Positions 1 to 64,000 of a stretch of DNA of 64,000 nucleotides are shown here, piece after piece. The translations under genes were made by a program, and so were the position numbers. Every line of letters starts with the position of its first letter. Positions within the stretch are counted from its first letter, which is position 1. The notes beneath the pieces were generated by a model, which saw only the letters and a list, made by a program, of their open reading frames with translations, was not told the DNA's origin and ran no database searches. Source of the stretch: Verrucomicrobiota bacterium (GTDB taxonomy: Bacteria; Verrucomicrobiota; Verrucomicrobiia; Limisphaerales; JAHDYP01); contig JAHDYP010000008.1 of NCBI GenBank assembly GCA_023383055.1, forward strand, positions 11,341-75,340, given 5' to 3'.

Positions 1-249
1 AAGGACGGTGAAATAGAGCGCCGGCTTCCTCGGCGTCGCATTGGCAAAGACGATCTGGTGCGCCAGTGTGGTTTTGCCGCAACCGGGCGTTCCCGCGATG
101 ATGTTGAAGGAAAGTTCCGGAACACCGCCGCCCAGAATCTCATCCAGCCCGCGCACGCCGGTCGGCAGTTTGCGGATCGTGACTTTGGCGGGTTGGTTCC
201 GGACCTTTTTCGGCGAAGCGGGTTTGGTCGGGCGACTTTGCTTTTTCAT
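1..249 (-). CDS. KaiC-like RecA-superfamily ATPase, N-terminal 83 codons only (gene runs off the window start)
   Basis: Not in the ORF track because it is open at the window edge. Reverse complement of 1-249 reads MKKQSRPTKPASPKKVRNQPAKVTIRKLPTGVRGLDEILGGGVPELSFNIIAGTPGCGKTTLAHQIVFANATPRKPALYFTVL. GxxGLDEILGGG followed by Walker A GxPGxGKTT is the KaiC/RadA-like layout. ATG at 249-247. Confidence 0.65.
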   Translation of the reverse strand, partial: MKKQSRPTKPASPKKVRNQPAKVTIRKLPTGVRGLDEILGGGVPELSFNIIAGTPGCGKTTLAHQIVFANATPRKPALYFTVL

Positions 250-263
250 TATTGCCTCGGTTT

Positions 264-701
264 TCATCCCCTGTTCCCTTCACCGAAATCCAAATCGTCG
301 AGTGGAACCTTCGGCCAGACGTCGCGCACCAGGCGCAGCGTCAAACTTGCGCCAATGAAAGCCACCAGCAGCCCCAGCAGGTGGGCGAGCAGAACCTCTC
401 CGCCCTCGGTGAAGTCGTTCCGGTCAAGTTGCGCCTCGAATTCATCCAACCTTTCCAAAGGCCCGTCCGTTTTGATCCGCACCACCCGCAACCAGGGAAC
501 TTCCCGGGCGGACAGCGCCAGCGCGCGCGCCAGGACCGTGCGAAATCCGGCGTTGCCCATGAACGTCGCCAGATGCAGACGCAGTTTCTCACAACCGCGA
601 AAGGCCGCCGGGATTTGTGCCCCATAGGATTTGGTGTCGCCCGCCTCCTGACCGATGAGCCGCCGGGCGAAATTCCGCATGAGAGGAGTCGCGTGGTTCA
701 T
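264..701 (-). CDS. hypothetical protein (145 aa), immediately upstream of the KaiC-like gene
   Basis: ORF track 264..701(-). Same strand as the KaiC-like gene, 14 nt ahead of it. No motif I recognise. One hydrophobic stretch (LLAHLLGLLVAFIGASLTL). Confidence 0.4.
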   Translation of the reverse strand: MNHATPLMRNFARRLIGQEAGDTKSYGAQIPAAFRGCEKLRLHLATFMGNAGFRTVLARALALSAREVPWLRVVRIKTDGPLERLDEFEAQLDRNDFTEGGEVLLAHLLGLLVAFIGASLTLRLVRDVWPKVPLDDLDFGEGNRG

Positions 702-1007
702 GGGGAAACGCGCCTGGGCGGGACGTCACTCCCCGGGCGGCGGTGTGGTTGTGGGTTTGTGTTTTCAGATAACGGGCGGGCCGCCTGGAGGGTAATTGCA
801 CGGCTTGCGCGCGGGATGACTTTTCGTATTGCGGGATCCACGATGAGTATCCCGTCCCGGGCCGCGCCTGGCCGTGATCGCTGGCCGTCGCTCAATCTCA
901 TCATGTTGGCGGTACTCACCCCATAAGCATAGCCCTGGATGTCCGGTGGGGATATGGGGTGAAACCCTACCATGCCATGACCAGCACCCGATAGCATTTC
1001 GGTGGGG

Positions 1008-1751
1008 TCAGGGCGGCCCATTCCACTGCCAACAATTCACGTGCGAATCCTCCGGCCGAATCGCCAGCGCACCGACGAACTCGGCTGCCGGCCTCAATGA
1101 ATGAAGCCGCCACGGCGGCAAAGTCGCCGGAACACCAAGCAGTTCGGCAGCGTCACCGGGCGCCAGCGAAACCTCGATTTGGTCAAGTTGATCGTTTAAT
1201 CCCGAACCGATAGCCTTCAGATAGGCTTCCTTGCGCGTCCAGCAATTGAAGAAAGCTTCCCTGCGCTGCTCCGCGGGCAGCGCCTGCAGGAGACACTTTT
1301 CACGCGGCGAGAAAAAGCCTGACACGATTTGCTCCGCATCATCCATCGCGCGGATGCGTTCGACATCCACGCCCAGCTCGTGTTTCGCGATGGCGTAAAC
1401 CGCAATCGCATCCGAATGGGCCAGGTTGAAATGGAGCGAACGCGCGGCCGCCGGCGCCGCGATGTGTGGCTTTCCAAACTCCCCGCGGGTGAACACGAGG
1501 TGTGCGGGATTAAGCTCGAACAATGCAGCGAGAATTTCTCTCAGTGTGCCGCGGCCGGCGATGAACCGATTGCGGTCACGTTCCAGATAAAAATGATTCG
1601 CGCGTCGCCATTCACCGTATGACAGCAATTGAGCGAGTTCTTCGAGCCGCTTCGAAGGCACATCCAGCGGCGAGCAAAAGACATGGACATTGCCGTCAGC
1701 CGGCCTTAAGCCGCCGGGCGCGGCGTTCCACAAGACATCCACCGTGTTCAT
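1008..1751 (-). CDS. Sfp-type 4'-phosphopantetheinyl transferase
   Basis: Translation carries FGKPHI, FNLAHS, GVDVE and WTRKEAYLKAIG. Start trimmed to ATG 1751-1749 (MNTVDVLW), which overlaps the upstream stop as ATGA. Adjacent to the NRPS/PKS genes. Confidence 0.85.
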   Translation of the reverse strand: MNTVDVLWNAAPGGLRPADGNVHVFCSPLDVPSKRLEELAQLLSYGEWRRANHFYLERDRNRFIAGRGTLREILAALFELNPAHLVFTRGEFGKPHIAAPAAARSLHFNLAHSDAIAVYAIAKHELGVDVERIRAMDDAEQIVSGFFSPREKCLLQALPAEQRREAFFNCWTRKEAYLKAIGSGLNDQLDQIEVSLAPGDAAELLGVPATLPPWRLHSLRPAAEFVGALAIRPEDSHVNCWQWNGPP

Positions 1752-2410
1752 ACGCTCTGATAAAAATGGACCGGGAACTTCACGCGGCTCCACGTGCCGG
1801 GCCGCCAGCACTCGTAAAGATGGAGCCATGGCTTTGCCGCCAGCATCGGGCTGAGCACCGGATTGCCATAGGCGATCCGCAGGGAACGGGGCCGCGCTTC
1901 GAGCGATTGTTCGATGCGTCCCAGCATTTTGTCCATGGTCGCTTCCCCAAACGGTGAAATCAGCACCACGGCGGAGACCGGATCAAAGTCGAAATCCGCC
2001 GCGGACTGGCAGGCGAAGCGAACGGGCGCGCGGCGACCGCGCATTTTCCGGCCGTTCGCCTGTCCGAGGGCAAGCAGGTCCGCGTCAATATCAACGCCGA
2101 TCACTTCCTTGACGCGATAGGTGGCCGCGACACAGACGACCCGGCCCTTGCCGCATCCGATATCCACGACCACGTCCTCGGGCTTCAACTCCAGGCGAGC
2201 AAGGATTCTGAAATACGTGTCGTAGGCGAGACATCCGTAGTCGCGTGCATCGGGATGCAGAACAAGCGCGCCGCCCCGGGTGTGAATGCCCAGTCTTGCC
2301 TCCCAGACAAGGTCGCAGGCGCGGTTGAGCAACGAGGTGCAATAGCGCGGGAATCTGGGGGCGGGCGAGAATCCGTACTCTGGAGTTAGTTCCGCGGCGA
2401 GCGTTGACAT
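1748..2410 (-). CDS. small class-I SAM-dependent methyltransferase (paralog A)
   Basis: Motif I VVDIGCGKGRVV. About 60% identical by eye to the 2628..3248 product (shared CTSLLNRACDL.WEARLGI, RAPVRFACQSAADF, KFPV.FY.SV). Confidence 0.75.
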   Translation of the reverse strand: MSTLAAELTPEYGFSPAPRFPRYCTSLLNRACDLVWEARLGIHTRGGALVLHPDARDYGCLAYDTYFRILARLELKPEDVVVDIGCGKGRVVCVAATYRVKEVIGVDIDADLLALGQANGRKMRGRRAPVRFACQSAADFDFDPVSAVVLISPFGEATMDKMLGRIEQSLEARPRSLRIAYGNPVLSPMLAAKPWLHLYECWRPGTWSRVKFPVHFYQSV

Positions 2411-2627
2411 ACCGGCAAACTATGGACTTGGCGGACATGGCCGCCAGTAGGTGAATACCTACCTTCCGGGGACTTTTGACCGGCCCGTGCGCACGGCGCT
2501 GCGCGGTATGCCCAACTGCGATTAATTGCACCCGACCAGGGCGGCCCGGACGCGCCCGCCCGATCTGCACTATGCCCAAAGTCTCCCTTGACACCCGCTC
2601 CCGCCGACTGAGAGTTAATCCGTTGGA

Positions 2628-3248
2628 ATGAAATCGTTTCCGCAATGCTGCACATCATTGCTCAACCGCGCCTGTGATCTTTTTTGGGAGGCGCGGCTTG
2701 GTATCCGCACGCTCGGCGGCGAGAGCAGCCTTCACCCGGATGCCGAGGATTACGGCTACCTCGCCTATCACACCTATTTTTCCATGTTCGACCGGCTCGC
2801 CCTGCAGCCGTCGGACGTCGTTGCCGATCTCGGCTGCGGCAAGGGCCGGGTCGTTTGCATCGCTGCCACGTATCGCGTCAAGGAAGTAATCGGCATTGAA
2901 ATTGATCCTTCGCTCTGCGCGCAGGCGGAAACCAACGCCGCCCGAATGCGCCGCCGCCGCGCGCCCGTTCGCTTCGCCTGCCAGTCGGCCGCGGATTTTA
3001 ATTACAGCGACGTGACCGCAGTGGTGATGTTTCACCCGTTCGGGGCCGACACCCTGCGTGAGGTGCTCGGCAACTGGCGGAGATCGCTACAGGCAAGACC
3101 GCGCGTGCTACGGGTCGTTTACAGCAATCCCTTGCTCGGCTCGATGATAGCCGGGCAACCGTGGATTGAACTTTGTGAGTGCTGGAATCCAAGCACGTGG
3201 AGCCGCCTGAAGTTTCCCGTTAATTTTTACCGCAGTGTGCCCGCCTGA
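2628..3248 (+). CDS. small class-I SAM-dependent methyltransferase (paralog B)
   Basis: Motif I VADLGCGKGRVV. Paralog of 1748..2410, divergently transcribed from a 217-bp spacer. The 3' end converges on and overlaps the ABC transporter 3' end by 22 nt. Confidence 0.75.
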   Translation: MKSFPQCCTSLLNRACDLFWEARLGIRTLGGESSLHPDAEDYGYLAYHTYFSMFDRLALQPSDVVADLGCGKGRVVCIAATYRVKEVIGIEIDPSLCAQAETNAARMRRRRAPVRFACQSAADFNYSDVTAVVMFHPFGADTLREVLGNWRRSLQARPRVLRVVYSNPLLGSMIAGQPWIELCECWNPSTWSRLKFPVNFYRSVPA

Positions 3249-4948
3249 CGGGAAGCGCCAGCCGTTTCGGCGTTGGCCTCCGCTTCGCCGGCCACCATGG
3301 CTCGTTCCGTTTGCGGGAGATTCACACGCTTGTCGGAGAGCAACTGGCCGAAATCGAGTTTGATGAGGCGATCGGCGCAGGCGAAATACTGTTCATCGTG
3401 CGTGATGACGACAATCGTTTTGCCGCGCGCTCTCAATTCCGGAAGCAGTTGGCGATAGAAAATGTCTTTGAACTGCGGGTCCTGATCGGACGCCCACTCG
3501 TCAAACAGATAGAACGGGCGGTTCTCCAGGTAGGCGGTGAGGAGCGCCAGTCGTTTTCGTTGACCTTGCGATAGGTTCACCGTCGAGAGGTGGCCGTCCC
3601 GGATCTTGACCTTGTGGTCCAGTTGCAATTGCACCAGGTAACTCTTCGCCCGGGTGTCGAGATCGGCTTGCTCCACGCCGAGCAAGCTTTCGAACAGGTA
3701 AAAGTCGCCGAAGACGGCTGAAAAAAGCTGTCGGTATTGCTCGCGGTTTTCCTCGAAGATCGGTTTGCCATCGAGGCGGATTTCACCAATCTCCGGCTCA
3801 TAGAGTCCGGTGAGGATTTTTGCCAGCGTGGATTTGCCGCTGCCATTTCCCCCGACGATAAAAACCAATTCGCCCGGACGGAACGTCAGGCTCATCGGGC
3901 CGAGCACAAAATGGCTGCCATCCTTTTCGCCGTGATACGAGTGGGTCACGCCGACCAGGTCCAGCCGCTCGAACGGCATCTCCTCCCCCGCCGGGATTGC
4001 CTCGGGCCCCGGTGCCGGTGCGTTGGCGGTAAGCGAAAAGCCGAGTTGCTGGATTTTGTGCAGCGAGACATTGGCCCGGCCAAACAACGAAAAGGTGCTC
4101 AACACTCCCGCCAGCGGCCCCATCAGATACAGGGTGGTGATGATGTAACCCGTAAGCGCCTCCTTGCCGATGGTGCTGAAGGCCGGCAGCAGGAAGAGCA
4201 TCGAGCCAACGAACACATAAAACATCAAATGGCTCCAATGCTGCGAAATGGTAAACCGACGCTCCGCGGTCATGTTATGCCGCTGATACGCCTCGGTTGC
4301 GTCGTAAACTCCCCGCGCGAAAAACACCTCGCGCCGCGCGCGATGCAGTTTGAGTTCCTTGATGCCGAGCGTCAGCGCGCGAAAGTGGCCGAACAGCTTG
4401 TCTTCCTCTTCCCGCGCCAGGAGCAACGAGCGAAACGCACCCTTCATCAGGAAGCTGTAGGCAATCGCACCCAAAACGATCAAACCGAGCAGGCTGAGCA
4501 AAACCTGCCAGGAAAGCCACGCCAGATAAACCGCGCCGCCCAAAAGCAACGCGCCATTGACGGCGGTCAGCGACACGGCCAGCAGCGCCTGCGCGATGTG
4601 ATAGATGTCGTCCGTCAGCGCCACCTGCAAACGGGCCGGGCCGACTTCTTCCATCTTACGCAGCGGCGCGTTCAGGATCGAACGGACCAGATCGCGGCGC
4701 AGGTTGGCAATGACGCCCTGGGAAAAACGCACGGCCACGATTTGCGAATAGAAGCTGGTCAGCAATCGGCCCAATCCCAGGGCGACAAAAGCGCTGATAA
4801 TGGCCGCCGTGGTGCGCCCTTGATGGTTCAGCGCGATATTCACCATGGCGATCAAACCGGCGTTGCACGCACCGCTCAACAACGCCGCCACGGTCGTGAG
4901 AATCAACATTCGCCGGCAGTTGCGCAGAACAAATAGGAATAGAACCAT
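3227..4948 (-). CDS. cyclic-peptide-type ABC exporter (fused permease + ATPase, SyrD/PvdE-like layout)
   Basis: Hydrophobic N-terminal half, then an NBD with Walker A GGNGSGKST, signature LSQGQRKRL and Walker B YLFDEWASDQD. Start trimmed to ATG 4948 (MVLFLFV), 20 nt after the megasynthase stop at 4969. Confidence 0.85.
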   Translation of the reverse strand: MVLFLFVLRNCRRMLILTTVAALLSGACNAGLIAMVNIALNHQGRTTAAIISAFVALGLGRLLTSFYSQIVAVRFSQGVIANLRRDLVRSILNAPLRKMEEVGPARLQVALTDDIYHIAQALLAVSLTAVNGALLLGGAVYLAWLSWQVLLSLLGLIVLGAIAYSFLMKGAFRSLLLAREEEDKLFGHFRALTLGIKELKLHRARREVFFARGVYDATEAYQRHNMTAERRFTISQHWSHLMFYVFVGSMLFLLPAFSTIGKEALTGYIITTLYLMGPLAGVLSTFSLFGRANVSLHKIQQLGFSLTANAPAPGPEAIPAGEEMPFERLDLVGVTHSYHGEKDGSHFVLGPMSLTFRPGELVFIVGGNGSGKSTLAKILTGLYEPEIGEIRLDGKPIFEENREQYRQLFSAVFGDFYLFESLLGVEQADLDTRAKSYLVQLQLDHKVKIRDGHLSTVNLSQGQRKRLALLTAYLENRPFYLFDEWASDQDPQFKDIFYRQLLPELRARGKTIVVITHDEQYFACADRLIKLDFGQLLSDKRVNLPQTERAMVAGEAEANAETAGASRQAGTLR

Positions 4949-4968
4949 AAGCTGATGGGTCAGCGGGT

Positions 4969-7900
4969 TTACGTAACGAGGACCGCGGGTGGCGGGTTTG
5001 TTTCGTGGGTTTCTCCGGCGCACGGCACCTGGGGCAGCTCCTCGGCGGCCAGGGCGATGGTGGGCGAATCGAATAAACCGGCGACCGGCAGTTCCACACC
5101 AAAGGCCTGCCCCATTCGGGCGATGGCCTGCACCGCCAGCAGCGAGTTGCCGCCGAGATGGAAGAAATTGTCGTGGATTCCGACGTGCGTCAAACCGAGC
5201 ACTTCAGCCCAGATTTTGGCGACCGCCTTTTGCGTTGGGGTCTGCGGGGGCTGGTAACCTCCCGCCAGTTCCAGCCGGGACGGCTCGGGCGCGGGCATCC
5301 GCTGGCGATCCACCTTGCCGCTGGGCGTCAGCGGAAAGACTTCGAGTGGGACGAACACCGCCGGCACCATGTATTCCGGTAATTTGTCCTTCAAGAAAAG
5401 GTGCAGTTCCCCGCTCGCGCACGGCTTGGCCGGTTGGGAAATGTAATAGGCCACCAAACGTTTGGGCCCCGGCTGGTCCGCACGCGCCATCACCACAGCG
5501 TCGCGGACCTTTGCGTGTTGCCGCAAGGTGGCTTCGACTTCTCCCAGTTCGACCCGGAAGCCGCGAATCTTTACCTGCTCATCCCAGCGGCCCAGGAAAT
5601 CGATGTTTCCGTCCGGCTGGTAGCGGGCCAGATCACCGGTCTTGTAGAGCCGGGCTCTGGTGTCCTCGTTGAACGGATGGGGAAAAAACCGGCACGCGGT
5701 CAAGTCCGGCCGATGGAGATAGCCGCGCGCCAGACAATCCCCGCCAATGTAAATTTCTCCCGCGACGCCGACCGGCACCGGCTGGCGCTCTTCATCGAGC
5801 AGATAGATTTCAGTGTTGGCGATCGGCCGGCCAATGGACGGCAGCGCCGGCCAGCGGCTGGGCGGACCGTTCAGGGTGCAGGCGGTCACGACGTGGCTCT
5901 CGCTGGGCCCGTAGTGATTGCACAGCATGCAATCCTTCAGGTGCTCAAATAGCCGCACAATGGCCGGCGTCGTCTGCAACTGTTCGCCCGCCGTAATGAT
6001 TTCGCGCAGTCTCCAGTCGCCCGAGGTTCCCGGCTTAAAGGCTTCGGCCAGTTGCTGCAGGGCCACAAAGGGCAGGAACAGGCGTTCAATCTTCATTTCG
6101 CCGATGAATTGCCACAAGGCCACGGGATCGCGCCGCAGGGTTTCGTTCACCAGCACCAGCGTTCCGCCCGCGCACCAGGTGGAAAACATTTCCTGAAACG
6201 ACACATCAAAACTCAGCGAAGCGAATTGCAGCGTCCGCCCGCCTTCCTTCAATGTGGAATTTCGCAATTGCCACGCGATCAGGTTGACCAGCGCACGGTG
6301 CGGCATCGCCACGCCTTTGGGCCCGCCGGTGGAGCCGGAGGTGTGGATGACATAAGCGAGATGCTCCGGATGCGTAGCCGCCACCGGCTGGGGGGCCTCC
6401 TGCGGAGCGGTGTCCGCCAGCGAATCCACACAGACGATTCTAAGGGTCGCGATCGGAAACAGGAGACGGTCTTGCAGCGATGCCTTGGTCAGCAGCACCG
6501 GCATGCCGGCATTTTCAACCATCACTTGCAGCCGTTCGGACGGATAGGCCGGATCCAGCGGCACATACGCTCCGCCGGCTTTCAGGATGGCCAGCACGCC
6601 AATGACCATGTCGAACGACCGTTCGATGCAGATGCCCACCGGCACGTCGGGGCCTACATTGAATCCCCGCAAGTGTTGGGCAAGTCGTTCGGCGCGCCCG
6701 TTCAGTTCCCCATAGGTGAGTGATTGGTCACCGAACACCACCGCCACCGCGTCCGGCGTGCGCCCGACTTGTTCCTCGAACAACTGATGAATGCAGCTTT
6801 CGCGCGAATAATCCGCCCTCGTGCGGTTCCATTCCACGAGCAATCGGTGTTTCTCTTCCGGGCTTATTGGCGGTGCGGCACGCCGGTCCGATCTTCCCCC
6901 GGCCGTGACAGGATCGGGCTGCAAGTAAGGTTCGATCAGCTTCGCCAGCAGCTTGACGTGCGGCACGTCGAGAATGCTCTCGTGCTCACCCGGAACGACG
7001 TGGACCGTGACGCCACCCGACGCGAACTCGCCCCAACCGCAGGCATTGTCGAAGGAGCAGACGAGCGGATGACCGCGTGTGCGAAACAGCGTGACGTGGC
7101 CGCCGTAAGGTTTCGGCCGGTAATCGGCGTAGGCGCGCAGGTGGGTGGCCCACAGTTCGCGGCGGTCTTCCGGTTGCGTGGTCAGGTCCACCCAGTCGTC
7201 CACGTCCAGTGCCACCGTCACTCCGCGCATGCGGTTCAAGAGATTGAAGCAATGTTTCTTGATGACGCGCGCCCGCCAGAGCACCAGTTGCCGCCGTTGC
7301 TCCGGTTTGAGGTGAAGCACATGCCCCAGGCGGTTGCTGAAGTTCCGGAGAAGGTTGACGCAGAACCTGGGCGTCGGTCGAACGTGGTAATAACCGGAGT
7401 TCGGCAGCGGACAATTAAACAGGGCCAGGAAGGAAACCGTTTGGCCCTGCGCTTCGAGCAGGCGCGCCATTTCGTAAGCCACATTGCCGCCGAAGCAGTA
7501 ACCGCCCAGACGATAACTGCCCCAGGGCTGAAACGCGCGCAAGTCCGCCACATATTGCAGGGCCATCGCTTCCAGCGTGCCGAACTCCTCGCTGTCCAAG
7601 CCGCGGGAATTAAACGCGTAAACGGGCTGGTCCGGCCCGAGGAAGCGGGCGAGGTTGGCGTAACCCCAAAGCATGCCCCCGCCGATGCCATGCACCAGAA
7701 ACAGCGGTGGCTTTGACCCGTGGGATTGAATCTCCACAATCGAGGAGGCAAACCGTGGGTTCTTCTGTTCGCCGCCACGAAGCAACGCCGCCAATTGTTC
7801 GATGGTGGGCGACTGGAAGATGGCCGCCGTGGTGAGCTTCCGGCCGAACGTCTTTTCGATCCGCGCCACGATGCGCGCGGCAAGCAGCGAATTTCCGCCC

Positions 7901-10900
7901 AGATCGAAAAACTGATGCCGCACCCCGATGGGGCGGGTATTCAACATTCCCTCCCAGATCGTCGTCAACTGCCGCTCCGTCTCATCCCGCGGGGCGACGA
8001 ATTCGCCCGCCAGCACAGGTGTTCCCGGGTCGGTCCCGGGCAATCCTTTCCGGTCCACTTTCCCGTTCGGCGTCAGCGGCAATTCAGCCATCGCGACGAA
8101 CGCCGCGGGTACCATGTACTCGGGCAACGCCTCCTTCAGGAACGAACGGAACTCGCCATTCGCGATCAACGCCCCGGGTTTCGCCACGAAATAAGCCACC
8201 AGGCGGTGGTCGCCGGGTGTATCTTCCCGCGCGACGACCACGGCCTGCTTGACGGCGGGATGCCGCACCAGCGCCAGTTCAATCTCGCCCGGCTCAATGC
8301 GAAACCCGCGAATCTTCACCTGTTCATCAATCCGCCCGATGAAGTCCAGATTGCCATCCGGCAGCCGCCGAACGCGGTCGCCCGTCTTGTACAGCCGTGC
8401 GCCGGGATCGTCATCGAACGGATTGGGAATGAACTTCGCTCCGGTCAGATCCGGACGGTTGAGATAGCCGCGCGCCAACCCCGCGCCGCCCAGGTGAAGT
8501 TCGCCCGCTTCACCATCCGGGACCGGACGCAGTCGCTCGTCGAGCACCAATGCCTGAACGTTGGCGATCGGTTGGCCGATGGGCACCGAATGAGTCTCGG
8601 GAAGTGGCGTGGAGGAATCGGCCTCGTAGAGCGTCGCCGTGATCGTCGCCTCGGTTGGTCCGTAAGCGTTGAACCATCGCACGCGGTTGCCGGTGAGTTT
8701 TCGCCATTGAGCCAGGGCCTCGGGAAGCACCCGCTCGTTTCCGGTGACCAACAAGCGGAGTGAGGCCGGTACCGCCGCCCCGGAGCTCTCCAGATCGTCA
8801 ATGAGTTCATGCCACCATGAGGCCGGCAGGTTCAACACGGTGATCCGCTCTTGCTCGACGAAACGCAGGAACAGGTCGAAGGACCCGGTGCATGCCTCGG
8901 AACGTAACACGACCGTCGCGCCACTGATCCAGGCCGGGAAGATCTCTTCGCCGGCGACATCAAAACTGAGCGAGGTGAACTGCAGGACGCGGTCGCCCGG
9001 TGACAATTGATAAATCCCCGCCACGGCCCGGCTGTGATTGGCGAGACTGCCATGACAGATCAGCACGCCTTTGGGTTTGCCAGTGGAGCCGGAAGTGTAG
9101 ATCAAATAGGCGAGATCTTCCGCCTTTGGCTTGGGAACGGGATTCTTCCCGCCCGCCTTTCTTATCTTTTCCCGGTCCGAATCAAGCAGGACGACCGTGG
9201 TGGGACGGCGGACGCCGTCGGATGCCGCCCGCTCATTCACATCGGAAAGCAAATCCGACAGATCTCGTTGTGTGAGGATGACCGGCGGCTGGGCATCGTC
9301 GAGAATGAATCGCAAGCGGTCCTTGGGATAAGCCGGGTCCAGGGGAACGTAGGCGCCGCCGGCCTTGAGCACGCCGAGAATCGCCACGGTCATGCGCCAC
9401 GAGCGTTCCAGGCAAATGCCCACCAGGGTCTCCGCCTTGACGCCAAGTGAACGCAGGTAATTCCCCACCTGATTGGCGTGCGCGTTGAGCTCGGTGTAGG
9501 TGAGGGACATGCCTTCGCCGATCACCGCCACCGCGTCCGGTGAGCGGGTGACTTGCGCTTCAAACATCTGAACGATCGAACTCTCTTTCCGGGCGCCATT
9601 TCGACGCAAGGGATGGGACCGAGGATTTTTGTTTACCGCAATTGGAAGCGACGATCTGGCCGGTTCGAAGCGGGCCGTGAATTGCAATGGTTCGTTGTGT
9701 TGCGCGCGCGCCAGTTCGCCCCGGAGCTCCTCCGCCAGCACGCTGACGTGCGGTTCGTCAAGAATCTGCTCATGCGCGCCGGGCACGAGGTGAACCGCGG
9801 CCCCGCCGCCGGCGAAAGCGTGCCAGCCGTAAGCGTCGTCGAACGAACACCAAAACGGATGGCCGTGGCTGCGCAGGAGCATCACGCGACCCGCGTAGGG
9901 CTTCGTGCGGTGTCGAAACAGGGCGTGGATATGCGTGCGCCAGAGCTGGCGTTGCTCGGGTGGATAGGCGGTCAGGTCCACCAGCTCGTCCACAATCACC
10001 TCGGAGGTCGCGCGCCTGGCAAACACGCGCGCGATCCTCCGCGCAAAGGTGCGCGCGTACCAGCCGATGAACAGGCGACGCTCCGGTCCCGGCCGCCGGA
10101 GCAAACAGCCGGTGAAGTAACATAAATTCCCCGCGAAGCGCGCGAGCCACATCGGTGTGGGCGCGGCGCGGTCATAGGCGGAGTTGGGCGGGATGGAATT
10201 CAGCAGCGCCAACAGCGCCACCCGCTCACCCTGTTCGTGAAGTTGCCGCGCCATTTCATAGGCAACGTTGCCGCCAAAGCAGTAGCCACCCAGGTAATAC
10301 GGTCCTTGGGGCTGAAAGTTCCGGAGGTCGGCGACATAGTGCGCGGCCATCTCCTCGATGGTGCCGAACTCCTCCTGGCCATCCAGTCCGCGCGATTTGA
10401 AGGCATAAACCGGCTGGTCGGTGCCGAGGTGCAGCGCCAACGCGGTGTAGCCCCAGAGCATCCCGCCGCCAGCACCATGCACGAGCATCAGTGGCGGCCG
10501 ACTGCCCTGCGGCTGGATTTCCACGATGCTGGTTGCGCGCGGCGGCTGGCTCTCCTGGCGCAGCAACTTCGCCATCTGCGCGACGGTTCGAGAGTCAAAC
10601 ACCGAAGCGACGGGAATTCGCTTCCCAAACATGGTTTCCACCCGGGCAATCAGCCGCAAGGCCAGCAACGAATGTCCACCCAGTTCAAAGAAATCATCGC
10701 TGGCTCCAACGCGGCTGTGGCCCAAGATCTCCTGCCAGATTGCAGCCAACTGCCTTTCAACCTCGTCGCTGACGGGGACGGCCGGTCGGCGGGATTCGCT
10801 TTCGGGTTCGCCTGGATCGGGCAGTGCTTTGCGGTCCACCTTGCCGTTGGCGGTGAGTGGCAGCGATTGAAGCCGCACAAATCTGGATGGGATCATGTAG

Positions 10901-13900
10901 TCGGGCAGCGCACGCCGGAGGTGTCCGCGCAATTCGTCTACGGCTGGTGGCGCGGAGTTCGTGCCCACAGAATATGCCGTGAGCTGCTTGTCCCCGAAAC
11001 GGTCTTTCCGGGCGACGACCACGCACTCGCGCACGGCCGGATGCCGGGTCAACACGGTCTCGATTTCGCTCAACTCGACACGATTGCCGCGGATCTTTAC
11101 CTGCGCGTCCAGGCGGCCAAGAAACTCGATGTTCCCATCCGGCAGCCAGCGGGCCAGATCACCGGTTTTGTAAAGCCGCGCGCTTGAATCGTTGGCGAAT
11201 GGATCCGCAACAAAGTTCTCCGCTGTCAGTTCAGGCTGATTCAGATAACCGCGCGCCAGGCCATCGCCGCCCGTGTAAAGTTCGCCCGGCACGCCGACGG
11301 GGACCGGTTGCAGGTGTTGGTCCAGCAGATAGACCTGCGTGTTTGCAATCGGGCGGCCGATCGGAATCGAACGCTGGTCAACACTCGCGTTCGTGATCGG
11401 GTGACAACAGGTGAACGTCGTGTTCTCCGTGGGACCGTAACCATTGATCAAACGGCATTCCGGCAACAGCTCGAGCGCGCGCTTCACGTGCGGCACGGAG
11501 AGCACGTCGCCTCCGGCCAGAAGCTGGCGCACGCCGCGCAAAGAGTTGGCTTGCTCCTCAATCATGTGATGAAACAGACCCGACGTCAGCCAGAGCGTGG
11601 TGATGCCGCGCTGCTGAATGAACTCGCCCAGTTCCGCCAGCGATGGCGCGTGCGGCGGGAACATCACGAGCCGTGCCCCGTTCAACAGCGCTCCCCAGAT
11701 TTCAAAGGTCGAGGCATCGAACGCCAGCGGCGCGAGCTGAAAAGCAACGTCGGTCGCCGCAAACGACGCATAGTTTGTGTTCTTCACCAGCCGTATGACG
11801 GCGCGATGCGGGACGCACACGCCCTTGGGTTTGCCACTCGAACCGGAGGTGAAGCTGATGTAGGCCAGGCTCCCGGCGGTGGCTTTGCTGGCCGGCTGTG
11901 TCATCGGCTCACGCCCGACTTCCTTTTCGTTCACATCCAGGTAGAGAACATGATCCGTCTCCGGCAGCAGCGGGCGAAGTGTGTCCTGCGTCAGCACTAT
12001 CGGTGCGCGTGCCTCGTCCAACATCAGCCCGAGACGTTCCTTTGGACTCGCTGCATCGAGCGGCAGGTAAGCGCCGCCTGCTTTCAAGATGCCGAGCAGG
12101 CTGATAATCATGTCCAGCGATCGCTCGAGGCATACCGCCACCAATACGTCCGGTCCGACGCCGCGTTTCTGCAGATGATGCGCGAGTTGATTGGCGCGTT
12201 GGTTGAGTTCGCGGTAGGTCAGGCGCGCGCCTTCGAATTCCACCGCGACATCCCCCGGCGTGCGGGCGGCCTGCTCCTCGAACAACTGCGCCACGGTTTG
12301 ATCCTTTGGATAGTCCGTTCGGGTGTCGTTCCACTCGACGAGGATCTGCTCACGCTGGGCGGCGGTCAGGAGTGGAAGCTCCCATACCCGCTGACGTGGT
12401 TCGGCGGCGATTGCTGCGAGCAGCGTCTGAAAATGACCGAGCCAGCGCTGCACCGTCTCCGCGGCGAACACGTTCCTGTTGTATCGGCATTCCAGTTGAA
12501 CGGAACCGTTCATTTCACCCACATCGAAACTCAGATCGAAGTTCGTGAAGCTGTGTGCGTTCGTCGCCACGTCCGTCTCCAATCCGGCAAACGTCAAATC
12601 GCCGTCCAACCGCGCGGCGTTGAAGGTCACGGACACGAGTGGAATCCGGTCCCCGTCGCGCGGCAGATTGAGCGTTTGCACCAGGCTGCCGTAGGTGAAG
12701 TGCTGATGTTCGTGGGCATCGAGAAAGGCTTCCCGCACGGCGCCAAGGTGTTCGGCACAGGATTGGTCCTCAATCACGGTGGCGCGCAACGGAAGAAAAT
12801 GGATGCAATGGCCCACGAGCGTATCGCCCCCTTCCATCGCGCGGTCGGCAATGGGAATGCCGATCACGATGTCCCGCTGTCCGGACAGACGGTGCAATAG
12901 CCCGAAACAGCCGGCCAGCAGCGTGGTGAACCACGTGCAACCGTGTTGCGCGGCCACGCGCTTCAAGTCGCGGGCGAGTGCCCCGGGAAGCGGGCGGGAG
13001 GCGCGCGCGCCATCGAACGTCCGGATCGCCGGCCGCGGTCGGTCGGTCGGCAATTCCAGCATCGGCGCGCCTGCGGCGAATCGCTTCACCCAGTAGGCTT
13101 CGTCGTCCGGGCGTCCGTTGTTCGCACGGCGTCGAGTTTGCGCGTTGACGAAATCGCTCAGTTGAAGCGGTGTCAGCAATCCGCTGGAAACGCCGCGAGT
13201 TTCGGCCGAATAGAGGGCAGCCAGTTCGCGCAGGAGGATGCCGAACGAGTGGCCGTCGCAGACGATGTGGTGGATGGTCAACATCAACTCGTGCTCCTGT
13301 TCGCCCAAGCGAATCAACTGCGCCCGTATCAGCGGGCCGTTGCTCAAGTGGAACACCCCGCGTGATTCCGCGACCTGTATCGCGTCCCATCGCGAGGCGC
13401 GTGCTTCCGCGTTCAGCTCCGTCAGGTCAACGGCCGGAACGTCGAGCTTCAACGCGGGATGAATGTGCTGAAACTCACCGGTGGAATCGAAGGTGGTCCG
13501 CAGGGCTTCGTGCCGGTTGACAAGTTGTTGCAGTGCGGCGCGCAAAGCGTCGGCCTTCAGCGGCCCTCGCAGATGGAGCAGCCGGCACTCGTTGTAGGCG
13601 CACGAGGCGGCGTCGCTCATTTGTGATGCCAGCCACAGCTCCCGCTGCGATTCGGCCACTGGCACCGTCACCACGCCGTTCGCGCGCTCAAGAGCGGTGC
13701 CGATAAGCGGAGTTCCTTGCGGGTCGCGATGAATACGGGCCGGCTCCTGTTGTTCGGATGGCAACACGGAATCAATGTGTGCGGCCAGGGTGTCCACCGA
13801 GGAAAACTCCTTGAGCAATTGCCGGAACGCGACTCGCACACCGAATGTCTTCTCGATGGCCAGGCTGGCTTGCGTAAGAAACAGGGAGTCGAATCCCATC

Positions 13901-16890
13901 TCGGTGAACGTGACGGTACCGTTCGTTGAGGCGATATGCAGACCCGACAACTCACCGAGCAGCCTGGCAATCCCGGCAGCGATGCGTTCCTTTCGGGCCG
14001 GGAGCCGCGCGAGTGGGTCGCGCTCCGTCCCGTTGCCGTTGGACGGCGGTTCCTGGGCCCCGCGTCCGCCATTCGCGCCGTCTCGCGCCGCGTCGCGGCC
14101 GGTCTTCTGACCATTGCTCGATCCCACTGGAAGCAGTTGGACATTGGCGGAACACGACAATGAATCCGGTTTAACGTCCGAGAGAGCCGGGATGAACGGA
14201 GACGCAGAGCCGGAGCGGACATCGTGCGGCGCATAGGCCGGCTCAATGAAGTGGCGTTTCCGATCGAACGGATAAGTCGGCAGCCGCTCAGAATGTCGTG
14301 GCTCGCCGTGGTGGACGTTGCGCCAATTCACGGTCGCACCCGCAAGCCACATCTGGCCGAGCGAGGTCAATGTCGCTTCAAGGGCAGATGAACTGTCGCC
14401 GCCGCGCGGAAGGGAGGCGCATACGAGTGTCTTTGGGTTTCGAGCGGGATGTAGCTTTGCCAATCCACTGAGCGTCTGGCTTGGGCCGGTTTCGAGGAAG
14501 ATACGTTCCGGAGACCGCAGCAACTCACCGAGTCCGGCGGCGAAGCGCACGGTGTGACGCAGATGCCGAACCCAGTACATCGGGTCGGTTGCTTCATGGG
14601 CCGTTATCAAAGCGCCCGTGACGTTGGAAATGAACGGAAGCTCCGGGGCCTTGAGGTTCAGCGTGCCGACCAATTCACGGAACGGGTCGAGAATCGGATC
14701 CATCATCGCCGAATGAAACGCGTGTGAGGTGCGTAACACTGTGTAGGCCACCGCGTGCTGCGCCAGGTCGCGCCGCAACTCCTCGATCGCTTCGTGCGGA
14801 CCCGCCACAACGCAGGCCGCCGCGCCGTTCACGGCGGAGAGCGAAAGCGAACCATGCAAGCGCATCAGGATTTCCTCCTCAGGCAGGCGCACCGCCAGCA
14901 TGGCGCCCGGGGGCATTCCCTGCATCAGGCGCCCGCGCGCGATGACGAGGGTTAACGCATCCTCGAGCGAAAACACGCCCGCCAGGCACGCCGCGACGTA
15001 TTCGCCGATGCTGTGGCCGATCATCACCTCCGGCTGCACGCCCCACTTCATCCACAACTTCGCCAGCGCGTGCTCGACGACGAACAGCGCGGGTTGAGTG
15101 ATACTGGTCCGGGTGAGTTGTGCCTGGGCATCTTCGATCCTTGCCGCTTCCGGGTAGAGCGTCGTCCGCAGATCGAATTCGAGGTGCGGTTTCAGGAGTT
15201 CGCAGCAAAGGTCAATCTGTTCGCGAAAAGTCGGCTCGGTCTGGTAAAGCTCCAACGCCATGTTGACCTGCTGCGCACCCTGGCCGGGAAACATGAATAC
15301 GACCGGCGGACGGTCGTTTTCCGCGACGCCGGTGAACACCCGCGTCTCGTCGAGAGATGTTAACCCGGCCACCGCGTCGCTCACATCCCGGCAAACCAGC
15401 ATGCGCCGATACGCGAACTCGCGCCGGCCCTTCTGCAAGGTGTAGGCCACATCCGCCGGAGCGAGTTCGGGATGCTGCTGCAGATGCCCGGCTAGATTCG
15501 CGGTGGCTTGATCGAGCGCGCCCTGGGTCTTCGCCGAGAGCAAGAGCAAGTGAGGGCGTTGGGACTTGCCGGAGGGCTTGATCGCCGGCGACTCCTCCAG
15601 CACCACGTGCGCGTTCGTGCCGCCGATGCCGAAGGAACTGACCCCGGCGCGGCGCGGACGGCTCCCTTTCGTCCACTCCGTCAATGCGCCATTCAAAAAG
15701 AACGGGCTGTTTGCAAAATCGATTTTCGGGTTTGGCGACTCGAAGTGCAGATTCGGCGGCAGTTTCTGGTGGTGCAGCGCGAGCACGGCTTTGATGAGAC
15801 CGGTGACCCCGGCCGCGGTGTCGAGATGGCCAACGTTGCTTTTGACCGCACCAATGGCGCAGAAGTGTTTCGCCGTCGTGCCGGCAAAGGCTTGGGTCAA
15901 TCCCTCGATCTCGATCGGATCGCCGAGGGGCGTGCCGGTGCCGTGCGCTTCGATGTATCCAATGGTTTCCGGGGAGAAGCCTGCCATGGCCTGCGCCGTG
16001 GCGATGACTCCAGCCTGACCTTCGACTCCCGGCGCGGTGTAGCCGATTTTTTGCGAGCCGTCGTTGTTGATGGCATAGCCCTTGATGACCGCGTAAACGG
16101 CATCGCCGTCCGCCAGCGCGTCTGCCAGTCGCTTGAGCACGACGATGCCCACGCCCTCGCCAGCAACCGTCCCCGCGGCTTTCGCGTCGAAGGCGCGACA
16201 ATGTCCGTCGGGTGAAGGAATGCCACCCTCCTGGTAAACGTAGGCGCGCCGCTGCGGGAATGAGATCGAAACCCCGCCCGCCAATGCCATGTCGCACTCG
16301 TAGGCGAGCAAGTTCTGGCACGCGACGCATACGGCGACCAGCGAGGTGGAGCACGCGGTCTGGATGTTCAGGCTGGGGCCGCGCAGGTTCAGTTTGTAGG
16401 AGACGCGCGTCGTGAGATAATCCTTGTCGTTGCAGAAGATCAAATGGGATTCACCGAACTGCGCCACTATCTCCGGGTGGGTCAGGACATTGTGCGCGAG
16501 GTACGTGTTCATGCTCATTCCGGCGAACACGCCGATGGCCCCGTCGAATCTGGCCGGGTCGCATGCGGCGTCTTCGAGCGCTTCCCAGGCGCATTCGAGG
16601 AAGACCCGGTGCTGCGGGTCCATCACCTCGGCTTCGCGCGGGGTAAAGCCGAAAAACGCCGCGTCGAATAGATCCGCCCCTTCAAGAATCCCGCGGGCCC
16701 TGACGCAATTCGGGTCATCGTTCGGCACCGTAACTCCCGAGGCAGCCAGTTCTTCGCGAGTGAAGAACGAGATCCCCTCGACGCCGTTACACAAGTTGCG
16801 CCAGAACTCGTCAATGTGACGAGCCTTGGGAAAGCGACCGGCCATGCCCACAATGGCAATGCCGGTGTTGGTTGCTTGGCCACTGCTCAT
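4969..16890 (-). CDS. hybrid PKS-NRPS megasynthase, KS-AT-ACP-C-A-T-TE*-A-T-TE*-A-T (3973 aa)
   Basis: Domain motifs and approximate plus-strand coordinates:
- KS: TACSTS, ~16321-16370
- AT: GHSIGEYVAA 14990-15025; HAFH 14701-14740
- ACP: GFDSL, ~13861-13920
- C: HHIVCDGHS, ~13245-13275
- A-domain cores: SGSSGKPKG 11821-11870, TSGSTGKPKGV 9064-9114, TSGSTGGPKGV 6310-6360
- T domains: GGHSL ~10640-10700, GGNSL 7861-7920, GGNSL ~5110-5165
The start ATG overlaps the upstream NRPS stop (ATGA at 16887-16890). Confidence 0.95.
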   Translation of the reverse strand: MSSGQATNTGIAIVGMAGRFPKARHIDEFWRNLCNGVEGISFFTREELAASGVTVPNDDPNCVRARGILEGADLFDAAFFGFTPREAEVMDPQHRVFLECAWEALEDAACDPARFDGAIGVFAGMSMNTYLAHNVLTHPEIVAQFGESHLIFCNDKDYLTTRVSYKLNLRGPSLNIQTACSTSLVAVCVACQNLLAYECDMALAGGVSISFPQRRAYVYQEGGIPSPDGHCRAFDAKAAGTVAGEGVGIVVLKRLADALADGDAVYAVIKGYAINNDGSQKIGYTAPGVEGQAGVIATAQAMAGFSPETIGYIEAHGTGTPLGDPIEIEGLTQAFAGTTAKHFCAIGAVKSNVGHLDTAAGVTGLIKAVLALHHQKLPPNLHFESPNPKIDFANSPFFLNGALTEWTKGSRPRRAGVSSFGIGGTNAHVVLEESPAIKPSGKSQRPHLLLLSAKTQGALDQATANLAGHLQQHPELAPADVAYTLQKGRREFAYRRMLVCRDVSDAVAGLTSLDETRVFTGVAENDRPPVVFMFPGQGAQQVNMALELYQTEPTFREQIDLCCELLKPHLEFDLRTTLYPEAARIEDAQAQLTRTSITQPALFVVEHALAKLWMKWGVQPEVMIGHSIGEYVAACLAGVFSLEDALTLVIARGRLMQGMPPGAMLAVRLPEEEILMRLHGSLSLSAVNGAAACVVAGPHEAIEELRRDLAQHAVAYTVLRTSHAFHSAMMDPILDPFRELVGTLNLKAPELPFISNVTGALITAHEATDPMYWVRHLRHTVRFAAGLGELLRSPERIFLETGPSQTLSGLAKLHPARNPKTLVCASLPRGGDSSSALEATLTSLGQMWLAGATVNWRNVHHGEPRHSERLPTYPFDRKRHFIEPAYAPHDVRSGSASPFIPALSDVKPDSLSCSANVQLLPVGSSNGQKTGRDAARDGANGGRGAQEPPSNGNGTERDPLARLPARKERIAAGIARLLGELSGLHIASTNGTVTFTEMGFDSLFLTQASLAIEKTFGVRVAFRQLLKEFSSVDTLAAHIDSVLPSEQQEPARIHRDPQGTPLIGTALERANGVVTVPVAESQRELWLASQMSDAASCAYNECRLLHLRGPLKADALRAALQQLVNRHEALRTTFDSTGEFQHIHPALKLDVPAVDLTELNAEARASRWDAIQVAESRGVFHLSNGPLIRAQLIRLGEQEHELMLTIHHIVCDGHSFGILLRELAALYSAETRGVSSGLLTPLQLSDFVNAQTRRRANNGRPDDEAYWVKRFAAGAPMLELPTDRPRPAIRTFDGARASRPLPGALARDLKRVAAQHGCTWFTTLLAGCFGLLHRLSGQRDIVIGIPIADRAMEGGDTLVGHCIHFLPLRATVIEDQSCAEHLGAVREAFLDAHEHQHFTYGSLVQTLNLPRDGDRIPLVSVTFNAARLDGDLTFAGLETDVATNAHSFTNFDLSFDVGEMNGSVQLECRYNRNVFAAETVQRWLGHFQTLLAAIAAEPRQRVWELPLLTAAQREQILVEWNDTRTDYPKDQTVAQLFEEQAARTPGDVAVEFEGARLTYRELNQRANQLAHHLQKRGVGPDVLVAVCLERSLDMIISLLGILKAGGAYLPLDAASPKERLGLMLDEARAPIVLTQDTLRPLLPETDHVLYLDVNEKEVGREPMTQPASKATAGSLAYISFTSGSSGKPKGVCVPHRAVIRLVKNTNYASFAATDVAFQLAPLAFDASTFEIWGALLNGARLVMFPPHAPSLAELGEFIQQRGITTLWLTSGLFHHMIEEQANSLRGVRQLLAGGDVLSVPHVKRALELLPECRLINGYGPTENTTFTCCHPITNASVDQRSIPIGRPIANTQVYLLDQHLQPVPVGVPGELYTGGDGLARGYLNQPELTAENFVADPFANDSSARLYKTGDLARWLPDGNIEFLGRLDAQVKIRGNRVELSEIETVLTRHPAVRECVVVARKDRFGDKQLTAYSVGTNSAPPAVDELRGHLRRALPDYMIPSRFVRLQSLPLTANGKVDRKALPDPGEPESESRRPAVPVSDEVERQLAAIWQEILGHSRVGASDDFFELGGHSLLALRLIARVETMFGKRIPVASVFDSRTVAQMAKLLRQESQPPRATSIVEIQPQGSRPPLMLVHGAGGGMLWGYTALALHLGTDQPVYAFKSRGLDGQEEFGTIEEMAAHYVADLRNFQPQGPYYLGGYCFGGNVAYEMARQLHEQGERVALLALLNSIPPNSAYDRAAPTPMWLARFAGNLCYFTGCLLRRPGPERRLFIGWYARTFARRIARVFARRATSEVIVDELVDLTAYPPEQRQLWRTHIHALFRHRTKPYAGRVMLLRSHGHPFWCSFDDAYGWHAFAGGGAAVHLVPGAHEQILDEPHVSVLAEELRGELARAQHNEPLQFTARFEPARSSLPIAVNKNPRSHPLRRNGARKESSIVQMFEAQVTRSPDAVAVIGEGMSLTYTELNAHANQVGNYLRSLGVKAETLVGICLERSWRMTVAILGVLKAGGAYVPLDPAYPKDRLRFILDDAQPPVILTQRDLSDLLSDVNERAASDGVRRPTTVVLLDSDREKIRKAGGKNPVPKPKAEDLAYLIYTSGSTGKPKGVLICHGSLANHSRAVAGIYQLSPGDRVLQFTSLSFDVAGEEIFPAWISGATVVLRSEACTGSFDLFLRFVEQERITVLNLPASWWHELIDDLESSGAAVPASLRLLVTGNERVLPEALAQWRKLTGNRVRWFNAYGPTEATITATLYEADSSTPLPETHSVPIGQPIANVQALVLDERLRPVPDGEAGELHLGGAGLARGYLNRPDLTGAKFIPNPFDDDPGARLYKTGDRVRRLPDGNLDFIGRIDEQVKIRGFRIEPGEIELALVRHPAVKQAVVVAREDTPGDHRLVAYFVAKPGALIANGEFRSFLKEALPEYMVPAAFVAMAELPLTPNGKVDRKGLPGTDPGTPVLAGEFVAPRDETERQLTTIWEGMLNTRPIGVRHQFFDLGGNSLLAARIVARIEKTFGRKLTTAAIFQSPTIEQLAALLRGGEQKNPRFASSIVEIQSHGSKPPLFLVHGIGGGMLWGYANLARFLGPDQPVYAFNSRGLDSEEFGTLEAMALQYVADLRAFQPWGSYRLGGYCFGGNVAYEMARLLEAQGQTVSFLALFNCPLPNSGYYHVRPTPRFCVNLLRNFSNRLGHVLHLKPEQRRQLVLWRARVIKKHCFNLLNRMRGVTVALDVDDWVDLTTQPEDRRELWATHLRAYADYRPKPYGGHVTLFRTRGHPLVCSFDNACGWGEFASGGVTVHVVPGEHESILDVPHVKLLAKLIEPYLQPDPVTAGGRSDRRAAPPISPEEKHRLLVEWNRTRADYSRESCIHQLFEEQVGRTPDAVAVVFGDQSLTYGELNGRAERLAQHLRGFNVGPDVPVGICIERSFDMVIGVLAILKAGGAYVPLDPAYPSERLQVMVENAGMPVLLTKASLQDRLLFPIATLRIVCVDSLADTAPQEAPQPVAATHPEHLAYVIHTSGSTGGPKGVAMPHRALVNLIAWQLRNSTLKEGGRTLQFASLSFDVSFQEMFSTWCAGGTLVLVNETLRRDPVALWQFIGEMKIERLFLPFVALQQLAEAFKPGTSGDWRLREIITAGEQLQTTPAIVRLFEHLKDCMLCNHYGPSESHVVTACTLNGPPSRWPALPSIGRPIANTEIYLLDEERQPVPVGVAGEIYIGGDCLARGYLHRPDLTACRFFPHPFNEDTRARLYKTGDLARYQPDGNIDFLGRWDEQVKIRGFRVELGEVEATLRQHAKVRDAVVMARADQPGPKRLVAYYISQPAKPCASGELHLFLKDKLPEYMVPAVFVPLEVFPLTPSGKVDRQRMPAPEPSRLELAGGYQPPQTPTQKAVAKIWAEVLGLTHVGIHDNFFHLGGNSLLAVQAIARMGQAFGVELPVAGLFDSPTIALAAEELPQVPCAGETHETNPPPAVLVT
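6950..7720 (-). other. internal thioesterase-like alpha/beta-hydrolase domain TE*2 with Cys nucleophile
   Basis: PPLFLVHGIGGGMLWGY (7661-7720), GGYCFGGNVAYEMA with the Cys codon at 7495-7497, and VVPGEHESILDVPHV (6961-7010). About 70% identical to TE*1 by eye. Lies between T2 and A3. Confidence 0.7.
9720..10500 (-). other. internal thioesterase-like alpha/beta-hydrolase domain TE*1 with Cys nucleophile
   Basis: PPLMLVHGAGGGMLWGY (10441-10500), GGYCFGGNVAYEMA with the Cys codon at 10279-10281, and HLVPGAHEQILDEPHV (9721-9795). Lies between T1 and A2. No HHxxxDG motif in this interval. Confidence 0.7.
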
Positions 16891-19800
16891 GCCGTCACCT
16901 CGACTTCGCGCCGGGCACGCCGGGCAAAGGCCGCCTGCTTGGATTCGCCCCGGGCGCGGTTCTGGCCGCTAAACGATTTCTCCCGGTCGGTCAGACATTC
17001 AATCAACCCGCTGATGGTTGGATATTGAAACAACTTCACCACGGGCAAATCCCGGCCGAGGGCGTCGCGCAAACGTGCCTGTGCCTGGACGACGAGCAAG
17101 GAATGGCCGCCGAGATCGAAAAAGTTGTCGCGCAATCCGACTTGTTCGATCCGCAGCAACTCGCGCCAGATGTTCGCGATGGTTCTTTCCAGTTCGGTCC
17201 GCGGCGCGACGAAGGCGGCGGCCAATTCCGGCCGCAGTGCGCCGGGTTCGGGAAGCGACTTGCGATCCACTTTGCCGTTCAGGGTGAGCGGGAGACTGTC
17301 CAGCGGGACGAACGCTGACGGAATCATGTACTCCGGCAGCGTTCTGCTGAGAAAGCGGCGTAATCCATCTGCTGGGGTGTGGGGGTTGCGCGCCGGGACA
17401 ATGTATGCTGCGAGCCGTTTGTCGCCCGGCGCGCTTTCCCAGACATGCACGAGGCACTCGCGCACGTCGGAATGCTTTCGCAGAGCGGATTCAATCTCGC
17501 CCAACTCGATGCGATGCCCGCGAATCTTCACCTGATAGTCGAGCCGCTCGAGGAACTCGAGCGTCCCGTCCTCGCGATAGCGAACGCGATCGCCGGTGCG
17601 ATAGAGCCGCGCTTTCGGATTGGCGCTGAATGGATGGCGGATGAATTGCTCCTCCGTGAGTTCCCGGCGGTTCAAGTACCCGGAAGCTACGCCTTCGCCG
17701 CCGATGAACAATTCGCCGGGGACGCCTGCGGGCACGGGCGCAAGCGTGTTGTCCAGAATGTAAATCTCCGTATTCACCATCGGGCGGCCAATCGGAATGG
17801 TGCTTCCCATTTCGGCCACACGATGCGCCGTTGAATAGACGGTGGTTTCCGTCGGCCCATACAGGTTGAAAAGGTCGCCCGGCAACGAGCGACGCAGTTG
17901 CCCGGCTAACGTAACCGGCAACACCTCGCCGCCCAGCAACAATCTGCGGAGACGGCGCATGGCTGCCAGCGATTCCGGCACCCGCGCCAAGGCCCCAGCT
18001 AGGGATGGGGTGCATTGCAGGTGAGTGACACTGTGGCGGAGAATATTCTCCGGCACGGAGAGCGGGTGACCGCGGGAGATCACGCCGCCGGCGAGTGGGC
18101 GGGCGCTGGAGGCTCGTCGTTCGTCGGCCTGGATAATGATTTTGAATCCGCGAGCGAGCGTCCAGAAGAGCTCCAGCACGGAGATATCGAATGAAATGCT
18201 GCTGACCGCGAGCCACACACCGGTTTCCGTGCCAAGCACCCGGTCCATGCCGGCGAAGAAGTTTACCGCGTTGCGATGCGTGACCATCACGCCCTTCGGT
18301 GTGCCGGTTGAGCCTGAGGTGTAAATGACGTAGGCCAGGTGCTCCGAACCCGGAGCCGCCCCTTCCGAACCCGGAAGGGATGCGTGCTGCATGGCCGGGC
18401 GAGCGGGTTGCGGCGACTCGAGGTCCAACACTTGGAGGCCGGGAATGTCGAAGCGCAGATTTGCCTGCATCGATTTTTGAGTCAGCATCAGCGGCGCTAG
18501 TGAATCGTGCAGCATGAAGGCGAGTCGTTCGTGGGGATACGCCGCGTCGAGCGGCAAATAAGCGCCGCCCGCCTTGAGAATGCCGATCAAGCCGACCATC
18601 ATTTCCAACGACCGTTCGACACAGAGTCCCACGCGGACGTTGGGTCCCACCCCGAGCTCACGGAGTTGCGCGGCCAACTGGTTCGCGCAGTCGTTCAACT
18701 GGCGGTAGGTGAGCTGCTCCTCTTCAAACACCACCGCCACCGCATCCGGCGTACGTTCCACCTGTTCCTCAATCAGTTCGTGAACGCACTTCTCCTTCGG
18801 GAATTCGGCGCGTGTATCATTCCACTCGATCAGCAGTTGATGCCGTTCGACATCCGTGAGCAACGGCAACTGCGAGAGTCGTTTATCGGGATGTGCGACG
18901 GCGCCTTCGAGCAAAGTCCGAAAGTGCCCGATCATCCGCCTGATGGGGGCCGCGTCGAACAAATCGGTATTGTACTCGATGAAGCCATTGAGGCCGCCGG
19001 GGCTTTCCTCAAGCGAGAGCGTCAAGTCAAACTTCGCCGTGCCGCTGTGCGCGGGAAGCGCCGAAACCTTCAACCCCGCAAGTGCCAGCGGCCGCAACGG
19101 CTCGTTTTGCAGAACGAACATCACCTGGAACAAGGGCGGGCGGCTGAGGTCACGATTCGGTTGTACCGCCTCGGCGATTTTCTCGAACGGCACGTCCTGG
19201 TGCGCGTAAGCGTCCAGCGCGGTTTGACGGGTGCGTTGCAGCAATTCATTAAACGTCGGGTCGCCGGATAAATCTCCGCGCAACACGAGCGTGTTGAGGA
19301 AGAAGCCGATTAAGTCTTCCGTCTCCACGCGCGCGCGCCCGGCAATGGGCGACCCGACGAGAATGTCCGCCTGCCCCGAGTAACGGTGCAGCAAAGTTTG
19401 AAAGGTCGCGAGCAGCAGCATGAAAGGCGTCACGTTTGCCTGGCGGCTCAATTGCGCCAGTTCGGCTGAGAGCGGGGCTGGCAGCGCGAAATGGATTGTC
19501 GCGCCGCGATAGGTCTGCACGGGCGGGCGCCGTCGGTCCGTTCGCAAATCCAGCGAGGGCGCCGCGCCTTTGAGTTGTTCCCGCCAGTAAGCCAGTTGCC
19601 GCTCGAAATCCCCGCCCCGCAGCGCGTCGCGTTGCCATGCCGCAAAGTCGCCGTAGGCAATCGGCAGCGCCGCCAGCGACGACGGCCGGCCGAGCGCGAA
19701 CGCTTCGTAAAGGGCCGCCAGTTCGCGATGAAAAACGTCCAGCGACCAGCCGTCGCACGCGAGGTGGTGCGTGACGAGCACCAGAAGATGCTCGGTGGGG

Positions 19801-22800
19801 CTCAGCCGCAACATCGTGCCGCGCAACAACGGGCTGCGCGTAAGATCAAATGGCCGTTGCGCTTCCTCGGCTATAAGCCGCTGCGCCTCGGTGTCACGTT
19901 CGGTTTCCGGCAATCCGCCCAAGTCACGGGTCTGCACTGCAAACGACGACAGTGGCAACGTGAGCGCAACCGGTTGCCCGCAGGCGGACTTGAAAGTCGT
20001 GCGAAGCGGCTCGTGTCGGCGGATCAATTCTCGCAGCGCAGATTCCAGCGCGGGGGCGTTGAGTGTGCCGCTGACGCGAAAGGCGAGCGGGATGTTGTTG
20101 AACGCGATGCCTGGCTCCAACTGTTCAAGAAACCAGAGCCGCTCCTGGGCGAATGACAACGGCCCGGCGCCGTTACGCTCGCGACGGGTGATTTGAGCGC
20201 GCGTGCCCTCAGCCGCAAAGGCAGCGCCATCGAGCATGCCGTGGCCGCACGAGTTGTTCGCTTCGATTCTTTCCGCCCATCCGGCAATCGTCGGGCAATC
20301 GAATAGATCCTGCAGCGGAAAATCCCGGGCGAACTCGTCGCGCGCGCGTGACACCACGCGCGCGGCGAGCAGCGAATGGCCGCCCAACTCGAAAAAGTCC
20401 GCGTGGACGCTCACCCGTGTCAAGTCGAGCACTTCTTGCCAGATGCCGGCGAGCCTGGCCTCAACGGACGTGCGCGGGGCGGTAAATTCCCTTTCCAGTT
20501 CCGGCGGTGGATCCGGCAGCGCCTGACGGTCCATTTTCCCGTTCGCCGTGAGCGGCAGCACATCGAGGCAGACGAAATCGGCCGGCAGCATGTAGTCGGG
20601 CAGGCGCTGCTTCAGAAATGCGCGCAGGATGTTGGCTTTCAGTTCTTCGCCGGATCGCGAAACAACCCAGGCGACGAGTCGCGCTCCACGCGCGCCCGCG
20701 CGGGCGGCGACCACCGCCTCGCGCACGGACGGATGCCCGCTCAACACGGACTCGATCTCACCCAACTCAACCCGATTGCCGCGGATCTTGACCTGATGAT
20801 CCATGCGGCCAATGAAATCCAAATTGCCGTCCGGCAACCAGCGAACCAGATCGCCGGTCTTGTAGAGGCGCGGGCTGGCGTCCGCCGCGAACGGGTTGGC
20901 GATGAATCGCTGCGCGGTAAGTTCGGGTTGGTTGCGGTAACCGCGCGCCAGACCGTCGCCGCTGATGTGCAATTCGCCCGCTACGCCGATGGGAACGTGC
21001 TGGAGTTGGCGGTCGAGGACGTGAACCCGGTTGTTGGTGATGGGCCGGCCGATGGCGGGGGCGGCCACAACCCGGGCGGTCGGAGGAATTTCCATCCAGG
21101 TCGTTACCACCGTGTTCTCGGTCGGCCCGTAGTGGTTGAACAAGGGGCACGGCAGACTCTCCGTCGGAGGACGACGCAACTGGTCGCCACCGGTGAGCAA
21201 GGCTCGCAGCGTGCACTGTTCCGGCCAGGGTCCCGCGAGCAGTGCCTCGGCAACCGGTGTCGGAATGAACGTCAGTGTAATCTGGTTGGCGGCAAGCCAG
21301 GCAATCAGTTTTGCCGGCAGGCGCACGGTTTCGTGGTCGGGAATGTAAATGCACGCGCCCGCGGTCAGATACGGCCACAACTCCCAGACCGAAGCATCGA
21401 ATGCCGGATTCGCCAATTGCGTGGCGCGGTCGGCGCACGTCACGCTGTAGGTGCGCTGATGCCATTGGATGAGATTGACCAGGCTGGCGTGTTCGATCTC
21501 GACACCCTTGGGCGTGCCGGTTGAGCCGGAAGTGTAGATGACGTAGGCAAGGTTGCTCAATTGCGGACTGCGGGTTGCGGATTGCGGAGGTGATGCGTGA
21601 TGCGTGAGGCGTGAGGCGTGAGGCGTGAGGCGTGAGGCGTGAGCAGAAGCGTCGACGCACAACACGCTGAGATTGGGAATGTCGAATGTGAACTCTGCTT
21701 GCAGCGATTCCTGGGTAACCAGAACTTGCGCCAAGGAATCTTCGATCATGAGGGCGAGGCGCTCTTTCGGATGCGCCGGGTCCAACGGCACGAACGCGCC
21801 GCCAGCTTTCAGCACTGCCAGGAGAACCACGACCATTTCCACGGAGCGCTCCAGGCAAACGGCCACGCAGATTTCCGGGCCCACGCCCAGTGTTTGGAGG
21901 CGTTGCGCAAGCCGATCGGCCCGTTCATCGAGTTCGCGGTAGGTCAGCCGCTGCTGATTATCGGCGACCGCCAGTGCGTCCGGCGTCCGCGCGGCCTGTT
22001 CCGCAAAGAGTTGATGCACACATTTGTTCTTCGAATCAGCGACGGCGGTGTCGTTCCACGTCTCGAGCCATTGCCGCTCGGCTCCCGTCAACAGCGGCAA
22101 TTCGCCGAGCCTTTGAAAAGGATTTGCCGCCATGCCTTCGAGCAAAGTCTGCAAATGGCCCAGCATCCGCGTGATGCTTCCGTCGTCAAAGCGGCTGCGG
22201 TGATAGAGAATTGTCAGCACCAGCGCGTCGCCACCCGAAGCGTCCAAGGCGAGCGGACAATTCGTGTGTTGGCGAATGCTGAACTCGCGACGCGCCCCCG
22301 GGTTGCCTGGCGGCAGGTCAGCGGTCCACGGTTGGTCCTGGAAATTGACCAGGCTCGCGAACGGCGGCGTGTCGCCCGGCAAGTCGCTCCAACCCTGGAT
22401 GCTCGCAAGCGGCGTGTGCTCGAAGGGTCGCAGTGCCGTCCAGGTCTGGCGCAACTCCACCAGCCACGGCAGCAATGGCAATTCCGGATTCACACGGACG
22501 CGAACCGGCAGCGTGTTGATGAAAAGCCCGGCGATGGACTCCGCGTCTTCGACGGTGGAGCGGCGACACGCGCGCACAGCGCCGAAGACCACGTCCTCTT
22601 CGCCACTGTAACGGCTCAACAGCAAGGCCCACGCGCCTTGCACCACGGTGTTCAGCGTGAACTTGTTTTCCGTGGCGAGCGAGTTGAGCGCGTTTGTCAC
22701 GGCCCCGGACAAGCGCGTTTCCTGTTCCCTGGTTTCACCGGCTTCCTCGCGCGCAACGTGCGCAACGACCAGCGGCGTCGGCGCCGCGAATCCTTTCATC

Positions 22801-23405
22801 GTTTGGCGCCAAAAGGTTTCGGCTTCGCCCGGCTGCTGCCGCCGCAGGCACTCGATGTGGTCGCGGTATGGCCGGGGTTGCGGCAACTCGAGGTCCTCGC
22901 CGCGCTGGAAGGCTTCGTAGAAGGCGAAGACCTCTTTCAAGACGATGACGATGCCGCGCATATCGAGCAACAGATGGTGAAAGGTCCAGACCAGTTGATG
23001 CTGTGTGTCGCCGAGGCGGAAGAGCGCAACGCGCATGAGCGGTGCCGCCGCAAGGTCAAAGCCACGGAGGCGATCCGAGCGCAGCCACGCCTCGAAGGCG
23101 AGACGCCGTTCGGACGATGGAACATCGCGCCAGTCTTTGCAGTGGACTTGGAGGCTCACGCCTTGGCGCACCTCCTGGTCCGGCTTCACGGAGCCGTTCC
23201 AGCGGAAGCTGGTTCGCAGGACGGCGTGGCGTTCGGCGACGCGTTGCCAGGCACGTTCAAGTCCCGTCGGATTCACGGCTTCGTGCCAGAGGCAGAGTAC
23301 CTGCTGGATGTCCACTCCCGGTTGCCGCGCGGACAGGCTGGAATACAGCATGCCGTGTTGCATGGGCGAAAGCGGATAGGCGTCGTTAATCGGCTCGTGT
23401 TTCAT
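16887..23405 (-). CDS. bimodular NRPS, C-A-T-C-A-T
   Basis: Domain motifs and coordinates:
- C1: PLSPMQHGML and HHLLLDMRG (22953-22979)
- A1 core: LAYVIYTSGSTGTPKGV (21501-21551)
- T1: LGGHSLLA (~20350-20395)
- C2: HHLACDGWS (19742-19769)
- A2 core: 18288-18338
- T2: LGGHSLLV (17085-17125)
Start trimmed to ATG 23405 (MKHEPINDAYPLSPMQ). Confidence 0.95.
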   Translation of the reverse strand: MKHEPINDAYPLSPMQHGMLYSSLSARQPGVDIQQVLCLWHEAVNPTGLERAWQRVAERHAVLRTSFRWNGSVKPDQEVRQGVSLQVHCKDWRDVPSSERRLAFEAWLRSDRLRGFDLAAAPLMRVALFRLGDTQHQLVWTFHHLLLDMRGIVIVLKEVFAFYEAFQRGEDLELPQPRPYRDHIECLRRQQPGEAETFWRQTMKGFAAPTPLVVAHVAREEAGETREQETRLSGAVTNALNSLATENKFTLNTVVQGAWALLLSRYSGEEDVVFGAVRACRRSTVEDAESIAGLFINTLPVRVRVNPELPLLPWLVELRQTWTALRPFEHTPLASIQGWSDLPGDTPPFASLVNFQDQPWTADLPPGNPGARREFSIRQHTNCPLALDASGGDALVLTILYHRSRFDDGSITRMLGHLQTLLEGMAANPFQRLGELPLLTGAERQWLETWNDTAVADSKNKCVHQLFAEQAARTPDALAVADNQQRLTYRELDERADRLAQRLQTLGVGPEICVAVCLERSVEMVVVLLAVLKAGGAFVPLDPAHPKERLALMIEDSLAQVLVTQESLQAEFTFDIPNLSVLCVDASAHASRLTPHASRLTHHASPPQSATRSPQLSNLAYVIYTSGSTGTPKGVEIEHASLVNLIQWHQRTYSVTCADRATQLANPAFDASVWELWPYLTAGACIYIPDHETVRLPAKLIAWLAANQITLTFIPTPVAEALLAGPWPEQCTLRALLTGGDQLRRPPTESLPCPLFNHYGPTENTVVTTWMEIPPTARVVAAPAIGRPITNNRVHVLDRQLQHVPIGVAGELHISGDGLARGYRNQPELTAQRFIANPFAADASPRLYKTGDLVRWLPDGNLDFIGRMDHQVKIRGNRVELGEIESVLSGHPSVREAVVAARAGARGARLVAWVVSRSGEELKANILRAFLKQRLPDYMLPADFVCLDVLPLTANGKMDRQALPDPPPELEREFTAPRTSVEARLAGIWQEVLDLTRVSVHADFFELGGHSLLAARVVSRARDEFARDFPLQDLFDCPTIAGWAERIEANNSCGHGMLDGAAFAAEGTRAQITRRERNGAGPLSFAQERLWFLEQLEPGIAFNNIPLAFRVSGTLNAPALESALRELIRRHEPLRTTFKSACGQPVALTLPLSSFAVQTRDLGGLPETERDTEAQRLIAEEAQRPFDLTRSPLLRGTMLRLSPTEHLLVLVTHHLACDGWSLDVFHRELAALYEAFALGRPSSLAALPIAYGDFAAWQRDALRGGDFERQLAYWREQLKGAAPSLDLRTDRRRPPVQTYRGATIHFALPAPLSAELAQLSRQANVTPFMLLLATFQTLLHRYSGQADILVGSPIAGRARVETEDLIGFFLNTLVLRGDLSGDPTFNELLQRTRQTALDAYAHQDVPFEKIAEAVQPNRDLSRPPLFQVMFVLQNEPLRPLALAGLKVSALPAHSGTAKFDLTLSLEESPGGLNGFIEYNTDLFDAAPIRRMIGHFRTLLEGAVAHPDKRLSQLPLLTDVERHQLLIEWNDTRAEFPKEKCVHELIEEQVERTPDAVAVVFEEEQLTYRQLNDCANQLAAQLRELGVGPNVRVGLCVERSLEMMVGLIGILKAGGAYLPLDAAYPHERLAFMLHDSLAPLMLTQKSMQANLRFDIPGLQVLDLESPQPARPAMQHASLPGSEGAAPGSEHLAYVIYTSGSTGTPKGVMVTHRNAVNFFAGMDRVLGTETGVWLAVSSISFDISVLELFWTLARGFKIIIQADERRASSARPLAGGVISRGHPLSVPENILRHSVTHLQCTPSLAGALARVPESLAAMRRLRRLLLGGEVLPVTLAGQLRRSLPGDLFNLYGPTETTVYSTAHRVAEMGSTIPIGRPMVNTEIYILDNTLAPVPAGVPGELFIGGEGVASGYLNRRELTEEQFIRHPFSANPKARLYRTGDRVRYREDGTLEFLERLDYQVKIRGHRIELGEIESALRKHSDVRECLVHVWESAPGDKRLAAYIVPARNPHTPADGLRRFLSRTLPEYMIPSAFVPLDSLPLTLNGKVDRKSLPEPGALRPELAAAFVAPRTELERTIANIWRELLRIEQVGLRDNFFDLGGHSLLVVQAQARLRDALGRDLPVVKLFQYPTISGLIECLTDREKSFSGQNRARGESKQAAFARRARREVEVTA
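21590..21638. repeat. 7 tandem copies of a heptanucleotide (gtgaKgc) inside NRPS A domain 1
   Basis: Plus strand reads gtgatgc gtgatgc gtgaggc gtgaggc gtgaggc gtgaggc gtgagca. It is translated on the minus strand as HASRLTPHASRLTHHASPP, just upstream of the LAYVIYTSGSTG core motif. Confidence 0.9.
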
Positions 23406-23463
23406 CGACTCTTTCGGTCTATTCGCATAACAATTTATTCGCTTGGAGGGCGTCGTGTTAGTG

Positions 23464-23499
23464 GGTAAAGACCCCAGAGCGGGTGGAGGTAACGACCTA
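23464..23499 (+). promoter_or_regulatory. phased direct-repeat element (GGTAAAGACCCC-N12-GGTAACGACCTA) in the divergent NRPS / S8-protease spacer
   Basis: Read directly from the DNA. Member of the GGTGAARACCCC family listed in the findings. The second half-site is degenerate. Confidence 0.4.
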
Positions 23500-23637
23500 A
23501 GCGCATAACGTTCCCGAAGCGGCAGGGAGGACACCAAGCCGGTGTCAATGCCCGCCGCTGTGCCCGAGGTTGTTTTCCCCGGCTTTTGAGGGTTTCACCC
23601 CGTTGTTGGCTTCGCCTGGTGATGTGTAATGTAGCAA

Positions 23638-25209
23638 ATGCATCCGAAAACGGACGCCCGACTGAATGGGTTGCGGGCGGTTGCTTTGACCTTGCTCGTG
23701 CTCCTCGGAAATGGGGCGCGGCAGTCCACTTCGGCACAAGCCACCACTCATTCTGCGTCGTGGGTTGCGCCGCACGGTGAGCGTTTTATGGTGAAACCGA
23801 AGCCGGCTGCGGATTTGTCCGCATTGCACGAATCACTCGGCGTTCGAGTCATGGAAAGATATCCGGCCATCGGCGGTCTCCAGATCGCTCTTGCACCCGC
23901 TGGCGTTGAGATGGATGCGATGATCCGTCGGTATCAAGCGAGCGGGCTGGTGAGCTACGCGGAACGGGATCAAATGGTTCACGCGCTGGTCGAGCCGGAT
24001 GATGTTCGCTTCCACAATGGCGATCTCTGGCACATTAAGAACATCGGCCAGTACGGCGGCGTAACGGGCGCAGACATCAGCGCGCCTGAAGCCTGGGACA
24101 CGATCGCCCGCGCGAGCAATGTCATCGTGGCGGTCATTGACAGCGGAGTGCGGGCCACACACGAGGACCTCGCGCCGAATTTGTGGCGCAACCCGGGCGA
24201 AATTCCCGGGAACGGCCTGGATGATGACGGCAACGGTTACGTGGACGACGTGCATGGCATCAACACCGTGGCGAACAACGGCCATCCGAATGACGAGTGG
24301 GGCCATGGCACGCACGTGGCCGGCATCCTGGGCGCGGTCGGCAGTAATGGCGTCGGCGTGGCCGGTGTCTGCTGGCGCGTGCAGATCATGGTCTGCAAAT
24401 TCTTTGATTCGGCGGCCCAGGGCCCGATTTCCGACGCGATCAAGTGCATCGATTACGCGCGCAGCAAGGGCGCGCACGTGATCAATGCCAGTTGGGGCAG
24501 CAATTCGTTTCACTCGCTGGCCTTGCGTGACGCCATCACCAGCGCACGCGAGGCGGACATTTTGTTTGTGGTGGCCGCCGGCAACTCGGCTGCCAACAAC
24601 GAGATCGATCCGATGTATCCGGCCAGTTACGACCTCGACAACATCATCTCCGTGGCGGCGACGACGCGCTCCGATACCCTGGCGGCTTTCTCCAACTACG
24701 GCGCGACCACGGTTGATCTGGGCGCGCCCGGCGATCCGGTTTATTCGTGTTGGAACAGCGCGGACAACGCCTACCAGAATCTCAGCGGCACTTCGATGGC
24801 CGCGCCCATCGTGGCGGGCGCGTGCGCTTTGGCGCGGGCGCGTTATCCGCAGGAGAATTCCCAGCAGATCAAACAGCGGATACTCAATGCCGCGGATTCG
24901 TTGCCCGGTCTCGCCGGCAAGTGCGTGACGGGAGGGCGGCTGAACCTGCAGAAACTGGTTAACGGTCCGCCTGCTCCCGCCAGACTCGTTATCCGAAGCA
25001 TCGGTCTGGTCCCGGCCGGGATTGCCATTTCCTGGTCCAGCGAGCCGGGCCGCGATTATGAGGTGCGTGCCAGGACTGTGAACGTTGACAACTGGCAAAA
25101 CCTCAGCGGAACCATCACGGCTACAAACGCATTAACTTCGTGGACCGACAACGGATACGCGGGTTTCGCGCAGCGCTTTTACACGGTGAAACTCGTGAAC
25201 TCGCCGTGA
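23638..25209 (+). CDS. secreted subtilisin-like serine protease (S8) with I9-like propeptide and C-terminal RFY domain
   Basis: Catalytic-triad motifs AVIDSGV (Asp), HGTHVAGI (His) and SGTSMAAP (Ser). N-terminal hydrophobic signal-like segment LRAVALTLLVLLG. C-terminal ~70 aa ends in QRFYTVKLVNSP. Confidence 0.9.
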   Translation: MHPKTDARLNGLRAVALTLLVLLGNGARQSTSAQATTHSASWVAPHGERFMVKPKPAADLSALHESLGVRVMERYPAIGGLQIALAPAGVEMDAMIRRYQASGLVSYAERDQMVHALVEPDDVRFHNGDLWHIKNIGQYGGVTGADISAPEAWDTIARASNVIVAVIDSGVRATHEDLAPNLWRNPGEIPGNGLDDDGNGYVDDVHGINTVANNGHPNDEWGHGTHVAGILGAVGSNGVGVAGVCWRVQIMVCKFFDSAAQGPISDAIKCIDYARSKGAHVINASWGSNSFHSLALRDAITSAREADILFVVAAGNSAANNEIDPMYPASYDLDNIISVAATTRSDTLAAFSNYGATTVDLGAPGDPVYSCWNSADNAYQNLSGTSMAAPIVAGACALARARYPQENSQQIKQRILNAADSLPGLAGKCVTGGRLNLQKLVNGPPAPARLVIRSIGLVPAGIAISWSSEPGRDYEVRARTVNVDNWQNLSGTITATNALTSWTDNGYAGFAQRFYTVKLVNSP

Positions 25210-25266
25210 GACCTTCCGCAGCCAGGTTGATCCTTGGGCGCAGATTCGAAGTGTCCACCGTGGGTG

Positions 25267-25300
25267 GGTGAAAACCCCACCCAGTAATGGTAAAGACCCC
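25267..25300 (+). promoter_or_regulatory. phased direct-repeat element GGTGAAAACCCC-N10-GGTAAAGACCCC upstream of the WecG-STAS operon
   Basis: Half-sites at 25267-25278 and 25289-25300, 22 nt start to start. A third related site, gtaggtgtacca, lies at 25311-25322. The operon ATG is at 25389. Confidence 0.5.
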
Positions 25301-25388
25301 AGCCACATGAGTAGGTGTACCAATGGGAGCCGGCAGGTAAGGTAGACTCCCCATTTCGCCGTCGCGCAACCCGGCCTTAACTAGGGGC

Positions 25389-26918
25389 ATGTATGCAGAG
25401 GAACTCACCGACGCTTCATCGGTGCGCCTGACCGCTCCGGCCCGCGACGCACCGGAACTGAGTCATCGCGTGCAGCGTTCGCACTCACCGCGCCAGCCCA
25501 TTGCACTGTTGGGCGTCGCGTTTGACAATCTGACACTGCGCGAGACCGTGAACCGCATTGAGGAGATGATTGCCTCCCCGCGTTCGCATTACGTGGTCAC
25601 CGCGAACATGGATTTCCTCGCGGTGGCGCGGCGCGATCCGGAATTCCAGCGCATCCTGCTCAACGCACATCTGGTGTTGTGCGACGGCACACCGTTGGTC
25701 TGGGCCTCGCGACTGTTTGGAAATCCCCTGCCGGAGCGGGTTGCGGGCGCGGACGTCGTGCCGGAGTTGATCCGGGTGGCGGCGGAGAAACATTACCGGC
25801 TGTTCTTCCTCGGAGCGACTGAGGAATCCAACACTCAGGCCATTGCCCGGCTGCGGGCGCGGTTCCCCGATTTGGACATCAGCCATTATTCGCCGCCGTT
25901 CCGGCCTTTGCCGGAACTGGACAACGCAGACATCATCCGCCGGGTTCGCGCGGCCAAACCGGATTTGTTGTTCGTGGCGTTTGGATGTCCCAAGGCGGAA
26001 AAGTGGATGGCCAGGCATTATGCTGAACTCGGCGTGCCCGTGGCCATTGGCATCGGTGCGACCATTGATTTTCTCGCGGGCCGCGTAAAGCGCGCGCCGC
26101 TCTGGATGCAGCGTGGCGGCGTGGAGTGGATCTACCGGCTCTGCCAGGAACCACGGCGATTGTTCAAACGCTACGCCACCGATCTTTGGTTTTTCGGCCG
26201 GACGATGGCTCGTCAATGCCGGACGATGAAACTGCGATCCGGCGGGGGACAACCCCAGACCCGGACTGCGGTCATCCAGTCCAACGGCACGTGGCAGAGG
26301 GTGCAAGCCGCGAACTGCTTGCACAGGGATTGCATCGAACGTGACACGGCTCAGTGGAAACGGATTGCGGGCGCGGATCGGCATTGTCTGCTGGAGTTGG
26401 CGGAGGTGAAGTCAATGGACAGCACCGGCGTGGCCGTCCTGGTTCATTTGCAGAAACAACTGCACCTTTCCGGTCGTCAATTGATCCTGCTGTCACCCTC
26501 GGCCGCGGTACGGCGTGCATTAAAGGCGATGCGGTTGGAGAACTTCTTCGAAGTCGCGACCGATGCTCTCGAAGCGCGGGCGGTGCTCGAAACCCGGTTG
26601 CACGAGCGGGACGCATCCACAGGGGATGACTCAGGCAGCTTGCTGGTGTGGTTGGGCGAAATCCCCGCGATCAATGCCGAACAAATCTGGCAATGCACCC
26701 AAGCCGCGATTCATCGCCACCATGCAACGGCTGAATCCTGGACGCTTGACCTCGCGGCGGTGCGCTTCATGGACAGCGACGGCGTCAAGTTGTTGCTGCG
26801 CGCCGTGGAAATCGCGCGCGCCCACGGCATTTGCCTGCGTTTCAGCCATCCGTCCCTGCGGGTGCGAAACGTGTTGCGCGGCTCCAACCACGAATACCTT
26901 CTGGATCATTCCGCATGA
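25389..26918 (+). CDS. WecG/TagA/CpsF-family glycosyltransferase fused to two C-terminal STAS domains
   Basis: N-terminal half matches the WecG/TagA pattern (VAFDNLTLRETV, HYVVTANMDFL, LVLCDGTPLVWASRL, LPERVAGADV). C-terminal half holds two STAS-like units with LAEVKSMDSTGVAVLV (Ser codon 26421-26423) and LAAVRFMDSDGVKLLL (Ser codon 26775-26777). Confidence 0.8.
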   Translation: MYAEELTDASSVRLTAPARDAPELSHRVQRSHSPRQPIALLGVAFDNLTLRETVNRIEEMIASPRSHYVVTANMDFLAVARRDPEFQRILLNAHLVLCDGTPLVWASRLFGNPLPERVAGADVVPELIRVAAEKHYRLFFLGATEESNTQAIARLRARFPDLDISHYSPPFRPLPELDNADIIRRVRAAKPDLLFVAFGCPKAEKWMARHYAELGVPVAIGIGATIDFLAGRVKRAPLWMQRGGVEWIYRLCQEPRRLFKRYATDLWFFGRTMARQCRTMKLRSGGGQPQTRTAVIQSNGTWQRVQAANCLHRDCIERDTAQWKRIAGADRHCLLELAEVKSMDSTGVAVLVHLQKQLHLSGRQLILLSPSAAVRRALKAMRLENFFEVATDALEARAVLETRLHERDASTGDDSGSLLVWLGEIPAINAEQIWQCTQAAIHRHHATAESWTLDLAAVRFMDSDGVKLLLRAVEIARAHGICLRFSHPSLRVRNVLRGSNHEYLLDHSA

Positions 26919-28102
26919 AAGTCGGCCTCTCCACTTCGGTGATTCAACAGGGCCAAAGCGGCGTGGCGCAGTACGTTTTCGCGCTGGTGGCGGCACTTTT
27001 GCGTCATCCCGCCCGCCCTGATCTGACGCTCTTTGTGCTGGAGGACGATGTGCCGCTGTTTCACTTCGCCCGAAATGACGCGAGAATCGTTCCCGTCTCC
27101 GAACGGATTCGTTCGCCGGTGAAGAACATTCTGTGGCATCAAACCGTGCTGCCGTTGCTCGCGCGCGATCATCGGCTCGACGTCCTGCATGTGCCCAGCT
27201 ATCGGCGGATGCTATGGCCGCGGCCGTGCCCGCTGGTTACGACGATTCATGATCTCGCTCCCTTTCATGTCGCGGGGAAATACGATTGGAAGCGGATGTT
27301 CTATGGCCGGATCGTGGCCCGATCGCTCGCACGTCGTCAGGACCGGATCATCGCCGTCAGCCAGAACACCGGCACAGACATTCAAAGATTCTTCAAAGTG
27401 CCGGCGGAGACAATCTCGGTGATTCACAATGGCCTCGATCATACCCGATTCGCTCCGGACGCAACCGAAGCTGCGAAGCAATTCGTCGCACAGCGTTTCG
27501 ATCTGCGCGAGCCCTTCTTTCTCTACGTCGCGCGACTCGAACATCCTGGCAAGAATCACGTGCGCCTGATCGAGGCCTTCAACCGCTTCAAGGCGCAGAC
27601 CCGATCGGAATGGCAACTTGTATTTGGCGGCAGCAACTGGCACGGCGCGCCAGCGATTCACGCAGCCATCAGGCAATGGCCGTTCCGCCGTGACATCCGG
27701 TGCCTGGGTTTTGTCGAAAGCGACGCGCTGCCCCTGCTATATCGCGCGGCGACGGTGTTCGTTTACCCCTCGCTGTTTGAAGGTTTTGGGTTTCCGCCGC
27801 TGGAAGCGATGGCCTGCGGGTGTCCAGTGCTGTGTTCGACTCGCGGAGCATTGGGCGAGGTCGTCGGCGATGCGGCCGCGACGGTAAATCCTGATGATGT
27901 CGCGGATTTGACCACGCAGCTTGCCGCGCTCGCGGGCGATCCGGCATTGCGCGCCAGGCTGCGCGCGGCTGGCCTGGCCCGGGCCCAACGCTTCGATTGG
28001 CAGCGGAGCGCATCCAGGACGCTGGAGGTGTATGCGTCTGTGCTCGAAGCCGTAACCGCCCCGGGGAACGTGATCGCCGCGCGGCAGGCGGTTGAACATT
28101 GA
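26915..28102 (+). CDS. GT4-family glycosyltransferase
   Basis: E-x7-E region SLFEGFGFPPLEAMACGCPVLCS. Start set to ATG 26915 (MKVGLSTSV), which overlaps the upstream stop as ATGA. Confidence 0.8.
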   Translation: MKVGLSTSVIQQGQSGVAQYVFALVAALLRHPARPDLTLFVLEDDVPLFHFARNDARIVPVSERIRSPVKNILWHQTVLPLLARDHRLDVLHVPSYRRMLWPRPCPLVTTIHDLAPFHVAGKYDWKRMFYGRIVARSLARRQDRIIAVSQNTGTDIQRFFKVPAETISVIHNGLDHTRFAPDATEAAKQFVAQRFDLREPFFLYVARLEHPGKNHVRLIEAFNRFKAQTRSEWQLVFGGSNWHGAPAIHAAIRQWPFRRDIRCLGFVESDALPLLYRAATVFVYPSLFEGFGFPPLEAMACGCPVLCSTRGALGEVVGDAAATVNPDDVADLTTQLAALAGDPALRARLRAAGLARAQRFDWQRSASRTLEVYASVLEAVTAPGNVIAARQAVEH

Positions 28103-28199
28103 GAATGGCCAAGGACACAATAGCTCGGGGCTTTTGCGCCTTCCGTGGTGATGATCTGGCGGGAAACAATAAACCGATGACTTTCCAACCTGGACGCCA

Positions 28200-29741
28200 A
28201 TGAAAAAGCAACTCCGCATCCTTTACGTGGAAGATATCCAGGCCGATGTGGTGCTGGTGAATCATGAATTGCGCAAAGGTGGCTTGAAGTTTCGCACCAA
28301 GCGCGTCGATGCCAGGAACGTGTTCATCCGGGAACTGGAACAACATCCGCCTGACCTCATTCTCTCCGATCACGGTCTGCCGGGCTTTGACGGTCTCGCC
28401 GCCCTCGCGATTGCCAAGAGCAAATGTCCGAACGTGCCGTTTATTTTCGTCACGAACTCGCGCGGCAAGGATATGGCCGCGGAGATGTTTGAACGCGGCG
28501 CGACGGATTACCTGTTGAAAACGCATCTGGCGAAGCTCGTGCCGTCGGTGCGGCGCGCGTTCCGCGAAGCCGAGACGCGCGCCAGACTGAAACAGCAGGA
28601 GCAGGCGTTGCATGAGAGCGAGGATCGTTTCCGGAGGGTGGTGAAAGAGATCAAGCATTACGCGATTTTCATGCTCGATACGGAAGGCCGGATCGCCACG
28701 TGGAATGAAGGCGCGGAACGCGTGCAAGGTTACCCCGCCAAAGAGGTCATCGGTAAACCGCTCGCGACATTCTTTCCGCCGGCAGACATCGAACGCAAAG
28801 TCCCGGCAGCCGTGCTCAGGAAAGCGGAGCAGGAGGGACGCGCGCTCAGCGAAGGCTGGCGCGTGCGCAAGGATGGCTCGTTGTTTTGGTCACAGGGGAT
28901 CATCACGGCGCTGCGCGACAAAGGCGGCCCGTTGCGCGGCTTTGCCACAGTGGCGCATGACCTGACGAAAGAGAAGCAGGCGGAAGCTGAAATCGAACGG
29001 CTGAATTCACAGTTGGAATCGCGTGTCCTCGAACGCACGGCGCAGTTGGAAGCGTTGAACCGGGAGCTGCAGGCATTCAGCTATTCGGTTTCCCATGATT
29101 TGCGCGCACCCCTGCGGCACATCGTGGGCTATGTGGATATTTTGCAGACCGCCGCCGGCCAGACGCTGGACGCAACCAGCCGCCAGCATCTCCAGACCAT
29201 CGCGCGGGCGGCGACACAGATGGGCCAGATGATTGACGCCCTGTTGGAGTTATCCCGGTTGGACCGCGCGGAAATGCGCTTCAAGCGGGTGAATCTCGCG
29301 GCGCTCGTGGAGGATGTGCGCAGGGAATTGCGCAGTGAAATCAAAGGCCGGGACATTGACTGGCAGATCGGCGACCTGCCGGAAGTGCAGGGCGATCCGT
29401 TGATGCTGCGCCAGGCCATTGTCAATCTGCTTTCCAACGCGATCAAATACACGCGCACGCGGCCCAAGGCGAAGATCGAAATCGGGGCGAAGAACTGCGG
29501 ACGCGAAACGACCTTTTTCGTTCGCGACAATGGCGTTGGCTTCGACATGGATTACGCGGACAAACTCTTCGCCGTGTTTCAACGGTTCCACCGGTCGAGC
29601 GAGTTCGAGGGCACCGGAGTCGGCCTGGCGATTGTCCGGCGGATCATCCATCAGCACGGCGGCCGCACCTGGGCTGAGGGAAAATCGGATGGCGGCGCGA
29701 CGCTGTATTTTTCAATACCCAAACCGCCGGTGGCAACCTGA
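28200..29741 (+). CDS. hybrid sensor kinase, REC-PAS-HisKA-HATPase_c
   Basis: REC: YVEDIQ, DLILSDHGLPGFDG, FVTNS, DYLLK. A PAS-like region follows. H-box SYSVSHDLRAPL. ATPase motifs DNGVGF and GTGVGLAIV. Confidence 0.85.
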   Translation: MKKQLRILYVEDIQADVVLVNHELRKGGLKFRTKRVDARNVFIRELEQHPPDLILSDHGLPGFDGLAALAIAKSKCPNVPFIFVTNSRGKDMAAEMFERGATDYLLKTHLAKLVPSVRRAFREAETRARLKQQEQALHESEDRFRRVVKEIKHYAIFMLDTEGRIATWNEGAERVQGYPAKEVIGKPLATFFPPADIERKVPAAVLRKAEQEGRALSEGWRVRKDGSLFWSQGIITALRDKGGPLRGFATVAHDLTKEKQAEAEIERLNSQLESRVLERTAQLEALNRELQAFSYSVSHDLRAPLRHIVGYVDILQTAAGQTLDATSRQHLQTIARAATQMGQMIDALLELSRLDRAEMRFKRVNLAALVEDVRRELRSEIKGRDIDWQIGDLPEVQGDPLMLRQAIVNLLSNAIKYTRTRPKAKIEIGAKNCGRETTFFVRDNGVGFDMDYADKLFAVFQRFHRSSEFEGTGVGLAIVRRIIHQHGGRTWAEGKSDGGATLYFSIPKPPVAT

Positions 29742-29751
29742 TGCGACCCGT

Positions 29752-30888
29752 ATGAATTCCGCGGTGCGTGCAAAAGCTGAGATTGATATTCTGCTGCTCG
29801 AAGACAGTTGCCGGGACGTGGAGCTGGTGGCGCACGCGTTGCGGCGCGGAGGCCTGGGCTTCAAGGTCGAGCACGTGGACAGCAAGCGCGCCTTCATTCA
29901 GCGCCTCAATCAACGCGCTCCCGATTTGATCCTCTCGGATTTTTCGCTGCCGACCCTCGATGGTTACACGGCGCTCGCCATCGCCCACAAGAAATGCCCG
30001 GAGGTGCCTTTCATTTTCGTGTCCGGGACGCTTGGCGAGGAAACGGCGATTGAAACGTTGAAGAAAGGCGCGACCGATTATGTGCTCAAGGAGCGCCTGG
30101 TGCGGCTCGTGCCCTCCGTGCAACGGGCCTTGCGGGAGGCCAGGGAACGAACCGGGCGGCGGCGCGCCCAGGAACAACTCCGGCGCTCGCATAAACAACT
30201 GCGCACGCTTTCGGATTATCTGCAGTATGTCCGCGAAGAGGAGCAAATCCGCATCGCGCGGGAAGTCCACGATGAACTGGGCCAGTCGTTAACCGGCCTG
30301 AAGCTGCAACTGACCTGGCTCGCGAGCCGGCTGCCGAAGCGATCGAAGCCGCTTCACGAAAAAGCGCGGTCCATGGCCGCGCACATTGACGAAACCATCC
30401 AGGTCGTTCGCCGCATCGCCACCGAACTCCGCCCCGGCGTGCTCGACACCGCCGGATTGCTCGCCGCGCTGGAATGGCAGGCGAACGCATTTCAAACCCA
30501 GACCGGTATAGTGTGCGAGGTGAAAACTCAGATGAAGGAAACACTCTGGGACCAGGACCTCAACACCGCGTTCTTTCGCATCTTTCAGGAAGCCCTCACC
30601 AACATCATCCGGCACGCCAAGGCGACGAAAGTGGAAGTGCGCCTGGCGGAAGCCCGCGGCCAGGTCGTGCTCGAGGTCACGGACAACGGGCGCGGCATTT
30701 CCGACGCGGAAATTCATAATACGAAATCCATCGGGCTGCTTGGCATTCGCGAGCGCGCGGCGTTGCTGGGCGGCACCGTGCGCATCAAAGGCGGGCGCGG
30801 CAAGGGCACCGCCCTGACGGCCCGTATTCCCAAAACGTCCGTGGCGCGGACGAGATTGCATTCCCATGAGAATTCTCATCACCGATGA
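29752..30888 (+). CDS. REC-HisKA_3-HATPase_c sensor kinase (NarL-partner type)
   Basis: REC: LLLEDS, DLILSDFSLPTLDG, FVSGT, DYVLK. H-box REVHDELGQSLTGLK. ATPase motifs DNGRGI and GLLGIRERA. Start set to ATG 29752 (MNSAVRAK), 11 nt after the upstream stop. Confidence 0.8.
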   Translation: MNSAVRAKAEIDILLLEDSCRDVELVAHALRRGGLGFKVEHVDSKRAFIQRLNQRAPDLILSDFSLPTLDGYTALAIAHKKCPEVPFIFVSGTLGEETAIETLKKGATDYVLKERLVRLVPSVQRALREARERTGRRRAQEQLRRSHKQLRTLSDYLQYVREEEQIRIAREVHDELGQSLTGLKLQLTWLASRLPKRSKPLHEKARSMAAHIDETIQVVRRIATELRPGVLDTAGLLAALEWQANAFQTQTGIVCEVKTQMKETLWDQDLNTAFFRIFQEALTNIIRHAKATKVEVRLAEARGQVVLEVTDNGRGISDAEIHNTKSIGLLGIRERAALLGGTVRIKGGRGKGTALTARIPKTSVARTRLHSHENSHHR

Positions 30889-31495
30889 TCACGCCGTCGT
30901 GCGACAAGGCTTGCGGCTGATTCTCGCGGATCATTTCAAGAAAGCCGTGTTCGGCGAAGCGCGCAACGCCACGGAGGCGCTGGCCCGCGTCTGGAAGGAG
31001 AAATGGGACGTGGTGGTGCTTGACATCACGATGCCAGGCCGCAGCGGGCTGGAGGTGTTGAAGGAAATCAAACGGTCGCGCCCGAAATTGCCGGTGCTGG
31101 TCCTGAGCATGCATCCCGAAGACCAGTTCGCCGTGCGCCTCCTCAAGGCGGGCGCGGCGGGGTATCTCACGAAGGAGAGCGCGGGCGAGGAATTGGTCGG
31201 TGCCATCAAGAAAGTGGTCGGCGGCGGACGCTATATCAGTCCATCGCTGGCAGAGCGCATGGCCGCGTATCTGACCATCGACGTTCAGAAAGCGCCGCAC
31301 GAACGGTTATCGGACCGGGAATTCCTGATTCTGCGCATGTTCGCCTCCGGCAAACAAGTCAGCCAGATCGCCGGGGAACTGTCGCTGAGTGTCTCCACCG
31401 TCAGCACCTACCGCGCGCGCATCCTGGAGAAGATGGACATGAAGAACAACGCCCAACTGACACATTACGCGCTACAGAAGGAATTGGTGGATTGA
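30866..31495 (+). CDS. NarL/LuxR-family response regulator (REC + HTH)
   Basis: ILITDDH, DVVVLDITMPGRSG and a LuxR-type HTH (LSDREFLILRMFASGKQVSQIAGELSLSVSTVSTYRARILEKM). Overlaps the upstream kinase by 23 nt. It is the only DNA-binding protein I can identify in the window. Confidence 0.9.
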   Translation: MRILITDDHAVVRQGLRLILADHFKKAVFGEARNATEALARVWKEKWDVVVLDITMPGRSGLEVLKEIKRSRPKLPVLVLSMHPEDQFAVRLLKAGAAGYLTKESAGEELVGAIKKVVGGGRYISPSLAERMAAYLTIDVQKAPHERLSDREFLILRMFASGKQVSQIAGELSLSVSTVSTYRARILEKMDMKNNAQLTHYALQKELVD

Positions 31496-31504
31496 GGGAA
31501 CAGT

Positions 31505-31539
31505 GGGGTCTTTCCCATCCGGCGCTGAGGTCTTCACCC
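31505..31539 (-). promoter_or_regulatory. phased direct-repeat element (minus-strand reading GGTGAAGACCTC-N11-GGGAAAGACCCC) upstream of the wzz-like operon
   Basis: Plus strand shows ggggtctttccc at 31505-31516 and gaggtcttcacc at 31528-31539. Sits 58 nt before ATG 31597. Orientation is opposite to the flanking genes. Confidence 0.45.
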
Positions 31540-31596
31540 ACTACCCGAACCAGAGTTTTGAGCGGAGAATTCGCGTGACTGAGCGATGACAAACAG

Positions 31597-34524
31597 ATGA
31601 ACGACGAATCCAACGTGAATGGCGAGTTGCCCGATCCCTCCGCCAGCGGCAGGTCGCCGGGCCGGGCCAGGGGCAACGGCCATCGGCCGCCGTCCGAACC
31701 CAAAGCGCCGCAGTTCGGCGCGGCGGACCTCCTGCCTTTCGTAAACGCGCTGGGACAGCACTGGAGGTGGCTGTGGCTCGGCGGAACGGCGATGGCCCTG
31801 ATCGGGCTGCTTTCCGGTTTGTGGCTTTGGAAGCCCAGTTACACGGCCTCGGCGCAGTTGCTGCGTCAGGCTTCGGCGCAGGTGATGGAAGTTCTCGGTG
31901 ATCGCGAGTTGGATCCGAACACTTACGCCAGTGTGCTGCGCGCGCCGGAATTGGTGCAGCGCGTGGCCGCCCACGCCCGGCCACCGGTTACGCCCGAGTG
32001 GCTGGACAAGCGACTCAACATCACCCCGGAACGAAACAGTGATCTCCTCCTCATTGCTGTTTCCACCGGCGATCGGCAGGGCGCGGTGGATCTGGCCAAT
32101 CTTTACGCGCGGGAAGCCGTGGGGTTCATGCAGGAATTACAGACCAATGCCGCCGCGCGAGCCAGAATCCTGCTCGCCCAACAACTCGCTCCGATCGAAG
32201 CTGAAATCTCCTCGCTGAACAAGGCAACTCAACCAGCAGCCGCCCGCCGTGCGGTTGCGGCGCGATCGCCATTACTCGACAAGCTCCCCGCTGCGCAGCT
32301 GGAACTGGCCGATCTGCTGGCGCGCTACACCGAGCTACATCCGCTCGTGCGGGAACAGCAGGCGAAGGTGGCAGCCATCGAAAGTCAATTGCGGCTGGTG
32401 CCCGCAACGCCGCCAACGGCAGCCGACATTGCGGAAGAGGGGAGTGCCGGGCCGATCGGGCAGGATCGCGATCCCGTGGTCCTGCAGACGAAACTTCAAT
32501 CGCTGGAAAACGCGCGGCTGGCGTTGCTCGGGCAGATGCAGGCAGCCCTATCGCTGGAAACCCAACCGCCCGGGACATGCCGCATCCTCGCGCCGGCCAC
32601 GTTCAAAGCCGCGCTACCCCACACGCGAACAGCCAAGGTCGCGGTGCTCGCAGGATTTGGCGGCATGATAGGCCTCTTTATTGTCTGCGCCTTGATTTTG
32701 CTGGCCGAAGCAGTGGACCCCCGGCTCAAGACGGCCGCGGACGTGCAACGGGTCACGCGGCTGCCCGTCGTGGCGACGGCGGGTGACCTGGCGCACATGA
32801 CCGAAGCGGAACAGAGCAACTGGGCGTTTCGGGCGTGGACGAGTTTGCAGCGGTTGCTAAGCCCATCGTCGAACCAGGGGTTCGTTTGCGGCATCACGTC
32901 CTCGGAAAGTGGCGAAGGCCGTTCGACGTGGATCCGATTGCTGGCCGAGGAGGCGAGCCAACGCGGCTTTCGCGTCCTGACCATTATTGCGCGTCCGCCG
33001 GAGCATAACGGCAAAGCGATTACGGGGCAAAGCCGCAAGGCGATCACTGACTCGGCGCTGGCTGCGAACGATACCTCCGATTTGGAAGCGCTCGTGACCA
33101 GGAATGGGAACGGAGCGCTGACGGCGACCCATGTGCTCAACACACCGGACGAAGTGACGCAGAAATTGATTGGCCCGAATCCGGAACCCGTCGTGGAGAT
33201 TCCGCTGCCGGGTTGGGTGTGGAATCTCGAACGCCGCAAGCAATGGCACGCGGCCCTTCGTCACTGGAGCCAGATCGACAGCATCGCGCTGCTGGTCGAG
33301 TTGCCGCCCGCGTCCCTGCCGGAGACAGTGCTGCTGGCGGAGAATCTCCCCAACGTGATCTGGCTGGCAGACGGCGAGAAGGCGACGGCGGCCAGGACGC
33401 GCGAACAATTGGAGACGTTGCGCAACGCGCGTTGTCACCTGGCCGGAGCAGTGTTGAATCGTGCGCCGGTCCCGGTTTTGACCAATCGTTTTGCCCGCTG
33501 GCTGGGTTGCGCGGCGTTGATTTGCGGTCTGCCCGGGTGGTCCGCTTATGGCCAGGAGGGCGAAGTTCAATCCACGAACAAAACGGCCGGCGTGGCGAAT
33601 CCAAATCGTTCGCTCTCGGTCGTCACTCCCGCGCAGCGCGCCGCGTGGCAGGAGCGCTTGACACTTGGTCCCGGGGATGTGGTGACGCTGGCGCTGTGGG
33701 GCGAACCGGTCTTGACCCGCACGGAAGTGGCGGTCGGTCCCGACGGCCGGATCAGCTTTGCGGAAGCGCAGGACGTTCTCGCCACGGGACTGACGCTGGA
33801 CGAATTGCGCGTCAAGCTGGACGAGGAGCTCGGCAAGTATCGCCGCGCGCCACAAACGATGATTACGCCCGTCGCGTTCAGGAGCAAAAAATATTACGTC
33901 CTCGGCCGCGTCACGATGAAAGGGGTTTACGTTCTGGACCGGCCCATCACCTTGCTGGAAGCGGTCGCGCGCGCGCATGGTTTTGAAACCGGCCTGGTGG
34001 ATCGGAACATCATTACGGTGGCGGACTTCTCGCGAAGTTTTCTGATGCGCAAAGGTGAGCGCATGCCGCTCAACTTTGAAAGTCTGTTCCAAAATGGTGA
34101 TCTTTCGCAAAACCTCAGCATCGAGCCAGGCGACTATCTCTATTTCCCGGGCGCGAATGTCAAAGAAGTCTACGTCGTCGGTGAAGTGCGGTTGCCCGGT
34201 TCAACTCCCTACACCACTGGTTTGACGCTCATGGGCGCGATTACCGCCCGGGCCGGTTACACCGAGCGCGCTTACAAAGGCCGGGTGCTGGTCGTCCGCG
34301 GCTCATTGAACAAGCCGGAGACATTTGCCGTTGAGACCAAAGATATTCTTGCCGGGAAGGTGCCTGATTTTCGTTTGCAGCCCAAGGACATCATCTTTGT
34401 GAACTCGCGCCCGTTCATTTATGGCGAGGAACTGGCGGACTTGGCGATCACGGTGTTTCTCCAATCCCTTGTGTCGGTCGCCGTCGGCCAGGAATTGATC
34501 TATCCATTCCCAGTATCACCATGA
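31597..34524 (+). CDS. fusion protein: Wzz/GumC-like chain-length determinant + degenerate BY-kinase-like domain + Wza-like polysaccharide export (Poly_export/SLBB) region
   Basis: N-terminal TM segment plus a Wzz-like periplasmic/coiled-coil region. Second TM segment VAVLAGFGGMIGLFIVCALILLA. P-loop-like ITSSESGEGRSTW has Arg where the Walker A Lys is expected (codon 32920-32922). A signal-like segment RFARWLGCAALICGLPGWSAYG lies at ~33481-33560. It is followed by LGPGDVVTLALWGEP and SLBB-like repeats. Confidence 0.7.
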   Translation: MNDESNVNGELPDPSASGRSPGRARGNGHRPPSEPKAPQFGAADLLPFVNALGQHWRWLWLGGTAMALIGLLSGLWLWKPSYTASAQLLRQASAQVMEVLGDRELDPNTYASVLRAPELVQRVAAHARPPVTPEWLDKRLNITPERNSDLLLIAVSTGDRQGAVDLANLYAREAVGFMQELQTNAAARARILLAQQLAPIEAEISSLNKATQPAAARRAVAARSPLLDKLPAAQLELADLLARYTELHPLVREQQAKVAAIESQLRLVPATPPTAADIAEEGSAGPIGQDRDPVVLQTKLQSLENARLALLGQMQAALSLETQPPGTCRILAPATFKAALPHTRTAKVAVLAGFGGMIGLFIVCALILLAEAVDPRLKTAADVQRVTRLPVVATAGDLAHMTEAEQSNWAFRAWTSLQRLLSPSSNQGFVCGITSSESGEGRSTWIRLLAEEASQRGFRVLTIIARPPEHNGKAITGQSRKAITDSALAANDTSDLEALVTRNGNGALTATHVLNTPDEVTQKLIGPNPEPVVEIPLPGWVWNLERRKQWHAALRHWSQIDSIALLVELPPASLPETVLLAENLPNVIWLADGEKATAARTREQLETLRNARCHLAGAVLNRAPVPVLTNRFARWLGCAALICGLPGWSAYGQEGEVQSTNKTAGVANPNRSLSVVTPAQRAAWQERLTLGPGDVVTLALWGEPVLTRTEVAVGPDGRISFAEAQDVLATGLTLDELRVKLDEELGKYRRAPQTMITPVAFRSKKYYVLGRVTMKGVYVLDRPITLLEAVARAHGFETGLVDRNIITVADFSRSFLMRKGERMPLNFESLFQNGDLSQNLSIEPGDYLYFPGANVKEVYVVGEVRLPGSTPYTTGLTLMGAITARAGYTERAYKGRVLVVRGSLNKPETFAVETKDILAGKVPDFRLQPKDIIFVNSRPFIYGEELADLAITVFLQSLVSVAVGQELIYPFPVSP

Positions 34525-35765
34525 GCACCACCAATGCCTCCAACCCGGCGTCCGGGGGAAATCCTGGAAACGACTCCCCTCAAGACGACAGCAGGGACAA
34601 CCTGCCCTGTGGGTTTAGCGCAATGCTGCAGGGTGTGTTCGTCAACGGCCTTCTATTTGCCGTCGTGCTGATGGCCGGTTGCAGCACTGCAACCGTGCAA
34701 GACTACAACTCGAAAACTCACGGCGCCGCCCGCGCGCCGGCCGGCGTGAGTCCGGCCGGATCGGTGACGTTGACCAACGAACTGGACCAGCGTCTGCTCG
34801 AGGCGCCGACCGAGATGTTCACGCTGGGACCGGGGGACCGGCTCGAATTGGAGTTGATCGGCGATCCGGCTTCGCGAACCACCACGGTGGTGGCGCCGGA
34901 CGGAAAGCTCTATTTCAACCTGCTGCCGGGCCTGGATGTGTGGGGACTCACTTTGACGGAGGCGAAAGCCCGGCTGGAAAGCTCCTTCACCAATTATCAT
35001 CGCGAGCAGCCGCGGGTGGCGATGACCTTGCGCGGCGTGGAAAGCAAACGCCTCTGGGTCCTGGGAGTCGTGCAGGCACCGGGCGTTTATACCATGGCGA
35101 CGCCGAAGACCCTGCTGGAATCCATTGCGATGGCGGGCGGGACGTTGAGTATGACGACGTTCAGCGACCAGAACGCCGCAGGAATCGGCGAGGAACTGGC
35201 CGATTTGAAGCGCAGTTTTGTGCTTCGACAAGGCCGGCTCCTGGCCGTGGATTTCAACCGCTTGCTCCGGGAGGGTGATCTCAGCCAGAATATCTACCTG
35301 GAGCCGGATGATTTTGTTTATCTGCCGCCAGCCGCGTCGCGGCAGGTTTACGTTCTTGGCGCAGTGGTCCAGCCGCGGCCCGTGCCGTATATGGAAGGCA
35401 TGACCGTGGCCGGCGCGGTGGCGAGTGCCTACGGGACATTGCGGGACGCTTACCTGCCGCATGTAGCGGTGGTGCGCGGCTCGCTCGCGGAACCGCAGCT
35501 CACGATTGTCAATTACCGGAAGGTCATCCGGGGGGAGGAAAACGACATCCAACTGGAACCGAATGACATCGTGTACGTGCCGCTTTCGCCCTACCGGTAT
35601 TTGCGGCGGTATGCGGAAGTCATCTTGAACACTTTCGTCAGCGCTTCAGCAATCAGTGCCGGCTCATACTCCATAACCAAGGAGGAGGAGTTTGTCGGCG
35701 GCGTGTTCATTCCGGTGGGCAGCGGCGTTACGGTCATTCCGCCGGTTTCGCCACCTCCGCCGTGA
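34521..35765 (+). CDS. Wza-like outer-membrane polysaccharide export lipoprotein
   Basis: Lipobox-like VVLMAGCS, Poly_export-like FTLGPGDRLELELIGDP and SLBB-like repeats. ATGA overlap with the upstream gene. Confidence 0.75.
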   Translation: MSTTNASNPASGGNPGNDSPQDDSRDNLPCGFSAMLQGVFVNGLLFAVVLMAGCSTATVQDYNSKTHGAARAPAGVSPAGSVTLTNELDQRLLEAPTEMFTLGPGDRLELELIGDPASRTTTVVAPDGKLYFNLLPGLDVWGLTLTEAKARLESSFTNYHREQPRVAMTLRGVESKRLWVLGVVQAPGVYTMATPKTLLESIAMAGGTLSMTTFSDQNAAGIGEELADLKRSFVLRQGRLLAVDFNRLLREGDLSQNIYLEPDDFVYLPPAASRQVYVLGAVVQPRPVPYMEGMTVAGAVASAYGTLRDAYLPHVAVVRGSLAEPQLTIVNYRKVIRGEENDIQLEPNDIVYVPLSPYRYLRRYAEVILNTFVSASAISAGSYSITKEEEFVGGVFIPVGSGVTVIPPVSPPPP

Positions 35766-37735
35766 CCAGAGGCCGCCCAGACGTGAAAGGAGGTTGCAGA
35801 TATTTGCTTCAAGTGCGCGCCTGCAGGTGGCTGGCCGCGTTCGCCTGGTTTGGGCTGGTTCCCGCCTCAACAGCGGATACCACATGGAATTACGCGGTCC
35901 AGATCAGTGCCACGGTTCAGAGCGCGCCGCCGCAAATCATGCTCACCTGGCCACAGGACGATATCGGTGCGCTTCGCTATACGGTTTATCGGAAGGCCAA
36001 GGGAGACACTTCCTGGGGAACCGGCACGGTTGTGGACGGGACAACGACCCTTTACACGGACACCGCAATCAGCGTCGGTACAACCTACGAGTACCAAATC
36101 GTCAAGGACGCGACGAAGGGATACAAAGGTTACGGCTACATCTTCAGCGGCATTCAAGCGCCGTTGGCTGAGGAGCGCGGCAAGTTGATTCTGATTGTGG
36201 AGAATCGCCACACCACGGCGCTCTCCAACGAACTGGCCCGCCTGCAGAGCGATCTGACCGGTGACGGCTGGACGGTCATGCGCCATGATGTTTCGCCGAA
36301 TGATTCGCCGGCAGGTGTTCGCAACCTTATCATCGCCGATTACAGCGCTGACTCCACAAAAGTGAACACGGTGTTTCTGTTTGGTCATGTGCCGGTGCTG
36401 CATTCGGGAAATCTGAATTATGACACCCATGGCTCCCGTCCGATGCCGGCCGATGCCTATTATGGCGATGTGAATGGCAATTGGAGCGGGAATCCCGGTT
36501 ATCTGCCCTCCGACGTCGAGTTGATGGTAGGCCGGGTGGACCTGTTCGACATGCCGGGAAACAATGCGCCGAGCCCGTGGCCGGGCGAAGTGGAGTTGCT
36601 GCGGAACTATTTGAACAAGGATCACAACTTTCGCCAGAAACTCGTCACCGCGCCGCATCGCGCGCTCATGGGCGATCGCAGCGGAGCCGAAGGGGGACTT
36701 GCTACAGCGGCCAGCGGGTATCGAAACTTTCAGCCACTGCTCGGGCCGGGCACCATTGTTCACGCCAACGTGGAGAATGCTTCCCCGCCCGAGATGCGCT
36801 GGGGGCCGATGCTCGCGGCGGAAAGTTATCTCTGGGCGTTCGGCACCGGTGCCGGAAGCCAGACGACCCTCGGCTACCTTGGCACCCACGGACCCTACGC
36901 CGATCTCTACAGTATTGATGTGGTTGGTCAGGACGCGAAGGCGGTGTTCGTGATGCTGCTCGGAAGCTGGTTCGGCGAGTGGGATGGGAAGGACAATTTC
37001 ATGCGCGCGTTTCTGGCGACGCCATCACTGGGTTTGACCGCCTGCATGGCCGGAATGCCTCATTGGTATGTTCATCACATGGGCCTTGGCGAAACCATCG
37101 GATACGGCACGCGATTGACCATGAACAACAGCACACTTTACCGGAACCAAAACAACGTCTTCATGCGCGCAATCTATATCGCGCTGATGGGCGACCCGAC
37201 GCTGCGCATGGACGTTGTTTCGCCGCCCGGCGCGTTGAGCGCAATAGTGGGTGGCGGTGGCGTGACGCTGAACTGGCCGGCTTCGGCGGATGCCGTTCTG
37301 GGGTATCATGTTTATCGCAGCACGTCGCCAGGCGGTCCGTTCCCACGGCTGACCCCTTCGCTCGTGACCGCGAACACGTTCACGGACCCCACTGCTGCAT
37401 TAGCCACTTACACCTACATGGTGCGCGCGGTGACGCTGCAAACGACTCCCAGCGGAAGTTATTACAATGCGAGTCAAGGTGCCTTTGTGACGGTGGACGC
37501 AGCCATTGTTTCCTTGCCGATTCATTTGTCCGCGTCCCGGGCTGCGAACGAGCTGCGGCTCAGTTGGAATTCCCGGATTGGCGCTCAATACCGGGTGCTC
37601 GCCAATACCAATCCAGGCCAGACCGACTGGGTCGCCGTGAGCGGCAGGATCACCGCCACGGGAACCATTACTGCCTGGACGGACCCGACTTTCAGTTCCC
37701 AGTCTCAACGGTTTTATCAAATCACGAGTCCTTAA
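35762..37735 (+). CDS. secreted FN3-domain protein with gingipain(C25)-like central region and C-terminal RFY domain (paralog 1)
   Basis: The signal-like sequence CRWLAAFAWFGLVPASTA/DTTW suggests the real start is TTG 35804 or GTG 35813, after the AAAGGAGG at 35786-35793. N-terminal FN3-like unit (LRYTVYRKAK...YEYQIV). Central block has FLFGHVPV, PADAYYGD and ELMVGRVD. An internal FN3 follows (VTLNWPASADAVLGYHVYRS). C-terminus is ...QRFYQITSP. Confidence 0.55.
   Translation: MTRGRPDVKGGCRYLLQVRACRWLAAFAWFGLVPASTADTTWNYAVQISATVQSAPPQIMLTWPQDDIGALRYTVYRKAKGDTSWGTGTVVDGTTTLYTDTAISVGTTYEYQIVKDATKGYKGYGYIFSGIQAPLAEERGKLILIVENRHTTALSNELARLQSDLTGDGWTVMRHDVSPNDSPAGVRNLIIADYSADSTKVNTVFLFGHVPVLHSGNLNYDTHGSRPMPADAYYGDVNGNWSGNPGYLPSDVELMVGRVDLFDMPGNNAPSPWPGEVELLRNYLNKDHNFRQKLVTAPHRALMGDRSGAEGGLATAASGYRNFQPLLGPGTIVHANVENASPPEMRWGPMLAAESYLWAFGTGAGSQTTLGYLGTHGPYADLYSIDVVGQDAKAVFVMLLGSWFGEWDGKDNFMRAFLATPSLGLTACMAGMPHWYVHHMGLGETIGYGTRLTMNNSTLYRNQNNVFMRAIYIALMGDPTLRMDVVSPPGALSAIVGGGGVTLNWPASADAVLGYHVYRSTSPGGPFPRLTPSLVTANTFTDPTAALATYTYMVRAVTLQTTPSGSYYNASQGAFVTVDAAIVSLPIHLSASRAANELRLSWNSRIGAQYRVLANTNPGQTDWVAVSGRITATGTITAWTDPTFSSQSQRFYQITSP
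35897..36030 (+). repeat. near-identical 134-nt tract shared with 37938-38071 (candidate gene-conversion patch between tandem paralogs)
   Basis: By direct comparison at an offset of 2041 nt there are 4 mismatches in 134 nt (one in the first 107 nt). Flanking paralogous sequence is roughly 75-85% identical by eye. Confidence 0.8.
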
Positions 37736-37859
37736 TAGAACCATGCATTCAACCCACCGACCCATTGAACCCAGAGGCGCAGACCCGGCCGAGAACCGCA
37801 GAGTCCCATTCTCCCAGCGGGCTTCGCCGTTTGGGGAGCGGCTTCCGTTTCCCGCGCAG

Positions 37860-39776
37860 ATGGTTCTGGCCGCGTGCGGCTTGCTCACATTCATCGCTGC
37901 GCCGATTTCCAAAGCGGATAGCACGTGGAACTATGCCGTCCAGATCAGTGCCACGGTTCAGAGCGCGCCGCCGCAAATCACGCTCACCTGGCCACAGGAC
38001 GATATCGGTGCGCTTCGCTATACGGTTTATCGGAAGGCCAAGGAGGCGACTTCCTGGGGAACCGGCACGGTGCTGGACGGAACAACGACTCTTTACACCG
38101 ACGTCAACGTGGTCATCGGCACAACTTACGAGTATCAAATCGTCAAAGATGCGACGCTGGGATACAAGGGTTTTGGTTACATCTTCAGCGGCATTCAAGC
38201 GCCGTTGATTGACGATCGTGGCAAGTTGATTCTGATCGTGGACAACCGGCACGTCACGGCGCTGTCGGACGAACTGGCCCGCCTGCAAAGCGATTTAACC
38301 GGCGACGGCTGGACGGTCATTCGCCATGACGTCTCGCCCAATGATACGCCATCAAGTGTTCGCAACCTCATTATCGCCGACTACAACGCTGACCCCACGA
38401 AAGTGAGCACGGTATTCCTGTTCGGGCATGTGCCGGTTCTACGTTCGGGGACTCTGAACTACGACGGCCATGGGTCCCGCCCGATGCCGGCAGATGCCTA
38501 CTATGGCGACATGAATGGCAACTGGAAGGGCAACCCCAGCTATCTGCCGTCCGACGTCGAGTTGATGGTGGGTCGGGTGGACATGTTCGATATGCCCGGA
38601 CATTATGCAACGATTCCATGGCCGGACGAAGTGGAGTTGCTGCGGAATTATTTGAACAAGGACCACAACTTTCGCCGGAAACTCGTCACCGTGCCGCATC
38701 GCGCGCTGATGGGGGATCGGCGCGGAGACGCAGAAGGAGTCGCGCCGGCGGCCAGCGGGTATCGGAATTTTCAGCCGCTGCTGGGGCCGGGTAAAATTGT
38801 CCAAGCCAACATTGACAATGTTTCCGCGCCCGAGATGCGCTGGGGGCAGATGCTCGCGGCGGACAGTTATCTCTGGGCGTTCGCCACGGGCGCCGGAAGC
38901 CAGTCGAGCCTCGGCTACTTTGGCACCAACGGGCAATACCAGGATCTCTACAGTTTTGAAGTGGTCGGTCAGGACGCGAAAGCGGTTTTCGTCATGATGC
39001 TCGGCAGCTGGTTCGCCGAGTGGGACGGAACGGACAACTTAATGCGTGCGTTTCTGGCGACGCCGTCGCTCGGGCTGACCGCCTGCTCGGCTGGAATGCC
39101 GCACTGGTTTGTGCATCACATGGGCCTCGGCGAAACCAGCGGCTACGGCACGCGCCTGAGCATGAACAACCGCACGCTTTACCAGAGCCAGGTCAACGTT
39201 TACACGCGCGCAGTTTACATTGCGCTGATGGGCGATCCGACCCTGCGAATGGATCCCGTGGCGCCCCCCGGAGCATTGGGCGGTCTGTCGACCGGGGGTG
39301 GCGTAACGCTGACCTGGCCGGCTTCGGCAGATGCCGTCTTGGGTTATCACGTTTATCGCAGCGCGACGCCGGGCGGGCCGTTCGCGCGCCTGACCGGTTC
39401 GCCCGTGCCTGGCAACACGTTCACGGACCCAACCGCTGCGGCGAACACTTACACCTACATGGTGCGTGCGGTGACACTGCAAACCACGCCCAGCGGAAGT
39501 TATTTCAACGCCAGTCAGGGTGCCTTTGTGACGGTGAACGCGGCCATCGTCGCTTTGCCGATTCAATTGTCCGCGAACTGGGCTGCGAACGGACTGACGC
39601 TCAGTTGGAATTCCCAGATTGGCGCTGCATACCGTGTGCTGGCCAGCACGAATGCAAACCAGACCGACTGGGTCGCCGTGAGCGGCAGGATAACGGCCAC
39701 CGAATTAAACACTTCCTGGACAGATGCAAGTCTGGGTCCCCTCCCGCGACAGTTTTATCGGATCACCAGTCCGTAG
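37860..39776 (+). CDS. secreted FN3-domain protein with gingipain(C25)-like central region and C-terminal RFY domain (paralog 2)
   Basis: ORF track 37743..39776. Start moved to ATG 37860 (MVLAACGLLTFIAAPISKA/DSTWNY), which gives a signal peptide. Collinear with paralog 1 throughout. C-terminus is ...RQFYRITSP. Confidence 0.55.
   Translation: MVLAACGLLTFIAAPISKADSTWNYAVQISATVQSAPPQITLTWPQDDIGALRYTVYRKAKEATSWGTGTVLDGTTTLYTDVNVVIGTTYEYQIVKDATLGYKGFGYIFSGIQAPLIDDRGKLILIVDNRHVTALSDELARLQSDLTGDGWTVIRHDVSPNDTPSSVRNLIIADYNADPTKVSTVFLFGHVPVLRSGTLNYDGHGSRPMPADAYYGDMNGNWKGNPSYLPSDVELMVGRVDMFDMPGHYATIPWPDEVELLRNYLNKDHNFRRKLVTVPHRALMGDRRGDAEGVAPAASGYRNFQPLLGPGKIVQANIDNVSAPEMRWGQMLAADSYLWAFATGAGSQSSLGYFGTNGQYQDLYSFEVVGQDAKAVFVMMLGSWFAEWDGTDNLMRAFLATPSLGLTACSAGMPHWFVHHMGLGETSGYGTRLSMNNRTLYQSQVNVYTRAVYIALMGDPTLRMDPVAPPGALGGLSTGGGVTLTWPASADAVLGYHVYRSATPGGPFARLTGSPVPGNTFTDPTAAANTYTYMVRAVTLQTTPSGSYFNASQGAFVTVNAAIVALPIQLSANWAANGLTLSWNSQIGAAYRVLASTNANQTDWVAVSGRITATELNTSWTDASLGPLPRQFYRITSP
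37938..38071 (+). repeat. partner copy of the 35897-36030 near-identical tract
   Basis: See 35897-36030. Confidence 0.8.
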
Positions 39777-40023
39777 CACCAGGACGCATTTGACCGGTCC
39801 CGACATGGGCCGCCGGAGTGTGGGTCTGGGGCTCATAGCAGCTTTGCCGGTAAGTGACTTTGGGACAATATCCGGGACACGGTTGTGTTCTGGCTTAAAG
39901 AACCCCCGGTTTTGTTCAAAGATTTATCCTCTTTCATTGAACGCCGGCTGTCAGCCAAACACTGACAGCGCAACCATAGCGACTCCAATGTCGTAACTTC
40001 CGTCCGCTCGCGAACGTGACGGA

Positions 40024-43000
40024 ATGTTCTGGAAAAGACGCTGTGTCGTTCTCGGCATCCTTGGTGCTGGTCAATGTGCCTCGATGCTTTATGCAGCAGC
40101 GCTGGCCGTCTCCGTGGTCGCGAGTGATCCCACCGCGACCCTCGGGACAACGGACCCTGCCGCGTTCACTTTCACCCGCGAGGGAAGCACGGCCGCCAGT
40201 CTGGCGGTCAATTTCTCGCTGGGCGGCACGGCGGCGAAATGGACGGATTATCGCCGGTTGCCGGAAGGGGACATGCCGGTTACAATCACGATTCCCGCAG
40301 GCGAAGTGTCAGCGGCGCTCGCGATCTACGGAATGGCCAACTCGACCCTGGCCAATCCGCAAACCGTCAGCCTCACACTTCTACCGGACGCAGCTTACAC
40401 GGTCGGATCGCCGAACAGCGCGGTTGTGAACATTCAGTCCATTCCCGGTTCGACTCCGACGAATCCTCCGGCGAACACCCACACTCCTCCGCCCAACACG
40501 AACAGCACGGCGCCCGCGGCCAGCACCACGCCCAGCCTGATTGACGATGCATCGCCCGCGCTGCCAAAAGTCGGCGCCCACCGCCTGCGCATTTTATCGC
40601 CGACGCTCATTGAAATGCGGCGCATCAATTCCAAACAACCCGATCCTGCGCGCGTGGATAGCTGGGACTTCATCAACCCCTCGGGCCAGCTGGAAACTCC
40701 GCCGGTCACACAATTCGCCGTGACGGTCAACGGCCAGCCCGTGGCGGTGCAATCGCTTGGTTTCAAACGCCGCCCGCTTTACGCGCCACTGGTGACTCGC
40801 GATCTGCGAATCGAAAACAGCCTCTACCTCCAACTCGCCACGCCCATCGCGGACCATCAAACCGTTGAAGTCAAGAACCCCGGCGGCGCGCTCTGGCCGG
40901 CGACCATGTCCTTCGTTGCCACGGCCGATCCGTTGCGCCACAGCCCCATCATTCACGTGAACCAGGAGGGTTACGTGCCGTCATTCCCCAAAAAGGCGAT
41001 GGTGGGTTACTACCTGGGCAATCTGGGTGAAATGGACATCTCCGCGTCACTTGGATTCACACTCGTGGACGCGACAACCGGCGCGCAAGTGTATCAAGGC
41101 GGCCTGACGCTGCGTCAGGATATCGGTTATCTCTACACGCCGACGCCCTATCAGAAGGTGCTGGAAGCCGATTTCAGCAACTTCACAACGCCTGGGCGCT
41201 ATCGACTCATGGTGCCGGGACTCGGCGCGTCGTTCACCTTCGCCATCGAGGACGGAGTAGCAATGGCCTTCGCGCGCGCTTACGGACTCGGGCTTTATCA
41301 TCAGCGCTGCGGCGCCAGCAATTCAATGCCGTTCACCCGTTTCGCACACGACACCTGCCACACAGCGGCGGCGAGCGTTCCGTTGCCGCAATCCTCGTTC
41401 AGCTTCACCTGGGCGACCATCGCGAATTACGCGGCGATTACTCATCCGGACAATCCCGTGCCGACCGCGCCGAGGCTTTCCAGCCCGTCCGCGCAGTTGT
41501 TCCCTTTCGTGCGGCAAGGCACGGTGGATGTTTCCGGCGGCCATCACGACGCGGGCGATTACAGCAAGTACACCGTCAACAGCGCCGGCCTCGCTCATAC
41601 GCTGATGTTCTCGGCGGACTCGCTGGCCGGCGTGGCGCCGCTCGACAATCTCGGGATTCCCGAAAGTGGCGATGGCATCAGCGATGTATTGCAGCAAGCG
41701 AAATGGGAAGCCGATTATCTTTCCAAGCTGCAGGACTCCGATGGCGGGTTCTATTTCCTCGTCTATCCGAAAGACCGGGAATACGAAAGCGGCACGCCGC
41801 CCGATCAAGGCGATGCCCAAGTCGTGTGGCCGAAGACCACGTCCGCCACGGCGGCCGCGGTGGCCGCGCTGGCGCAATGCGGTTCGTCGCCGTTGATGAA
41901 GCAACATTACCCGCAAGCGGCCGCCAGTTACCTGGCCAAGGCTACGCTCGGCTGGCAGTTCCTGGCGAACGCCGTCGCGCTTTACGGCAAGGACGGCGCG
42001 TATCAGAAAATCACGCACTACGGCGACAACTATGCGGATCGAGACGAACTCGCCTGGGCCGCGGCCGAAATGTATGTGGCCACCGGTGATCCTTCCTATC
42101 AACAGACGCTGTTTCAGTGGTTCCCCGATCCGACGGCCACCAGCACATTCCGCTGGAGTTGGTGGCGCATGTCGGAAGGCTGGGGACACGCCATTCGCAG
42201 TTACGCCTTTGCGGTTCGCAGCGGACGCCTGCAACCGAACCAGCTCGAGCCGAATTATCTGGCCAAGTGCCTCGCGACGATCACGAACGCCGGCAACGAC
42301 GCGCTCCTCTGGTCGCAGCAAAATGCTTACGGCAGCAGTTTCCCGCTGGAAACCAAGCGCGTGCGCAGCGCCGGCTGGTATTTTTCCGCTGCCCAGGCAT
42401 TCGATGTCGCCGTGGCGCAGCAGGTCGCCTCGCGTCCGGACTATCTGGATGCGCTGGTGCGCAACATGAACTACGAAGGCGGCTGCAATCCGGTCAACAT
42501 GACTTACATCACCGGCCTGGGCTGGAAACGTCAGCGCGAGATTGTGGATCAATATTCCCTGAGCGACCGGCGCGTGCTGCCCAAGACCGGCATCCCGCTC
42601 GGCAACATTCAAAACGGGTTTGTATGGGTGAACACCTACGGCACGGAACTGGCCGCGTTGTGTTATCCGTCTGATGCGGCCGCGACCGGGCCGGTTCCGT
42701 TCTATGACCGCTGGGGTGATGCATTCAACACCACGACTGAATTCGTGGTGCTGGACCAGGCGCGCGGCCTCGGCGTCGCGGCGTATCTCGCGGGGCTGAC
42801 TTCGGTGAAAGCACAATCGTGGGGATCGGGCACCGCACAACTTTCCGTACCGACCGGCGTCGTGCCCGTCGGTGAGCCGGTGACGATCTCACTGCAATCC
42901 GGCCTCGACTTGAACGGCGCGCGGATCGTCTGGGAAGGCCGCGATCACGAACCGGCCTACGGTTCACATTTTACTTTCACGCCGCGGAACAACGGCACGC

Positions 43001-43815
43001 AGTGGATCGAAGCCGAGGCTCAATGGCCGGATGGACGTCGCGTGTTTGCCGAGGCGACTTTCACCGCGAACAGTCCGAACGTGGTCTGGGTCGAAGACGC
43101 GGTGCCGACGGGTGGCGTGCCCGGCGCCGGTGGCGGCGATTCGTGGAACTGGATCCGCAGCAATCCAGCGCCGTACTCCGGCAGCTCCGCGCATCAATCG
43201 GCTTCAGCCGCCGGGCTGCACGAGCATTGGTTTGATAACGCCACGGCGACCTTGGACATCATCAGCGGCGATACGTTATATGCCTATGTTTACCTCGATC
43301 CAGCCAATCCACCGATCGAAATCATGCTCGCGTGGAACAACGGCAATTGGGAACATCGTGCGTATTGGGGAGCGAACCACATTACCTACGGCATCAATGG
43401 CACCGACAGCCGCCGTTACGTGGGGCCGCTGCCGGCTGCGGGTCAGTGGGTGCGGCTCGAAGTCCCGGCCAGTCAGGTCGGACTGGAAGGCAGCACCCTC
43501 AAAGGCATGGACTTTTCGGCTTATGGCGGACGCGTAACCTGGGATCGCGCCGGCAAGACGAGCATTGTCAGCGGCGTTGAACCCATTGGCCAGGTGCCTG
43601 TTTCCATCAGCCGGATTTCCGGCGGAGCGATGCAGTTCAACTGGCCGAGCGTTGTCGGTAGAATCTATCGCGTCGCCTACAAGAACAATCCTGCGGACGA
43701 CGCTTGGACCGATCTGAGCGGAAGCATCCCCGCCACCGGCACGACGTGTTCGTGGGCGGATATCAGCGCCGCGAGCGCGAGCCAACGGTTCTACGTGGTT
43801 TACGTGGTGAACTGA
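40024..43815 (+). CDS. secreted GH9-like glycoside hydrolase with N-terminal Calx-beta-like domain, Ig-like CelD_N-type domain, extra C-terminal domains and RFY tail
   Basis: Signal-like N-terminus, a Calx-beta-like unit (GGTAAKWTDYRRL...ITIPAGEV) and a Pro/Thr linker. HVNQEGYVPSFPKKAMVGY resembles the Ig-like N-domain of GH9 enzymes. DVSGGHHDAGDYSKY (41524-41570) resembles the GH9 DAGD catalytic motif. Also NYEGGCNPVNMTYITGLG and TTEFVV. C-terminus is ...QRFYVVYVVN. Confidence 0.7.
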   Translation: MFWKRRCVVLGILGAGQCASMLYAAALAVSVVASDPTATLGTTDPAAFTFTREGSTAASLAVNFSLGGTAAKWTDYRRLPEGDMPVTITIPAGEVSAALAIYGMANSTLANPQTVSLTLLPDAAYTVGSPNSAVVNIQSIPGSTPTNPPANTHTPPPNTNSTAPAASTTPSLIDDASPALPKVGAHRLRILSPTLIEMRRINSKQPDPARVDSWDFINPSGQLETPPVTQFAVTVNGQPVAVQSLGFKRRPLYAPLVTRDLRIENSLYLQLATPIADHQTVEVKNPGGALWPATMSFVATADPLRHSPIIHVNQEGYVPSFPKKAMVGYYLGNLGEMDISASLGFTLVDATTGAQVYQGGLTLRQDIGYLYTPTPYQKVLEADFSNFTTPGRYRLMVPGLGASFTFAIEDGVAMAFARAYGLGLYHQRCGASNSMPFTRFAHDTCHTAAASVPLPQSSFSFTWATIANYAAITHPDNPVPTAPRLSSPSAQLFPFVRQGTVDVSGGHHDAGDYSKYTVNSAGLAHTLMFSADSLAGVAPLDNLGIPESGDGISDVLQQAKWEADYLSKLQDSDGGFYFLVYPKDREYESGTPPDQGDAQVVWPKTTSATAAAVAALAQCGSSPLMKQHYPQAAASYLAKATLGWQFLANAVALYGKDGAYQKITHYGDNYADRDELAWAAAEMYVATGDPSYQQTLFQWFPDPTATSTFRWSWWRMSEGWGHAIRSYAFAVRSGRLQPNQLEPNYLAKCLATITNAGNDALLWSQQNAYGSSFPLETKRVRSAGWYFSAAQAFDVAVAQQVASRPDYLDALVRNMNYEGGCNPVNMTYITGLGWKRQREIVDQYSLSDRRVLPKTGIPLGNIQNGFVWVNTYGTELAALCYPSDAAATGPVPFYDRWGDAFNTTTEFVVLDQARGLGVAAYLAGLTSVKAQSWGSGTAQLSVPTGVVPVGEPVTISLQSGLDLNGARIVWEGRDHEPAYGSHFTFTPRNNGTQWIEAEAQWPDGRRVFAEATFTANSPNVVWVEDAVPTGGVPGAGGGDSWNWIRSNPAPYSGSSAHQSASAAGLHEHWFDNATATLDIISGDTLYAYVYLDPANPPIEIMLAWNNGNWEHRAYWGANHITYGINGTDSRRYVGPLPAAGQWVRLEVPASQVGLEGSTLKGMDFSAYGGRVTWDRAGKTSIVSGVEPIGQVPVSISRISGGAMQFNWPSVVGRIYRVAYKNNPADDAWTDLSGSIPATGTTCSWADISAASASQRFYVVYVVN

Positions 43816-44040
43816 AATGTGGGCCGGTGTTCAGGCGAGATGCGCCCGCATCGGCTGCCGATAAGCCGGAAGTGGCACGGTTGGCTGATGAAGGCTTCCG
43901 TGCGCGTGACTACGCGTTTACTGCTGTCTCGACTGTCTAAGTGTCGTAAAGGGCCTGGCGACCCAATTTGAGCTGAAGATTTCCATCGCGGGATGGGTGT
44001 CTCCCCTCCGCCGCCAAAGAGTAGGTGAATACCCCATTGA

Positions 44041-46686
44041 TTGGCGCCACGACGATGGCCGATGGTCAGTGCGATGCTTTTCAGGCCGATACAGCCAGCG
44101 CGATTGCTTCTCGCGGTGATTCTCCTTCTGTCTGTAACCACGGCGGCACAACCAATTGCCGATGATAATCCGCTCGCGCTTCCGTCGCCCGGTAATTATC
44201 AACTGCGCATTCTCTCGTCGAATCTCCTGGAACTGACGCGCATCACCACCAAAGCAACGCCAACGGCGAAACCGCGCGAATGGGATTTCGTGGATGCCGA
44301 GGGTCGTGCGCTGCTTCCGAACGCAGCAGAATTCGTGGTGCTGGCAGGCGAAACGACCATCGGCGTGCAAAAGGTCGGCTTCAAACGCCGCGTGCTCTAC
44401 GCACCGCTGGCCCGGCGTGATTTGCGCGTCGCCAACCACCTCTACTTGCGACTGAATGGCGTGGTCTCCGGCGGACAAACGGTGGAGGTAAGGAATCCTC
44501 CCGCGAAACTGTGGCCCGCCAGCCTGCGCTTCACCACCAAAATGGACCCGCTTCGTTACAGTCCGGCGATTCATGTCAACCAGGTGGGCTACGTTCCCGC
44601 CTTTCCCAAGAAGGCAATGATCGGATTCTTTCTCGGCAATCTGGGCGAGATGAATGTGCCGGCGGAAAGCGGTTTTCAACTCATTGACGCGCGAACCGGC
44701 GCGAGCATGCACCAGGGAACACTGACGCCGCGGCGCGACGTTGGTTTCGACTATACGTCCTATCAACAAGTGCTCGAAGCGGACTTCAGTGACTTCAACA
44801 CACCCGGCGAATATCGCCTCACCGTCCCGGGCCTCGGCGCTTCGTCTCCGTTCTTCATTGATGAAGGTGTGGCGGCCGCGTTCGCCCGGACATATGCCCT
44901 GGGCCTGTATCATCAACGCTGCGGCACGAGCAACGCACTGCCGTTCACGCGTTTCGGTCACGGCGATTGCCACGTCGCTCCCGCGGAGGTGCCGACGGCG
45001 ACGTTGACGGACATGGTCAACTTTCTTGCCGGCGATACCCTGAACTACACGGATAATCCGCGTCACACCGCGCCGCAGCTCAAGGATTTCGAGTCCAGCC
45101 TTTACCCGTTTGTGAAGAGCGGAAAGTTGGACGTCTCGGGCGGACATCACGACGCGGGCGATTACAGCCGCTACACGATCAACAGTGCCGCGCTGGTCCA
45201 CACCCTTGTCTTCGCTGTGGATGCACTGCCGGGCGTGGGTGAACTGGACAATCTCGGTCTGCCCGAAAGCGGCGATGGCAAGAGCGATGTGTTGCAGGAG
45301 GCGAAATGGGAAGCCGATTTTCTCGCGAAAATGCAGGATGACGACGGTGGATTCTTTTTCCTTGTCTATCCGCGCGACCGCAAATACGAGAACAACGTCC
45401 TGCCCGATGCCGGCGATCCACAAATCGTCTGGCCGAAGAACACCGCTGCCACCGCCGCCGCGGTGGCAGCACTCGCGCAAGCGTCGTCGTCGCCACTCTT
45501 CAAGAAACAATTCCCGGAAGCGTCGGCGGTCTATCTGGCGAAAGCGAAGAAGGGTTGGGAGTTTCTGGATCGCGCCATCGCGAAGTTTGGCAACGAGGGC
45601 GCCTATCAGAAAATCACGCATTACGGCGATGATTTCATGCACGATGACGAGCTTGCCTGGGCCCAATGCGAGATGTTTCTGGCGACCGGCGCTGAATCGT
45701 TCCACAAGAGACTGCTCGAGTCTTTCCGGCCGGGCGAAGAACGGACCCGGCGCTGGGGTTGGTGGCGGTTGTACGAAGGATACGGTCGCGCCACCCGCAG
45801 CTACGGGCTGGCGGTCAAGAGCGGGCGGGTGAAACCGGCACAATTGGATCAATCATTCCTGCGCGCGTGTGAGGCCGAGATGGTAGCGGCGGCGGATGAC
45901 CAACTCCGCTGGTCGCAACAGAGCGCTTATGGAACCAGCTTCCCCACCGAAACGAAGCGATTTCGCGGCGCGGGTTGGTATTTTTCATTGGATCAGGCGT
46001 TTGATCTGGCGGTCGGCTGCGCGCTGGATCATCCCGCGATGAATGATCCGCGCCCGAAATACACCGAAGCGGTTGTGGCAAATCTGAATTACGAAGGCGG
46101 CGGCAATCCCGTCAACGTCTGCTACCTCACCGGCCTCGGCTGGAAACGCCAGCGCGAGATCGTTCATCAGTATGCCCAGAACGATCGCCGCATTCTCCCG
46201 CCCAGCGGCATTCCCCTGGGCAATCTGCAAAGCGGATTTGGCTGGCTGGATTATTACGGAGCAGAACTCGGTGCGCTAAGCTTTCCGTGGGACGGCGCGA
46301 AGGAGAATCCTTATGCGCTCTACGACCGCTGGGGCGACAGTTTCAACCTGCAAGCCGAGTTTGTGGTCGTCAACCAGGCACGCGCACTGGCCGCGGCCAC
46401 GTGGTTGATGGCGCAGACGCCCATCAAGATCCAACCGTGGAAGTCCGCACCGGCGACGATTGAAATCACAACGTCCGGGCCATCCCAGGTCGCAACCTTG
46501 AAATCATCGCTCGACTTGAGCCAGGCAAGAATCGTTTGGGAAACGCAGGACCGCGAACCGCTTTTCGGCGACCGGATTGTTCTGACGAACGCGGTTACCT
46601 GGATTGAAGCGGAAGCGCAATTGCCCGACGGCCGCCGCGTTTACGGTGTGACGAATCTTTCGGCTGATTCGCACGCGGCGCGTTGA
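44041..46686 (+). CDS. secreted GH9-like glycoside hydrolase (paralog, no RFY tail)
   Basis: HVNQVGYVPAFPKKAMIGF, DVSGGHHDAGDYSRY (45130-45175), NYEGGGNPVNVCYLTGLG and QAEFVV. Signal-like ARLLLAVILLLSVTTAAQP. The true start may be an internal Met (44062 or 44074). Confidence 0.7.
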   Translation: MAPRRWPMVSAMLFRPIQPARLLLAVILLLSVTTAAQPIADDNPLALPSPGNYQLRILSSNLLELTRITTKATPTAKPREWDFVDAEGRALLPNAAEFVVLAGETTIGVQKVGFKRRVLYAPLARRDLRVANHLYLRLNGVVSGGQTVEVRNPPAKLWPASLRFTTKMDPLRYSPAIHVNQVGYVPAFPKKAMIGFFLGNLGEMNVPAESGFQLIDARTGASMHQGTLTPRRDVGFDYTSYQQVLEADFSDFNTPGEYRLTVPGLGASSPFFIDEGVAAAFARTYALGLYHQRCGTSNALPFTRFGHGDCHVAPAEVPTATLTDMVNFLAGDTLNYTDNPRHTAPQLKDFESSLYPFVKSGKLDVSGGHHDAGDYSRYTINSAALVHTLVFAVDALPGVGELDNLGLPESGDGKSDVLQEAKWEADFLAKMQDDDGGFFFLVYPRDRKYENNVLPDAGDPQIVWPKNTAATAAAVAALAQASSSPLFKKQFPEASAVYLAKAKKGWEFLDRAIAKFGNEGAYQKITHYGDDFMHDDELAWAQCEMFLATGAESFHKRLLESFRPGEERTRRWGWWRLYEGYGRATRSYGLAVKSGRVKPAQLDQSFLRACEAEMVAAADDQLRWSQQSAYGTSFPTETKRFRGAGWYFSLDQAFDLAVGCALDHPAMNDPRPKYTEAVVANLNYEGGGNPVNVCYLTGLGWKRQREIVHQYAQNDRRILPPSGIPLGNLQSGFGWLDYYGAELGALSFPWDGAKENPYALYDRWGDSFNLQAEFVVVNQARALAAATWLMAQTPIKIQPWKSAPATIEITTSGPSQVATLKSSLDLSQARIVWETQDREPLFGDRIVLTNAVTWIEAEAQLPDGRRVYGVTNLSADSHAAR

Positions 46687-46744
46687 AAGGTCCCCGGTTT
46701 TCGGGTCGTGGCGGCCTGCGTGCCGCAGCATGTATCGGGTCGCT

Positions 46745-46778
46745 GGGGTCTTATCCCGTTCCGCTAGGGGTCTTCACC
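46745..46778 (-). promoter_or_regulatory. phased direct-repeat element (minus-strand reading GGTGAAGACCCC-N10-GGATAAGACCCC) upstream of the GT4-kinase-transferase operon
   Basis: Plus strand shows ggggtcttatcc at 46745-46756 and ggggtcttcacc at 46767-46778, 22 nt apart. Sits 63 nt before ATG 46841. Confidence 0.5.
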
Positions 46779-46840
46779 CACCTGTAAAACGTTCGCTCAA
46801 TCTTTACATTGTCCCTGTGACTGTGAAGTAAAGCCGAGTT

Positions 46841-48043
46841 ATGAGAATCCTGTTTGTTCACGAAAAGTTCGGTGCGTTCGGCGGGGCGGAGGCAAATGTC
46901 CTCGCCACGGCTACCGAACTCCAGGAGCGCGGCCATGTCGTCGGCCTTCTCCACGGTCCGAACACCGGAAAAGGTGAAGCCGCGTGGTTGAACACGTTCC
47001 AGCATCGCTGCCTCATCGGACACGGAAGCAAGTCAGCGACCGCGCTGGCCGCGTGGAAACAGTTTCAACCCGACGTGCTTTACGTTCACAAGATGTCCGA
47101 TCTCGAACTGCTGGAAACGTTGCTGGACACAGAAACTCCGATCATCCGCATGGTTCACGACCACGACCTCTATTGCATGCGAAGCTACAAATACAACTTC
47201 TTCACCCGCCACATCTGCGAACGGGCGTTGTCTCCGTTTTGCCTTATTCCTTGCGGCGCGTTTGTCGCGCGCAATCACGACGGCGCCCTCCCCGTGAAAT
47301 GGGTCAGTTACTCCGCGAAGCTTCGCGAGCTCGAGTTGAATCGCAAATTCGACCGCCTGGTCGTCGCCACCCAGTTCATGGCGGATGAGCTTCTGCGCAA
47401 TCAGTTCGACGCGAACAAAATCGAACTGCACGCCCCGGTGCCCCCGAATGGCGACGCCTCATGGGTCAGCTCGTTCAGCGACAGGAATTACATCGTATAT
47501 GCCGGCCAGATCATTCGCGGCAAAGGCGTGGACGTGCTGTTGGAATCCCTGGCGCAGGTCCGGGTGCCGTTCACTTGTCTCATTTTCGGCGACGGCCAGC
47601 ATCGCGAATACTGTGAAAAGCTGAGCCGCAAACTCGAACTCACGGACCGGGTAATCTTCAAAGGCTATGTGTCGCCGGACGAAATCGCGCTTTTCTACCG
47701 CGAATGCAGCGTCGTCGCGGTCAGTTCGGTGTGGCCGGAACCGTTTGGCGCGGTGGGACTGGAGGCCATGCGGTTTGGGTTGCCCGTTGTCGCGTTCGAC
47801 GCCGGGGGCATCCGGGAATGGCTCGCGCATGGTCAAAACGGATTTCTGGTGCCCTGGATGGATCGCCCGGCGTTCGCCCGGCGTGTGGAAGAATTGCTGG
47901 GCGACAAGACGCTGGCCCGGCAGATGGGCGAACGCGGACGCCAGTTGGTTGCCGAACAATACGGGTTCTCGGAATACATCAGCGGATTGGAAAACCTCTT
48001 TGAGCGAGCGGTCGAAAGACCGGTCCTCGCGGTCACGGCATGA
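46841..48043 (+). CDS. GT4-family glycosyltransferase
   Basis: MRILFVHEKFGAFGGAE and the E-x7-E region EPFGAVGLEAMRFGLPVVAFDAGGIREW. Confidence 0.8.
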   Translation: MRILFVHEKFGAFGGAEANVLATATELQERGHVVGLLHGPNTGKGEAAWLNTFQHRCLIGHGSKSATALAAWKQFQPDVLYVHKMSDLELLETLLDTETPIIRMVHDHDLYCMRSYKYNFFTRHICERALSPFCLIPCGAFVARNHDGALPVKWVSYSAKLRELELNRKFDRLVVATQFMADELLRNQFDANKIELHAPVPPNGDASWVSSFSDRNYIVYAGQIIRGKGVDVLLESLAQVRVPFTCLIFGDGQHREYCEKLSRKLELTDRVIFKGYVSPDEIALFYRECSVVAVSSVWPEPFGAVGLEAMRFGLPVVAFDAGGIREWLAHGQNGFLVPWMDRPAFARRVEELLGDKTLARQMGERGRQLVAEQYGFSEYISGLENLFERAVERPVLAVTA

Positions 48044-48735
48044 ACACCGAAGTCCCTCCAACACTGATCGCGCTGGTTGGCGGGAGCGGCGCGGGAAAAA
48101 CGTGGCTGGCAAACCGTCTGTGCCAGGAATGTGGCGACCAGGCAACATCGCTTTCACTCGACGACTTTTACTGCGATCTCTCGCACCTGAGTGTTATCGA
48201 ACGGGAGAAGGTCAATGTCGATCATCCCGACGCGATTGACTGGCCGCTTTTCGAAAGCGTACTTCGCCTTCTGCACACTGGCGCGACGGTGTTGGCGCCG
48301 CGCTACGACTTCGCTTCCCACACCCGGTTGACCCGCGGTCAGTGGCACAGTCCCCGGCCATTTATTTTCGTGGAAGGTCTGTGGCTTCTGTGGCCTCCGC
48401 GAATGCGAGCGCAGTTCGATCTGCGGGTGTTTCTCGATTGCGTTCAATCAACGCGTTGGCAAAGGCGGGTGACACGCGATCTCAAGGAACGAGGGCGTAC
48501 CACGACAGTGATCCACAAACACTTTTGGAACGTTGTTGCCCCCATGCATGACCGTTATGTCGAGGTGCAGAAGCCCTGGGCGGATCTCGTCCTTGACCAT
48601 TCCATCACCCAGGCCGAGCTTGGCCGATTGGTGGGAACGATTCGCAATCTCCGCGCGGAGTCATACCCGATACCCTTGACAGATGCCGGTTTACGGGCAG
48701 AAACGCCGCCGGTGGCGGCACTGCACCCTTTATGA
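48040..48735 (+). CDS. uridine-kinase/phosphoribulokinase-family P-loop kinase
   Basis: LIALVGGSGAGKTWLA, SLDDFY, NVDHPDAIDW, APRYDFASHTR, FVEG and RRVTRDLKERGR follow the Udk-family pattern. ATGA overlaps on both sides. Confidence 0.65.
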   Translation: MNTEVPPTLIALVGGSGAGKTWLANRLCQECGDQATSLSLDDFYCDLSHLSVIEREKVNVDHPDAIDWPLFESVLRLLHTGATVLAPRYDFASHTRLTRGQWHSPRPFIFVEGLWLLWPPRMRAQFDLRVFLDCVQSTRWQRRVTRDLKERGRTTTVIHKHFWNVVAPMHDRYVEVQKPWADLVLDHSITQAELGRLVGTIRNLRAESYPIPLTDAGLRAETPPVAALHPL

Positions 48736-49466
48736 ACACTCCCATCCTAAATACCTATTCGGAACCGTTCGGACATTTCGCGGTTGCGCGATCCCCTTGG
48801 GAACGCCAGTGGCTGAACTGGGGAGTCCTTTGGCGGCGCTGGCTGTTGCGCTGGCGCGTCCGCAGCGGCGCCATGATGAAACGCGCGTTCGACATTGTCG
48901 GCAGCATCGCGTTTCTCCTCGTCTTCAGCCCGCTTTATCTGGTGCTGGCGCTGCTGGTAAAATTAGAAGATCGCGGGCCGGTGTTTTTCAGCCAGACCCG
49001 CGTCGGGCGCTTCGGCGAAACTTTGCAGATGCACAAATTCCGCTCGATGCGGCTGAATGCCGAAGTTGAATTTGGAAAGCTGCTCGCTCAGAACGAGCAT
49101 GCCGATGGGGTCACGTTCAAGATGAAGAACGATCCCCGCATCACGCATGTCGGCAAATGGCTGCGCCGGTTTTCACTCGATGAACTGCCCCAATTTGTGG
49201 ACGTGTTCATGGGCAACATGTCCCTCGTCGGCCCGCGGCCACCGACGCCACGCGAAGTATCGCTTTACTCGCCGGCGGATCGCCGTCGCCTGGCCGTGAA
49301 ACCCGGCCTCACCTGTTTCTGGCAGGTAAGCGGCCGCAGCAATATTGATTTCTCCGGGCAGGTAAAGCTCGACGTGCAATACATCGAAACGGCCGGGTTC
49401 TGGATGGACATCAAGATCCTGATCCGAACCGTGCGGGCGGTGGTGAGTGGAAATGGAGCCTGCTGA
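48732..49466 (+). CDS. polyprenyl-phosphate sugar phosphotransferase (bacterial sugar transferase, WbaP/EpsL-like priming enzyme)
   Basis: KRAFDIVGSIAFLLVFSPLYLVLALLVKLEDRGPVFF, KFRSM, DELPQF and NMSLVGPRP. The real start could be the internal MMKRAFD (~48873). Confidence 0.85.
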   Translation: MNTPILNTYSEPFGHFAVARSPWERQWLNWGVLWRRWLLRWRVRSGAMMKRAFDIVGSIAFLLVFSPLYLVLALLVKLEDRGPVFFSQTRVGRFGETLQMHKFRSMRLNAEVEFGKLLAQNEHADGVTFKMKNDPRITHVGKWLRRFSLDELPQFVDVFMGNMSLVGPRPPTPREVSLYSPADRRRLAVKPGLTCFWQVSGRSNIDFSGQVKLDVQYIETAGFWMDIKILIRTVRAVVSGNGAC

Positions 49467-50326
49467 TGAAAGCGTTGTTGATCTGCCCCAACGAACGCAA
49501 CGGCGTCGCTGCGCTGGCCGAGTGTGTGCCGCTCGCAAACGTTTCGCTTGTGGGCAAGACTCTCGTGGAATATTGGCTCGAACATCTGGCGGGTTTGGGC
49601 GCGCAGGAAGTTCTGATTCTGGCGGCGGACCGTCCGGATCAGCTGCATGCCGAGGTCGGTGACGGCGCGCGCTGGGGATTGCGCGTGATCGTGAAAGCAG
49701 ACAAACGCGAACGGACACCGGAGGAAGCGCGGGCCAGTCATCAAGCCAGCGATCCGACGCCGTGGCTTCCCGCGCCGAATGATGTGATCCTGATGGACAC
49801 TTTGCCGACGCTGCCGCAGCTGCCGCTGTTCACGAGCTACGCGGATTGGTTCGCGGCAGCACAGGCGTGGATGCCGCGGGCTTTGACGCCGGATCGCATC
49901 GGGGTGCGTGAATCGAATCCGGGAGAGTGGGTTGGATTGAACGCACACGTTGCCGCAGGGGCAAAACTGATCGCTCCCTGCTGGATAGGAGAACGCGCCT
50001 GGATCGAAGCAGGCGCCAGGATCGGGCCGAATGTGGTGCTGGAACGGGAGGTGTTCATTGCCCATGGCGCGGAAGTCTCGGACAGCGTCATCGGCCCGGA
50101 AACGCTCGTGGGCCAGTTCACCGAGGTCCGCAATTCCATTGCGTGGGGCAGCACGCTTATCAACTGGCGGAGCGATTCGTACTTGAAAGTGCCTGACTCG
50201 TTCCTGCTTTGCTCGCGCGAACCTCAGCGTGCCCGCCCGCCTCCGGGGAAAACACCCGCGCCCGCCCATACGCTGCTGCCGGTGATGGCGCGGTTTCACG
50301 AGTATGTCTCCAGACTACTGACCTAG
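49466..50326 (+). CDS. NDP-sugar-pyrophosphorylase-like protein with degenerate N-terminal motif + left-handed beta-helix (hexapeptide) C-terminus
   Basis: The overall NTP_transferase + LbH layout is present (VGKTLVEYWLEHLAGLGAQEVLIL, then hexapeptide-like IGERAWIEAGARIGPNVVLEREVFIAHGAEVSDSVIGPETLVG). However, PNERNGVAAL sits where GGxGTRL is expected. Confidence 0.45.
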   Translation: MKALLICPNERNGVAALAECVPLANVSLVGKTLVEYWLEHLAGLGAQEVLILAADRPDQLHAEVGDGARWGLRVIVKADKRERTPEEARASHQASDPTPWLPAPNDVILMDTLPTLPQLPLFTSYADWFAAAQAWMPRALTPDRIGVRESNPGEWVGLNAHVAAGAKLIAPCWIGERAWIEAGARIGPNVVLEREVFIAHGAEVSDSVIGPETLVGQFTEVRNSIAWGSTLINWRSDSYLKVPDSFLLCSREPQRARPPPGKTPAPAHTLLPVMARFHEYVSRLLT

Positions 50327-50357
50327 GCATGGCTGAACTGAATCCACACACTTTATC

Positions 50358-50714
50358 ATGAACATCAACCAACAAGACGGCACTTTGAGCGTGACCGGCC
50401 TTCGCGAATTGAATGCCACCAACGCCCGGGCATTTCGTTCCACCCTGGCCCGGGCGTTGTCGCAAGACCTCAAAGCCATTGAAATTGACTTGTCCCACAC
50501 TCAAGCCGTGGACGGTGCTGGCCTGGGTGCGCTGGTGGCGCTCTATGAGACGGCGAAGGAACGCCGAAAGCAGGAAGGCTTTGCGCTCCGTCTGACCCAT
50601 CCCACACCCCCGGTGCAACAAATGATCGAACTGGCGCGGTTACATCATCTGTTTGAAGTATCCCACCCGGAAAGCACACCGGACGGAACGCGCCCGGCGA
50701 TCGATCTGAAATGA
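50358..50714 (+). CDS. single-domain STAS protein (anti-sigma-factor-antagonist-like)
   Basis: 118 aa. IEIDLSHTQAVDGAGLGALVAL matches the STAS core, but Gly (codon 50514-50516) occupies the position of the usually phosphorylated Ser. Confidence 0.75.
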   Translation: MNINQQDGTLSVTGLRELNATNARAFRSTLARALSQDLKAIEIDLSHTQAVDGAGLGALVALYETAKERRKQEGFALRLTHPTPPVQQMIELARLHHLFEVSHPESTPDGTRPAIDLK

Positions 50715-51979
50715 AAGCGATTCTTCCTCTGTTCGTCTTCATTGACGCCTGCGGCTGGGAAATCATCAAGGACGATCCCTTCTGCAAAACCGTCGCGCCG
50801 AATCGCCGCCGGCTCGAATCCGTCTTCGGCTACAGTTCGGCGTGCGTGCCGTCCATTCTTTCCGGACGCTGGCCGGACGAGCATCGAAACTGGTGCTACT
50901 TCGTCTATGACCCGAAACATTCGCCGTTCAAAGTGCTAAAGCCAATGCGATGGCTGCCAACGGCAATCACCAGCCGGCGGATTATCCGCCGTTGGTTGTC
51001 GAAGCTCGTGAAAGTCCAATTGAAGTTTCGAGGGTATTTCGATCTCTACAATATCCCGTTCAAATACATTTCGCTGTTCGATTTCACGGAGAAGAAAAGC
51101 CCCCTGCTCCCGGGCGGCATGAATCGCGGCACGAACATTTCCGATTTTCTGGAAACATCCGGAATTGCTTATCACCTCAGCGATCCGACGCGCAGCGAAA
51201 CGGAGACTTACGATGCGGTGCTCGCTGACGTGAAAACCGGCCGCATTGATTTTGCCTTTGTTTATTGGCCGGATCTCGACGGCCTGCTGCATCGTGAGGG
51301 CAATCAATCGCCGGAGATCTCGCCGAAGCTACGCGGTTATGAAGAACGCATCCGCCGGCTGGTGGACGCCGCGCAGGAACAGTATGAGGAGGTGCGACTT
51401 TACGTGTTTAGCGATCACGGCATGGCCAATTGCGACGCATTCCTTGATCTCAAGGCCCGCGTCGAACCTCTGCCGCTCCAAATGGGGAAGGACTACGCCG
51501 TTGTTTACGATTCGACCATGGCACGCTTCTGGTTCTTCAACGACACCGCGCGCCGCACGGTGACCGAGACGCTCAGCGCAATTCCCGAGGGCTGCATCGT
51601 GCCCGACGCGGAACTGGCGCGCCTGCATTGCCTGTTTCCGGATCGCTATTTCGGCGAGTTGATTTTCCTGCTGCGCGAAGGCGTGCTGATTGTGCCCAGT
51701 CACATGGGCGAACGGCCCATTCGCGCCATGCACGGTTATCACCCGAACGAAAAGCACAGCTACGCCGCGCTGCTGACGAATCAACCGGACATCCCGAATA
51801 GCATCACCGCCATACCGCACATCTATAACCTGATGGTGCGGGACGCACTGCAAGCCCAGGAGCGGAACGGATCACAGAGTCCACCGGAGAAGCGCGCCGA
51901 ACGCCGATGTCCCTCAACCCGTGAAGCGCCCGAACCCGCCCTCGCCTCCTCGATCCGTGTCAGCGCTTCCAACGCTTAA
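50711..51979 (+). CDS. alkaline-phosphatase-superfamily enzyme (nucleotide pyrophosphatase/phosphodiesterase-like)
   Basis: FIDACGWE, YWPDLDGLLHREG, VFSDHGM and MHGYHP match the AlkP-superfamily metal-site pattern. ATGA overlap with the STAS gene. Confidence 0.65.
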   Translation: MKAILPLFVFIDACGWEIIKDDPFCKTVAPNRRRLESVFGYSSACVPSILSGRWPDEHRNWCYFVYDPKHSPFKVLKPMRWLPTAITSRRIIRRWLSKLVKVQLKFRGYFDLYNIPFKYISLFDFTEKKSPLLPGGMNRGTNISDFLETSGIAYHLSDPTRSETETYDAVLADVKTGRIDFAFVYWPDLDGLLHREGNQSPEISPKLRGYEERIRRLVDAAQEQYEEVRLYVFSDHGMANCDAFLDLKARVEPLPLQMGKDYAVVYDSTMARFWFFNDTARRTVTETLSAIPEGCIVPDAELARLHCLFPDRYFGELIFLLREGVLIVPSHMGERPIRAMHGYHPNEKHSYAALLTNQPDIPNSITAIPHIYNLMVRDALQAQERNGSQSPPEKRAERRCPSTREAPEPALASSIRVSASNA

Positions 51980-51989
51980 GAAACTGCCT

Positions 51990-52841
51990 ATGAGCCTGCT
52001 GATTCCACAACCCGCACGACTTCTGCACAATGTCCGCGACATTCGCGCGCTTGGCGCCGATGGGCCATCGCGTCTGCGTCTCGCTGGCAACATGTTTCAG
52101 GCAAACTTGAAACGTACGCATCACGGCTGGTCCAGCCTGGCCAATCGATTTCTCGGCACAGCCCCAGTCAAGGTGCAACTCCATGTTGCTTCGGACATGC
52201 CCTTTTGCTACCGCCCGGGCACAACCGATCTGCTGGTGCTGGAGCAGGTGTTTGTGGATGGCGAATACCACGTCGAACCCATTGATCCCGAAAGCATCGA
52301 ATTCATTGTGGACTTGGGTAGCAACATTGGCGTGACCGCCATGTTCTGGGCGCAACGCTATCCCCACGCACGAATGGTGTTGGTCGAGCCGGACCCGGAC
52401 AACTTCGAATTGCTGCAGCGCAACACCGCCGCATTCCAGGACCGTTGCGTTCTGCTCAACGTCGCGGTGTCGGATCAACGCGGCGAGACCAGTTTCTTTC
52501 GCAGCGACCGCGAATACGGCCATTCGATTCTCAAAATGGACGACTCCGTCTCTGAAATTAAAGTCAAGACGCTGCCGGTTTCCGACATTCTCAGCGAAGC
52601 CGGCTTTCCACGCATGGATTTGTTGAAGATGGACATTGAAGGCGGCGAGCAAATCGTGATGCCGACCATTGGCATGTGGGCGCAGGCGCCGCGTTATCTG
52701 ATTGCCGAACTTCACCCGCCGTATGACTTCGCTGCGTTCACAAAGCACTGCCGTTCCGCTGGTCTGCGAGCCACGCAACCGCCAAGCGAAGCGTTCCGCT
52801 GCAATCTGCCCTTCGCCGCCCGCGCGCCGATCACGACCTGA
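51990..52841 (+). CDS. FkbM-family methyltransferase
   Basis: VDLGSNIGVTAMFWAQRYPHARMVLVEPDPDNFELLQRN and LKMDIEGGE. Start trimmed to ATG 51990 (MSLLIPQ). Confidence 0.75.
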   Translation: MSLLIPQPARLLHNVRDIRALGADGPSRLRLAGNMFQANLKRTHHGWSSLANRFLGTAPVKVQLHVASDMPFCYRPGTTDLLVLEQVFVDGEYHVEPIDPESIEFIVDLGSNIGVTAMFWAQRYPHARMVLVEPDPDNFELLQRNTAAFQDRCVLLNVAVSDQRGETSFFRSDREYGHSILKMDDSVSEIKVKTLPVSDILSEAGFPRMDLLKMDIEGGEQIVMPTIGMWAQAPRYLIAELHPPYDFAAFTKHCRSAGLRATQPPSEAFRCNLPFAARAPITT

Positions 52842-52947
52842 CCCAGCAGCGCGCCTGAAGAGACGCCTCCTGCGTTTTGAACGTTGTCTTACCTCGGGTG
52901 AACACCCCATACCGCCCGCACGGTTGTTCCGCTTAGAATGTCGTGCC

Positions 52948-53535
52948 ATGCAGGAATACAATCATCTCTACCAAGCGACCAAGTCCGCCGGTTCGCCCGT
53001 CCCATTTCAAACGAATCTCCCCCGGCGCATTCTCGTGGTGGATCACGACCCATATGTCTGCCATCTCAGCGCCGACGTGCTGATTCGCCATGGCTACGAG
53101 GTGAACGCCGCCGAAGACGGTGCCGCCGGCTGGGAGGAGCTTCAGGCCTACCACTACGATCTGCTGATCACCGAGCGCGACCTTCCCAAGATCAGTGGCG
53201 TTACATTGGTCAGGAGACTGCGGGCCGCCCGCCTGGCGTTGCCGGTCGTCATGGTGGCAAAAAGACTGCCCGCGCGCGAACTGGCTCGAAACCCGGCACT
53301 TCAACTTGCGGCCGCGCTGTTGAAGCCTCTGCCCGTCGATGCGTTGCTGGACACGGTAACAATCGTCCTGCGCGCGACCGGCAGTCCCCGCGAGCGGATC
53401 CTGCCGCCGCCGAACTCGCAAAGCCAATCATCAGCCGATGGTTGGCAGCTAAAGCCGATCACCACAGCGGCCAACAGCGCCCAAGTGCATCCGGACCTCG
53501 TCCTTGGCTATCACCGTTGGGGATTGAACGAGTGA
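52948..53535 (+). CDS. stand-alone atypical receiver-domain protein
   Basis: REC fold pattern ILVVDHD...DLLITERDLPKISG...VVMVAK...LLKPL. Glu (codon 53173-53175) replaces the phospho-acceptor Asp, DH replaces the acidic DD pair, and the conserved T/S is missing. Start at ATG 52948. Confidence 0.6.
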   Translation: MQEYNHLYQATKSAGSPVPFQTNLPRRILVVDHDPYVCHLSADVLIRHGYEVNAAEDGAAGWEELQAYHYDLLITERDLPKISGVTLVRRLRAARLALPVVMVAKRLPARELARNPALQLAAALLKPLPVDALLDTVTIVLRATGSPRERILPPPNSQSQSSADGWQLKPITTAANSAQVHPDLVLGYHRWGLNE

Positions 53536-53607
53536 ACGGGGCAGACACCGGCATGGACCCATTCCAGTCAAGGACGATCCAACGTTGCTGCGCCCCAGGC
53601 AGCACTT

Positions 53608-54447
53608 TCAACAGGTGGTGACGGTTGTCGGGCAAACCGGCAGGCATGGTCCGCGCGCCAAATCGTCGAACGAGATCACCCGAACGTGTGAACTGCTGGC
53701 GAGCCATTCGGCGGTGGCATGCAGAATGGCCAGCATGGCGGTGTCGGGTTTGCCCTCCCTGAAGTATTCCCACCAATGGGTAACGAGCACCGTGAGTTCC
53801 TGGCTTTCGACCTGTTTCTTGACGGTCTTCAGCATCGTTGGGTAAGGGCGTTGAAACGAAAGCAGGCAGCCCGGATGCGTCAGCAAGGTGGTTCGGCCAA
53901 CCTGCCAATGCGGTCGCTTGAGCATTTTCTTCATCGCGTATTGCGGCCACCAGGCGAAGGGCAACCGCCGCAGTTCAAACCATCCGGCCGAGATGACGCG
54001 AAAGCGTTTGGCGACTTCGCTCACACTGACACGGGAGAACCGGTCATAAGGAGCGACGAACGTCCGGGGCGCGCGACATCCCGCCGCGGCCAGCAAAGCG
54101 GTACCTTGATCAAGGCGATTAGCAAGGTCATCGCGTTGATCAGAGCCAAACTCGAATAGCGAATGATCATAACCGTGTTGCACCACACGGAATTGCGGAT
54201 TCTCGCGCAGATAGCGGACCAGCCCGGTGTTGCTCGCGATCGGAAGCTCCAGCGGTGTATCGGCGCGTTTCGCGAAAAGAAACTTCTCCAGCGCGCCATT
54301 GGCACCGTGAGTGTCCGTGCGCACGTTCGGAATCACCGCAAGGTTCACCGGCAGGCCACGGTGGAGGAACGGACGATAGAGCTGCTCCAGGCACTCGACC
54401 GGCGTCAGGGCATTCGTGTCGTCGTCACGTAGAATGACGCGGTGCAT
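53608..54447 (-). CDS. DUF2334-like polysaccharide deacetylase family protein
   Basis: The start MHRVILRDDDTNALTP... and QHGYDH match my memory of the DUF2334 / PgaB-related family. Start set to ATG 54447, overlapping the upstream GT4 gene by 23 nt. Confidence 0.55.
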   Translation of the reverse strand: MHRVILRDDDTNALTPVECLEQLYRPFLHRGLPVNLAVIPNVRTDTHGANGALEKFLFAKRADTPLELPIASNTGLVRYLRENPQFRVVQHGYDHSLFEFGSDQRDDLANRLDQGTALLAAAGCRAPRTFVAPYDRFSRVSVSEVAKRFRVISAGWFELRRLPFAWWPQYAMKKMLKRPHWQVGRTTLLTHPGCLLSFQRPYPTMLKTVKKQVESQELTVLVTHWWEYFREGKPDTAMLAILHATAEWLASSSHVRVISFDDLARGPCLPVCPTTVTTC

Positions 54448-55675
54448 GTTTTGCCTCGATGAGTTCCTCGTAGAGTTGTTTGACCCGGCGCGCGACGGAC
54501 CTGACATCGTATTCGCTGGTCGCCAGTTGCCGTCCTGATTCGGCCAGTCGCGTACGCAAGCCGGGATTCAGCAGGGTCTGGCTGACCGCTTGATGAAATG
54601 CGCGCGGGTCGGACAAATCGAACAACCAACCGTTCTCACCGTGCTTGATAAGTGCCGATGCGCCCGAGGTCCGGCTGGAAATGACCGTGGTCCCGGCGGC
54701 CCAGCCTTCGAGCAGAACGAGGCCGAACGTTTCGGAAATGGAGGGCAACACAACCGCGCGGGCTTCCTGAAACAAACCGATCAATCTCGGATCGCCCTGC
54801 GGCAAACCGCCCGTGATCAGAACGTGGTCGCTGATGCCGAGATCACGGACCTGGCGTTCGAGGCTTTGGCCGTAGGCTTCATGGGTGCAGGCGCCGACCA
54901 GCACGAGCAGCGCCTCGGGATGATTCCGAACAATCCCGGGCGCCTGCCTGATCAGCCACGCCTGGTTCTTCACCGGATCAATGCGCCCCACGGACAACAG
55001 TACGTCGCGGTCCCGAATCTGCCGATAAGCTTCACGCGCGGCGGCCCGGTGATCCTGGCGATACATCTCCAGGGGAATGCCGTGTGCCTGGATGTCGATC
55101 CGTTTGCCGGGATGCTTTTTCCGCAGCAGTTCCGCTTCGGTCAGATTACACGCGAGCACCGCGTCCGCATGTTGGATGAGCCGGCGCGATTGCAGCAACA
55201 GGCCAAAGATCTTTCCCCACTCGAAACCGCTGTGCGCAGCCCCGTCGAACGTGGTTCTCACAGCCGGCGAGACATCCAGCAACCCCCCGTGAATCGAAAC
55301 GACAAATGGCAGCCGCCGGCCCCGAGCCACGGCGGACGCGATGCCGCCCAACCGACCCAGCGTGTGCGTGTGGACAAGCGCAATGTCTGGTTCGCGCCAC
55401 ATCGCGGGCAGCAAATCGAAGGACATCAGGTTGCCACCCACAGAAATGTACTGGCGCTTTTCCTGCCGTGACATTCCCCAGGCCGGCACCCAGGTCTTGA
55501 AACGCTTGATGTCACCGTTGAAGTCGGCCCGCGCCCCGTTGTCATTGACCTGTGGGCAATACATCACGGGTGTGACGCCCTGCTGTCGCAGGCCCTCCAA
55601 GAGCCGTTGCACGGCGGTTTCCGTTCCGCCCCATTCGGCGGGATCATATTTTCGCAACAGATGAATCACGCGCAT
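54425..55675 (-). CDS. GT4-family glycosyltransferase
   Basis: MRVIHLLRKYDPAEWGGTETAV and SISETFGLVLLEGWAAGTTVISSRTSGASALIKHGENGWLF. Confidence 0.8.
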   Translation of the reverse strand: MRVIHLLRKYDPAEWGGTETAVQRLLEGLRQQGVTPVMYCPQVNDNGARADFNGDIKRFKTWVPAWGMSRQEKRQYISVGGNLMSFDLLPAMWREPDIALVHTHTLGRLGGIASAVARGRRLPFVVSIHGGLLDVSPAVRTTFDGAAHSGFEWGKIFGLLLQSRRLIQHADAVLACNLTEAELLRKKHPGKRIDIQAHGIPLEMYRQDHRAAAREAYRQIRDRDVLLSVGRIDPVKNQAWLIRQAPGIVRNHPEALLVLVGACTHEAYGQSLERQVRDLGISDHVLITGGLPQGDPRLIGLFQEARAVVLPSISETFGLVLLEGWAAGTTVISSRTSGASALIKHGENGWLFDLSDPRAFHQAVSQTLLNPGLRTRLAESGRQLATSEYDVRSVARRVKQLYEELIEAKHAPRHST

Positions 55676-57126
55676 GTCGATGCTCTCGTGGAAGCGACTT
55701 CCGGATATTCATGCTCGGGGAATGCCTGAGCGATAACCGCCTCGACCGCTGGTTTGCGCGCGTGGCGTTTCGCGTAACACAGGCTGGCCAGGGTTCCAAC
55801 CAGCATGTTGAACGTCAGAAATATGTGGGGTTGCCGGAAAGTCCACTCGGTGAGGCTGTGCAGAAAGATGCCGCACACGCCGAAGAAAATCCCGACGCCC
55901 AGCCGGTGCATCGCCTCCGGTGTGCGCCAGAAGAGAAAGCGCAGACCCATCAGAAACCAGTGCCCCCAGAGCAGCGTGAACAGGATCAAGCCCGGCACGC
56001 CGAGTTCGCCCACGGTCAGGGCGGCAAGATTGTGGGCCGGCGCGGCCCAGACGAGATTCTCGATGATGTCGTCGTCCGGATTGTTGCCCTGGATCGCACC
56101 GTAATCGTCGTACGGCCGGCCCACCATCGCGCCGTACTTCTTGCTGACCCAGAAGGACCAATTGTTCAGCCCGACGCCGAAGAACTTGTCGGCCACGATC
56201 ACGTTCGCCACCCGAAGGTAATAGCCGCGTCCCTCCTGTTCATCGTCGAGGTATTCGTCCGCAAACGAGGCTTCGGCGTAACGCTCCTTGAGGCTGTCCC
56301 AATTCTGGTAAAACATTCCGGCGATGCACAGCCCGAGGAGCGCGGTGGCAATGATCTTTCTTGGCGTGATCCGCCAGGTCGCGCAGAACGCCGTCGCCCC
56401 CAGCATGACCAGCGCAAAAATGGGAATGCCGGCCCGCGAAATGGTCAGCACGCTGCACAACGCCGCCGCGCCAATGGCGACAATCGAAAACATCCGGAGC
56501 AGTTTGGGCAGCGACGAAGTGGTTGCCGCCACGAATATGGGGGCAACGAGGCAAATATACATCGAAAGACTGTTCTCGTGCTCCAGCGTGCCCGGCACGC
56601 GATAAATCCCCCCGATCAACTTCTGTTTGAGTCCCCACGCGCCCTCCAGGCAGACGGCGCAGCCCAACGCGAGCACCACAATTCCGAGTTCCCGCTGGCT
56701 GCGGACATAAAATGCCGCCGCCAGAAAGAAGAAGAAACCGCGGACCATTTTGGAAAGCTCGAACACCCCGTAGATCTTCGGCGTCGAGAACATCACCGAA
56801 AAACACGCATAGACAAAAAACACCAGCATCAATCCAAAACTGGCCGGCCAGTAGAAGCGCGAGTTTCCCGGACGCGGAAGGAGAACAGAACCGGCGAAGA
56901 CGCTGATCGCGAGCAGATCCACGAAGGAGATCTCGAGTCCGCGCGAGGTGCCGCGATACCAATAGTGACTCAGCACGTTTACGTCGAGCCGGTCCGTGAT
57001 CACGGTCCCCGCAACCATCAGAAAAAAGGCCGCGTCGCGGGCGCGTTGGGAAAAGGTCGCGACGAGGACCCCCGCGGGAATTGCCACCAGCAGCATCGCC
57101 AGTGCGATGAGGTCCTTGGTTTCCAT
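55666..57126 (-). CDS. O-antigen ligase/polymerase (Wzy_C-like) polytopic membrane protein
   Basis: 486 aa with about 10 or more hydrophobic segments. TISRAGIPIFALVMLG resembles the Wzy_C core. A large loop holds EASFADEYLDDEQEGRGYY. Overlaps the downstream GT4 start by 10 nt. Confidence 0.6.
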   Translation of the reverse strand: METKDLIALAMLLVAIPAGVLVATFSQRARDAAFFLMVAGTVITDRLDVNVLSHYWYRGTSRGLEISFVDLLAISVFAGSVLLPRPGNSRFYWPASFGLMLVFFVYACFSVMFSTPKIYGVFELSKMVRGFFFFLAAAFYVRSQRELGIVVLALGCAVCLEGAWGLKQKLIGGIYRVPGTLEHENSLSMYICLVAPIFVAATTSSLPKLLRMFSIVAIGAAALCSVLTISRAGIPIFALVMLGATAFCATWRITPRKIIATALLGLCIAGMFYQNWDSLKERYAEASFADEYLDDEQEGRGYYLRVANVIVADKFFGVGLNNWSFWVSKKYGAMVGRPYDDYGAIQGNNPDDDIIENLVWAAPAHNLAALTVGELGVPGLILFTLLWGHWFLMGLRFLFWRTPEAMHRLGVGIFFGVCGIFLHSLTEWTFRQPHIFLTFNMLVGTLASLCYAKRHARKPAVEAVIAQAFPEHEYPEVASTRASTCA

Positions 57127-57153
57127 CGTTGCGCCTCCCTTCCCCTTTGAGAA

Positions 57154-57813
57154 TCAGCGCTTCCGCGCCGTCAGCAGGATGTTGGTGGCGACGATCAGAT
57201 CGCGCAGCGGCTTGTTCATGCCGCACGTGGTCGTCTTGATCTCAACAAACCCGGCGGATTCGGCGACTTGCGACAATGTCCTGCGCGTGAAGAAGCGAAT
57301 ATGTGGATTGCCCGGTGCAAAATGCTCGTCCCATCTGAACAGCGCGATCAGCACGTCCTTGAAAACGCCGTGATACGGCACCGTCACCAGCAGCCTGCCG
57401 CCGGGCGCGAGCACGCGCTGCATCTCGCGCACCGCGAAGGCAGGGTCGAAAAGGTGTTCGAGCACTTCAGAACACCAGATCACCTCGAAGACCGCGTCGG
57501 CAAACGGGAATGGCAGGGCGACGTCGTGTTGCAGGAACGTGATTTCCGGGTGTGCGCGGGCGTTCCGTTCGATCTGCGAAGGGGAAATGTCCACCGCCGT
57601 CACCCGCGAGGAATGTTCGGCCAGATTCCGGGTGAACGAACCATCGCCGCAGCCCACTTCGAGAATGGCCGCGTTGGCCGCAAGGTCCCGCAGCTGGGCG
57701 CGCATCCAATTCCGCACATTCGTGGCGTATCCCTGGTTGTCGCCGGAATATTGGGCGTGCCCGGTCGTCCAATACTTCTCGTAGTAATCTTTCTGCTGTT
57801 GAATGGCGTTCAT
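57154..57813 (-). CDS. class-I SAM-dependent methyltransferase
   Basis: ILEVGCGDGSFTRNL and RVLAPGGRLLVTVP. Start trimmed to ATG 57813 (MNAIQQQKDYYEKYW), with an ATGA overlap with the upstream GT2 gene. Confidence 0.8.
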   Translation of the reverse strand: MNAIQQQKDYYEKYWTTGHAQYSGDNQGYATNVRNWMRAQLRDLAANAAILEVGCGDGSFTRNLAEHSSRVTAVDISPSQIERNARAHPEITFLQHDVALPFPFADAVFEVIWCSEVLEHLFDPAFAVREMQRVLAPGGRLLVTVPYHGVFKDVLIALFRWDEHFAPGNPHIRFFTRRTLSQVAESAGFVEIKTTTCGMNKPLRDLIVATNILLTARKR

Positions 57814-58994
57814 GAGGTCTGAATGGTTTGAGCGAGGCCGGGTTTGTCGGCGGCCAGGTTGCGGATATTTTCGCGGGCGGCCTTGGGCCAGAAGTGCATC
57901 TTGCCGCGTTTGAAATGGCGATGGGCCTGGGCGCAGGCGAGCATGGTCATCGCGAAGCCCACCAGCGTCGCCGGCAAATGGGTCGCGCGCTTCAGCCCGC
58001 GCATCCGCCACCAGCGTTTGAAGCGGAAACTCAGCGCGTCGGGAAACAATCGCCAGAAACGGCGAACTCGCTGAACATGTTCACCCACCAGCCGCGCGAC
58101 CCACTCGGGACTGGCCTCCTCTTTGCGCCGCAGCGTCTCGGCGAGGTTGGTTCTTTGCGTTCCTGGCAGCGTTTTCAAATACTCCACCAACACATGCACA
58201 ATGGTCTGCCCGATCATCTGCCGCTTCTGGTTCTTCAAAAGCTCGCCGGTGGAAGTGTAAGCCTCATAAACATGCGAAGCCTTGTCGGCGACCACGATGC
58301 GACCCGGGTTGAGTGGGTTCGAAAAGAAATCGGTGCAGACAATCGCCTTGATGAAACCATCGTCAATGCCGAGTTCCTTCGGCAGATAGAGCCGGCGGGC
58401 GACTTCGGTCCGGATGCAATAGAGCTGACCGGTCATCTGCCCTTGAGTTGCGCGGTTCATTTCGGACGTGGCCAGCGAAATGCGATCCCGCCAGGATTTC
58501 ACGAGCTTGAGCGACACGTCCTTGATGGGCTGGTCACTGGCGATCCGAGCTTCGGAATTATCCAGCAACGTGCGATACATGTTGAACAAAGTCTCGCGCC
58601 GATTGAATACAATGTCCGAGTCCATGAGAAACAAGAACTCCGCTTCCGGGTGCGACAAACCATGGACGAACGCGTTCCAGGTGTGATTGCGTCCAGCCTC
58701 GCGCATGTCGCGCACGCCGGCGGCAAAGGCGCTGGCGAACGGATGTGATTTCCCCTGCTCCGCGAACACCGCGGCAGCGATGGCCGCCGTGCGATCCGTG
58801 CATCCGTTCGGAATGCAAAGCACTTCGCAGCGTTCGCCACGCGCGCTGAGTTCTTCAAACAACGACTGCTGGAAGAGCGATTCCAGTGTCCGGCGGATGA
58901 CTGCTTCCTCGTTCCACGCCCGGACGGCGATGGACATTCGCGGTGGCTTGGTCTGGGCGTTATTCGTCATGGCATCTTCGACATTGCTTTCCAA
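57810..58994 (-). CDS. GT2-family glycosyltransferase
   Basis: MSIAVRAWNEEAVIRRTLESLFQQS, IPNGCTDRT and FLMDSDIVF (DxD motif). Confidence 0.75.
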   Translation of the reverse strand: MESNVEDAMTNNAQTKPPRMSIAVRAWNEEAVIRRTLESLFQQSLFEELSARGERCEVLCIPNGCTDRTAAIAAAVFAEQGKSHPFASAFAAGVRDMREAGRNHTWNAFVHGLSHPEAEFLFLMDSDIVFNRRETLFNMYRTLLDNSEARIASDQPIKDVSLKLVKSWRDRISLATSEMNRATQGQMTGQLYCIRTEVARRLYLPKELGIDDGFIKAIVCTDFFSNPLNPGRIVVADKASHVYEAYTSTGELLKNQKRQMIGQTIVHVLVEYLKTLPGTQRTNLAETLRRKEEASPEWVARLVGEHVQRVRRFWRLFPDALSFRFKRWWRMRGLKRATHLPATLVGFAMTMLACAQAHRHFKRGKMHFWPKAARENIRNLAADKPGLAQTIQTS

Positions 58995-59041
58995 TGTCAG
59001 TCTAGGCTGGGAGGCCGCCCCTCGCTAAGTAGGTGAAAACC

Positions 59042-59076
59042 TCCCGCTGGCCGGGTGAAAGACCCCATGCCGTCCG
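59042..59076 (+). promoter_or_regulatory. phased direct-repeat element GGTGAAAACCTC-N11-GTGAAAGACCCC in the divergent GT2/GT2 spacer
   Basis: Half-sites at 59042-59053 and 59065-59076. Sits 29 nt before ATG 59105. Confidence 0.5.
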
Positions 59077-59104
59077 GCCCGTAAATGCCGTATCCTGAAC
59101 CGGA

Positions 59105-60025
59105 ATGAGCGATCCGTTCGTCAGCATCATCCTGCGGTCCTTCAACGAAGCGTGGGCGCTGCGTGAAACCTTGCCGGCGCTTGCGGCGCAGAACGACACG
59201 CAGTGGGAACTCATCGTGATTGATTCCGGCTCGACGGACGGCTCGGTGGAGTTGATTCGAGAATTCCAGCCGCGGCATCTGATTCACATCTCACACAGCC
59301 AATACAACCCGTCCCGGGTCATGAACCAGGGAATGGAACTCGCCTCATCGAACTTCGCACTGTTCCTCAACGCCGATGCCACGCCGCAGGGGCCGGAGTG
59401 GCTGCGTCCGCTCGTGACCGCGCTGCTCGATCCACAAGTCGCCGCGGTCTTCGGCCGGCAGATTCCGCGTCCCGACTGCCGGGCGGTGTTCGCTCACGAC
59501 TATGAACGCTGCTTCGGAGCGAGTCGGGAATCCGCGAAGTGGGATCATTTCTTCAGCATGGCGAGCAGCGGCATCCGCAAAGACATCTGGGCGAAGCGCG
59601 GTTTCAACGAGCGAATGCAATACTCCGAGGACGACGAATACACGCGCTGGTGCCGGGCACAGGGTTATCGGGTGGTTTACGCCCCGGCATCGGTGGTGAT
59701 GCACTCGCATAATTACACCGCCGCGCAGGCCTGGAAGCGCAGCTTTGGCGAAGGCCGCGCGCTGGCCGCCGTGTGGACAAATCGGATCGCAAACCCGACC
59801 TGGGGCCGGCAAGTTCTGCTTGGCTGGATGAACGATGCGAGGCGGGACTTGAGGTTTTGCGCGCGCACATGCCGGTTGAATGAATGGCCGCATGCCTTGC
59901 GAATCCGCTGGCAGCAACGGCGCGGCGCGCTGGCGGGCTTTCGCAGCGGCTGGACGATGTATCGCCAGCCGCGGAAAGAATCGGCCGTCAGTCCGCCAAC
60001 CTGGGCCGTCGACCTTCAACGCTGA
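59105..60025 (+). CDS. GT2-family glycosyltransferase
   Basis: VSIILRSFNEAWALRETLPALAAQ, ELIVIDSGSTDGS and LFLNADATP. Confidence 0.8.
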   Translation: MSDPFVSIILRSFNEAWALRETLPALAAQNDTQWELIVIDSGSTDGSVELIREFQPRHLIHISHSQYNPSRVMNQGMELASSNFALFLNADATPQGPEWLRPLVTALLDPQVAAVFGRQIPRPDCRAVFAHDYERCFGASRESAKWDHFFSMASSGIRKDIWAKRGFNERMQYSEDDEYTRWCRAQGYRVVYAPASVVMHSHNYTAAQAWKRSFGEGRALAAVWTNRIANPTWGRQVLLGWMNDARRDLRFCARTCRLNEWPHALRIRWQQRRGALAGFRSGWTMYRQPRKESAVSPPTWAVDLQR

Positions 60026-60027
60026 AC

Positions 60028-61290
60028 ATGACCGCCATCCTTGCGACAAGCGGCGCGGGTTTCCAACCTGCGGCATCGCGGATTCCCAATCCGCCGCCGT
60101 CTGAAACCGGCGGCACGTCCGAGTGCTCTGGTGGCTGCACCGTTCCGCCGCGCGTCGGTCACTTCACTCTGACCGGCAGTGACGCGCTGGAGCAGCATCT
60201 CGCGAAAGTCTGCAAAAGCGTTCATGCTGGCATTGGCCGCATCATCCCGGCGCATAAACTGGAAGGGCTGGCGCTCGGCGGCGGCTATGGACGCGGCGAA
60301 GGCGGCGTGTTGAGAACGCCCGCGGGGGATCAGCCTTACAACGATTTGGAGTTCTACGTGTTTGTTCGCGGCCCTTCGTGGTTGAACGAGCGGTTTTTCG
60401 CAAAGCCGCTGCACGATTTGGGCGGTGAGCTTTCGTTGAGCGCGGGGATCGAACTGGAATTCAAAATCACTTCGGCGGCCACCCTTCGACGCAGTCCGCA
60501 GAGTCTGTTTTATCACGATTTGATCATGGGGCATCGGTGGCTGGCGGGTGATGACCGTCTCTTTGCCGGTTGTGAACATCATCGTGATGCCGAAGCAATT
60601 CCCCTGTCGGAAGCAACCCGGCTGCTGATGAACCGCTGTTCGGGGCTGCTCTTCGCGCGCGACAAACTCGATCACGAGCGCTTTTCCTCCGAGGACGGCG
60701 ACTTCGTTGGCCGAAACATCGCCAAGACCGAACTGGCGCTGGGCGATGCCGTGTTGATTGCTTTCGGCAAATATCATTGGAGCTGCCGGGAGCGCGGTCA
60801 ACGGTTGAGTGATCTTGCCGGAGCGGACACCTTGTCGTGGATCGAGGAAGTACGTCAGCGCCACGCGGCCGGAGTGGAGTTCAAACTCCAGCCGCATCGG
60901 TCATCGCTTGCGCGCGCTGAGCTTCAAGATCACCTCTGCAAAGTCACTTGCCTGGCCTTGAGAGTGTGGCTCTGGCTGGAAAACCGCCGCCTCGGTTGCG
61001 AATGCCGTTCCGCCGCCGGTTACGCATCGAGCCGCATCATTAAATGGCCCGACACCAATCGCTGGCGGAGCCGGCTGGCGAACGTAAGAGTATTCGGCCC
61101 GCGCGCGCTCCTGATTCCGCGCAATAGCCGCCATCCTCGGGAGCGGATTCTGAATGCGTTGGTGCTCCTGCTGTGGGTGCGCGCCCAGACTTCCCCCGCA
61201 TTAACACGGAAAGTCCAGCGTGAGTTGCTGTGGTCGAAACCGACCGCGATGATTCCGGGGTATCGCGAGCGCTGGAGTCGGGCGAGCTGA
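60028..61290 (+). CDS. hypothetical protein, possible Pol-beta-superfamily nucleotidyltransferase
   Basis: Start set to ATG 60028, 3 nt after the GT2 stop. LALGGGYGRGEGG...NDLEFYVFV loosely fits the hG[GS]...[DE]h[DE]h nucleotidyltransferase signature. Nothing else recognised. Confidence 0.3.
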   Translation: MTAILATSGAGFQPAASRIPNPPPSETGGTSECSGGCTVPPRVGHFTLTGSDALEQHLAKVCKSVHAGIGRIIPAHKLEGLALGGGYGRGEGGVLRTPAGDQPYNDLEFYVFVRGPSWLNERFFAKPLHDLGGELSLSAGIELEFKITSAATLRRSPQSLFYHDLIMGHRWLAGDDRLFAGCEHHRDAEAIPLSEATRLLMNRCSGLLFARDKLDHERFSSEDGDFVGRNIAKTELALGDAVLIAFGKYHWSCRERGQRLSDLAGADTLSWIEEVRQRHAAGVEFKLQPHRSSLARAELQDHLCKVTCLALRVWLWLENRRLGCECRSAAGYASSRIIKWPDTNRWRSRLANVRVFGPRALLIPRNSRHPRERILNALVLLLWVRAQTSPALTRKVQRELLWSKPTAMIPGYRERWSRAS

Positions 61291-61418
61291 TTACCCGGCA
61301 CTCAGATTCTGCACAACCAACAGATTCATGAACACGCACCCTCGAGCGCAACCGTTCAACCTGAGTTTACTCGAATGAAAGGGTCACCAACATCCGCATA
61401 ACAAACGTAATCCCTTCG

Positions 61419-64000
61419 ATGCTCCACAAGCATGCCGAGCGAATCGCGGGCCATGTGGGGTCTGGCAACGTGCGCGGGCGAACACTCTGCTGCGCCGGGC
61501 TGCTGCTGCTTTCAGCGCTTGGGTCCACGGCCGCTTTGGTTTCGACCTTTCAGGCCGGAAGCGCCTCGTGGCACCTGGGCACGATCGGAGTCGGAAACCT
61601 GGACAGCTCTCCCGACCTGGAAATCGTCGTGCCCTACCGGACTTCCGCCGGCCACTGGTTTGTGGACGCATTCAAGCACACTGGCGAGCGACTCCCGGGA
61701 TTTCCTTATTCGTCGGGCAGCGAGGAAATGAACGTTTCTCCCACGCTGTACGACCTCGACCACGATGGCCGCGACGAAATCATCTTCACGCGGGGCAACC
61801 AGATCATTGTGCTGCGCGGAGACGGTTCAGTCATGTGGTCCAACACGGTCAATTACGCCAACTACTTGCCGACGGGCGGCTACCAAACCGTCACCAACGG
61901 CTTTTATTGGTCGGCCACCGGCGAGTTCATGAGCCGGCTTCCTGCAACGGCGGTTTTCTCATCACAGGTTTCGCCGCCCATCGTCATGGACCTCAACGGC
62001 AATGGAACCAGGGAGATCATCACCGCCTGGAAAATTGATCCTGATCCGGGCGGCTGGGAGCAGGACTTCAATCCCTTCATCAATGACATTTTCGGCTTTG
62101 CCGAATGGGGCACGGCGGGAGAGACGTGGTCCGGCGGGGTGGTGGGATTCGACGCGATTACCGGCCAACGCACCTTTGTTTATCACATTCACCAGCTCGT
62201 CGAATCCGGCCTGGCGATCGGACGGGCCAAGCCCGGCCCGGCCCTGAACATTTACGAACTCAACGACAGCGACAGCGTCGTCTCGTTCGACAAAACGCAG
62301 CCGTTCGGTCTTTGGGGCAAAGGCATGCTGCATAAACAGTTCGGCAAGAACCAGCGGCTGATGAGCGGCTCCTATCAATTGCCGAATGATATTTACACCA
62401 CGGACCTGGACGGCGACGGCCTGGATGAAGTGCTGGTCGCTGGCACCACCTTCGGCGTGATCTGGCCGCCGAATGAAACGATCCTCGACGACGATGGCGC
62501 GATCCTTTGGCGGCGCTGGCTGACGCCAGTGACCTTCGTCAACAGCCATGGATGGAACAACGGCGCGTGCCTGATTCCCATCAACCCGGACCACGACAAC
62601 CACATTGACGTGCTCGGCTTTAATCATGCCCACGAAATCACCTTCCGCTATTGGAACGGCATCGAGTTGGTGGATCGTCCCGGCTGGCCGAAGACTTTTG
62701 ATCCGTTCCTGCCTTCGCCCCCGGTGGTGGGAGATGTGGACGGCGATGGCCAGGAGGAAATCATCATCGGCACCTACCATCCGGCTCTCACGCCCTCCGC
62801 GGGTAATCTTCTTATCTATGCTTTGGACGGCGCACTGAAACAAATCATTCCCGTGGTGGGCGGCATCAAACACATCCCGGCGCTGGCGGACGTCGAAGGC
62901 GTTGGCCGGTTGGACGTGGTCTATCGCTCAACGCTCGGGCAGGTGTACGTGCAAAACTTCGGCGCCACCGGCACCAACCACGTCTCTTGGGCCACGCACC
63001 GGGGCAATATACGTCGCGACGGCAACCATGGCATTTCGTTGTTCCCGCCGGGCACGCCGTTAGTCACGAAAATAAGCTCCGGGTATAACCGTGTCAGTTT
63101 CAGTTGGACCAACGCCAGTCCGGCCCAATGCTTCCGCATCTATCGCGCTGCCCAGGCCGGCAGTCCCTTTCAACCGATTGCCACCGTCACAAGTGCCACG
63201 ACGGCTTACACCGACCACGGCCTCAAATCCGGCTGGCAGTACTTTTACGAAGTCGGCGCCGTTTACAGCAACAACACGGTTCATTCGTCTCCCATTGCTG
63301 TGCTCCCGCTGTTGAACGGCAACCTGGTCGCTAACGCCGGTTTCGAGGAGAACGACAACAGTCACTGGGATAAATGGTTTAGCGGCAGCATCGGCATGAC
63401 GAACATGGTCGCCAGCACGAACACTGCCTTCGAAGGCAGGCAATCCATGCGCATTATCCTCGAGAACCACGGCAATAGCGGCTCGATCTCTCAGTTCAAC
63501 CAATACGGTCTCCCGGACGCCACCCTGTTCGTTACCCCCGGCGCGTTTTATAGCTTCGGCGGTTTCTTCAAAAGCACCGGCATCTCCCAGCCCTCGAAAC
63601 ATTTTCTCAAATGGGTCTCGACCAAGACCGGCTACGACACCCACAACCGGCCCCCACCGCATTACCCGGACTTTTTCACCCCTCATTTCGTTGTCGGCAC
63701 CGACGCCACCGAATGGACTTACGCGAATCGTACCTTTCAATTGCCTGCCGGCTTTCCCAATCTCGAACTCGCGCACAATTTCACCATCAGTGCGCCGGGC
63801 AGTGGTTCCATCTACATTGACAACGTTTTCTTCCGCCAAATTCCCAACCCCTCGGCCACCAATTGGACCGTTTGGGTTCCCTTTGCGTCCACCTGGCGTT
63901 GTTTCAACGCGACTCCTCCGGCAAATTGGTTTGCCGCCAACTTCAACGATGCCTCCTGGCCGGTCGGCACCGCCAAGTTTGGTGCGGGTGGCGGCCCCAC
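61419..64000 (+). CDS. secreted FG-GAP/VCBS-repeat protein with FN3 and carbohydrate-binding-like domains (3' end beyond window)
   Basis: Not in the ORF track because it is open at the window edge. I translated this frame by hand from ATG 61419 to 64000 and found no stop. Signal-like CCAGLLLLSALGSTAALVSTF. FG-GAP-like repeats (GVGNLDSSPDLEIVV, LYDLDHDGRDEIIF, VMDLNGNGTREII, TTDLDGDGLDEVLV, VGDVDGDGQEEIII). FN3 (VSFSWTNASPAQCFRIYRA). Then GFEENDNSHWDKW..., a CBM-like region. Confidence 0.75.
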   Translation, partial: MLHKHAERIAGHVGSGNVRGRTLCCAGLLLLSALGSTAALVSTFQAGSASWHLGTIGVGNLDSSPDLEIVVPYRTSAGHWFVDAFKHTGERLPGFPYSSGSEEMNVSPTLYDLDHDGRDEIIFTRGNQIIVLRGDGSVMWSNTVNYANYLPTGGYQTVTNGFYWSATGEFMSRLPATAVFSSQVSPPIVMDLNGNGTREIITAWKIDPDPGGWEQDFNPFINDIFGFAEWGTAGETWSGGVVGFDAITGQRTFVYHIHQLVESGLAIGRAKPGPALNIYELNDSDSVVSFDKTQPFGLWGKGMLHKQFGKNQRLMSGSYQLPNDIYTTDLDGDGLDEVLVAGTTFGVIWPPNETILDDDGAILWRRWLTPVTFVNSHGWNNGACLIPINPDHDNHIDVLGFNHAHEITFRYWNGIELVDRPGWPKTFDPFLPSPPVVGDVDGDGQEEIIIGTYHPALTPSAGNLLIYALDGALKQIIPVVGGIKHIPALADVEGVGRLDVVYRSTLGQVYVQNFGATGTNHVSWATHRGNIRRDGNHGISLFPPGTPLVTKISSGYNRVSFSWTNASPAQCFRIYRAAQAGSPFQPIATVTSATTAYTDHGLKSGWQYFYEVGAVYSNNTVHSSPIAVLPLLNGNLVANAGFEENDNSHWDKWFSGSIGMTNMVASTNTAFEGRQSMRIILENHGNSGSISQFNQYGLPDATLFVTPGAFYSFGGFFKSTGISQPSKHFLKWVSTKTGYDTHNRPPPHYPDFFTPHFVVGTDATEWTYANRTFQLPAGFPNLELAHNFTISAPGSGSIYIDNVFFRQIPNPSATNWTVWVPFASTWRCFNATPPANWFAANFNDASWPVGTAKFGAGGGP

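Follow-up and report, generated by a model that had tools for sequence, protein, structure and literature searches.

The repeated GGTGAARACCCC element in the window (the whole stretch of DNA analysed, 64,000 nucleotides) is a real and conserved box that is predicted to be bound by a regulator, and the boxes are predicted to unite the polysaccharide and NRPS clusters of an uncultured soil Verrucomicrobium in a single regulon. The element is probably the operator box of a dedicated activator, situated within promoters that have a TAnnnT -10 hexamer and no usable -35, and the best reading of these is as activator-dependent promoters with tandem phased boxes and a DevR/DosR-like architecture. What was observed is described below: the box itself, the phasing of the pairs, the constant distance to the -10, conservation across relatives and the kinds of gene that make up the regulon.

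Identification and anatomy of the boxes

Two exact matches to GGTGAARACCCC were found in the 64-kb window, where 0.01 were expected, and 24 (10.6 expected) when up to two mismatches were allowed. The slightly degenerate form GGTRAANACCYC has eight zero-mismatch matches in the window, all eight intergenic (p~3e-12 against an intergenic share of 3.6-3.7%), in line with a preliminary description of this DNA, which had placed the element at the boundaries of NRPS and polysaccharide operons and had suggested coding DNA as the control. The bare dyad GGT-N4-ACC occurs 33 times in the window, with 11 of these occurrences intergenic (p=1.4e-8). Coding DNA holds one box-like 12-mer, at 42627 (GGTGAACACCTA), which has no -10 at the right distance. 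The boxes and the candidate regulator gene are as follows.

958-968, plus: single box, N3 variant (GGTGAAACCCT; N3 instead of N4); leftward promoter, -10 TATGCT 926-931 (minus), ATG 902-904 (minus) of a 68-aa ORF
2450-2461, plus: single box, perfect 6-4-6 dyad GTAGGTgaatACCTAC; leftward promoter of the methyltransferase-PPTase operon, -10 TAGTTT 2417-2422 (minus), ATG 2408-2410 (minus); predicted leaderless
23464-23499, plus: box pair, proximal 23464-23475 GGTAAAGACCCC, distal and weak 23488-23499 GGTAACGACCTA, 24 nt apart; promoter of the NRPS operon, -10 TAAATT 23432-23437 (minus), ATG 23403-23405 (minus), 58 nt from box; pair conserved in L047
23589-23599, minus: single box, N3 variant (GGTGAAACCCT); S8 protease gene promoter, -10 TAATGT 23627-23632, ATG 23638; predicted leaderless; L049 has at this place a canonical box AAGGTCTTCACCTAC with TAAGAT
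25267-25300, plus: box pair, 25267-25278 and 25289-25300, 22 nt apart; precedes the WecG-STAS / GT4 / HK / HK / response-regulator operon, conserved -10 TAAGGT 25338-25343 at offset 38, ATG 25389
30866-31495, plus: NarL/FixJ-type response regulator gene (REC and GerE HTH), last gene of the operon behind the 25267 pair
31505-31538, minus: box pair, proximal 31527-31538, distal 31505-31516, 22 nt apart; promoter of the Poly_export/SLBB gene, -10 GAGAAT 31565-31570, ATG 31597, 58 nt from box; orthologs in L043, L047, L049, L051, L053 and L055
44024-44035, plus: single box; promoter of the second GH9 gene, -10 GATGGT 44061-44066; predicted leaderless; box and -10 conserved in L041, partly in L006
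46745-46778, minus: box pair, proximal 46767-46778, distal 46745-46756, 22 nt apart; promoter of the GT4 / PRK-kinase / Bac_transf operon, -10 TACATT 46805-46810, ATG 46841, 62 nt from box; orthologs in L006, L010, L012, L018, L041 and L045
52897-52908, plus: single box, -10 TAGAAT 52934-52939, ATG 52948; predicted leaderless; gene 52948-53535 codes for a single REC domain (receiver only)
59032-59066, plus: two boxes, bidirectional promoter, spacing 22-23 nt; 59032-59043 is proximal for the leftward GT2 / MT / Wzy / GT4 / DUF2334 operon (-10 TAGACT 58999-59004 (minus), ATG 58968-58970 (minus)), 59054-59066 for the rightward GT2 gene (-10 TATCCT 59091-59096, ATG 59105; predicted leaderless); footprints conserved in L013, L017, L023, L027, L031 and L037

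The 68-aa ORF behind the 958 box overlaps the start of the gene at 264-701 (minus). ATG 44074 is likely the true start of the second GH9 gene, with the signal peptide MLFRPIQPARLLLAVILLL.

The pairs at 23464/23488 (its second box weak), 25267/25289 and 46745/46767 and the single boxes at 2450, 44024 and 52897 stand where the preliminary description had put them, and its gene labels agree with Pfam, its 'atypical receiver' being the single REC domain of 52948-53535. Other coordinates were revised: the pair on the minus strand given as 31505/31528 begins its second box at 31527, the pair given as 59042/59065 is present about 10 nt away at 59032/59054, and the boxes at 958-968 (plus) and 23589-23599 (minus) had been overlooked. 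A proposed third site at 25311 (GTAGGTGTACC) was dropped, as it is not conserved in the orthologous loci L047, L049 and L051.

Each box, (a)GTrGGTGAArACCyC(a), covers about 16 bp and contains a short dyad, rGGT-N4-ACCy, of which GGT-N4-ACC is invariant across the strong boxes. The symmetry is weak, the arms being 3-4 bp in most boxes, and the dyad grows to 6-4-6 at 2450. The box centre GAAr is conserved and asymmetric, and so is the conserved core AArACCyC. Distal boxes are more degenerate (GGnnAAGACCCCA), their right arm alone being well kept. The 12-mers had been taken for half-sites; each is instead a complete box with its own GGT-N4-ACC dyad rather than one half of a single operator.

Promoter architecture

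The -10-like hexamer is a TAnnnT whose first base is 27-28 nt away from one box edge or 25-26 nt from the other. Together, the two spacings place the dyad centre 31.5-32.5 bp upstream of the -10 whichever way the box faces, their midpoint coinciding exactly with the centre of GGT-N4-ACC. In a set of 29 unique promoter sequences drawn from the window and its relatives, 23 have a TAnnnT whose first base falls 26-28 nt past the GGTGAA edge, and 26 have an NAnnnT at 27-28 nt, the background being about 0-1 per position. On the ...ACCCC side, TAnnnT follows after 25 nt in the window and in 10/10 relatives' loci with a rightward GT2 gene (orthologs and related GT2 contexts), and after 26 nt at 52897. 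The distance to the -10 is 26-27 bp from the box end and about 32 bp from the box centre. The proximal dyad centre would lie near -44 +/- 2 from the inferred start site and the second box near -66, positions that carry the same qualification as the -10 itself, which was read from sequence alone.

The second box is located 22 bp further upstream at most promoters, on the same helix face; the spacing is about 22 nt in four of the five window pairs and 24 nt in the fifth, in line with the earlier proposal of boxes two helical turns apart that work in both orientations. At 59032/59054, the proximal box of either divergent promoter is the distal box of the other. Offset 38 at the 25267 pair places its boxes about one helical turn (~12 bp) further upstream of the -10 than elsewhere; in relatives that lack the S8 gene, a homologous pair lies in the NRPS/PKS-WecG divergent spacer, with standard spacing toward the NRPS/PKS gene. 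The box-to-ATG distance is either 53-62 nt (short leader) or 38-39 nt (predicted leaderless). All five window pairs are direct repeats; this arrangement, together with the asymmetric centre, is not predicted by a simple symmetric dimer.

Five promoters in the window have a single box. Single boxes occur in both orientations at the same distance between dyad centre and -10, and these promoters are predicted to be complete and of the same type rather than weaker versions. The boxes appear to be built into promoters, which modifies the earlier view of a transcription factor site distinct from a promoter; the part of that view which stands is that the element is a predicted protein-binding cis-element and not the -35/-10 of a general sigma factor. 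The best match to a TTGACA-like -35 at 16-18 bp spacing has at most four of six positions, and at most three of six in 22 of 27 sequences, and a canonical TTGACA-N17 promoter is present in the same organism at 2588.

A fixed distance to a -10-like hexamer is also what would be expected if the box were read directly, with no regulator, by an alternative sigma factor, as an extended -35 of unusual form, or, as an UP-like element, by the alpha subunit of the polymerase. Verrucomicrobia carry many ECF sigma factors, and an ECF sigma/anti-sigma pair lies adjacent in the distant cluster L054; that very cluster, however, has no boxes. Direct reading by the polymerase is very improbable, since the box lies a full helical turn beyond any sigma70-family -35 (spacer 16-19 bp), is found facing either way and recurs 22 bp further upstream. 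ECF promoters have an AAC-containing -35 and a CGTC -10, whereas the -10 found here is the sigma70-like TAnnnT, and the box is G+C-rich, unlike UP elements.

We infer activation rather than repression by the boxes. The sign of regulation is not given by sequence as such, NarL-family proteins can repress, and the box borders the position that a -35 would occupy, so one alternative to consider is that a repressor or dual regulator uses the boxes to keep these promoters shut until it receives a signal. This is improbable, as the boxes are situated upstream of the core promoter and not over the -10 or the start site, and promoters without a -35 should be weak unaided. Moreover, a strict helical register to the -10 is kept in about 25 independent sequences, which polymerase recruitment requires and simple occlusion does not, and the closest documented architecture, that of DevR, is activating (PMC3177182).

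Conservation and gene content in relatives

The same boxes with the same spacing were identified in about 28 soil-metagenome loci and three Verrucomicrobiota MAGs, and the identifiable flanking genes at the metagenome loci are almost always EPS or NRPS/PKS genes. The genes behind the boxes in these relatives include Wzz/BY-kinase-like, Wzy, DUF2334, GT2, GT4, Poly_export and NRPS/PKS starter genes. Operon structure varies among the genomes while the regulon content is conserved: in other genomes the Wzy, DUF2334, Wzz/BY-kinase-like, GT2 and NRPS condensation-starter genes have a box pair each of their own. The occurrence of the same boxes before NRPS/PKS and EPS genes across relatives bears out the earlier suggestion that secondary-metabolite and glycan operons are linked. 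The phylogenetic footprints called for in the preliminary description were likewise obtained, with boxes, -10 and start codon kept and spacers diverged. Genuine pairs in relatives are spaced 22-23 nt, a spacing fixed by the search pattern, and the metagenome pairs, having been found with a direct-repeat pattern, are uninformative on box orientation.

Confinement to intergenic DNA and the capacity of each box to form a small hairpin of 4-6 bp (for example GTAGGTgaatACCTAC at 2450) might point to a REP-like or mobile intergenic repeat, or to a structured RNA hairpin, with no role in transcription initiation. REP/BIME repeats are scattered over a genome in many copies, most often at the 3' ends of genes, and keep no fixed relation to promoters or to a class of gene. 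Such an origin can hardly be credited here, as the position and spacing of the boxes are conserved at orthologous promoters despite diverged flanks, with fixed distances to -10 and ATG and with almost all the metagenome loci before EPS/NRPS genes; the preliminary description, too, had judged a mobile repeat the poorer fit. The strict paired pattern used in the collection scans, by which single boxes elsewhere would be missed, is also rare, with 0 matches in 2.9 million viral contigs and three genuine ones in 185,579 species genomes. A box upstream of the inferred -10 would be absent from the target mRNA, and the Rfam 15 covariance models gave no match at gathering score across the whole window.

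The candidate regulator

The NarL/FixJ-type regulator encoded at 30866-31495, fed by two adjacent histidine kinases, is on balance the most likely box-binding protein. The link is plausible but circumstantial, based on the location of the gene, the box pair upstream of its operon, the binding geometry of the family and the co-occurrence of module and boxes. The distal box at 31505 is 9 nt away from the stop codon of the regulator gene, and the gene order NRPS-WecG-GT4-HK-HK-RR-Poly_export is kept in L047-L053 and L055. The regulator is a standard NarL-family protein, with VraR (3.5e-29) and then DevR (2.9e-28) as its best solved homologues, and its identity across relatives is 84-100%, against values down to 61-67% for the neighbouring WecG-STAS protein. 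As the last gene of a box-preceded operon, the regulator may activate its own expression. Clusters with the HK-HK-NarL-type regulator module have boxes; in L054 and L056, which lack the module, no box was seen in the intergenic DNA over 15-18 kb, these two being the only negative cases and also the most distant clusters.

The same architecture (~-44/-66) could be bound by a regulator encoded elsewhere, for instance a LytTR-type, other winged-helix or AraC-type protein, and the NarL-type protein of this locus would in that case simply belong to the regulon as well. In favour of this, direct repeats are the only arrangement seen among the pairs, the core AArACCyC lacks symmetry, and the 22-bp period and the missing -35 fit LytTR promoters (AgrA, ComE, PlnC), where direct repeats recurring every 21-22 bp stand right in front of a promoter that has no -35. 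LytTR repeats consist of 9-bp A/T-rich units with a 12-13 bp spacer and control exported products and polysaccharide (AlgR). The direct orientation is shared with LytTR systems, whereas the single boxes found here occur in both orientations, and their equal centre-to--10 distance is more readily explained by a symmetric dimer than by an oriented monomer. In the window ORFs that were scanned with Pfam, no LytTR, AraC, OmpR-type or other DNA-binding domain was found besides the GerE regulator. With the absence of boxes from the two module-less clusters also counting against it, a regulator encoded elsewhere appears unlikely, though it deserves more weight than the other alternatives.

If a dedicated activator acts here, a dimeric regulator would bind the well-conserved proximal box, a second dimer would be recruited cooperatively to the weaker box, and the bound regulator would recruit RNA polymerase to promoters unable to fire alone. 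About ten transcription units might be switched on together in this manner, comprising exopolysaccharide synthesis and export, the two GH9 hydrolases, the S8 protease, the NRPS assembly line with its PPTase and methyltransferase, and the stand-alone receiver.

Comparison with known systems

DevR/DosR, a NarL-family regulator of Mycobacterium tuberculosis, binds tandem boxes in helical phase, placed at -42.5/-63.5 at tgs1-Rv3131; its promoters have two to four boxes and never a single one, with one conserved 'primary' and one degenerate 'secondary' box, the Dev box is an 18-20 bp palindrome, and the regulon includes a two-box divergent promoter pair (PMC3177182). The boxes described here resemble these in their spacing of 21-22 bp from centre to centre, in their inferred positions of ~-44/-66, in the combination of a strong and a weak box and in the divergent two-box pair, and DevR is the second-best solved homologue of the local regulator. 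They differ in that the Dev box sequence is unrelated, the dyad here being a short GGT-N4-ACC within a clearly asymmetric box, and in the five single-box promoters. Organism, signal and regulon also differ (EPS and NRPS here, dormancy there).

ComA of Bacillus subtilis and the LuxR-type proteins that bind lux/tra boxes are GerE-type HTH dimers that recognise 6-4-6 or 20-bp dyads; their sites, in promoters devoid of a -35, are centred at about -42 to -44. ComA drives the NRPS operon srfA and uses a dyad plus a third half-site, and the LuxR-type proteins depend on a ligand and not on phosphorylation. The HTH type of the candidate regulator, the inferred box position, the missing -35 and, for ComA, the NRPS target are shared with the present system, whereas the box sequences are different and two full boxes lie 22 bp apart here. 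BvgA, a further NarL-family regulator, covers the Bordetella fha promoter with dimers along one DNA face at a period of about 22 bp, its array running from a high-affinity site down to the core promoter and its half-sites being inverted heptads (TTTCCTA). The family of the candidate regulator, the period and the use of one face are alike in the two systems, whereas the high-affinity site is distal in the BvgA array and the better-conserved box is proximal here.

Occurrence of the box in the window

The box is an element of about 12 nt with the dyad GGT-N4-ACC that occurs singly or as pairs with a spacing of about 22 nt. Its exact consensus, GGTGAARACCCC, has two matches in the window against 0.01 expected, and the slightly degenerate form GGTRAANACCYC has eight perfect matches, all eight of them intergenic (binomial p ~3e-12), in a window with a G+C content of 61% and only 3.6-3.7% of intergenic DNA. 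All the five pairs (23464, 25267/25289, 31505/31527, 46745/46767 and 59032/59054) and three single sites (2450, 44024 and 52897) of that description are present, with the last pair moved from 59042/59065 and one box from 31528. In the 23464 pair the second box is weak, at a distance of 24 nt. A third site proposed at 25311 is not conserved in the relatives and was rejected. Two boxes of the one-base-shorter variant GGTGAAACCCT, at 958-968 and 23589-23599, had been overlooked. The gene map drawn earlier from the sequence agrees with the Pfam matches, which are as follows.

Left part of the window: PPTase, methyltransferases, ABC exporter and two NRPS genes
23638-25209: S8 protease gene
Operon of WecG-STAS, GT4, two histidine kinases (HK) and the NarL-type regulator
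Poly_export/SLBB genes, two GH9 genes, GT4, kinase, Bac_transf and STAS
52948-53535: single-domain receiver
Leftward operon of GT2, MT, Wzy, GT4 and DUF2334

The ORFs 252-926(+) and 52938-53621(+) were discarded as wrong frames encoding Arg-rich nonsense with no Pfam match. A putative 68-aa ORF at 698-904(-) (MMRLSDGQRSRPG...) separates the 958 box from the 264-701(-) gene, the start of which it overlaps by 4 nt; Pfam matches are absent for both.

Conservation of the box in relatives

Sequence collections were scanned with the strict pair pattern GGTGAANACCYC-N14-15-AAGACCCC, which had no match among the viral contigs, nine in 185,579 species genomes and 37 in the JGI metagenomes. Three of the genome matches are genuine, all from Verrucomicrobiota and two of the three from Limisphaerales, as are about 28 of the metagenome matches, almost all from soil. 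The remaining six and about nine, respectively, were discarded, being tandem repeats in coding DNA or matches by chance in unrelated taxa. The box-bearing Limisphaerales lineage is widespread in soil metagenomes.

Phylogenetic footprinting, suggested in the preliminary description, gives a consistent pattern. In the Limisphaerales MAG palsa_1396 (L006), which carries an orthologous locus with a GT4 protein 84% identical to that of the window, the two boxes, about 12 nt beside them and a TCTTTACATTGT block are kept in the GH9-GT4 spacer, the rest of which has diverged or carries an indel. The same pattern is seen in seven orthologs of the 59032 spacer, and footprints were also found at the 23464, 25267, 31505 and 44024 sites (loci L041, L043, L047-L053 and L055). 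One of these loci, L053 (9880-9930 and 14420-14450), has variants with GGC for GGT (GGCAAACACC and GGCAAAACCC) and one with an N5 spacer (GGTCTTCCACC); the recognition helix of its regulator is unchanged or nearly so. Judged from the window alone, the box would seem less tolerant of variation than it is.

Promoter anatomy

For comparison, the pairs were oriented as GGTGAA...AAGACCCC. With the exception of 25267/25289, the neighbouring gene on the GGTGAA side always points away from the pair, and its ATG lies at a similar distance from the box in four non-orthologous promoters of the window (NRPS 58, Poly_export 58, GT4 62 and GT2 61 nt). In further contexts in the relatives the ATG is mostly 43-62 nt away, being farther or unclear in L015, L016, L004 and L002. 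A -10-like TAnnnT starts at nt 26-28 past the box edge in 23 of the 29 unique sequences, and NAnnnT at nt 27-28 in 26 of them, with TAnnnT counts of at most 1-3 at any other position. On the opposite side of the pair, counting from ...ACCCC, TAnnnT is at nt 25 and the ATG at nt 39, a layout seen in the window and in all ten relatives' loci with a rightward GT2 gene. The single boxes 52897 (TAGAAT) and 44024 (GATGGT) share this layout, and the single boxes 2450 and 23589 have its mirror image.

The midpoint of both spacings falls at position 5.5 of the 12-mer, which is the centre of the palindrome GGT-N4-ACC (extended at 2450 to GTAGGT-N4-ACCTAC); thus, one box is the functional unit. In both orientations 31.5-32.5 bp separate the dyad centre from the -10 downstream, which would place the centre at about -44 +/- 2 from the start site and the second box 22 bp farther, at about -66.

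The -35 position has at best a 4/6 match to TTGACA; in 22 of 27 cases the match does not exceed 3/6. A canonical TTGACA-N17 promoter is present at 2588 (2588-2625), before the rightward methyltransferase gene (2628/2658-3248), indicating that, in the absence of a box, ordinary -35 elements are in use in this organism. Two other candidates for a -35 were rejected, namely the box-internal 'TTCACC', which would require a spacer of 26-27 bp, and the flank 'yACTTA', with a best match of 3-4/6 at 17-18 bp. An element acting as RNA structure would find support in an apparent A-T/G-C covariation between box positions 3 and 14; this is confounded by orthology, all four combinations occur, and the putative -10 is downstream of the boxes. 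This reading was also rejected. Rfam had no match in the whole window.

Promoter classes and start codons

The promoters fall into two classes. The boxes at 958, 23464, 31527, 46767 and 59032 have the ATG at 53-62 nt, with a predicted leader of about 20 nt. The second class has the ATG 38-39 nt from the box and 7-9 nt after the putative -10, as follows.

Box 2450: ATG 2408-2410(-)
Box 23589: ATG 23638
Box 44024: ATG 44074
Box 52897: ATG 52948
Box 59054: ATG 59105

Leaderless mRNAs are thus predicted to be a common feature of the box regulon, involving five genes. The pair 59032/59054 is therefore a putative compact bidirectional promoter, in which the box proximal to one gene would be the distal box of the other. 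At a pair of the 59032 type in L024 (2894-2928 and flanks), an unrelated gene takes the place of the leftward GT2 operon and the -10 on that side has been lost, with the two boxes and the rightward promoter preserved. Two start codons shift under these promoter assignments: that of the second GH9 gene likely to ATG 44074, which is followed by a good signal peptide, and that of the leftward GT2 gene likely to ATG 58970.

The pair at 25267/25289 does not fit this scheme, lacking both a gene and a -10 on its GGTGAA side and having on the opposite side a conserved -10 (TAAGGT/TAGGGT) at nt 38 instead of 25, about one helical turn farther. The layout in three relatives (L051, L053 and L055) suggests a reason for the misfit. 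They lack the S8 protease gene, and the homologous pair is in the divergent spacer between the NRPS/PKS starter and WecG-STAS, with the usual distances on the side of the NRPS/PKS gene (-10 at nt 27, as TAGCTT, TAGTCT and TAATCT; ATG 62 nt from the pair in L055). In the lineage of the window the S8 gene intervenes with its own box at 23589 and the NRPS has a separate box pair, which suggests that the 25267 pair now serves the WecG operon only. The S8 gene between the NRPS and WecG operons is also present in L047 and L049; where it is absent, the place of the condensation-starter NRPS is taken by a PKS-NRPS hybrid, which has an AMP-binding starter.

Gene content of the putative regulon

The box is present at 10 of about 13 transcription-unit starts in the window. 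In other genomes the same gene families are rearranged, and each new operon start has its own pair, as listed below.

Wzy: L019
DUF2334 deacetylase-like: L016, L026
Wzz/BY-kinase-like: L015, L034, L004
GT2: L037
NRPS condensation starter: L046, L039

Among the genuine metagenome pairs with an identifiable flanking gene, no unrelated functional class was found behind a pair, in a tally where several loci are cut by contig ends and three (L002/L035 and L004) are ambiguous. A general promoter element or a REP-like repeat is disfavoured by this gene content, which, on the basis of strict pairs in the collections and the 64-kb window, argues for a dedicated regulon of exopolysaccharide and NRPS/PKS genes. 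The ambiguous pairs lie between an outer-membrane efflux protein (OEP) gene and a DUF1573 gene (L002 6427-6461 and L035 6638-6672) and beside genes for a PLD-like and a Wzz-like protein (L004 5378-5411). They look genuine, their hosts are more distant Verrucomicrobiota, and the regulon may reach other envelope functions.

Candidate regulator

The preliminary description had named the NarL/FixJ-type response regulator at 30866-31495(+) as the only DNA-binding protein encoded here, and its REC-GerE architecture indeed contains the sole DNA-binding domain found in the window by Pfam. Its closest solved relatives are VraR, DevR/DosR, DesR, NarL, EvgA and RcsB. The gene is preceded by two HKs, one of the HisKA_3 type. 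It closes the operon that starts after the 25267 pair, with 9 nt between its end and the 31505 box. The order NRPS-(S8)-WecG/STAS-GT4-HK-HK-regulator-Poly_export is kept in L047-L053 and L055, and in L015 an 85%-identical regulator copy lies 1.1 kb from a pair. Two more distant WecG-STAS clusters, L054 and L056, are without the HK-HK-regulator module, in place of which L054 (from a Pedosphaera MAG) has an ECF sigma/anti-sigma pair; both are free of boxes in their intergenic DNA across 15-18 kb. This co-occurrence of module and box, with only two negative cases that are also the most distant clusters, supports the regulator proposed earlier, and we consider it the moderately probable box-binding protein.

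Conservation of the regulator is unusually high. It is found in more than 120 database clusters at 88% identity or above, and is, like WecG-STAS, 100% identical to a protein of the NCBI entry 'MAG: Verrucomicrobia bacterium'. In L053 and L055 it is about 90% identical by eye, with no or almost no change in the recognition helix, where WecG-STAS is only 61-67% identical to that of the window. The first HK is a 513-aa REC-PAS-HisKA-HATPase protein in the window (28200-29741), HisKA-HATPase only, of 243-260 aa, in L047-L052 (L047 8177-8908; L049 8126-8908), and a 794-aa multi-PAS protein with an extra receiver in L055 (11147-13979). The sensory input seems to change quickly in evolution, with the regulator remaining almost the same.

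Comparison with known systems and significance

ComA, LuxR-type and BvgA promoters resemble the box layout, and LytTR promoters share its 22-bp direct-repeat period; no LytTR protein is encoded in the window as judged by Pfam. The layout is like that of NarL-family regulator-dependent promoters with tandem boxes of the DevR type. For DevR of M. tuberculosis, experiments have documented tandem boxes at -42.5 and -63.5 that share one helical phase, the primary box being conserved and the secondary one degenerate; binding is cooperative, and a divergent promoter pair is activated (PMC3177182). Unlike those of DevR, the boxes of the window have a new sequence and a short dyad with an asymmetric, conserved centre (GAAr); their pairs are always direct (5/5), single boxes sit in either orientation relative to the promoter, single-box promoters are common and half of the promoters are predicted to be leaderless. 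Asymmetric, always-direct boxes used in both orientations could represent a binding mode undescribed for the NarL-type family. The system is a new member of a familiar class, the response-regulator regulon with tandem boxes, and not a new principle.

The core of the original proposal, a transcription factor binding paired repeats and joining the two gene groups, holds in a refined form, as a conserved operator box at a fixed distance in about ten promoters without a -35. The box is the predicted conserved operator of a dedicated regulator, uniting NRPS/PKS and exopolysaccharide genes in one regulon; what we infer is that the control is positive, where transcription starts and which protein binds. 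It is possible, if slightly short of probable, that one two-component pathway, with two HKs acting on one NarL-type regulator, directly co-activates about ten promoters without a -35, half of them predicted to be leaderless, and so couples nonribosomal peptide/polyketide production to exopolysaccharide synthesis and export in an uncultured Limisphaerales lineage.

To our knowledge, transcription control in free-living soil Verrucomicrobia has hardly been characterised, and the literature searched gave no description of the box motif and nothing relevant on Verrucomicrobia promoters or start sites. The finding is of value mainly as a regulatory map, open to test, of a soil group that is abundant and uncultured, and as a handle for turning on its biosynthetic cluster. 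It offers a concrete promoter grammar (box, 22-bp phasing, fixed-distance -10 and frequent predicted leaderless starts) and a defined regulon linking a secondary-metabolite assembly line to matrix polysaccharide genes. If true, box and regulator would form a portable switch, and an activated regulator could turn on the silent NRPS/PKS cluster heterologously, a rational route since the finding suggests which regulator to express.

Other genes of the cluster

The gene at 25389-26918 encodes a WecG/TagA glycosyltransferase fused to two STAS (anti-sigma-antagonist-like) domains, a fusion kept down to 49% identity in Verrucomicrobia that may be involved in partner switching. A stand-alone STAS protein is encoded in the same cluster at 50358-50714. 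Two adjacent paralogs of about 660 aa each at 35762-39776 have only a faint Peptidase_C25-like match; they follow the Poly_export genes in all the relatives, where they carry no Pfam annotation.

Follow-up and report, generated by a model that had tools for sequence, protein, structure and literature searches.

The gene at positions 25389 to 26918 (forward strand) of the window, i.e., of the whole 64,000-nucleotide stretch analyzed here, encodes a WecG/TagA-type (GT26) glycosyltransferase fused to two consecutive STAS domains, and we put at about even odds the reading that this protein is an active GT26 enzyme with an in-cis tandem-STAS switch, which across the family would be set by phosphorylation of a serine on helix alpha2 and would leave the enzyme active when unphosphorylated.

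The fusion comprises 509 amino acids, and Pfam detects PF03808 at amino acids 93 to 262 (E 4e-63) and PF01740 and PF13466 in two stretches each (E about 1e-18), all exceeding their gathering scores. This agrees with the earlier note, which had described a glycosyltransferase and two STAS domains in one protein and had suggested both this profile check and a survey of the architecture. The survey returned at least 350 non-identical relatives sharing the GT-STAS-STAS order, distributed across Verrucomicrobiota together with one Luteimonas isolate, and cultured carriers among them are Prosthecobacter fluviatilis KACC 12649 and Luteimonas panaciterrae Gsoil 068. A 100% match to the whole protein is found in a Verrucomicrobia MAG, and relatives from independent assemblies keep the WecG-STAS-STAS architecture down to 38 to 49% identity. 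That the fusion is an artifact of assembly or annotation, with a stop codon or frameshift missed between the GT and STAS parts, was a possibility raised together with the one that the C-terminal half is not STAS at all. We found no point in support of an artifact, and it is refuted by the uninterrupted reading frame, whose sole stop codon is the terminal one, by a codon-position GC content that is uniform over the WecG, STAS1, and STAS2 parts, and by the identical architecture on hundreds of independent contigs and genomes, where the gene is a single ORF in NCBI, JGI, and Logan records alike; we give this explanation practically no credence. As for the C-terminal half, both units score above the STAS cut-off, and the AlphaFold model of the complete fusion is compact (pLDDT 84.7, pTM 0.83). 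When the tail alone was used as a query against 1.84 billion representative proteins, the best 150 matches all contained STAS1 plus STAS2, and every tandem-STAS match reaching its own N terminus carried WecG. Free-standing tandem-STAS proteins are not supported, the WecG-less matches looking like fragments. A full-text literature search returned no publication that deals with a WecG-STAS protein, no dedicated NCBIfam model was found for the fusion, for the PF01663 enzyme described below, or for the 468-amino-acid neighbor, and an Rfam scan of positions 23000 to 32000 detected no RNA element.

The catalytic half, with the GT26/GT-E core and the C-terminal tail, spans amino acids 35 to 282 (25491 to 26234, forward strand) as judged by phmmer and Foldseek. 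The fusion matches TagA (7mpk) by phmmer with an E value of 4.5e-41, and it scores 212.6 bits against PF03808 (cut-off, 27.4) and 147.1 bits against TIGR00696 (cut-off, 69). A Foldseek search with the AlphaFold model as the query recovered the GT-E fold, superposing it on 5wb4, 5wfg, and 7mpk with target-normalized TM-scores (TMt) of 0.89 to 0.94 and an rmsd of 1.6 to 2.2 Å. Using the residue roles in catalysis and in the tail assigned to TagA (PMC8784642), we matched T71, D99, R250, R257, and K260/R261 of the fusion to T37, D65, R214, R221, and R224 of TagA; K260 is the residue aligned to R224, while the adjacent R261 is the invariant one. All 84 related loci encode T71, D99, R250, R257, and R261. 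In TagA, the C-terminal tail shuts the active site and attaches to the membrane. The likeness to TagA/TarA and WecG (PMC6493773, PMC8784642, PMC9804384) extends from the fold (TMt 0.91 to 0.94) to the catalytic Asp and Thr and, within the tail, to three basic residues and a hydrophobic patch, and the enzyme half looks catalytically intact. EpsA and TarA are the nearest NCBIfam equivalogs, although the fusion scores far below the cut-offs for both. Known GT26 enzymes stop after the tail, whereas the fusion adds about 225 residues of tandem STAS.

The fusion sits in a Wzy/Wza-type polysaccharide (exopolysaccharide) cluster. Its stop codon overlaps the ATG of a GT4 glycosyltransferase gene (26915 to 28102, forward strand) in an ATGA, and the same 4-nucleotide overlap occurs in L001, L003, L087, and the P0059 contig; the GT4 gene accompanies the full-length fusion in 59 of 60 loci, usually directly downstream, and P0250 is itself a GT4-WecG-STAS-STAS fusion. 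Pfam identifies further on the forward strand a REC-PAS-HisKA-HATPase kinase, a REC-HisKA_3-HATPase kinase, and a NarL-type regulator (28200 to 31495), which are conserved as neighbors of the fusion (24, 10, and 16 loci, respectively) and probably constitute a transcriptional tier of control. They are followed on the same strand by two Wza-like export proteins (Poly_export plus SLBB; 31597 to 35765), the genes of which recur in 33 and 26 related loci, and by an initiating enzyme, a Bac_transf phosphoglycosyl transferase (48732 to 49466; PF02397, E 2e-65), whose operon is conserved in related loci and which presumably makes the lipid-PP-sugar acceptor for the WecG-type enzyme. A Wzy-type polymerase (PF04932) is encoded on the reverse strand (55666 to 57126) and recurs in 13 related loci. 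Because the cluster contains Bac_transf, Wzy, and Wza genes, we infer that the acceptor is lipid-PP linked, as for TagA/TarA and WecG, and that the GT26 enzyme, of WecG/TagA/GumM type, would add the second sugar to the product of the Bac_transf enzyme, a reaction that would be the committed cytoplasmic step of exopolysaccharide synthesis by a Wzy/Wza-type pathway. At the other end of the window, a divergent operon on the reverse strand (1008 to 23537, by Pfam) encodes NRPS, PKS-NRPS, an ABC exporter, a methyltransferase, and an Sfp-type PPTase; the NRPS/PPTase operon is a recurrent neighbor of the fusion.

This neighborhood bears on the idea that the STAS tandem docks a phosphopantetheinylated carrier and thereby couples the glycosyltransferase to what the neighboring NRPS/PKS genes make, such as a glycosylated lipopeptide or a lipid that anchors the polysaccharide. 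In 19 loci of Limisphaerales-like and Opitutaceae MAGs, the gene directly upstream of the fusion encodes an NRPS, the PPTase gene is adjacent to the fusion in L012, L076, and L087 and fused to WecG-STAS-STAS in P0173/L086, and the STAS domain of Escherichia coli YchM has reportedly been crystallized with ACP. Against this, many loci, such as those of the Prosthecobacter type, are devoid of NRPS and PPTase genes within 10 kb, and the GT26 half shows every feature of an enzyme that acts on lipid-PP-sugars; we regard carrier docking as having only a slim chance of being correct.

The tandem itself consists of STAS1 (amino acids 290 to 408; 26256 to 26612) and STAS2 (amino acids 409 to 509; 26613 to 26915), both on the forward strand, as delimited by Pfam and AlphaFold and, for STAS1, also by Foldseek. 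The STAS scores of the fusion (67.3 bits for PF01740, 65.6 for PF13466, and 71.6 for TIGR00377) are above the cut-offs. In the AlphaFold model the units have the complete STAS fold, and Ser345 in the DSTG motif of STAS1 (codon at 26421 to 26423) and Ser463 in the DSDG motif of STAS2 (codon at 26775 to 26777), the two serines that had been singled out beforehand within MDSTG and MDSDG and whose codons are where they were claimed to be, are each the first residue of helix alpha2. The nearest solved folds, both by sequence and by Foldseek, are TM1442, RsbV, and SpoIIAA, which are antagonists of the phosphorylatable type, and there is weak similarity to the NCBIfam models mlaB and sulP. The assignment of the two units to the anti-sigma-antagonist type of STAS with the canonical Ser is supported by these comparisons. 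STAS proteins normally work in partner-switching cascades that are set by phosphorylation of that Ser. Among 351 non-identical relatives, the STAS1 site is Ser in 307 of 331 (93%), the rest being mostly Ala or Gly with scattered single residues, while the STAS2 site is Ser in 242 of 274 (88%) and Thr in 15 (5%), the others being mostly Arg or Gly, again with scattered single residues. Given that Arg, Gly, and other residues take the place of the Ser in this minority, STAS2 may lack a role as a phospho-site. The phosphomimetic residues Asp and Glu were never seen at either site.

Conservation of the Ser is open to a second reading, in which the tandem STAS works independently of phosphorylation, be it as a (pseudo-dimeric) scaffold for GT4, the orphan STAS described below, or other enzymes, in membrane targeting or oligomerization, or in the binding of a ligand such as a nucleotide or an anion, with the Ser as a mere helix N-cap; the conservation of Ser345 in the clade of the window, in particular, could mean such a structural capping role. 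The STAS domains of SLC26 transporters and of MlaB function without phosphorylation, a precedent with which the weak mlaB and sulP similarities are in line. The natural variants with Ala or Gly in STAS1 and Arg, Gly, or others in STAS2 persist, the orphan STAS of the clade works with Gly, neither the window nor the orphan-STAS operon of the clade contains a kinase or phosphatase gene, and the high pTM suggests a fixed architecture. The 93% conservation of the DSTG motif, the phosphorylatable antagonists as nearest relatives by sequence and fold, the absence of Asp and Glu from the Ser site, and the recurrence of kinase and phosphatase genes beside the fusion in several independent arrangements all count against it, and we consider phosphorylation-independent action possible yet doubtful.

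When we inspected the window for partners of a phosphorylation switch, a six-frame search with HMMs built from related kinase and PP2C genes detected neither an RsbW-type kinase nor a PP2C phosphatase, and a Pfam scan of all plausible ORFs detected no sigma factor, so that the earlier statement to this effect holds. The scan identified ordinary histidine kinases, the NarL-type regulator, and a lone receiver domain. The ORF at 29419 to 30888, a candidate RsbW-type kinase on account of a weak HATPase_c_2 match, is an ordinary REC-HisKA_3 histidine kinase, and the lone receiver at about 53030 to 53535 was rejected as an orthologue of the receiver encoded after kinase-GAF-PP2C in L071, being only 23% identical to it. 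The absence of kinase and phosphatase genes is a property of this window, and at the orphan-STAS operon it is common to the window's clade, but it is not a property of the whole fusion family. In 14 of the 84 loci, kinase or phosphatase genes occur no farther than 10 kb from the fusion, with at least six different arrangements, and this is what the present analysis adds; the remaining 70 loci show none within that distance, many of them being short. One arrangement is that of L044, where an apparent operon on one strand reads STAS, kinase-GAF-PP2C, REC, WecG-STAS-STAS, and GT4. The kinase-GAF-PP2C protein is SypE-like and adjoins a Ser-bearing orphan STAS in relatives, this being the one case in which it shares an apparent operon with the fusion. 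Its HATPase_c_2-GAF-SpoIIE domains are complete in L044, L047, L069, and L071, while only the PP2C end remains, cut by the edge of the locus, in L023, L026, L048, L050, and L052 to L054. In other arrangements, REC-PP2C genes flank the fusion on both sides (L064), a STAS gene is followed by a stand-alone RsbW-like kinase (L076), or a REC-PAS-PP2C gene lies near the fusion (L009). Verrucomicrobial genomes probably encode many PP2C genes, and some of this co-localization could therefore be due to chance or inherited synteny. Because RsbW-like kinase and PP2C genes adjoin the fusion in related loci, direct phospho-control of a glycan enzyme is a reasonable reading, and any kinase acting on the fused STAS of the window must lie elsewhere in the genome, since the Ser is kept there and no kinase was found in the window.

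The same inventories speak to the alternative that the fused STAS domains are classical antagonists titrating an RsbW-like anti-sigma kinase, whereby the abundance or state of the enzyme would feed back on sigma-dependent transcription and not on catalysis. Both STAS units belong to the appropriate type, and in L087 an ECF sigma/zf-HC2 anti-sigma pair comes right after GT4, about 1.2 kb downstream of the fusion. That anti-sigma factor, however, is not an RsbW-type kinase, sigma-factor genes are missing from the recurrent conserved neighbors of the fusion as they and RsbW-type genes are from the window, and the associated kinase is fused to PP2C, an arrangement shared with SypE, whose output involves no sigma factor. 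We deem sigma feedback improbable. With RsbV-RsbW-RsbU and SpoIIAA-SpoIIAB-SpoIIE the fusion has in common the STAS fold, the geometry of the DSxG phospho-site, and, in its relatives, RsbW-type kinase and PP2C domains nearby; unlike in these canonical switches, no sigma/anti-sigma partner was found among the window ORFs or the recurrent neighbors, the STAS is part of an enzyme, and kinase and phosphatase form one protein.

Besides the fusion, the window encodes an orphan single-domain STAS of 118 amino acids (50358 to 50714, forward strand; STAS match, E 1e-12) with Gly53 within VDGAG (codon at 50514 to 50516) in place of the Ser, coupled through an ATGA overlap to the gene of a PF01663 phosphodiesterase/alkaline-phosphatase-superfamily enzyme (50711 to 51979, forward strand); the size, the VDGAG motif, and the ATGA coupling are as the earlier note had reported. 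The 4-nucleotide overlap recurs in L084 and L085, and the PF01663 gene co-occurs in 12 loci according to gene clustering and in about 20 according to phmmer. The orphan's orthologues carry DG[AV]G in 117 of 120 cases, while more distant orphans near the fusion keep the Ser (L044, L047, L064, L066, L069, L071, and L076). The non-phosphorylatable orphan had been proposed to act as a competitor or adaptor. Because the clade has fixed DG[AV]G and its orphan-STAS operon, as in L084 and L085, is without the SypE-like gene with which Ser-bearing orphans are associated in other loci, a simpler reading by analogy would be that of a SypA-like activator locked in the unphosphorylated, active state.

Two known systems are close to what we propose. 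In Anabaena sp. PCC 7120, All4160, a STAS domain fused to Bac_transf, is inhibited by phosphorylation of Ser74 by the RsbW-like kinase Alr3423 and reactivated by the REC-SpoIIE phosphatase HenR, in a 2026 report that calls the STAS-Bac_transf fusion essentially cyanobacterial (PMC13555669). The WecG-STAS-STAS protein resembles it, as well as Synechocystis XssP, in that STAS with the canonical Ser is covalently fused to an enzyme of polysaccharide biosynthesis, and it may share the RsbW-like kinase and PP2C (SpoIIE) partners, the output at the level of enzyme activity, and the activity of the unphosphorylated form. The two differ in that All4160 carries a single N-terminal STAS on the Bac_transf enzyme of step 1, whereas the fusion carries a C-terminal tandem on a PF03808 GT26/GT-E enzyme of what would be step 2, with Bac_transf encoded by its own gene (48732 to 49466), and in that the fusion is from another phylum; it may work like All4160 but is not a member of that type. 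In Vibrio, SypA is active when unphosphorylated, under the control of SypE, and V. vulnificus and V. parahaemolyticus are devoid of the syp-type kinase/phosphatase (PMC4517449, PMC8256260). Parallels to the V. fischeri system are the single-domain STAS gene inside a polysaccharide locus, a bifunctional RsbW-kinase/PP2C regulator in relatives of the window locus, two-component genes as a probable transcriptional tier on top of what would be post-transcriptional control, and lineages without the kinase/phosphatase. The differences are that SypE has a central receiver whereas the verrucomicrobial protein has GAF, with the receiver encoded separately, that none of the syp enzymes bears a fused STAS, and that Ser56 of SypA is Gly53 in the window's orphan, fixed in a clade of which the window, L084, and L085 are without the bifunctional regulator.

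In the mechanism that we favor, the tandem STAS placed directly after the TagA-type tail would act as the in-cis switch, and for a contact of STAS with the tail we rely on the high pTM of the model. Across the family, the setting would depend on phosphorylation chiefly of Ser345 in STAS1, the likely enzymes being an RsbW-like kinase and a PP2C phosphatase from the same clusters, where the SypE-like kinase-GAF-PP2C protein travels with a SypA-like orphan STAS. The unphosphorylated fusion would be the active form, as for All4160 and SypA, and in the clade of the window the orphan, fixed as Gly, would be locked "on." A bolder version, which we hold to be unlikely, has one SypE-like kinase/phosphatase setting three STAS domains, i.e., the orphan and the fused pair, with the unphosphorylated orphan docking on the tandem or on Bac_transf and thereby freeing the GT26 tail, which would then bind the membrane and catalyze, so that the gate would be on enzymes and not on transcription. 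Bac_transf, the alternative docking target, is encoded two genes upstream of the orphan. An even more unusual version would have a carrier protein recruited by the tandem STAS, linking the enzyme to the adjacent NRPS/PKS-PPTase genes. If gating of several STAS domains were true, glycosyltransferases would emerge as the class of SypA targets, and the clade of the window would have hard-wired its orphan "on" by the Ser-to-Gly change after loss of the kinase.

The proposal that partner switching is wired onto a glycan enzyme instead of a sigma factor fares well as regards the antagonist-type STAS, the intact enzyme half, and the kinase and PP2C genes beside the fusion in relatives, and less well as an unprecedented idea; direct regulation of this sort is plausible but, with All4160 and SypA/SypE preceding it, not new in kind. 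The first demonstration that a fused STAS places a polysaccharide enzyme under direct phospho-control dates from 2026, and its authors called the arrangement cyanobacteria-specific. The family described here suggests an independent origin of this logic in a second phylum, with a different class of enzyme and at the next step of the pathway, and the position of the tandem directly after a tail that binds the membrane and closes the active site suggests a concrete allosteric route. The joint occurrence, in related clusters, of a free SypA-like STAS with a SypE-like kinase/phosphatase and an enzyme that bears STAS is, moreover, a "Rosetta-stone" hint that SypA-type regulators act on glycosyltransferases, and it offers a testable lead on the target of SypA in Vibrio.

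According to our analysis, positions 25389 to 26918 (plus strand) form one uninterrupted reading frame of 509 codons, whose codon-position GC pattern is alike in the enzyme part, STAS1 and STAS2 and so gives no sign of a hidden frameshift. The domain assignment of the earlier note was borne out in Pfam, where PF03808 (WecG/TagA/CpsF) matches residues 93 to 262 (E = 4e-63) and PF01740 and PF13466 (STAS) match two stretches each (E of about 1e-18), all above the gathering scores, and the serines it had read in MDSTG (26421-26423) and MDSDG (26775-26777) are Ser345 and Ser463. The observation of a GT-STAS-STAS fusion is confirmed. A 100% identical protein is present in one Verrucomicrobia MAG, and WecG, STAS and STAS_2 occur together in all of the best 120 database relatives (identity down to 49%) except two truncated entries. 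When the 225-residue tail was used as the sole query against 1.84 billion representative proteins, 556 matches were obtained at E<=1e-3 and 209 at E<=1e-10; the order STAS1 then STAS2 holds in 150 of the 150 best matches, and WecG is present in every match whose N-terminus is included. With its continuous frame and an architecture kept in relatives, the fusion is genuine and not the product of a missed stop or frameshift. Two Pedosphaera database entries carry the name "Anti-sigma-factor antagonist and glycosyl transferase"; there is no dedicated NCBIfam model for the fusion and a full-text literature search found no published account of it.

The architecture is subject to some variability, with two WecG domains ahead of the STAS tandem in protein P0148, a GT4 fused N-terminally in P0250, a phosphopantetheinyl transferase (Sfp-type PPTase) fused N-terminally in P0173 (locus L086), and a single STAS after WecG in a subgroup of loci (L049, L055-L057, L059, L060, L065, L069, L072, L074, L079-L081). 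The hosts of the best 80 loci, surveyed with one genome per species, are nearly all Verrucomicrobiota (Limisphaerales/Pedosphaera, Opitutaceae, Verrucomicrobiales, Chthoniobacterales and Terrimicrobiaceae) and include two isolates, Prosthecobacter fluviatilis KACC 12649 and the gammaproteobacterium Luteimonas panaciterrae Gsoil 068. The latter (L063, 9713-12148) is the only clear carrier outside Verrucomicrobiota, which suggests horizontal transfer; its frame extends about 250 residues beyond STAS2, and the extension resembles a degenerate ParA/BY-kinase-type ATPase.

The enzyme half aligns with Thermoanaerobacter TagA (7mpk) at E = 4.5e-41, and the predicted structure of the fusion (pLDDT 84.7, pTM 0.83) superposes on TagA/TarA with target-normalised TM-scores of 0.89 to 0.94. 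TagA is active solely as a monomer, and its catalysis needs D65 of the core together with R214, R221 and R224 of a C-terminal tail that serves in active-site closure and membrane binding (PMC8784642). The fusion counterparts of the catalytic and tail residues are D99, R250, R257 and K260 (beside the invariant R261), plus T71, and T71, D99, R250, R257 and R261 are unchanged in all 84 related loci; the hydrophobic residues of the tail have their counterparts in W239, V245, I248 and C252. Judged from these residues and the model, the enzyme half looks catalytically active. In the predicted structure, the long tail helix spans residues 255 to 281 and the STAS tandem begins about 10 residues later, so that the tandem is joined to the part of the protein by which activity is gated in TagA, and we infer that it may regulate the enzyme via this part.

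Both STAS units display the full beta-alpha pattern in the predicted structure, with Ser345 and Ser463 each opening helix alpha2 as its first residue, and their nearest solved proteins in sequence and fold are TM1442, a Haliangium antagonist, RsbV and SpoIIAA. The two units are predicted to be of the phosphorylatable antagonist type. Among 351 non-identical relatives, the STAS1 site is Ser in 307 of 331 (otherwise Ala in 11, Gly in 10 and three single residues) and the STAS2 site is Ser in 242 of 274 (Thr in 15, Arg in 7, Gly in 4), with no Asp or Glu at either site among those scored. This pattern fits an unmodified state as the working state, short of proof of phosphorylation.

The fusion gene is part of a large polysaccharide cluster. 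Its end and the beginning of a GT4 gene share the tetranucleotide ATGA (26915-26918), and the GT4 gene is followed on the plus strand by two histidine kinases, a NarL-type regulator, two Wza-like exporters, two paralogues of about 660 residues with marginal Peptidase_C25 matches (35762-39776; E = 5e-5 and 2e-4) and two large GH9 (cellulase-family) glycoside hydrolases with CelD_N domains (40024-46686). Two to four GH9/CelD_N genes lie within the cluster and are conserved in the window's clade (long contigs L084 and L085); together with the GumM-like GT26 enzyme, they hint at a beta-glucan-type backbone. Further plus-strand genes encode a GT4, a PRK-like kinase, a Bac_transf protein, a left-handed-helix (LbH) nucleotidyltransferase-like protein, a 118-residue orphan STAS, a PF01663 enzyme, an FkbM methyltransferase and a lone receiver (about 53030-53535). 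The minus strand carries a DUF2334 gene, a GT4, a Wzy polymerase, a methyltransferase and a GT2, after which an additional GT2 lies on the plus strand. A conserved protein matching neither Pfam nor NCBIfam (59884-61290, plus strand; also L064 18334-19476 and L087 1268-2416; about 355 to 470 residues) occurs in 19 loci, frequently just upstream of the fusion gene. Upstream of and divergent from the fusion lies a minus-strand operon (1008-23537) of NRPS, PKS-NRPS, ABC exporter, methyltransferase and Sfp-type PPTase genes. Such PPTase and NRPS/PKS genes repeatedly adjoin the fusion enzyme, an NRPS gene being directly upstream in 19 of 84 loci (MAGs labelled Limisphaerales and Opitutaceae/Opitutales) and a PPTase immediately before it in L012, L076 and L087.

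As the earlier note had stated, no RsbW-type kinase, PP2C or sigma factor was found in the window. Clustering of the genes of the 84 loci showed a GT4 partner in 59 of the 60 with a full-length fusion, usually immediately downstream, as well as large (33 loci) and small (26) Wza-like exporters, PAS histidine kinases (24), NarL-type regulators (16), Wzy (13) and PF01663 enzymes (12). Seven other loci carry a single-domain relative of the orphan STAS no more than 10 kb from the fusion, with Ser (DSSG or DSCG) in every case. In four of the seven, this Ser-bearing protein is followed by a SypE-like bifunctional regulator of about 600 residues (L044 7490-9295, L047 1563-3344, L069 2120-3982 and L071 17429-19249) that combines, according to Pfam, HATPase_c_2 (RsbW-type Ser kinase), GAF and SpoIIE (PP2C) domains and is weakly similar to the Pseudomonas SiaA phosphatase (NCBIfam). 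In L044 and L071 the next gene encodes a single, separate receiver; the lone receiver of the window is only 23% identical to that of L071, which makes orthology doubtful. In L044, the STAS, kinase-GAF-PP2C, REC, WecG-STAS-STAS and GT4 genes are tightly packed on one strand. In seven further loci, including that of the Prosthecobacter isolate, the locus edge cuts this protein down to its PP2C part, which lies some 9 kb upstream of the fusion gene and is followed by a PF01663 gene. In L076 an RsbW-like kinase standing on its own comes after a STAS, in L064 the fusion is flanked on either side by REC-SpoIIE genes, and L009 has a REC-PAS-SpoIIE gene. Overall, 14 of the 84 loci have kinase/phosphatase genes near the fusion, and at least six different arrangements occur among them, which argues for a functional link and not inherited synteny alone. 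An ECF sigma factor and a zf-HC2 anti-sigma gene were seen just downstream of the fusion/GT4 pair in L087, a Pedosphaera MAG (5821-7130, minus strand), but not as a recurrent neighbour of the family.

The orphan STAS of the window (50358-50714, plus strand; E = 1e-12) is real: its residue 53 is Gly (VDGAG), and an ATGA overlap couples its stop codon to the start codon of the PF01663 (phosphodiesterase/alkaline-phosphatase-superfamily) gene, both as previously described. DG[AV]G is found in 117 of 120 orthologues (60 to 96% identity), and the two long clade contigs share the operon GT4, PRK, Bac_transf, LbH protein, STAS, PF01663 enzyme and FkbM, in which the STAS and PF01663 genes overlap by 4 nt with no kinase/PP2C gene between them. 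The Gly orphan has thus been kept stable by selection instead of decaying, and at this locus the window's clade has a derived state that lacks the kinase. Judged by analogy with SypA-S56A (PMC4517449, PMC8256260) and All4160-S74A (PMC13555669), both active and free from inhibition, the simplest reading is that the Gly orphan would be constitutively active. Ser is retained in the fused STAS domains of this clade.

Control of a glycan enzyme by STAS domains is already precedented and not new in kind. In Anabaena, phosphorylation of Ser74 by the RsbW-like Alr3423 switches off All4160 (N-terminal STAS plus Bac_transf, a fusion type described as largely cyanobacterial), and the REC-SpoIIE phosphatase HenR restores its activity (Harada et al. 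2026; PMC13555669). In Vibrio fischeri, the syp locus encodes the orphan STAS SypA, which works in its unphosphorylated form under the control of the kinase/phosphatase SypE, whose gene is missing from V. vulnificus and V. parahaemolyticus (PMC4517449, PMC8256260). The present family resembles both systems in working and is a member of neither, since it joins a GT26 enzyme to a C-terminal, duplicated STAS, and the Verrucomicrobial kinase/phosphatase has GAF where SypE has a receiver domain. The interpretation of the earlier note is supported in part: its proposal that STAS domains may act directly on the glycan enzyme is strengthened by the kinase/PP2C genes near the fusion in relatives, and such direct control is plausible in this family.

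Follow-up and report, generated by a model that had tools for sequence, protein, structure and literature searches.

A conserved verrucomicrobial gene fusion of a Wzc-like co-polymerase, a predicted BY pseudokinase and a Wza-like export protein, with a putative internal signal peptide at the junction

In the window analysed here (64,000 nucleotides from the metagenome-assembled genome, MAG, of a soil Verrucomicrobium), one open reading frame carries both a Wzc-like co-polymerase (PCP) and a Wza-like export protein (OPX), which raises the question of whether the two are truly fused and, if so, whether the cell ends up with one protein or two. A preliminary description had read an uninterrupted frame of 975 codons and had offered two options, a genuine fusion with a pseudokinase or two proteins separated by an unrecognised internal start. 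The frame stands as described, beginning with ATG and running without interruption, and the domain order was borne out by Pfam and NCBIfam models, hydropathy and AF2: Wzc-like co-polymerase, BY-kinase-fold domain, hydrophobic segment and Wza-like OPX. The features are listed in Table 1.

Table 1. Features of the fusion gene and its neighbours, with coordinates in the window
Feature	Position	Strand	Basis
GacA/NarL-type response regulator, directly upstream, conserved neighbour	30866..31495	+	adjacent in 38 loci
Whole fusion ORF, 975 aa: PCP, putative BY pseudokinase, putative internal signal peptide, OPX	31597..34524	+	open frame, homologues
TM1, aa 56-77, N-in to out	31762..31827	+	hydropathy; AF2 helix 56-77
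Periplasmic PCP (Wzc/Wzz-like) domain, aa 78-343	31828..32625	+	weak Pfam Wzz and NCBIfam matches; Foldseek
TM2, aa 344-373, out to in	32626..32715	+	strongest hydropathy peak; AF2 helix 344-373
Cytoplasmic BY-kinase-fold domain, predicted pseudokinase, aa 376-622	32722..33462	+	profile vs PDB; AF2; Foldseek
Walker-A-like P-loop GITSSESGEGRST; Arg442 (CGT, 32920-32922) for the catalytic Lys	32890..32928	+	homologue counts; CapB alignment
Walker A' equivalent FRVLTIIARPP, no DxD	32968..33000	+	aligned to CapB YKTLVIDGD
Walker B equivalent ALLVELPPA, with Glu in place of Asp and Leu in place of Thr	33286..33312	+	aligned to CapB IIIVDTPPV
Internal Sec-signal-peptide-like segment RFARWLGCAALICGLPGWSAYG, aa 631-652	33487..33552	+	junction alignment, hydropathy, split loci
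Disordered variable-length linker, aa 653-676, ending in TN(L)SFSVV motif	33553..33624	+	pLDDT <50 at aa 648-676
Wza-like OPX region: D1 (Poly_export/PES), D2, D3 (SLBB)	33625..34416	+	Pfam, phmmer, Foldseek
C-terminal amphipathic helix, aa 941-963, candidate outer-membrane-spanning, like Wza D4	34417..34485	+	AF2, pLDDT ~72-77
Second OPX paralogue, 414 aa, lipoprotein	34521..35765	+	Poly_export and SLBB; lipobox LMAG before C at aa 50-54, preceded by VV

Besides an NCBI protein of the MAG that is 100% identical to the product, more than 100 full-length homologues were found, with identities of 45-81%. Comparison with orthologues, as the preliminary description had suggested, placed both halves in a single HSP and frame (query ~1-970) in ~65 of 80 genome loci from Verrucomicrobiota, down to ~37% identity, and the fused form is present in 59 family representatives. 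These results revealed that the PCP-OPX gene fusion is genuine and conserved across Verrucomicrobiota. Loss of a stop codon, or a frameshift, could have merged two genes during assembly or sequencing, as the source is a MAG and a few split or frameshifted loci do exist (L055, L066, L070, L075, L076, L078); however, the same in-frame fusion recurs in over 100 independent assemblies, which come from many lineages and studies, and the orthologues are not consistently split, which leaves such an artefact practically no probability. Sequencing error as the source of the fusion is effectively refuted by the conservation of one frame across assemblies. No description of any PCP-OPX fusion was found in the searchable literature.

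Concerning the PCP half, the sequence matches are weak. Pfam and NCBIfam chain-length-determinant models match at aa 44-273, where Pfam Wzz reaches 19.3 bits, short of its gathering score of 25.5, and the NCBIfam PCP models stay far under their cut-offs. Foldseek against full-length Wzc gave an E value of 8e-24 over ~720 aligned columns. The architecture of a PCP-2a is present, with two transmembrane helices around a large, mostly helical periplasmic domain (long helices at aa 160-210, 225-267 and 293-322) and a C-terminal cytoplasmic domain, BY-kinase by fold, in the same chain.

The profile of this middle domain matched CapA1B1 in the PDB (E 1.4e-6). The domain was modelled by AF2 with a pLDDT of 76.5, including a disordered, variable insert at aa 470-509, and its top 50 PDB matches in Foldseek were all BY-kinases (CapAB, Wzc, Etk, BceF; TM 0.6-0.69). 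K-to-M dead mutants are among the BY-kinase PDB entries matched. Mg-ATP catalysis by BY-kinases depends on the Lys of Walker A (Wzc K540, CapB K55) and on the two Asp residues of Walker A'. The profile-to-PDB alignment sets GEGRST against CapB GAGKST, with Arg442 opposite the CapB Lys, and the Arg codon had been read exactly in the preliminary description. Position 442 is Arg in 112 of the 115 homologues, Cys in 3 and Lys in none; among the family representatives the counts are R 92, K 7, C 4 and Q 1. The stretches TIIARPP and LLVELPP, earlier read in place of DxD and DTPP, align in the same way with CapB IDGD and VDTPP. The first is conserved in the homologues as FRVLTI(A/I)(T/A)RP with no Asp; in the second, L569, P570 and P571 are invariant, so that the PP is kept, and V567 and E568 are conserved at 90% or more. 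The C-terminal end of the domain runs on into the signal-like segment, and the Tyr cluster that had been reported missing there is indeed lacking (no Tyr within aa 608-635 in 81 of 86 homologues). A search of the kinase-like domain in the homologues for an alternative invariant Lys or Asp found none, and a canonical Lys/Asp set elsewhere in the domain, the finding that the preliminary description had set against its own reading, was not found.

The domain therefore has the P-loop fold of a BY-kinase and lacks the Walker A Lys, the Walker A' DxDxR, the Walker B DTPP and the Tyr cluster. BY pseudokinases have been defined by the fold, the loss of the Walker residues and the Tyr tail, and the association with a PCP-2 (PMC12004946; PMC13434223), all of which apply here, with activity judged from sequence. 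Because a BY-kinase fold is combined with an Arg P-loop and VELPP, and DxD, a Tyr tail and any invariant Lys or Asp are lacking, the middle domain is best regarded, from alignments and model, as a conserved BY pseudokinase of the kind already known from EcpK, HfsB and PslE, and it is predicted to be unable to act as a tyrosine autokinase.

The GEGRST P-loop is nearly intact and highly conserved, and therefore the role of a pure scaffold may be too simple; these residues suggest that nucleotide binding may persist. Going further, the domain could be a non-canonical nucleotide-binding or hydrolysing switch, with an Arg P-loop and a Glu in Walker B, that governs PCP oligomerisation or export through its nucleotide state; this would concern the kinase-like domain only and would be compatible with either fate of the junction. 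The motif G-x-x-x-x-GEGRST, with S443 and T444, and VELPP are near invariant in the homologues, a conservation far above that of EcpK, in which none of the motifs is left (PMC12004946), and some unfused relatives retain VDLPP and a few GEGK(S/T)T. Nevertheless, the residues for Mg-ATP catalysis and the Tyr acceptor tail are gone and nothing invariant substitutes for them, which makes such a switch rather improbable.

The OPX half is recognised both by sequence and by fold. Poly_export (PF02563, aa 686-756) reached 54.1 bits (gathering score 28), and SLBB (aa 856-935) was also above the Pfam gathering score (PF22461, SLBB_2, 76.8 bits; PF10531, 45.1 bits). Against Wza structures, phmmer gave E ~3e-24 with an alignment covering Wza residues ~49-331, and Foldseek of this half matched 9r64_A (E 1e-18) and 2j58_A (E 2e-17). 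The C-terminal helix has 23 residues and is shorter than the Wza helix (residues 345-376); its inner-membrane insertion propensity is low, its muH is 0.20, and E944 and F954 are invariant. Pfam Wza_C gave no match in the fusion protein.

The second Wza-like lipoprotein gene, which had been described with an ATGA overlap, does overlap the fusion ORF in this way, and in 73 of 80 loci the fusion is followed by a lipoprotein OPX paralogue. The gene order response regulator, fusion, second OPX is conserved. Moreover, the window holds Wzy_C together with two GT4, GT2 and WecG-type glycosyltransferases; the fusion gene is set in a Wzx/Wzy-type exopolysaccharide cluster.

Regarding the junction, a GTG-encoded Val had been claimed just before the hydrophobic segment as the mark of an internal start. 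This codon is absent: the in-frame Val codons at 33469-71 and 33475-77 read GTC and GTT, and the closest GTG in frame, at 33451-53, codes for V619 of the invariant GAVLN motif. The sole in-frame start-type codon within 33470-33480 is a TTG (Leu626, 33478-80), nine codons ahead of the hydrophobic core, with no SD-like motif upstream of it. That TTG, and the split loci in which the OPX half works as a separate gene, could speak for two proteins made through an unrecognised translation start just 5' of the segment. However, in ~27 of 58 fused loci the stretch from the GAVLN motif to the core contains no in-frame ATG, GTG or TTG; in the others, start-type codons show no positional conservation. 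An SD-like motif precedes only 2 candidate starts in the fused loci, and the protein sequence of the junction is conserved within one frame, all of which renders an internal start highly improbable. From the earlier interpretation, the genuine fusion, now seen to be conserved, and the pseudokinase, catalytically degenerate, are kept; the internal start is not.

The signal- or TM-like segment itself, formerly placed at ~33481-33560, was located within those limits. It can be divided into an n-region RFAR, an h-region WLGCAALICGLPGW and a c-region S-A-Y-G, and the predicted signal peptidase I (SPase I) cut falls after G652, between nt 33552 and 33553, leaving Q653 at +1. This corresponds to the expected anatomy of a Sec signal peptide with an SPase I site, namely a basic n-region, an h-region of ~10-15 aa and small residues at -1 and -3. 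In nearly all homologues the n-region is basic, the h-region is variable and ~12-14 aa long, and the c-region has the form small-x-small before Gln; the small -1 and -3 residues and the +1 Gln are conserved and the hydrophobic core varies. The site of the window protein (A650-Y-G652 before Q653) is not A-x-A, and this strict form is missing in 45 of 115 homologues, the window protein included. It is present in the other 70, against a mean of 52 and a maximum of 69 in 1000 shuffles, a modest enrichment, and 48 of these 70 have Gln at +1. Furthermore, the segment resembles the N-terminal signal peptides of the same genome, which end in STSA or TAA before Gln. The summed Hessa free energy is ~+5.3 for the segment, +0.9 for TM1 and -0.8 for TM2, so that its insertion propensity is low; in the AF2 monomer, which is uninformative on processing, the junction helix has just 16 residues and is followed by the disordered linker.

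Two of the split loci, L076 and L078, show the same parts in separate genes. As in the fusion, there are a PCP-pseudokinase with GEGRST and V(E/D)LPP, a non-lipoprotein OPX and a downstream lipoprotein OPX; unlike in the fusion, the first gene stops just past GAVLN, after ...LN(R/H)EPxPxIKL, and a separate OPX gene follows, which starts with a Met of its own and carries an N-terminal signal peptide (MKTSILLSWLALALAALPVCA before AED in L076, MKLNRMLVLALFGSATLAVSLATA before AET in L078). The junction segment of the fusion is positionally equivalent to these signal peptides, and fused and split forms are interleaved in a rough NJ tree.

Together, these features suggest that the junction is probably an internal Sec signal peptide with a conserved SPase I site, giving two proteins by proteolysis, a reading absent from the preliminary description. 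A retained and unused ancestral signal peptide could also keep some such features for a while. In addition, part of the 'n-region' may serve the tail of the pseudokinase rather than export, because the conserved RF(P/A)RW motif also terminates some unfused paralogues (L067, L071).

The linker bears on whether the chain could instead stay whole, with the hydrophobic segment as a permanent third transmembrane helix and the OPX tethered to the inner-membrane PCP, in a polypeptide of fixed 1:1 stoichiometry reaching from the inner to the outer membrane. One ORF is conserved over wide divergence, the selective benefit of a fusion is less obvious if cleavage always occurs, the strict A-x-A is frequently lacking, and the disordered linker could serve as a tether: in the homologues the distance from the predicted cut to W684 has a median of 36 aa, often reaches 60 or more and extends up to 234, with a 5th percentile of ~19. 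Nonetheless, some homologues have only ~19-22 residues between the predicted cut and the conserved W684 at the start of D1, of which ~15 form the conserved TN.SFSVV.P.QRA motif, so that ~5-8 non-conserved residues separate the membrane from the N-terminal motif of the OPX. The solved structures of the Wza-Wzc and PslD-PslE complexes place D1 on the crown of the PCP, at a height of ~120-156 A over the inner membrane (PMC13434223). The shortest linkers would be unable to span this distance, and therefore tethering is unlikely and cleavage is supported. The h-region is also short and weakly hydrophobic in comparison with TM1 and TM2, the cleavage-site residues are conserved despite the variable core, and the split loci have an ordinary cleavable signal peptide at the same position. 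Hence, an uncleaved chain seems unlikely, although less so than the internal start.

The reading that we favour, with moderate confidence, is that the conserved fusion is a polyprotein of PCP-2a, BY pseudokinase, retained Sec signal peptide and OPX, cut by SPase I. The PCP-2a-type part would start N-in and cross the membrane through TM1, the periplasmic helical domain and TM2, and the pseudokinase, by analogy with EcpK, HfsB and PslE, would most likely be a phosphorylation-independent oligomerisation scaffold. The signal peptide would then re-cross the inner membrane (N-in, C-out) and export the OPX part, which is predicted to be non-lipidated and Wza-like, with D1-D3 and a C-terminal amphipathic helix. 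SPase I would cut past small-x-small, that is after A650-Y-G652 here and after A-x-A before Gln in most homologues, and a single translation event would give equimolar amounts of the PCP-pseudokinase, in which the signal peptide would stay on as a third membrane helix, and of a free periplasmic OPX. The latter could dock on the PCP crown and assemble the outer-membrane conduit, probably with the downstream lipoprotein OPX paralogue. In this way, the internal signal probably lets the cell cut the fusion product into two matched partners; if the polyprotein is real, stoichiometric co-production of this type would be undescribed so far in polysaccharide export. More tentatively, the locus may encode a natural single-chain PCP-OPX machine, either as an uncleaved protomer linking the inner membrane to the outer-membrane pore or as the SPase I-split polyprotein, in which the Arg-P-loop domain may in either case be a nucleotide-sensing, phosphorylation-independent switch.

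Of the systems already known, the trans-envelope complex Wzc-Wza of E. coli (group 1 capsule and colanic acid) combines the same two families, and their functional order is also the same. By fold, the PCP half of the fusion matches full-length Wzc; the OPX half matches Wza by sequence and fold, with D1-D3 plus a predicted C-terminal helix, and both systems belong to a Wzx/Wzy-type cluster. The differences are that the fusion is one ORF, that its kinase is degenerate and has no Tyr cluster, and that a second, lipoprotein OPX paralogue is encoded beside it. Whereas Wza has a lipoprotein signal, the fused OPX has a signal of SPase I type, with no lipobox Cys after the h-region at the junction. 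Moreover, the D1 beta1-beta2 loop, which is long in Wza and forms its Tyr gating ring, appears 10 residues shorter in the fusion, as judged from 10 gap positions in the HMMER sequence alignment.

PslE of Pseudomonas aeruginosa, the best non-CapB sequence match of the middle-domain profile (E 0.03), is a PCP-2a with a fused kinase-like domain that has no active site or Y-cluster and works without phosphorylation cycling, in a complex with PslD of ~1:1 (8:8) PCP:OPX (PMC13434223). A PCP-fused kinase-like domain is shared with the fusion protein, in which it is predicted to be inactive; however, PslD and PslE are separate genes, and PslD is a lipoprotein without D2 and with a beta-strand pore, in contrast to the D1-D3 and predicted C-terminal helix found here. 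EcpK (Myxococcus xanthus) and HfsB (Caulobacter) have a BY-kinase fold without functional Walker A, A' or B or a Tyr tail and have been proposed as phosphorylation-independent PCP-2 scaffolds (PMC12004946). The loss of the catalytic motifs and the Tyr tail is common to them and the fusion domain, but they stand alone, pair with PCPs that have no kinase, and keep none of the motifs, whereas the fusion domain is joined to its PCP and has a near-canonical, conserved P-loop with a single Lys-to-Arg change. Concerning the junction, the cytochrome b/c1 polyprotein FbcH of Bradyrhizobium japonicum, said to have been described by Thony-Meyer et al. in PNAS in 1991, is reportedly processed at an internal signal sequence after its membrane domain, with the partner released periplasmically at fixed stoichiometry and the cleavage demonstrated experimentally. 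FbcH resembles the proposed polyprotein in being one bacterial gene for two membrane or periplasmic proteins by way of an internal signal, but it belongs to an unrelated family and pathway, and the cleavage demonstrated there is a prediction for the fusion. Regarding these comparisons, the fusion is made of known parts (PCP, BY pseudokinase and OPX) in a new arrangement.

The preliminary description of a single uninterrupted frame holds in the window, and all the motifs that it named are present in that frame (see table). The frame encodes a fusion of a Wzc-like inner-membrane polysaccharide co-polymerase (PCP), a BY-kinase-fold domain (middle domain), a hydrophobic segment (junction) and a Wza-type export protein (OPX). 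Its product has a 100% identical counterpart at NCBI, from a Verrucomicrobia MAG and labelled 'polysaccharide biosynthesis/export family protein'. The relatives of ~1000 aa carry only this label, and the PCP half, the pseudokinase and a probable processing site are missing from their annotation; both COG names have already been given to fusion proteins in automated annotations. The full-length AF2 model (pLDDT 75.9) matched full-length Wzc in Foldseek with an E value of 8e-24.

Features of the fusion protein and of the surrounding window
Feature	Residues (aa)	Nucleotides (strand)	Remarks
Fusion ORF	1-975	31597..34524 (+)	975 codons, ATG start
Wzz match	44-124		Pfam, below threshold
Chain-length-determinant matches	55-273		NCBIfam, weak
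Walker-A-like P-loop GITSSESGEGRST	432-444		Arg442 = CGT, 32920-32922; profile alignment: family GEGRST, CapB GAGKST
FRVLTIIARPP	458-468		Walker A' position; profile alignment: family LTIATR, CapB LVIDGD
Variable pseudokinase loop	470-509		Disordered, pLDDT <50 (AF2)
ALLVELPPA	564-572		Walker B position; profile alignment: family LVELPP, CapB IVDTPP
Motif after Walker B			Profile alignment: family GAVLN, CapB GVILN
Hydrophobic segment RFARWLGCAALICGLPGWSAYG	631-652	33487-33552	Predicted cut G652|Q653
Helix, then disorder	632-647, then 648-676		AF2; helix of 16 residues
OPX matches	682-940		NCBIfam
Poly_export	686-756		Pfam, above gathering score
SLBB/SLBB_2	856-935		Pfam, above gathering score
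C-terminal amphipathic helix	941-963		23 residues, conserved
Second OPX (OPX2)		34521..35765	Poly_export+SLBB, lipobox ...VVLMAG|C
OPX2 N-terminal extension		34521-34622	~34-40 aa, low complexity
Tandem ~660-aa paralogues		35762-37735, 37743-39776 (+)	Peptidase_C25 marginal (23 and 21 bits)
GH9 (+CelD_N) hydrolases		40024-43815, 44041-46686 (+)	
WecG/TagA glycosyltransferase-STAS		25389-26918 (+)	Two STAS domains
Two NRPS ORFs		4969-23537 (-)	3973 and 2216 aa

Regarding the conservation of this layout, more than 100 full-length homologues (~950-1060 aa) share 45-81% identity with the fusion protein. A locus scan with one genome per species gave 80 loci, nearly all of them in Verrucomicrobiota MAGs (Limisphaerales/Pedosphaera, Opitutaceae, Verrucomicrobiales), and one tblastn HSP in one frame spans query residues ~1-970 in ~65 of the 80, at identities down to ~37-40%. 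OPX2, the second export protein gene, lies downstream of the fusion in 73 of the 80 loci. A profile of the middle domain, searched exhaustively, yielded 184 representatives (50% identity clusters, E<=1e-30). Among the best 150 of these 184, 59 are fused, 51 end no more than 25 residues past the domain, 18 continue for more than 25 residues without an OPX (mostly cut by contig ends) and the remaining 22 are fragments. A sequencing error or a lost stop codon in the window would leave orthologues consistently split into two genes. The comparison showed otherwise, since ~65 loci read through in one frame and 59 representatives are fused; a fusion that recurs in independent loci, and across over 100 protein clusters, is genuine, and the artefact is ruled out.

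A few loci deviate from this arrangement. At L066 (9854-13187) the fusion ORF stops within D1, and its continuation in a different frame is the C-terminal portion of the second OPX; this pattern looks like a deletion or recombination between both OPX paralogues, or an assembly chimera. L055 carries a frameshift near the 3' end of the fusion. Moreover, contigs with the Verrucomicrobia-type module (L004/L067/L071, L021, L022, L025, L065, L080) were deposited as Candidatus Acidoferrum, Baltobacteraceae, Limnocylindrales, Acidobacteria and even a Methanomassiliicoccaceae archaeon; these contigs are probably mis-binned rather than the result of horizontal transfer.

The middle domain is a conserved BY pseudokinase. 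Pfam (aa ~380-660) and NCBIfam gave no match for it, and a single-sequence phmmer search against PDB returned only Wza, the BY-kinase homology surfacing only via a family profile and structure. A 17-sequence profile of aa 376-630 retrieved the S. aureus CapA/CapB chimeras from PDB (E 1.4e-6), followed by PslE, VpsO and Etk. In addition, the 50 top Foldseek PDB matches of the AF2 model of the domain (pLDDT 76.5) were all BY-kinases (CapAB, Wzc, Etk and BceF), with TM values of 0.6-0.69. The kinase had been described as dead-looking, and the family bears this out: position 442 is Arg in 112 of 115 homologues, Cys in three and Lys in none, and 81 of 86 homologues lack Tyr in the last 28 residues of the domain. 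A canonical Lys/Asp set placed elsewhere in the domain would argue for activity, but it was looked for by alignment and is ruled out, as the 17 sequences contain no invariant Lys or Asp. The domain is nonetheless among the best-conserved parts of the fusion (GEGRSTW, GFRVLTI, IPLPGWVWNLERRKQW, LVELPPA), and it is under selection, not decaying. Since the P-loop is near-canonical, with a single Lys-to-Arg change, some nucleotide binding may persist. Pseudokinases with the Arg P-loop are present in fused and unfused members alike, thus the kinase degenerated independently of the fusion. The homologue P0035 carries an insertion, CPHCGQRIEYPENTEEDSFPCPEC, in the variable loop, with a zinc-ribbon-like CxxC...CxxC pattern.

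As an alternative to the fusion, two proteins arising from an internal start had been proposed, with a GTG-encoded Val near 33470-33480 as the candidate. This GTG is absent in frame: Val is encoded there by GTC and GTT, and the sole start-type codon is the TTG at 33478-80, which no SD-like sequence precedes. Furthermore, ~27 of 58 fused loci contain no in-frame ATG, GTG or TTG between GAVLN and the hydrophobic core, and in the others such codons occupy variable positions, with an SD-like motif in only two. On these missing and unconserved start codons at the junction, the internal start was rejected.

The anatomy of the junction points to a signal peptide instead. In almost every homologue, (K/R)(K/R)RF(P/A)RW is followed by a variable uncharged core and then by a small-x-small motif and Gln (SAQA|QE, ANA|QN, AYG|QE), a low-complexity linker of highly variable length, the conserved TNLSFSVV.P.QRAAWQ and D1. 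Of 115 homologues, 70 have a strict A-x-A (mean 52 and maximum 69 in 1000 composition-preserving shuffles), with Gln at +1 in 48 of the 70, and N-terminal signal peptides of the same genome end similarly (...STSA|QA in a subtilase, ...TTAA|QP in a GH9). A crude summed Hessa free energy for the best 19-residue window was ~+5.3 for the junction, +0.9 for TM1 and -0.8 for TM2. The segment is signal-peptide-like rather than a stable anchor. The strongest evidence comes from two loci in which the genes are split, L076 and L078: the first gene ends in ...GAVLNREPEPVIKL* and ...GSVLNHEPKPIIKL*, respectively, the OPX gene starts with its own signal peptide (MKTSILLSWLALALAALPVCA|AED... and MKLNRMLVLALFGSATLAVSLATA|AET...), and the third gene is the lipoprotein OPX. 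By its position, the internal segment of the fusion thus corresponds to a genuine cleavable signal peptide. Tat export, suggested by RRRFPRW in some homologues, was dropped because most homologues have KKRF, KNRF or KSRF in place of the twin Arg. The Cys of RWLGC was ruled out as a lipobox, as it comes right after the n-region with no preceding h-region, and many homologues have N, S, G or T instead.

Related genes vary around this junction. In L067, which shares its MAG with the fused locus L004, and in L071, paralogous PCP-pseudokinase genes stop right after RF(S/A)RW (...FSRWVTE* and ...RFARWLPTALAASP*), and no OPX gene was found within 6-10 kb downstream. Therefore, the conserved RFxRW may serve the pseudokinase tail in addition to being the n-region of a signal peptide. 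Some relatives present an extra ~200-280-aa domain and a Pro/Ala-rich linker between signal peptide and D1: it is in frame in the 1255-codon fusion of L068 (6760-10524), and in L070 (7474-9021) and L075 (1380-2951) it stands at the N-terminal end of an OPX that is encoded separately and has its own signal- or lipoprotein-like peptide. When the pseudokinase domains were placed in a rough NJ tree, fused and unfused forms interleaved, which implies several fusion or fission events, whichever form came first; proteins ending just after RF(P/A)RW are scattered among the fused ones, and 12 short unfused proteins form a single homogeneous clade within the tree.

Three membrane passages give an N-in topology with a periplasmic PCP, a cytoplasmic pseudokinase and a periplasmic OPX. 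Signal peptidase I would probably cut the fusion at the internal signal peptide, because the c-region is conserved while the h-region drifts, and because this h-region is short and weakly hydrophobic. Bradyrhizobium japonicum FbcH (cytochrome b/c1), where one gene gives two proteins via an internal signal sequence, is a precedent for such a layout. An uncleaved fusion, with the OPX tethered to its PCP, seems rather unlikely also because of geometry: in the solved PslD-PslE and Wza-Wzc complexes D1 sits on the PCP crown ~120-156 Å above the inner membrane (PMC13434223), and some homologues have only ~19-22 residues, ~15 of them within the conserved motif, from the predicted cut to the conserved Trp at the start of D1.

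Over D1-D3, the OPX half can be aligned to Wza (E ~3e-24; also by Foldseek). Its C-terminal helix lies at the position of Wza D4, and Pfam Wza_C gave no match to it; given this position and a summed insertion free energy of ~+6, a fourth inner-membrane TM is unlikely. The Tyr gate of Wza is formed by the D1 β1-β2 loop (PMC12819527), which in the alignment is 10 residues shorter in the fusion. Moreover, Wza is a lipoprotein, whereas the OPX of the fusion is not and the adjacent OPX2 is. The separate Wza-like lipoprotein gene described after the fusion, with its ATGA overlap, was confirmed. The extension ahead of the OPX2 signal peptide is similar in the close relatives L001, L002 and L013, and more distant relatives start with a conventional short lipoprotein signal (MK...LLAGC); the candidate start codons in the window are ATG 34521 and ATG 34623.

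Concerning the genomic context, the window encodes Wzy_C, two GT4, one GT2, a WecG-type glycosyltransferase-STAS fusion, two GH9 and a two-component system, and the locus is a Wzx/Wzy-type exopolysaccharide export module. The response regulator, the fusion and OPX2 follow each other in a conserved order; in many loci the histidine kinases and WecG-STAS precede them, and the two tandem paralogues and GH9 come after. The tandem paralogues directly after OPX2, found downstream of the fusion in 13 loci, share the motif (D/S)TTWNYAVQISATVQSAPPQI.LTWPQDDIGA behind a signal peptide; apart from the marginal Peptidase_C25 match they have none (NCBIfam included), and a role as partner of the module at the outer membrane or the cell surface is conceivable. 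The two large GH9 genes within the cluster co-occur with the fusion in 13-14 loci. They may encode a pathway glycanase, by analogy with PslG or BcsZ, and their presence hints at a beta-glucan-like polymer. The WecG-STAS gene is followed by two hybrid histidine kinases and the response regulator, and its place upstream of the fusion is conserved in 13 loci. Such a joining of an enzyme to regulatory domains (STAS, anti-sigma-antagonist-type) is unusual and suggests partner-switching control of the first glycosyl transfers. The giant NRPS ORFs (condensation, AMP-binding, PP-binding), flanked by an ABC exporter and a phosphopantetheinyl transferase, are a separate secondary-metabolite cluster adjoining the locus.

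The trans-envelope conduit for capsules and exopolysaccharides has two halves, one made by PCP and the other by OPX proteins. All the parts of the fusion are of known kinds (PCP-2a, BY pseudokinase, Wza-like OPX, Sec signal peptide), and no description of a PCP-OPX fusion with an internal signal peptide was found in the OPX/PCP literature searched, a mention in Cuthbertson et al. (2009) being possible. The 8:8 PCP:OPX assembly has been visualised only recently, in Wza-Wzc and PslD-PslE (PMC13434223). A conserved natural fusion is an independent argument for selection of strict 1:1 co-production and co-localisation, and one gene with one internal signal peptide offers a tractable system for the delivery of an OPX to its PCP. 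Regarding the kinase, EcpK and HfsB are established stand-alone BY pseudokinases (PMC12004946), and in the PCP PslE the fused kinase-like domain has neither the active site nor the Y-cluster (PMC13434223). With the fusion, the BY-pseudokinase theme now spans a whole phylum. Unlike in EcpK, HfsB and PslE, the P-loop of the fusion is almost canonical except for a single Lys-to-Arg change, so the fusion is well suited to testing whether BY pseudokinases still sense nucleotide.
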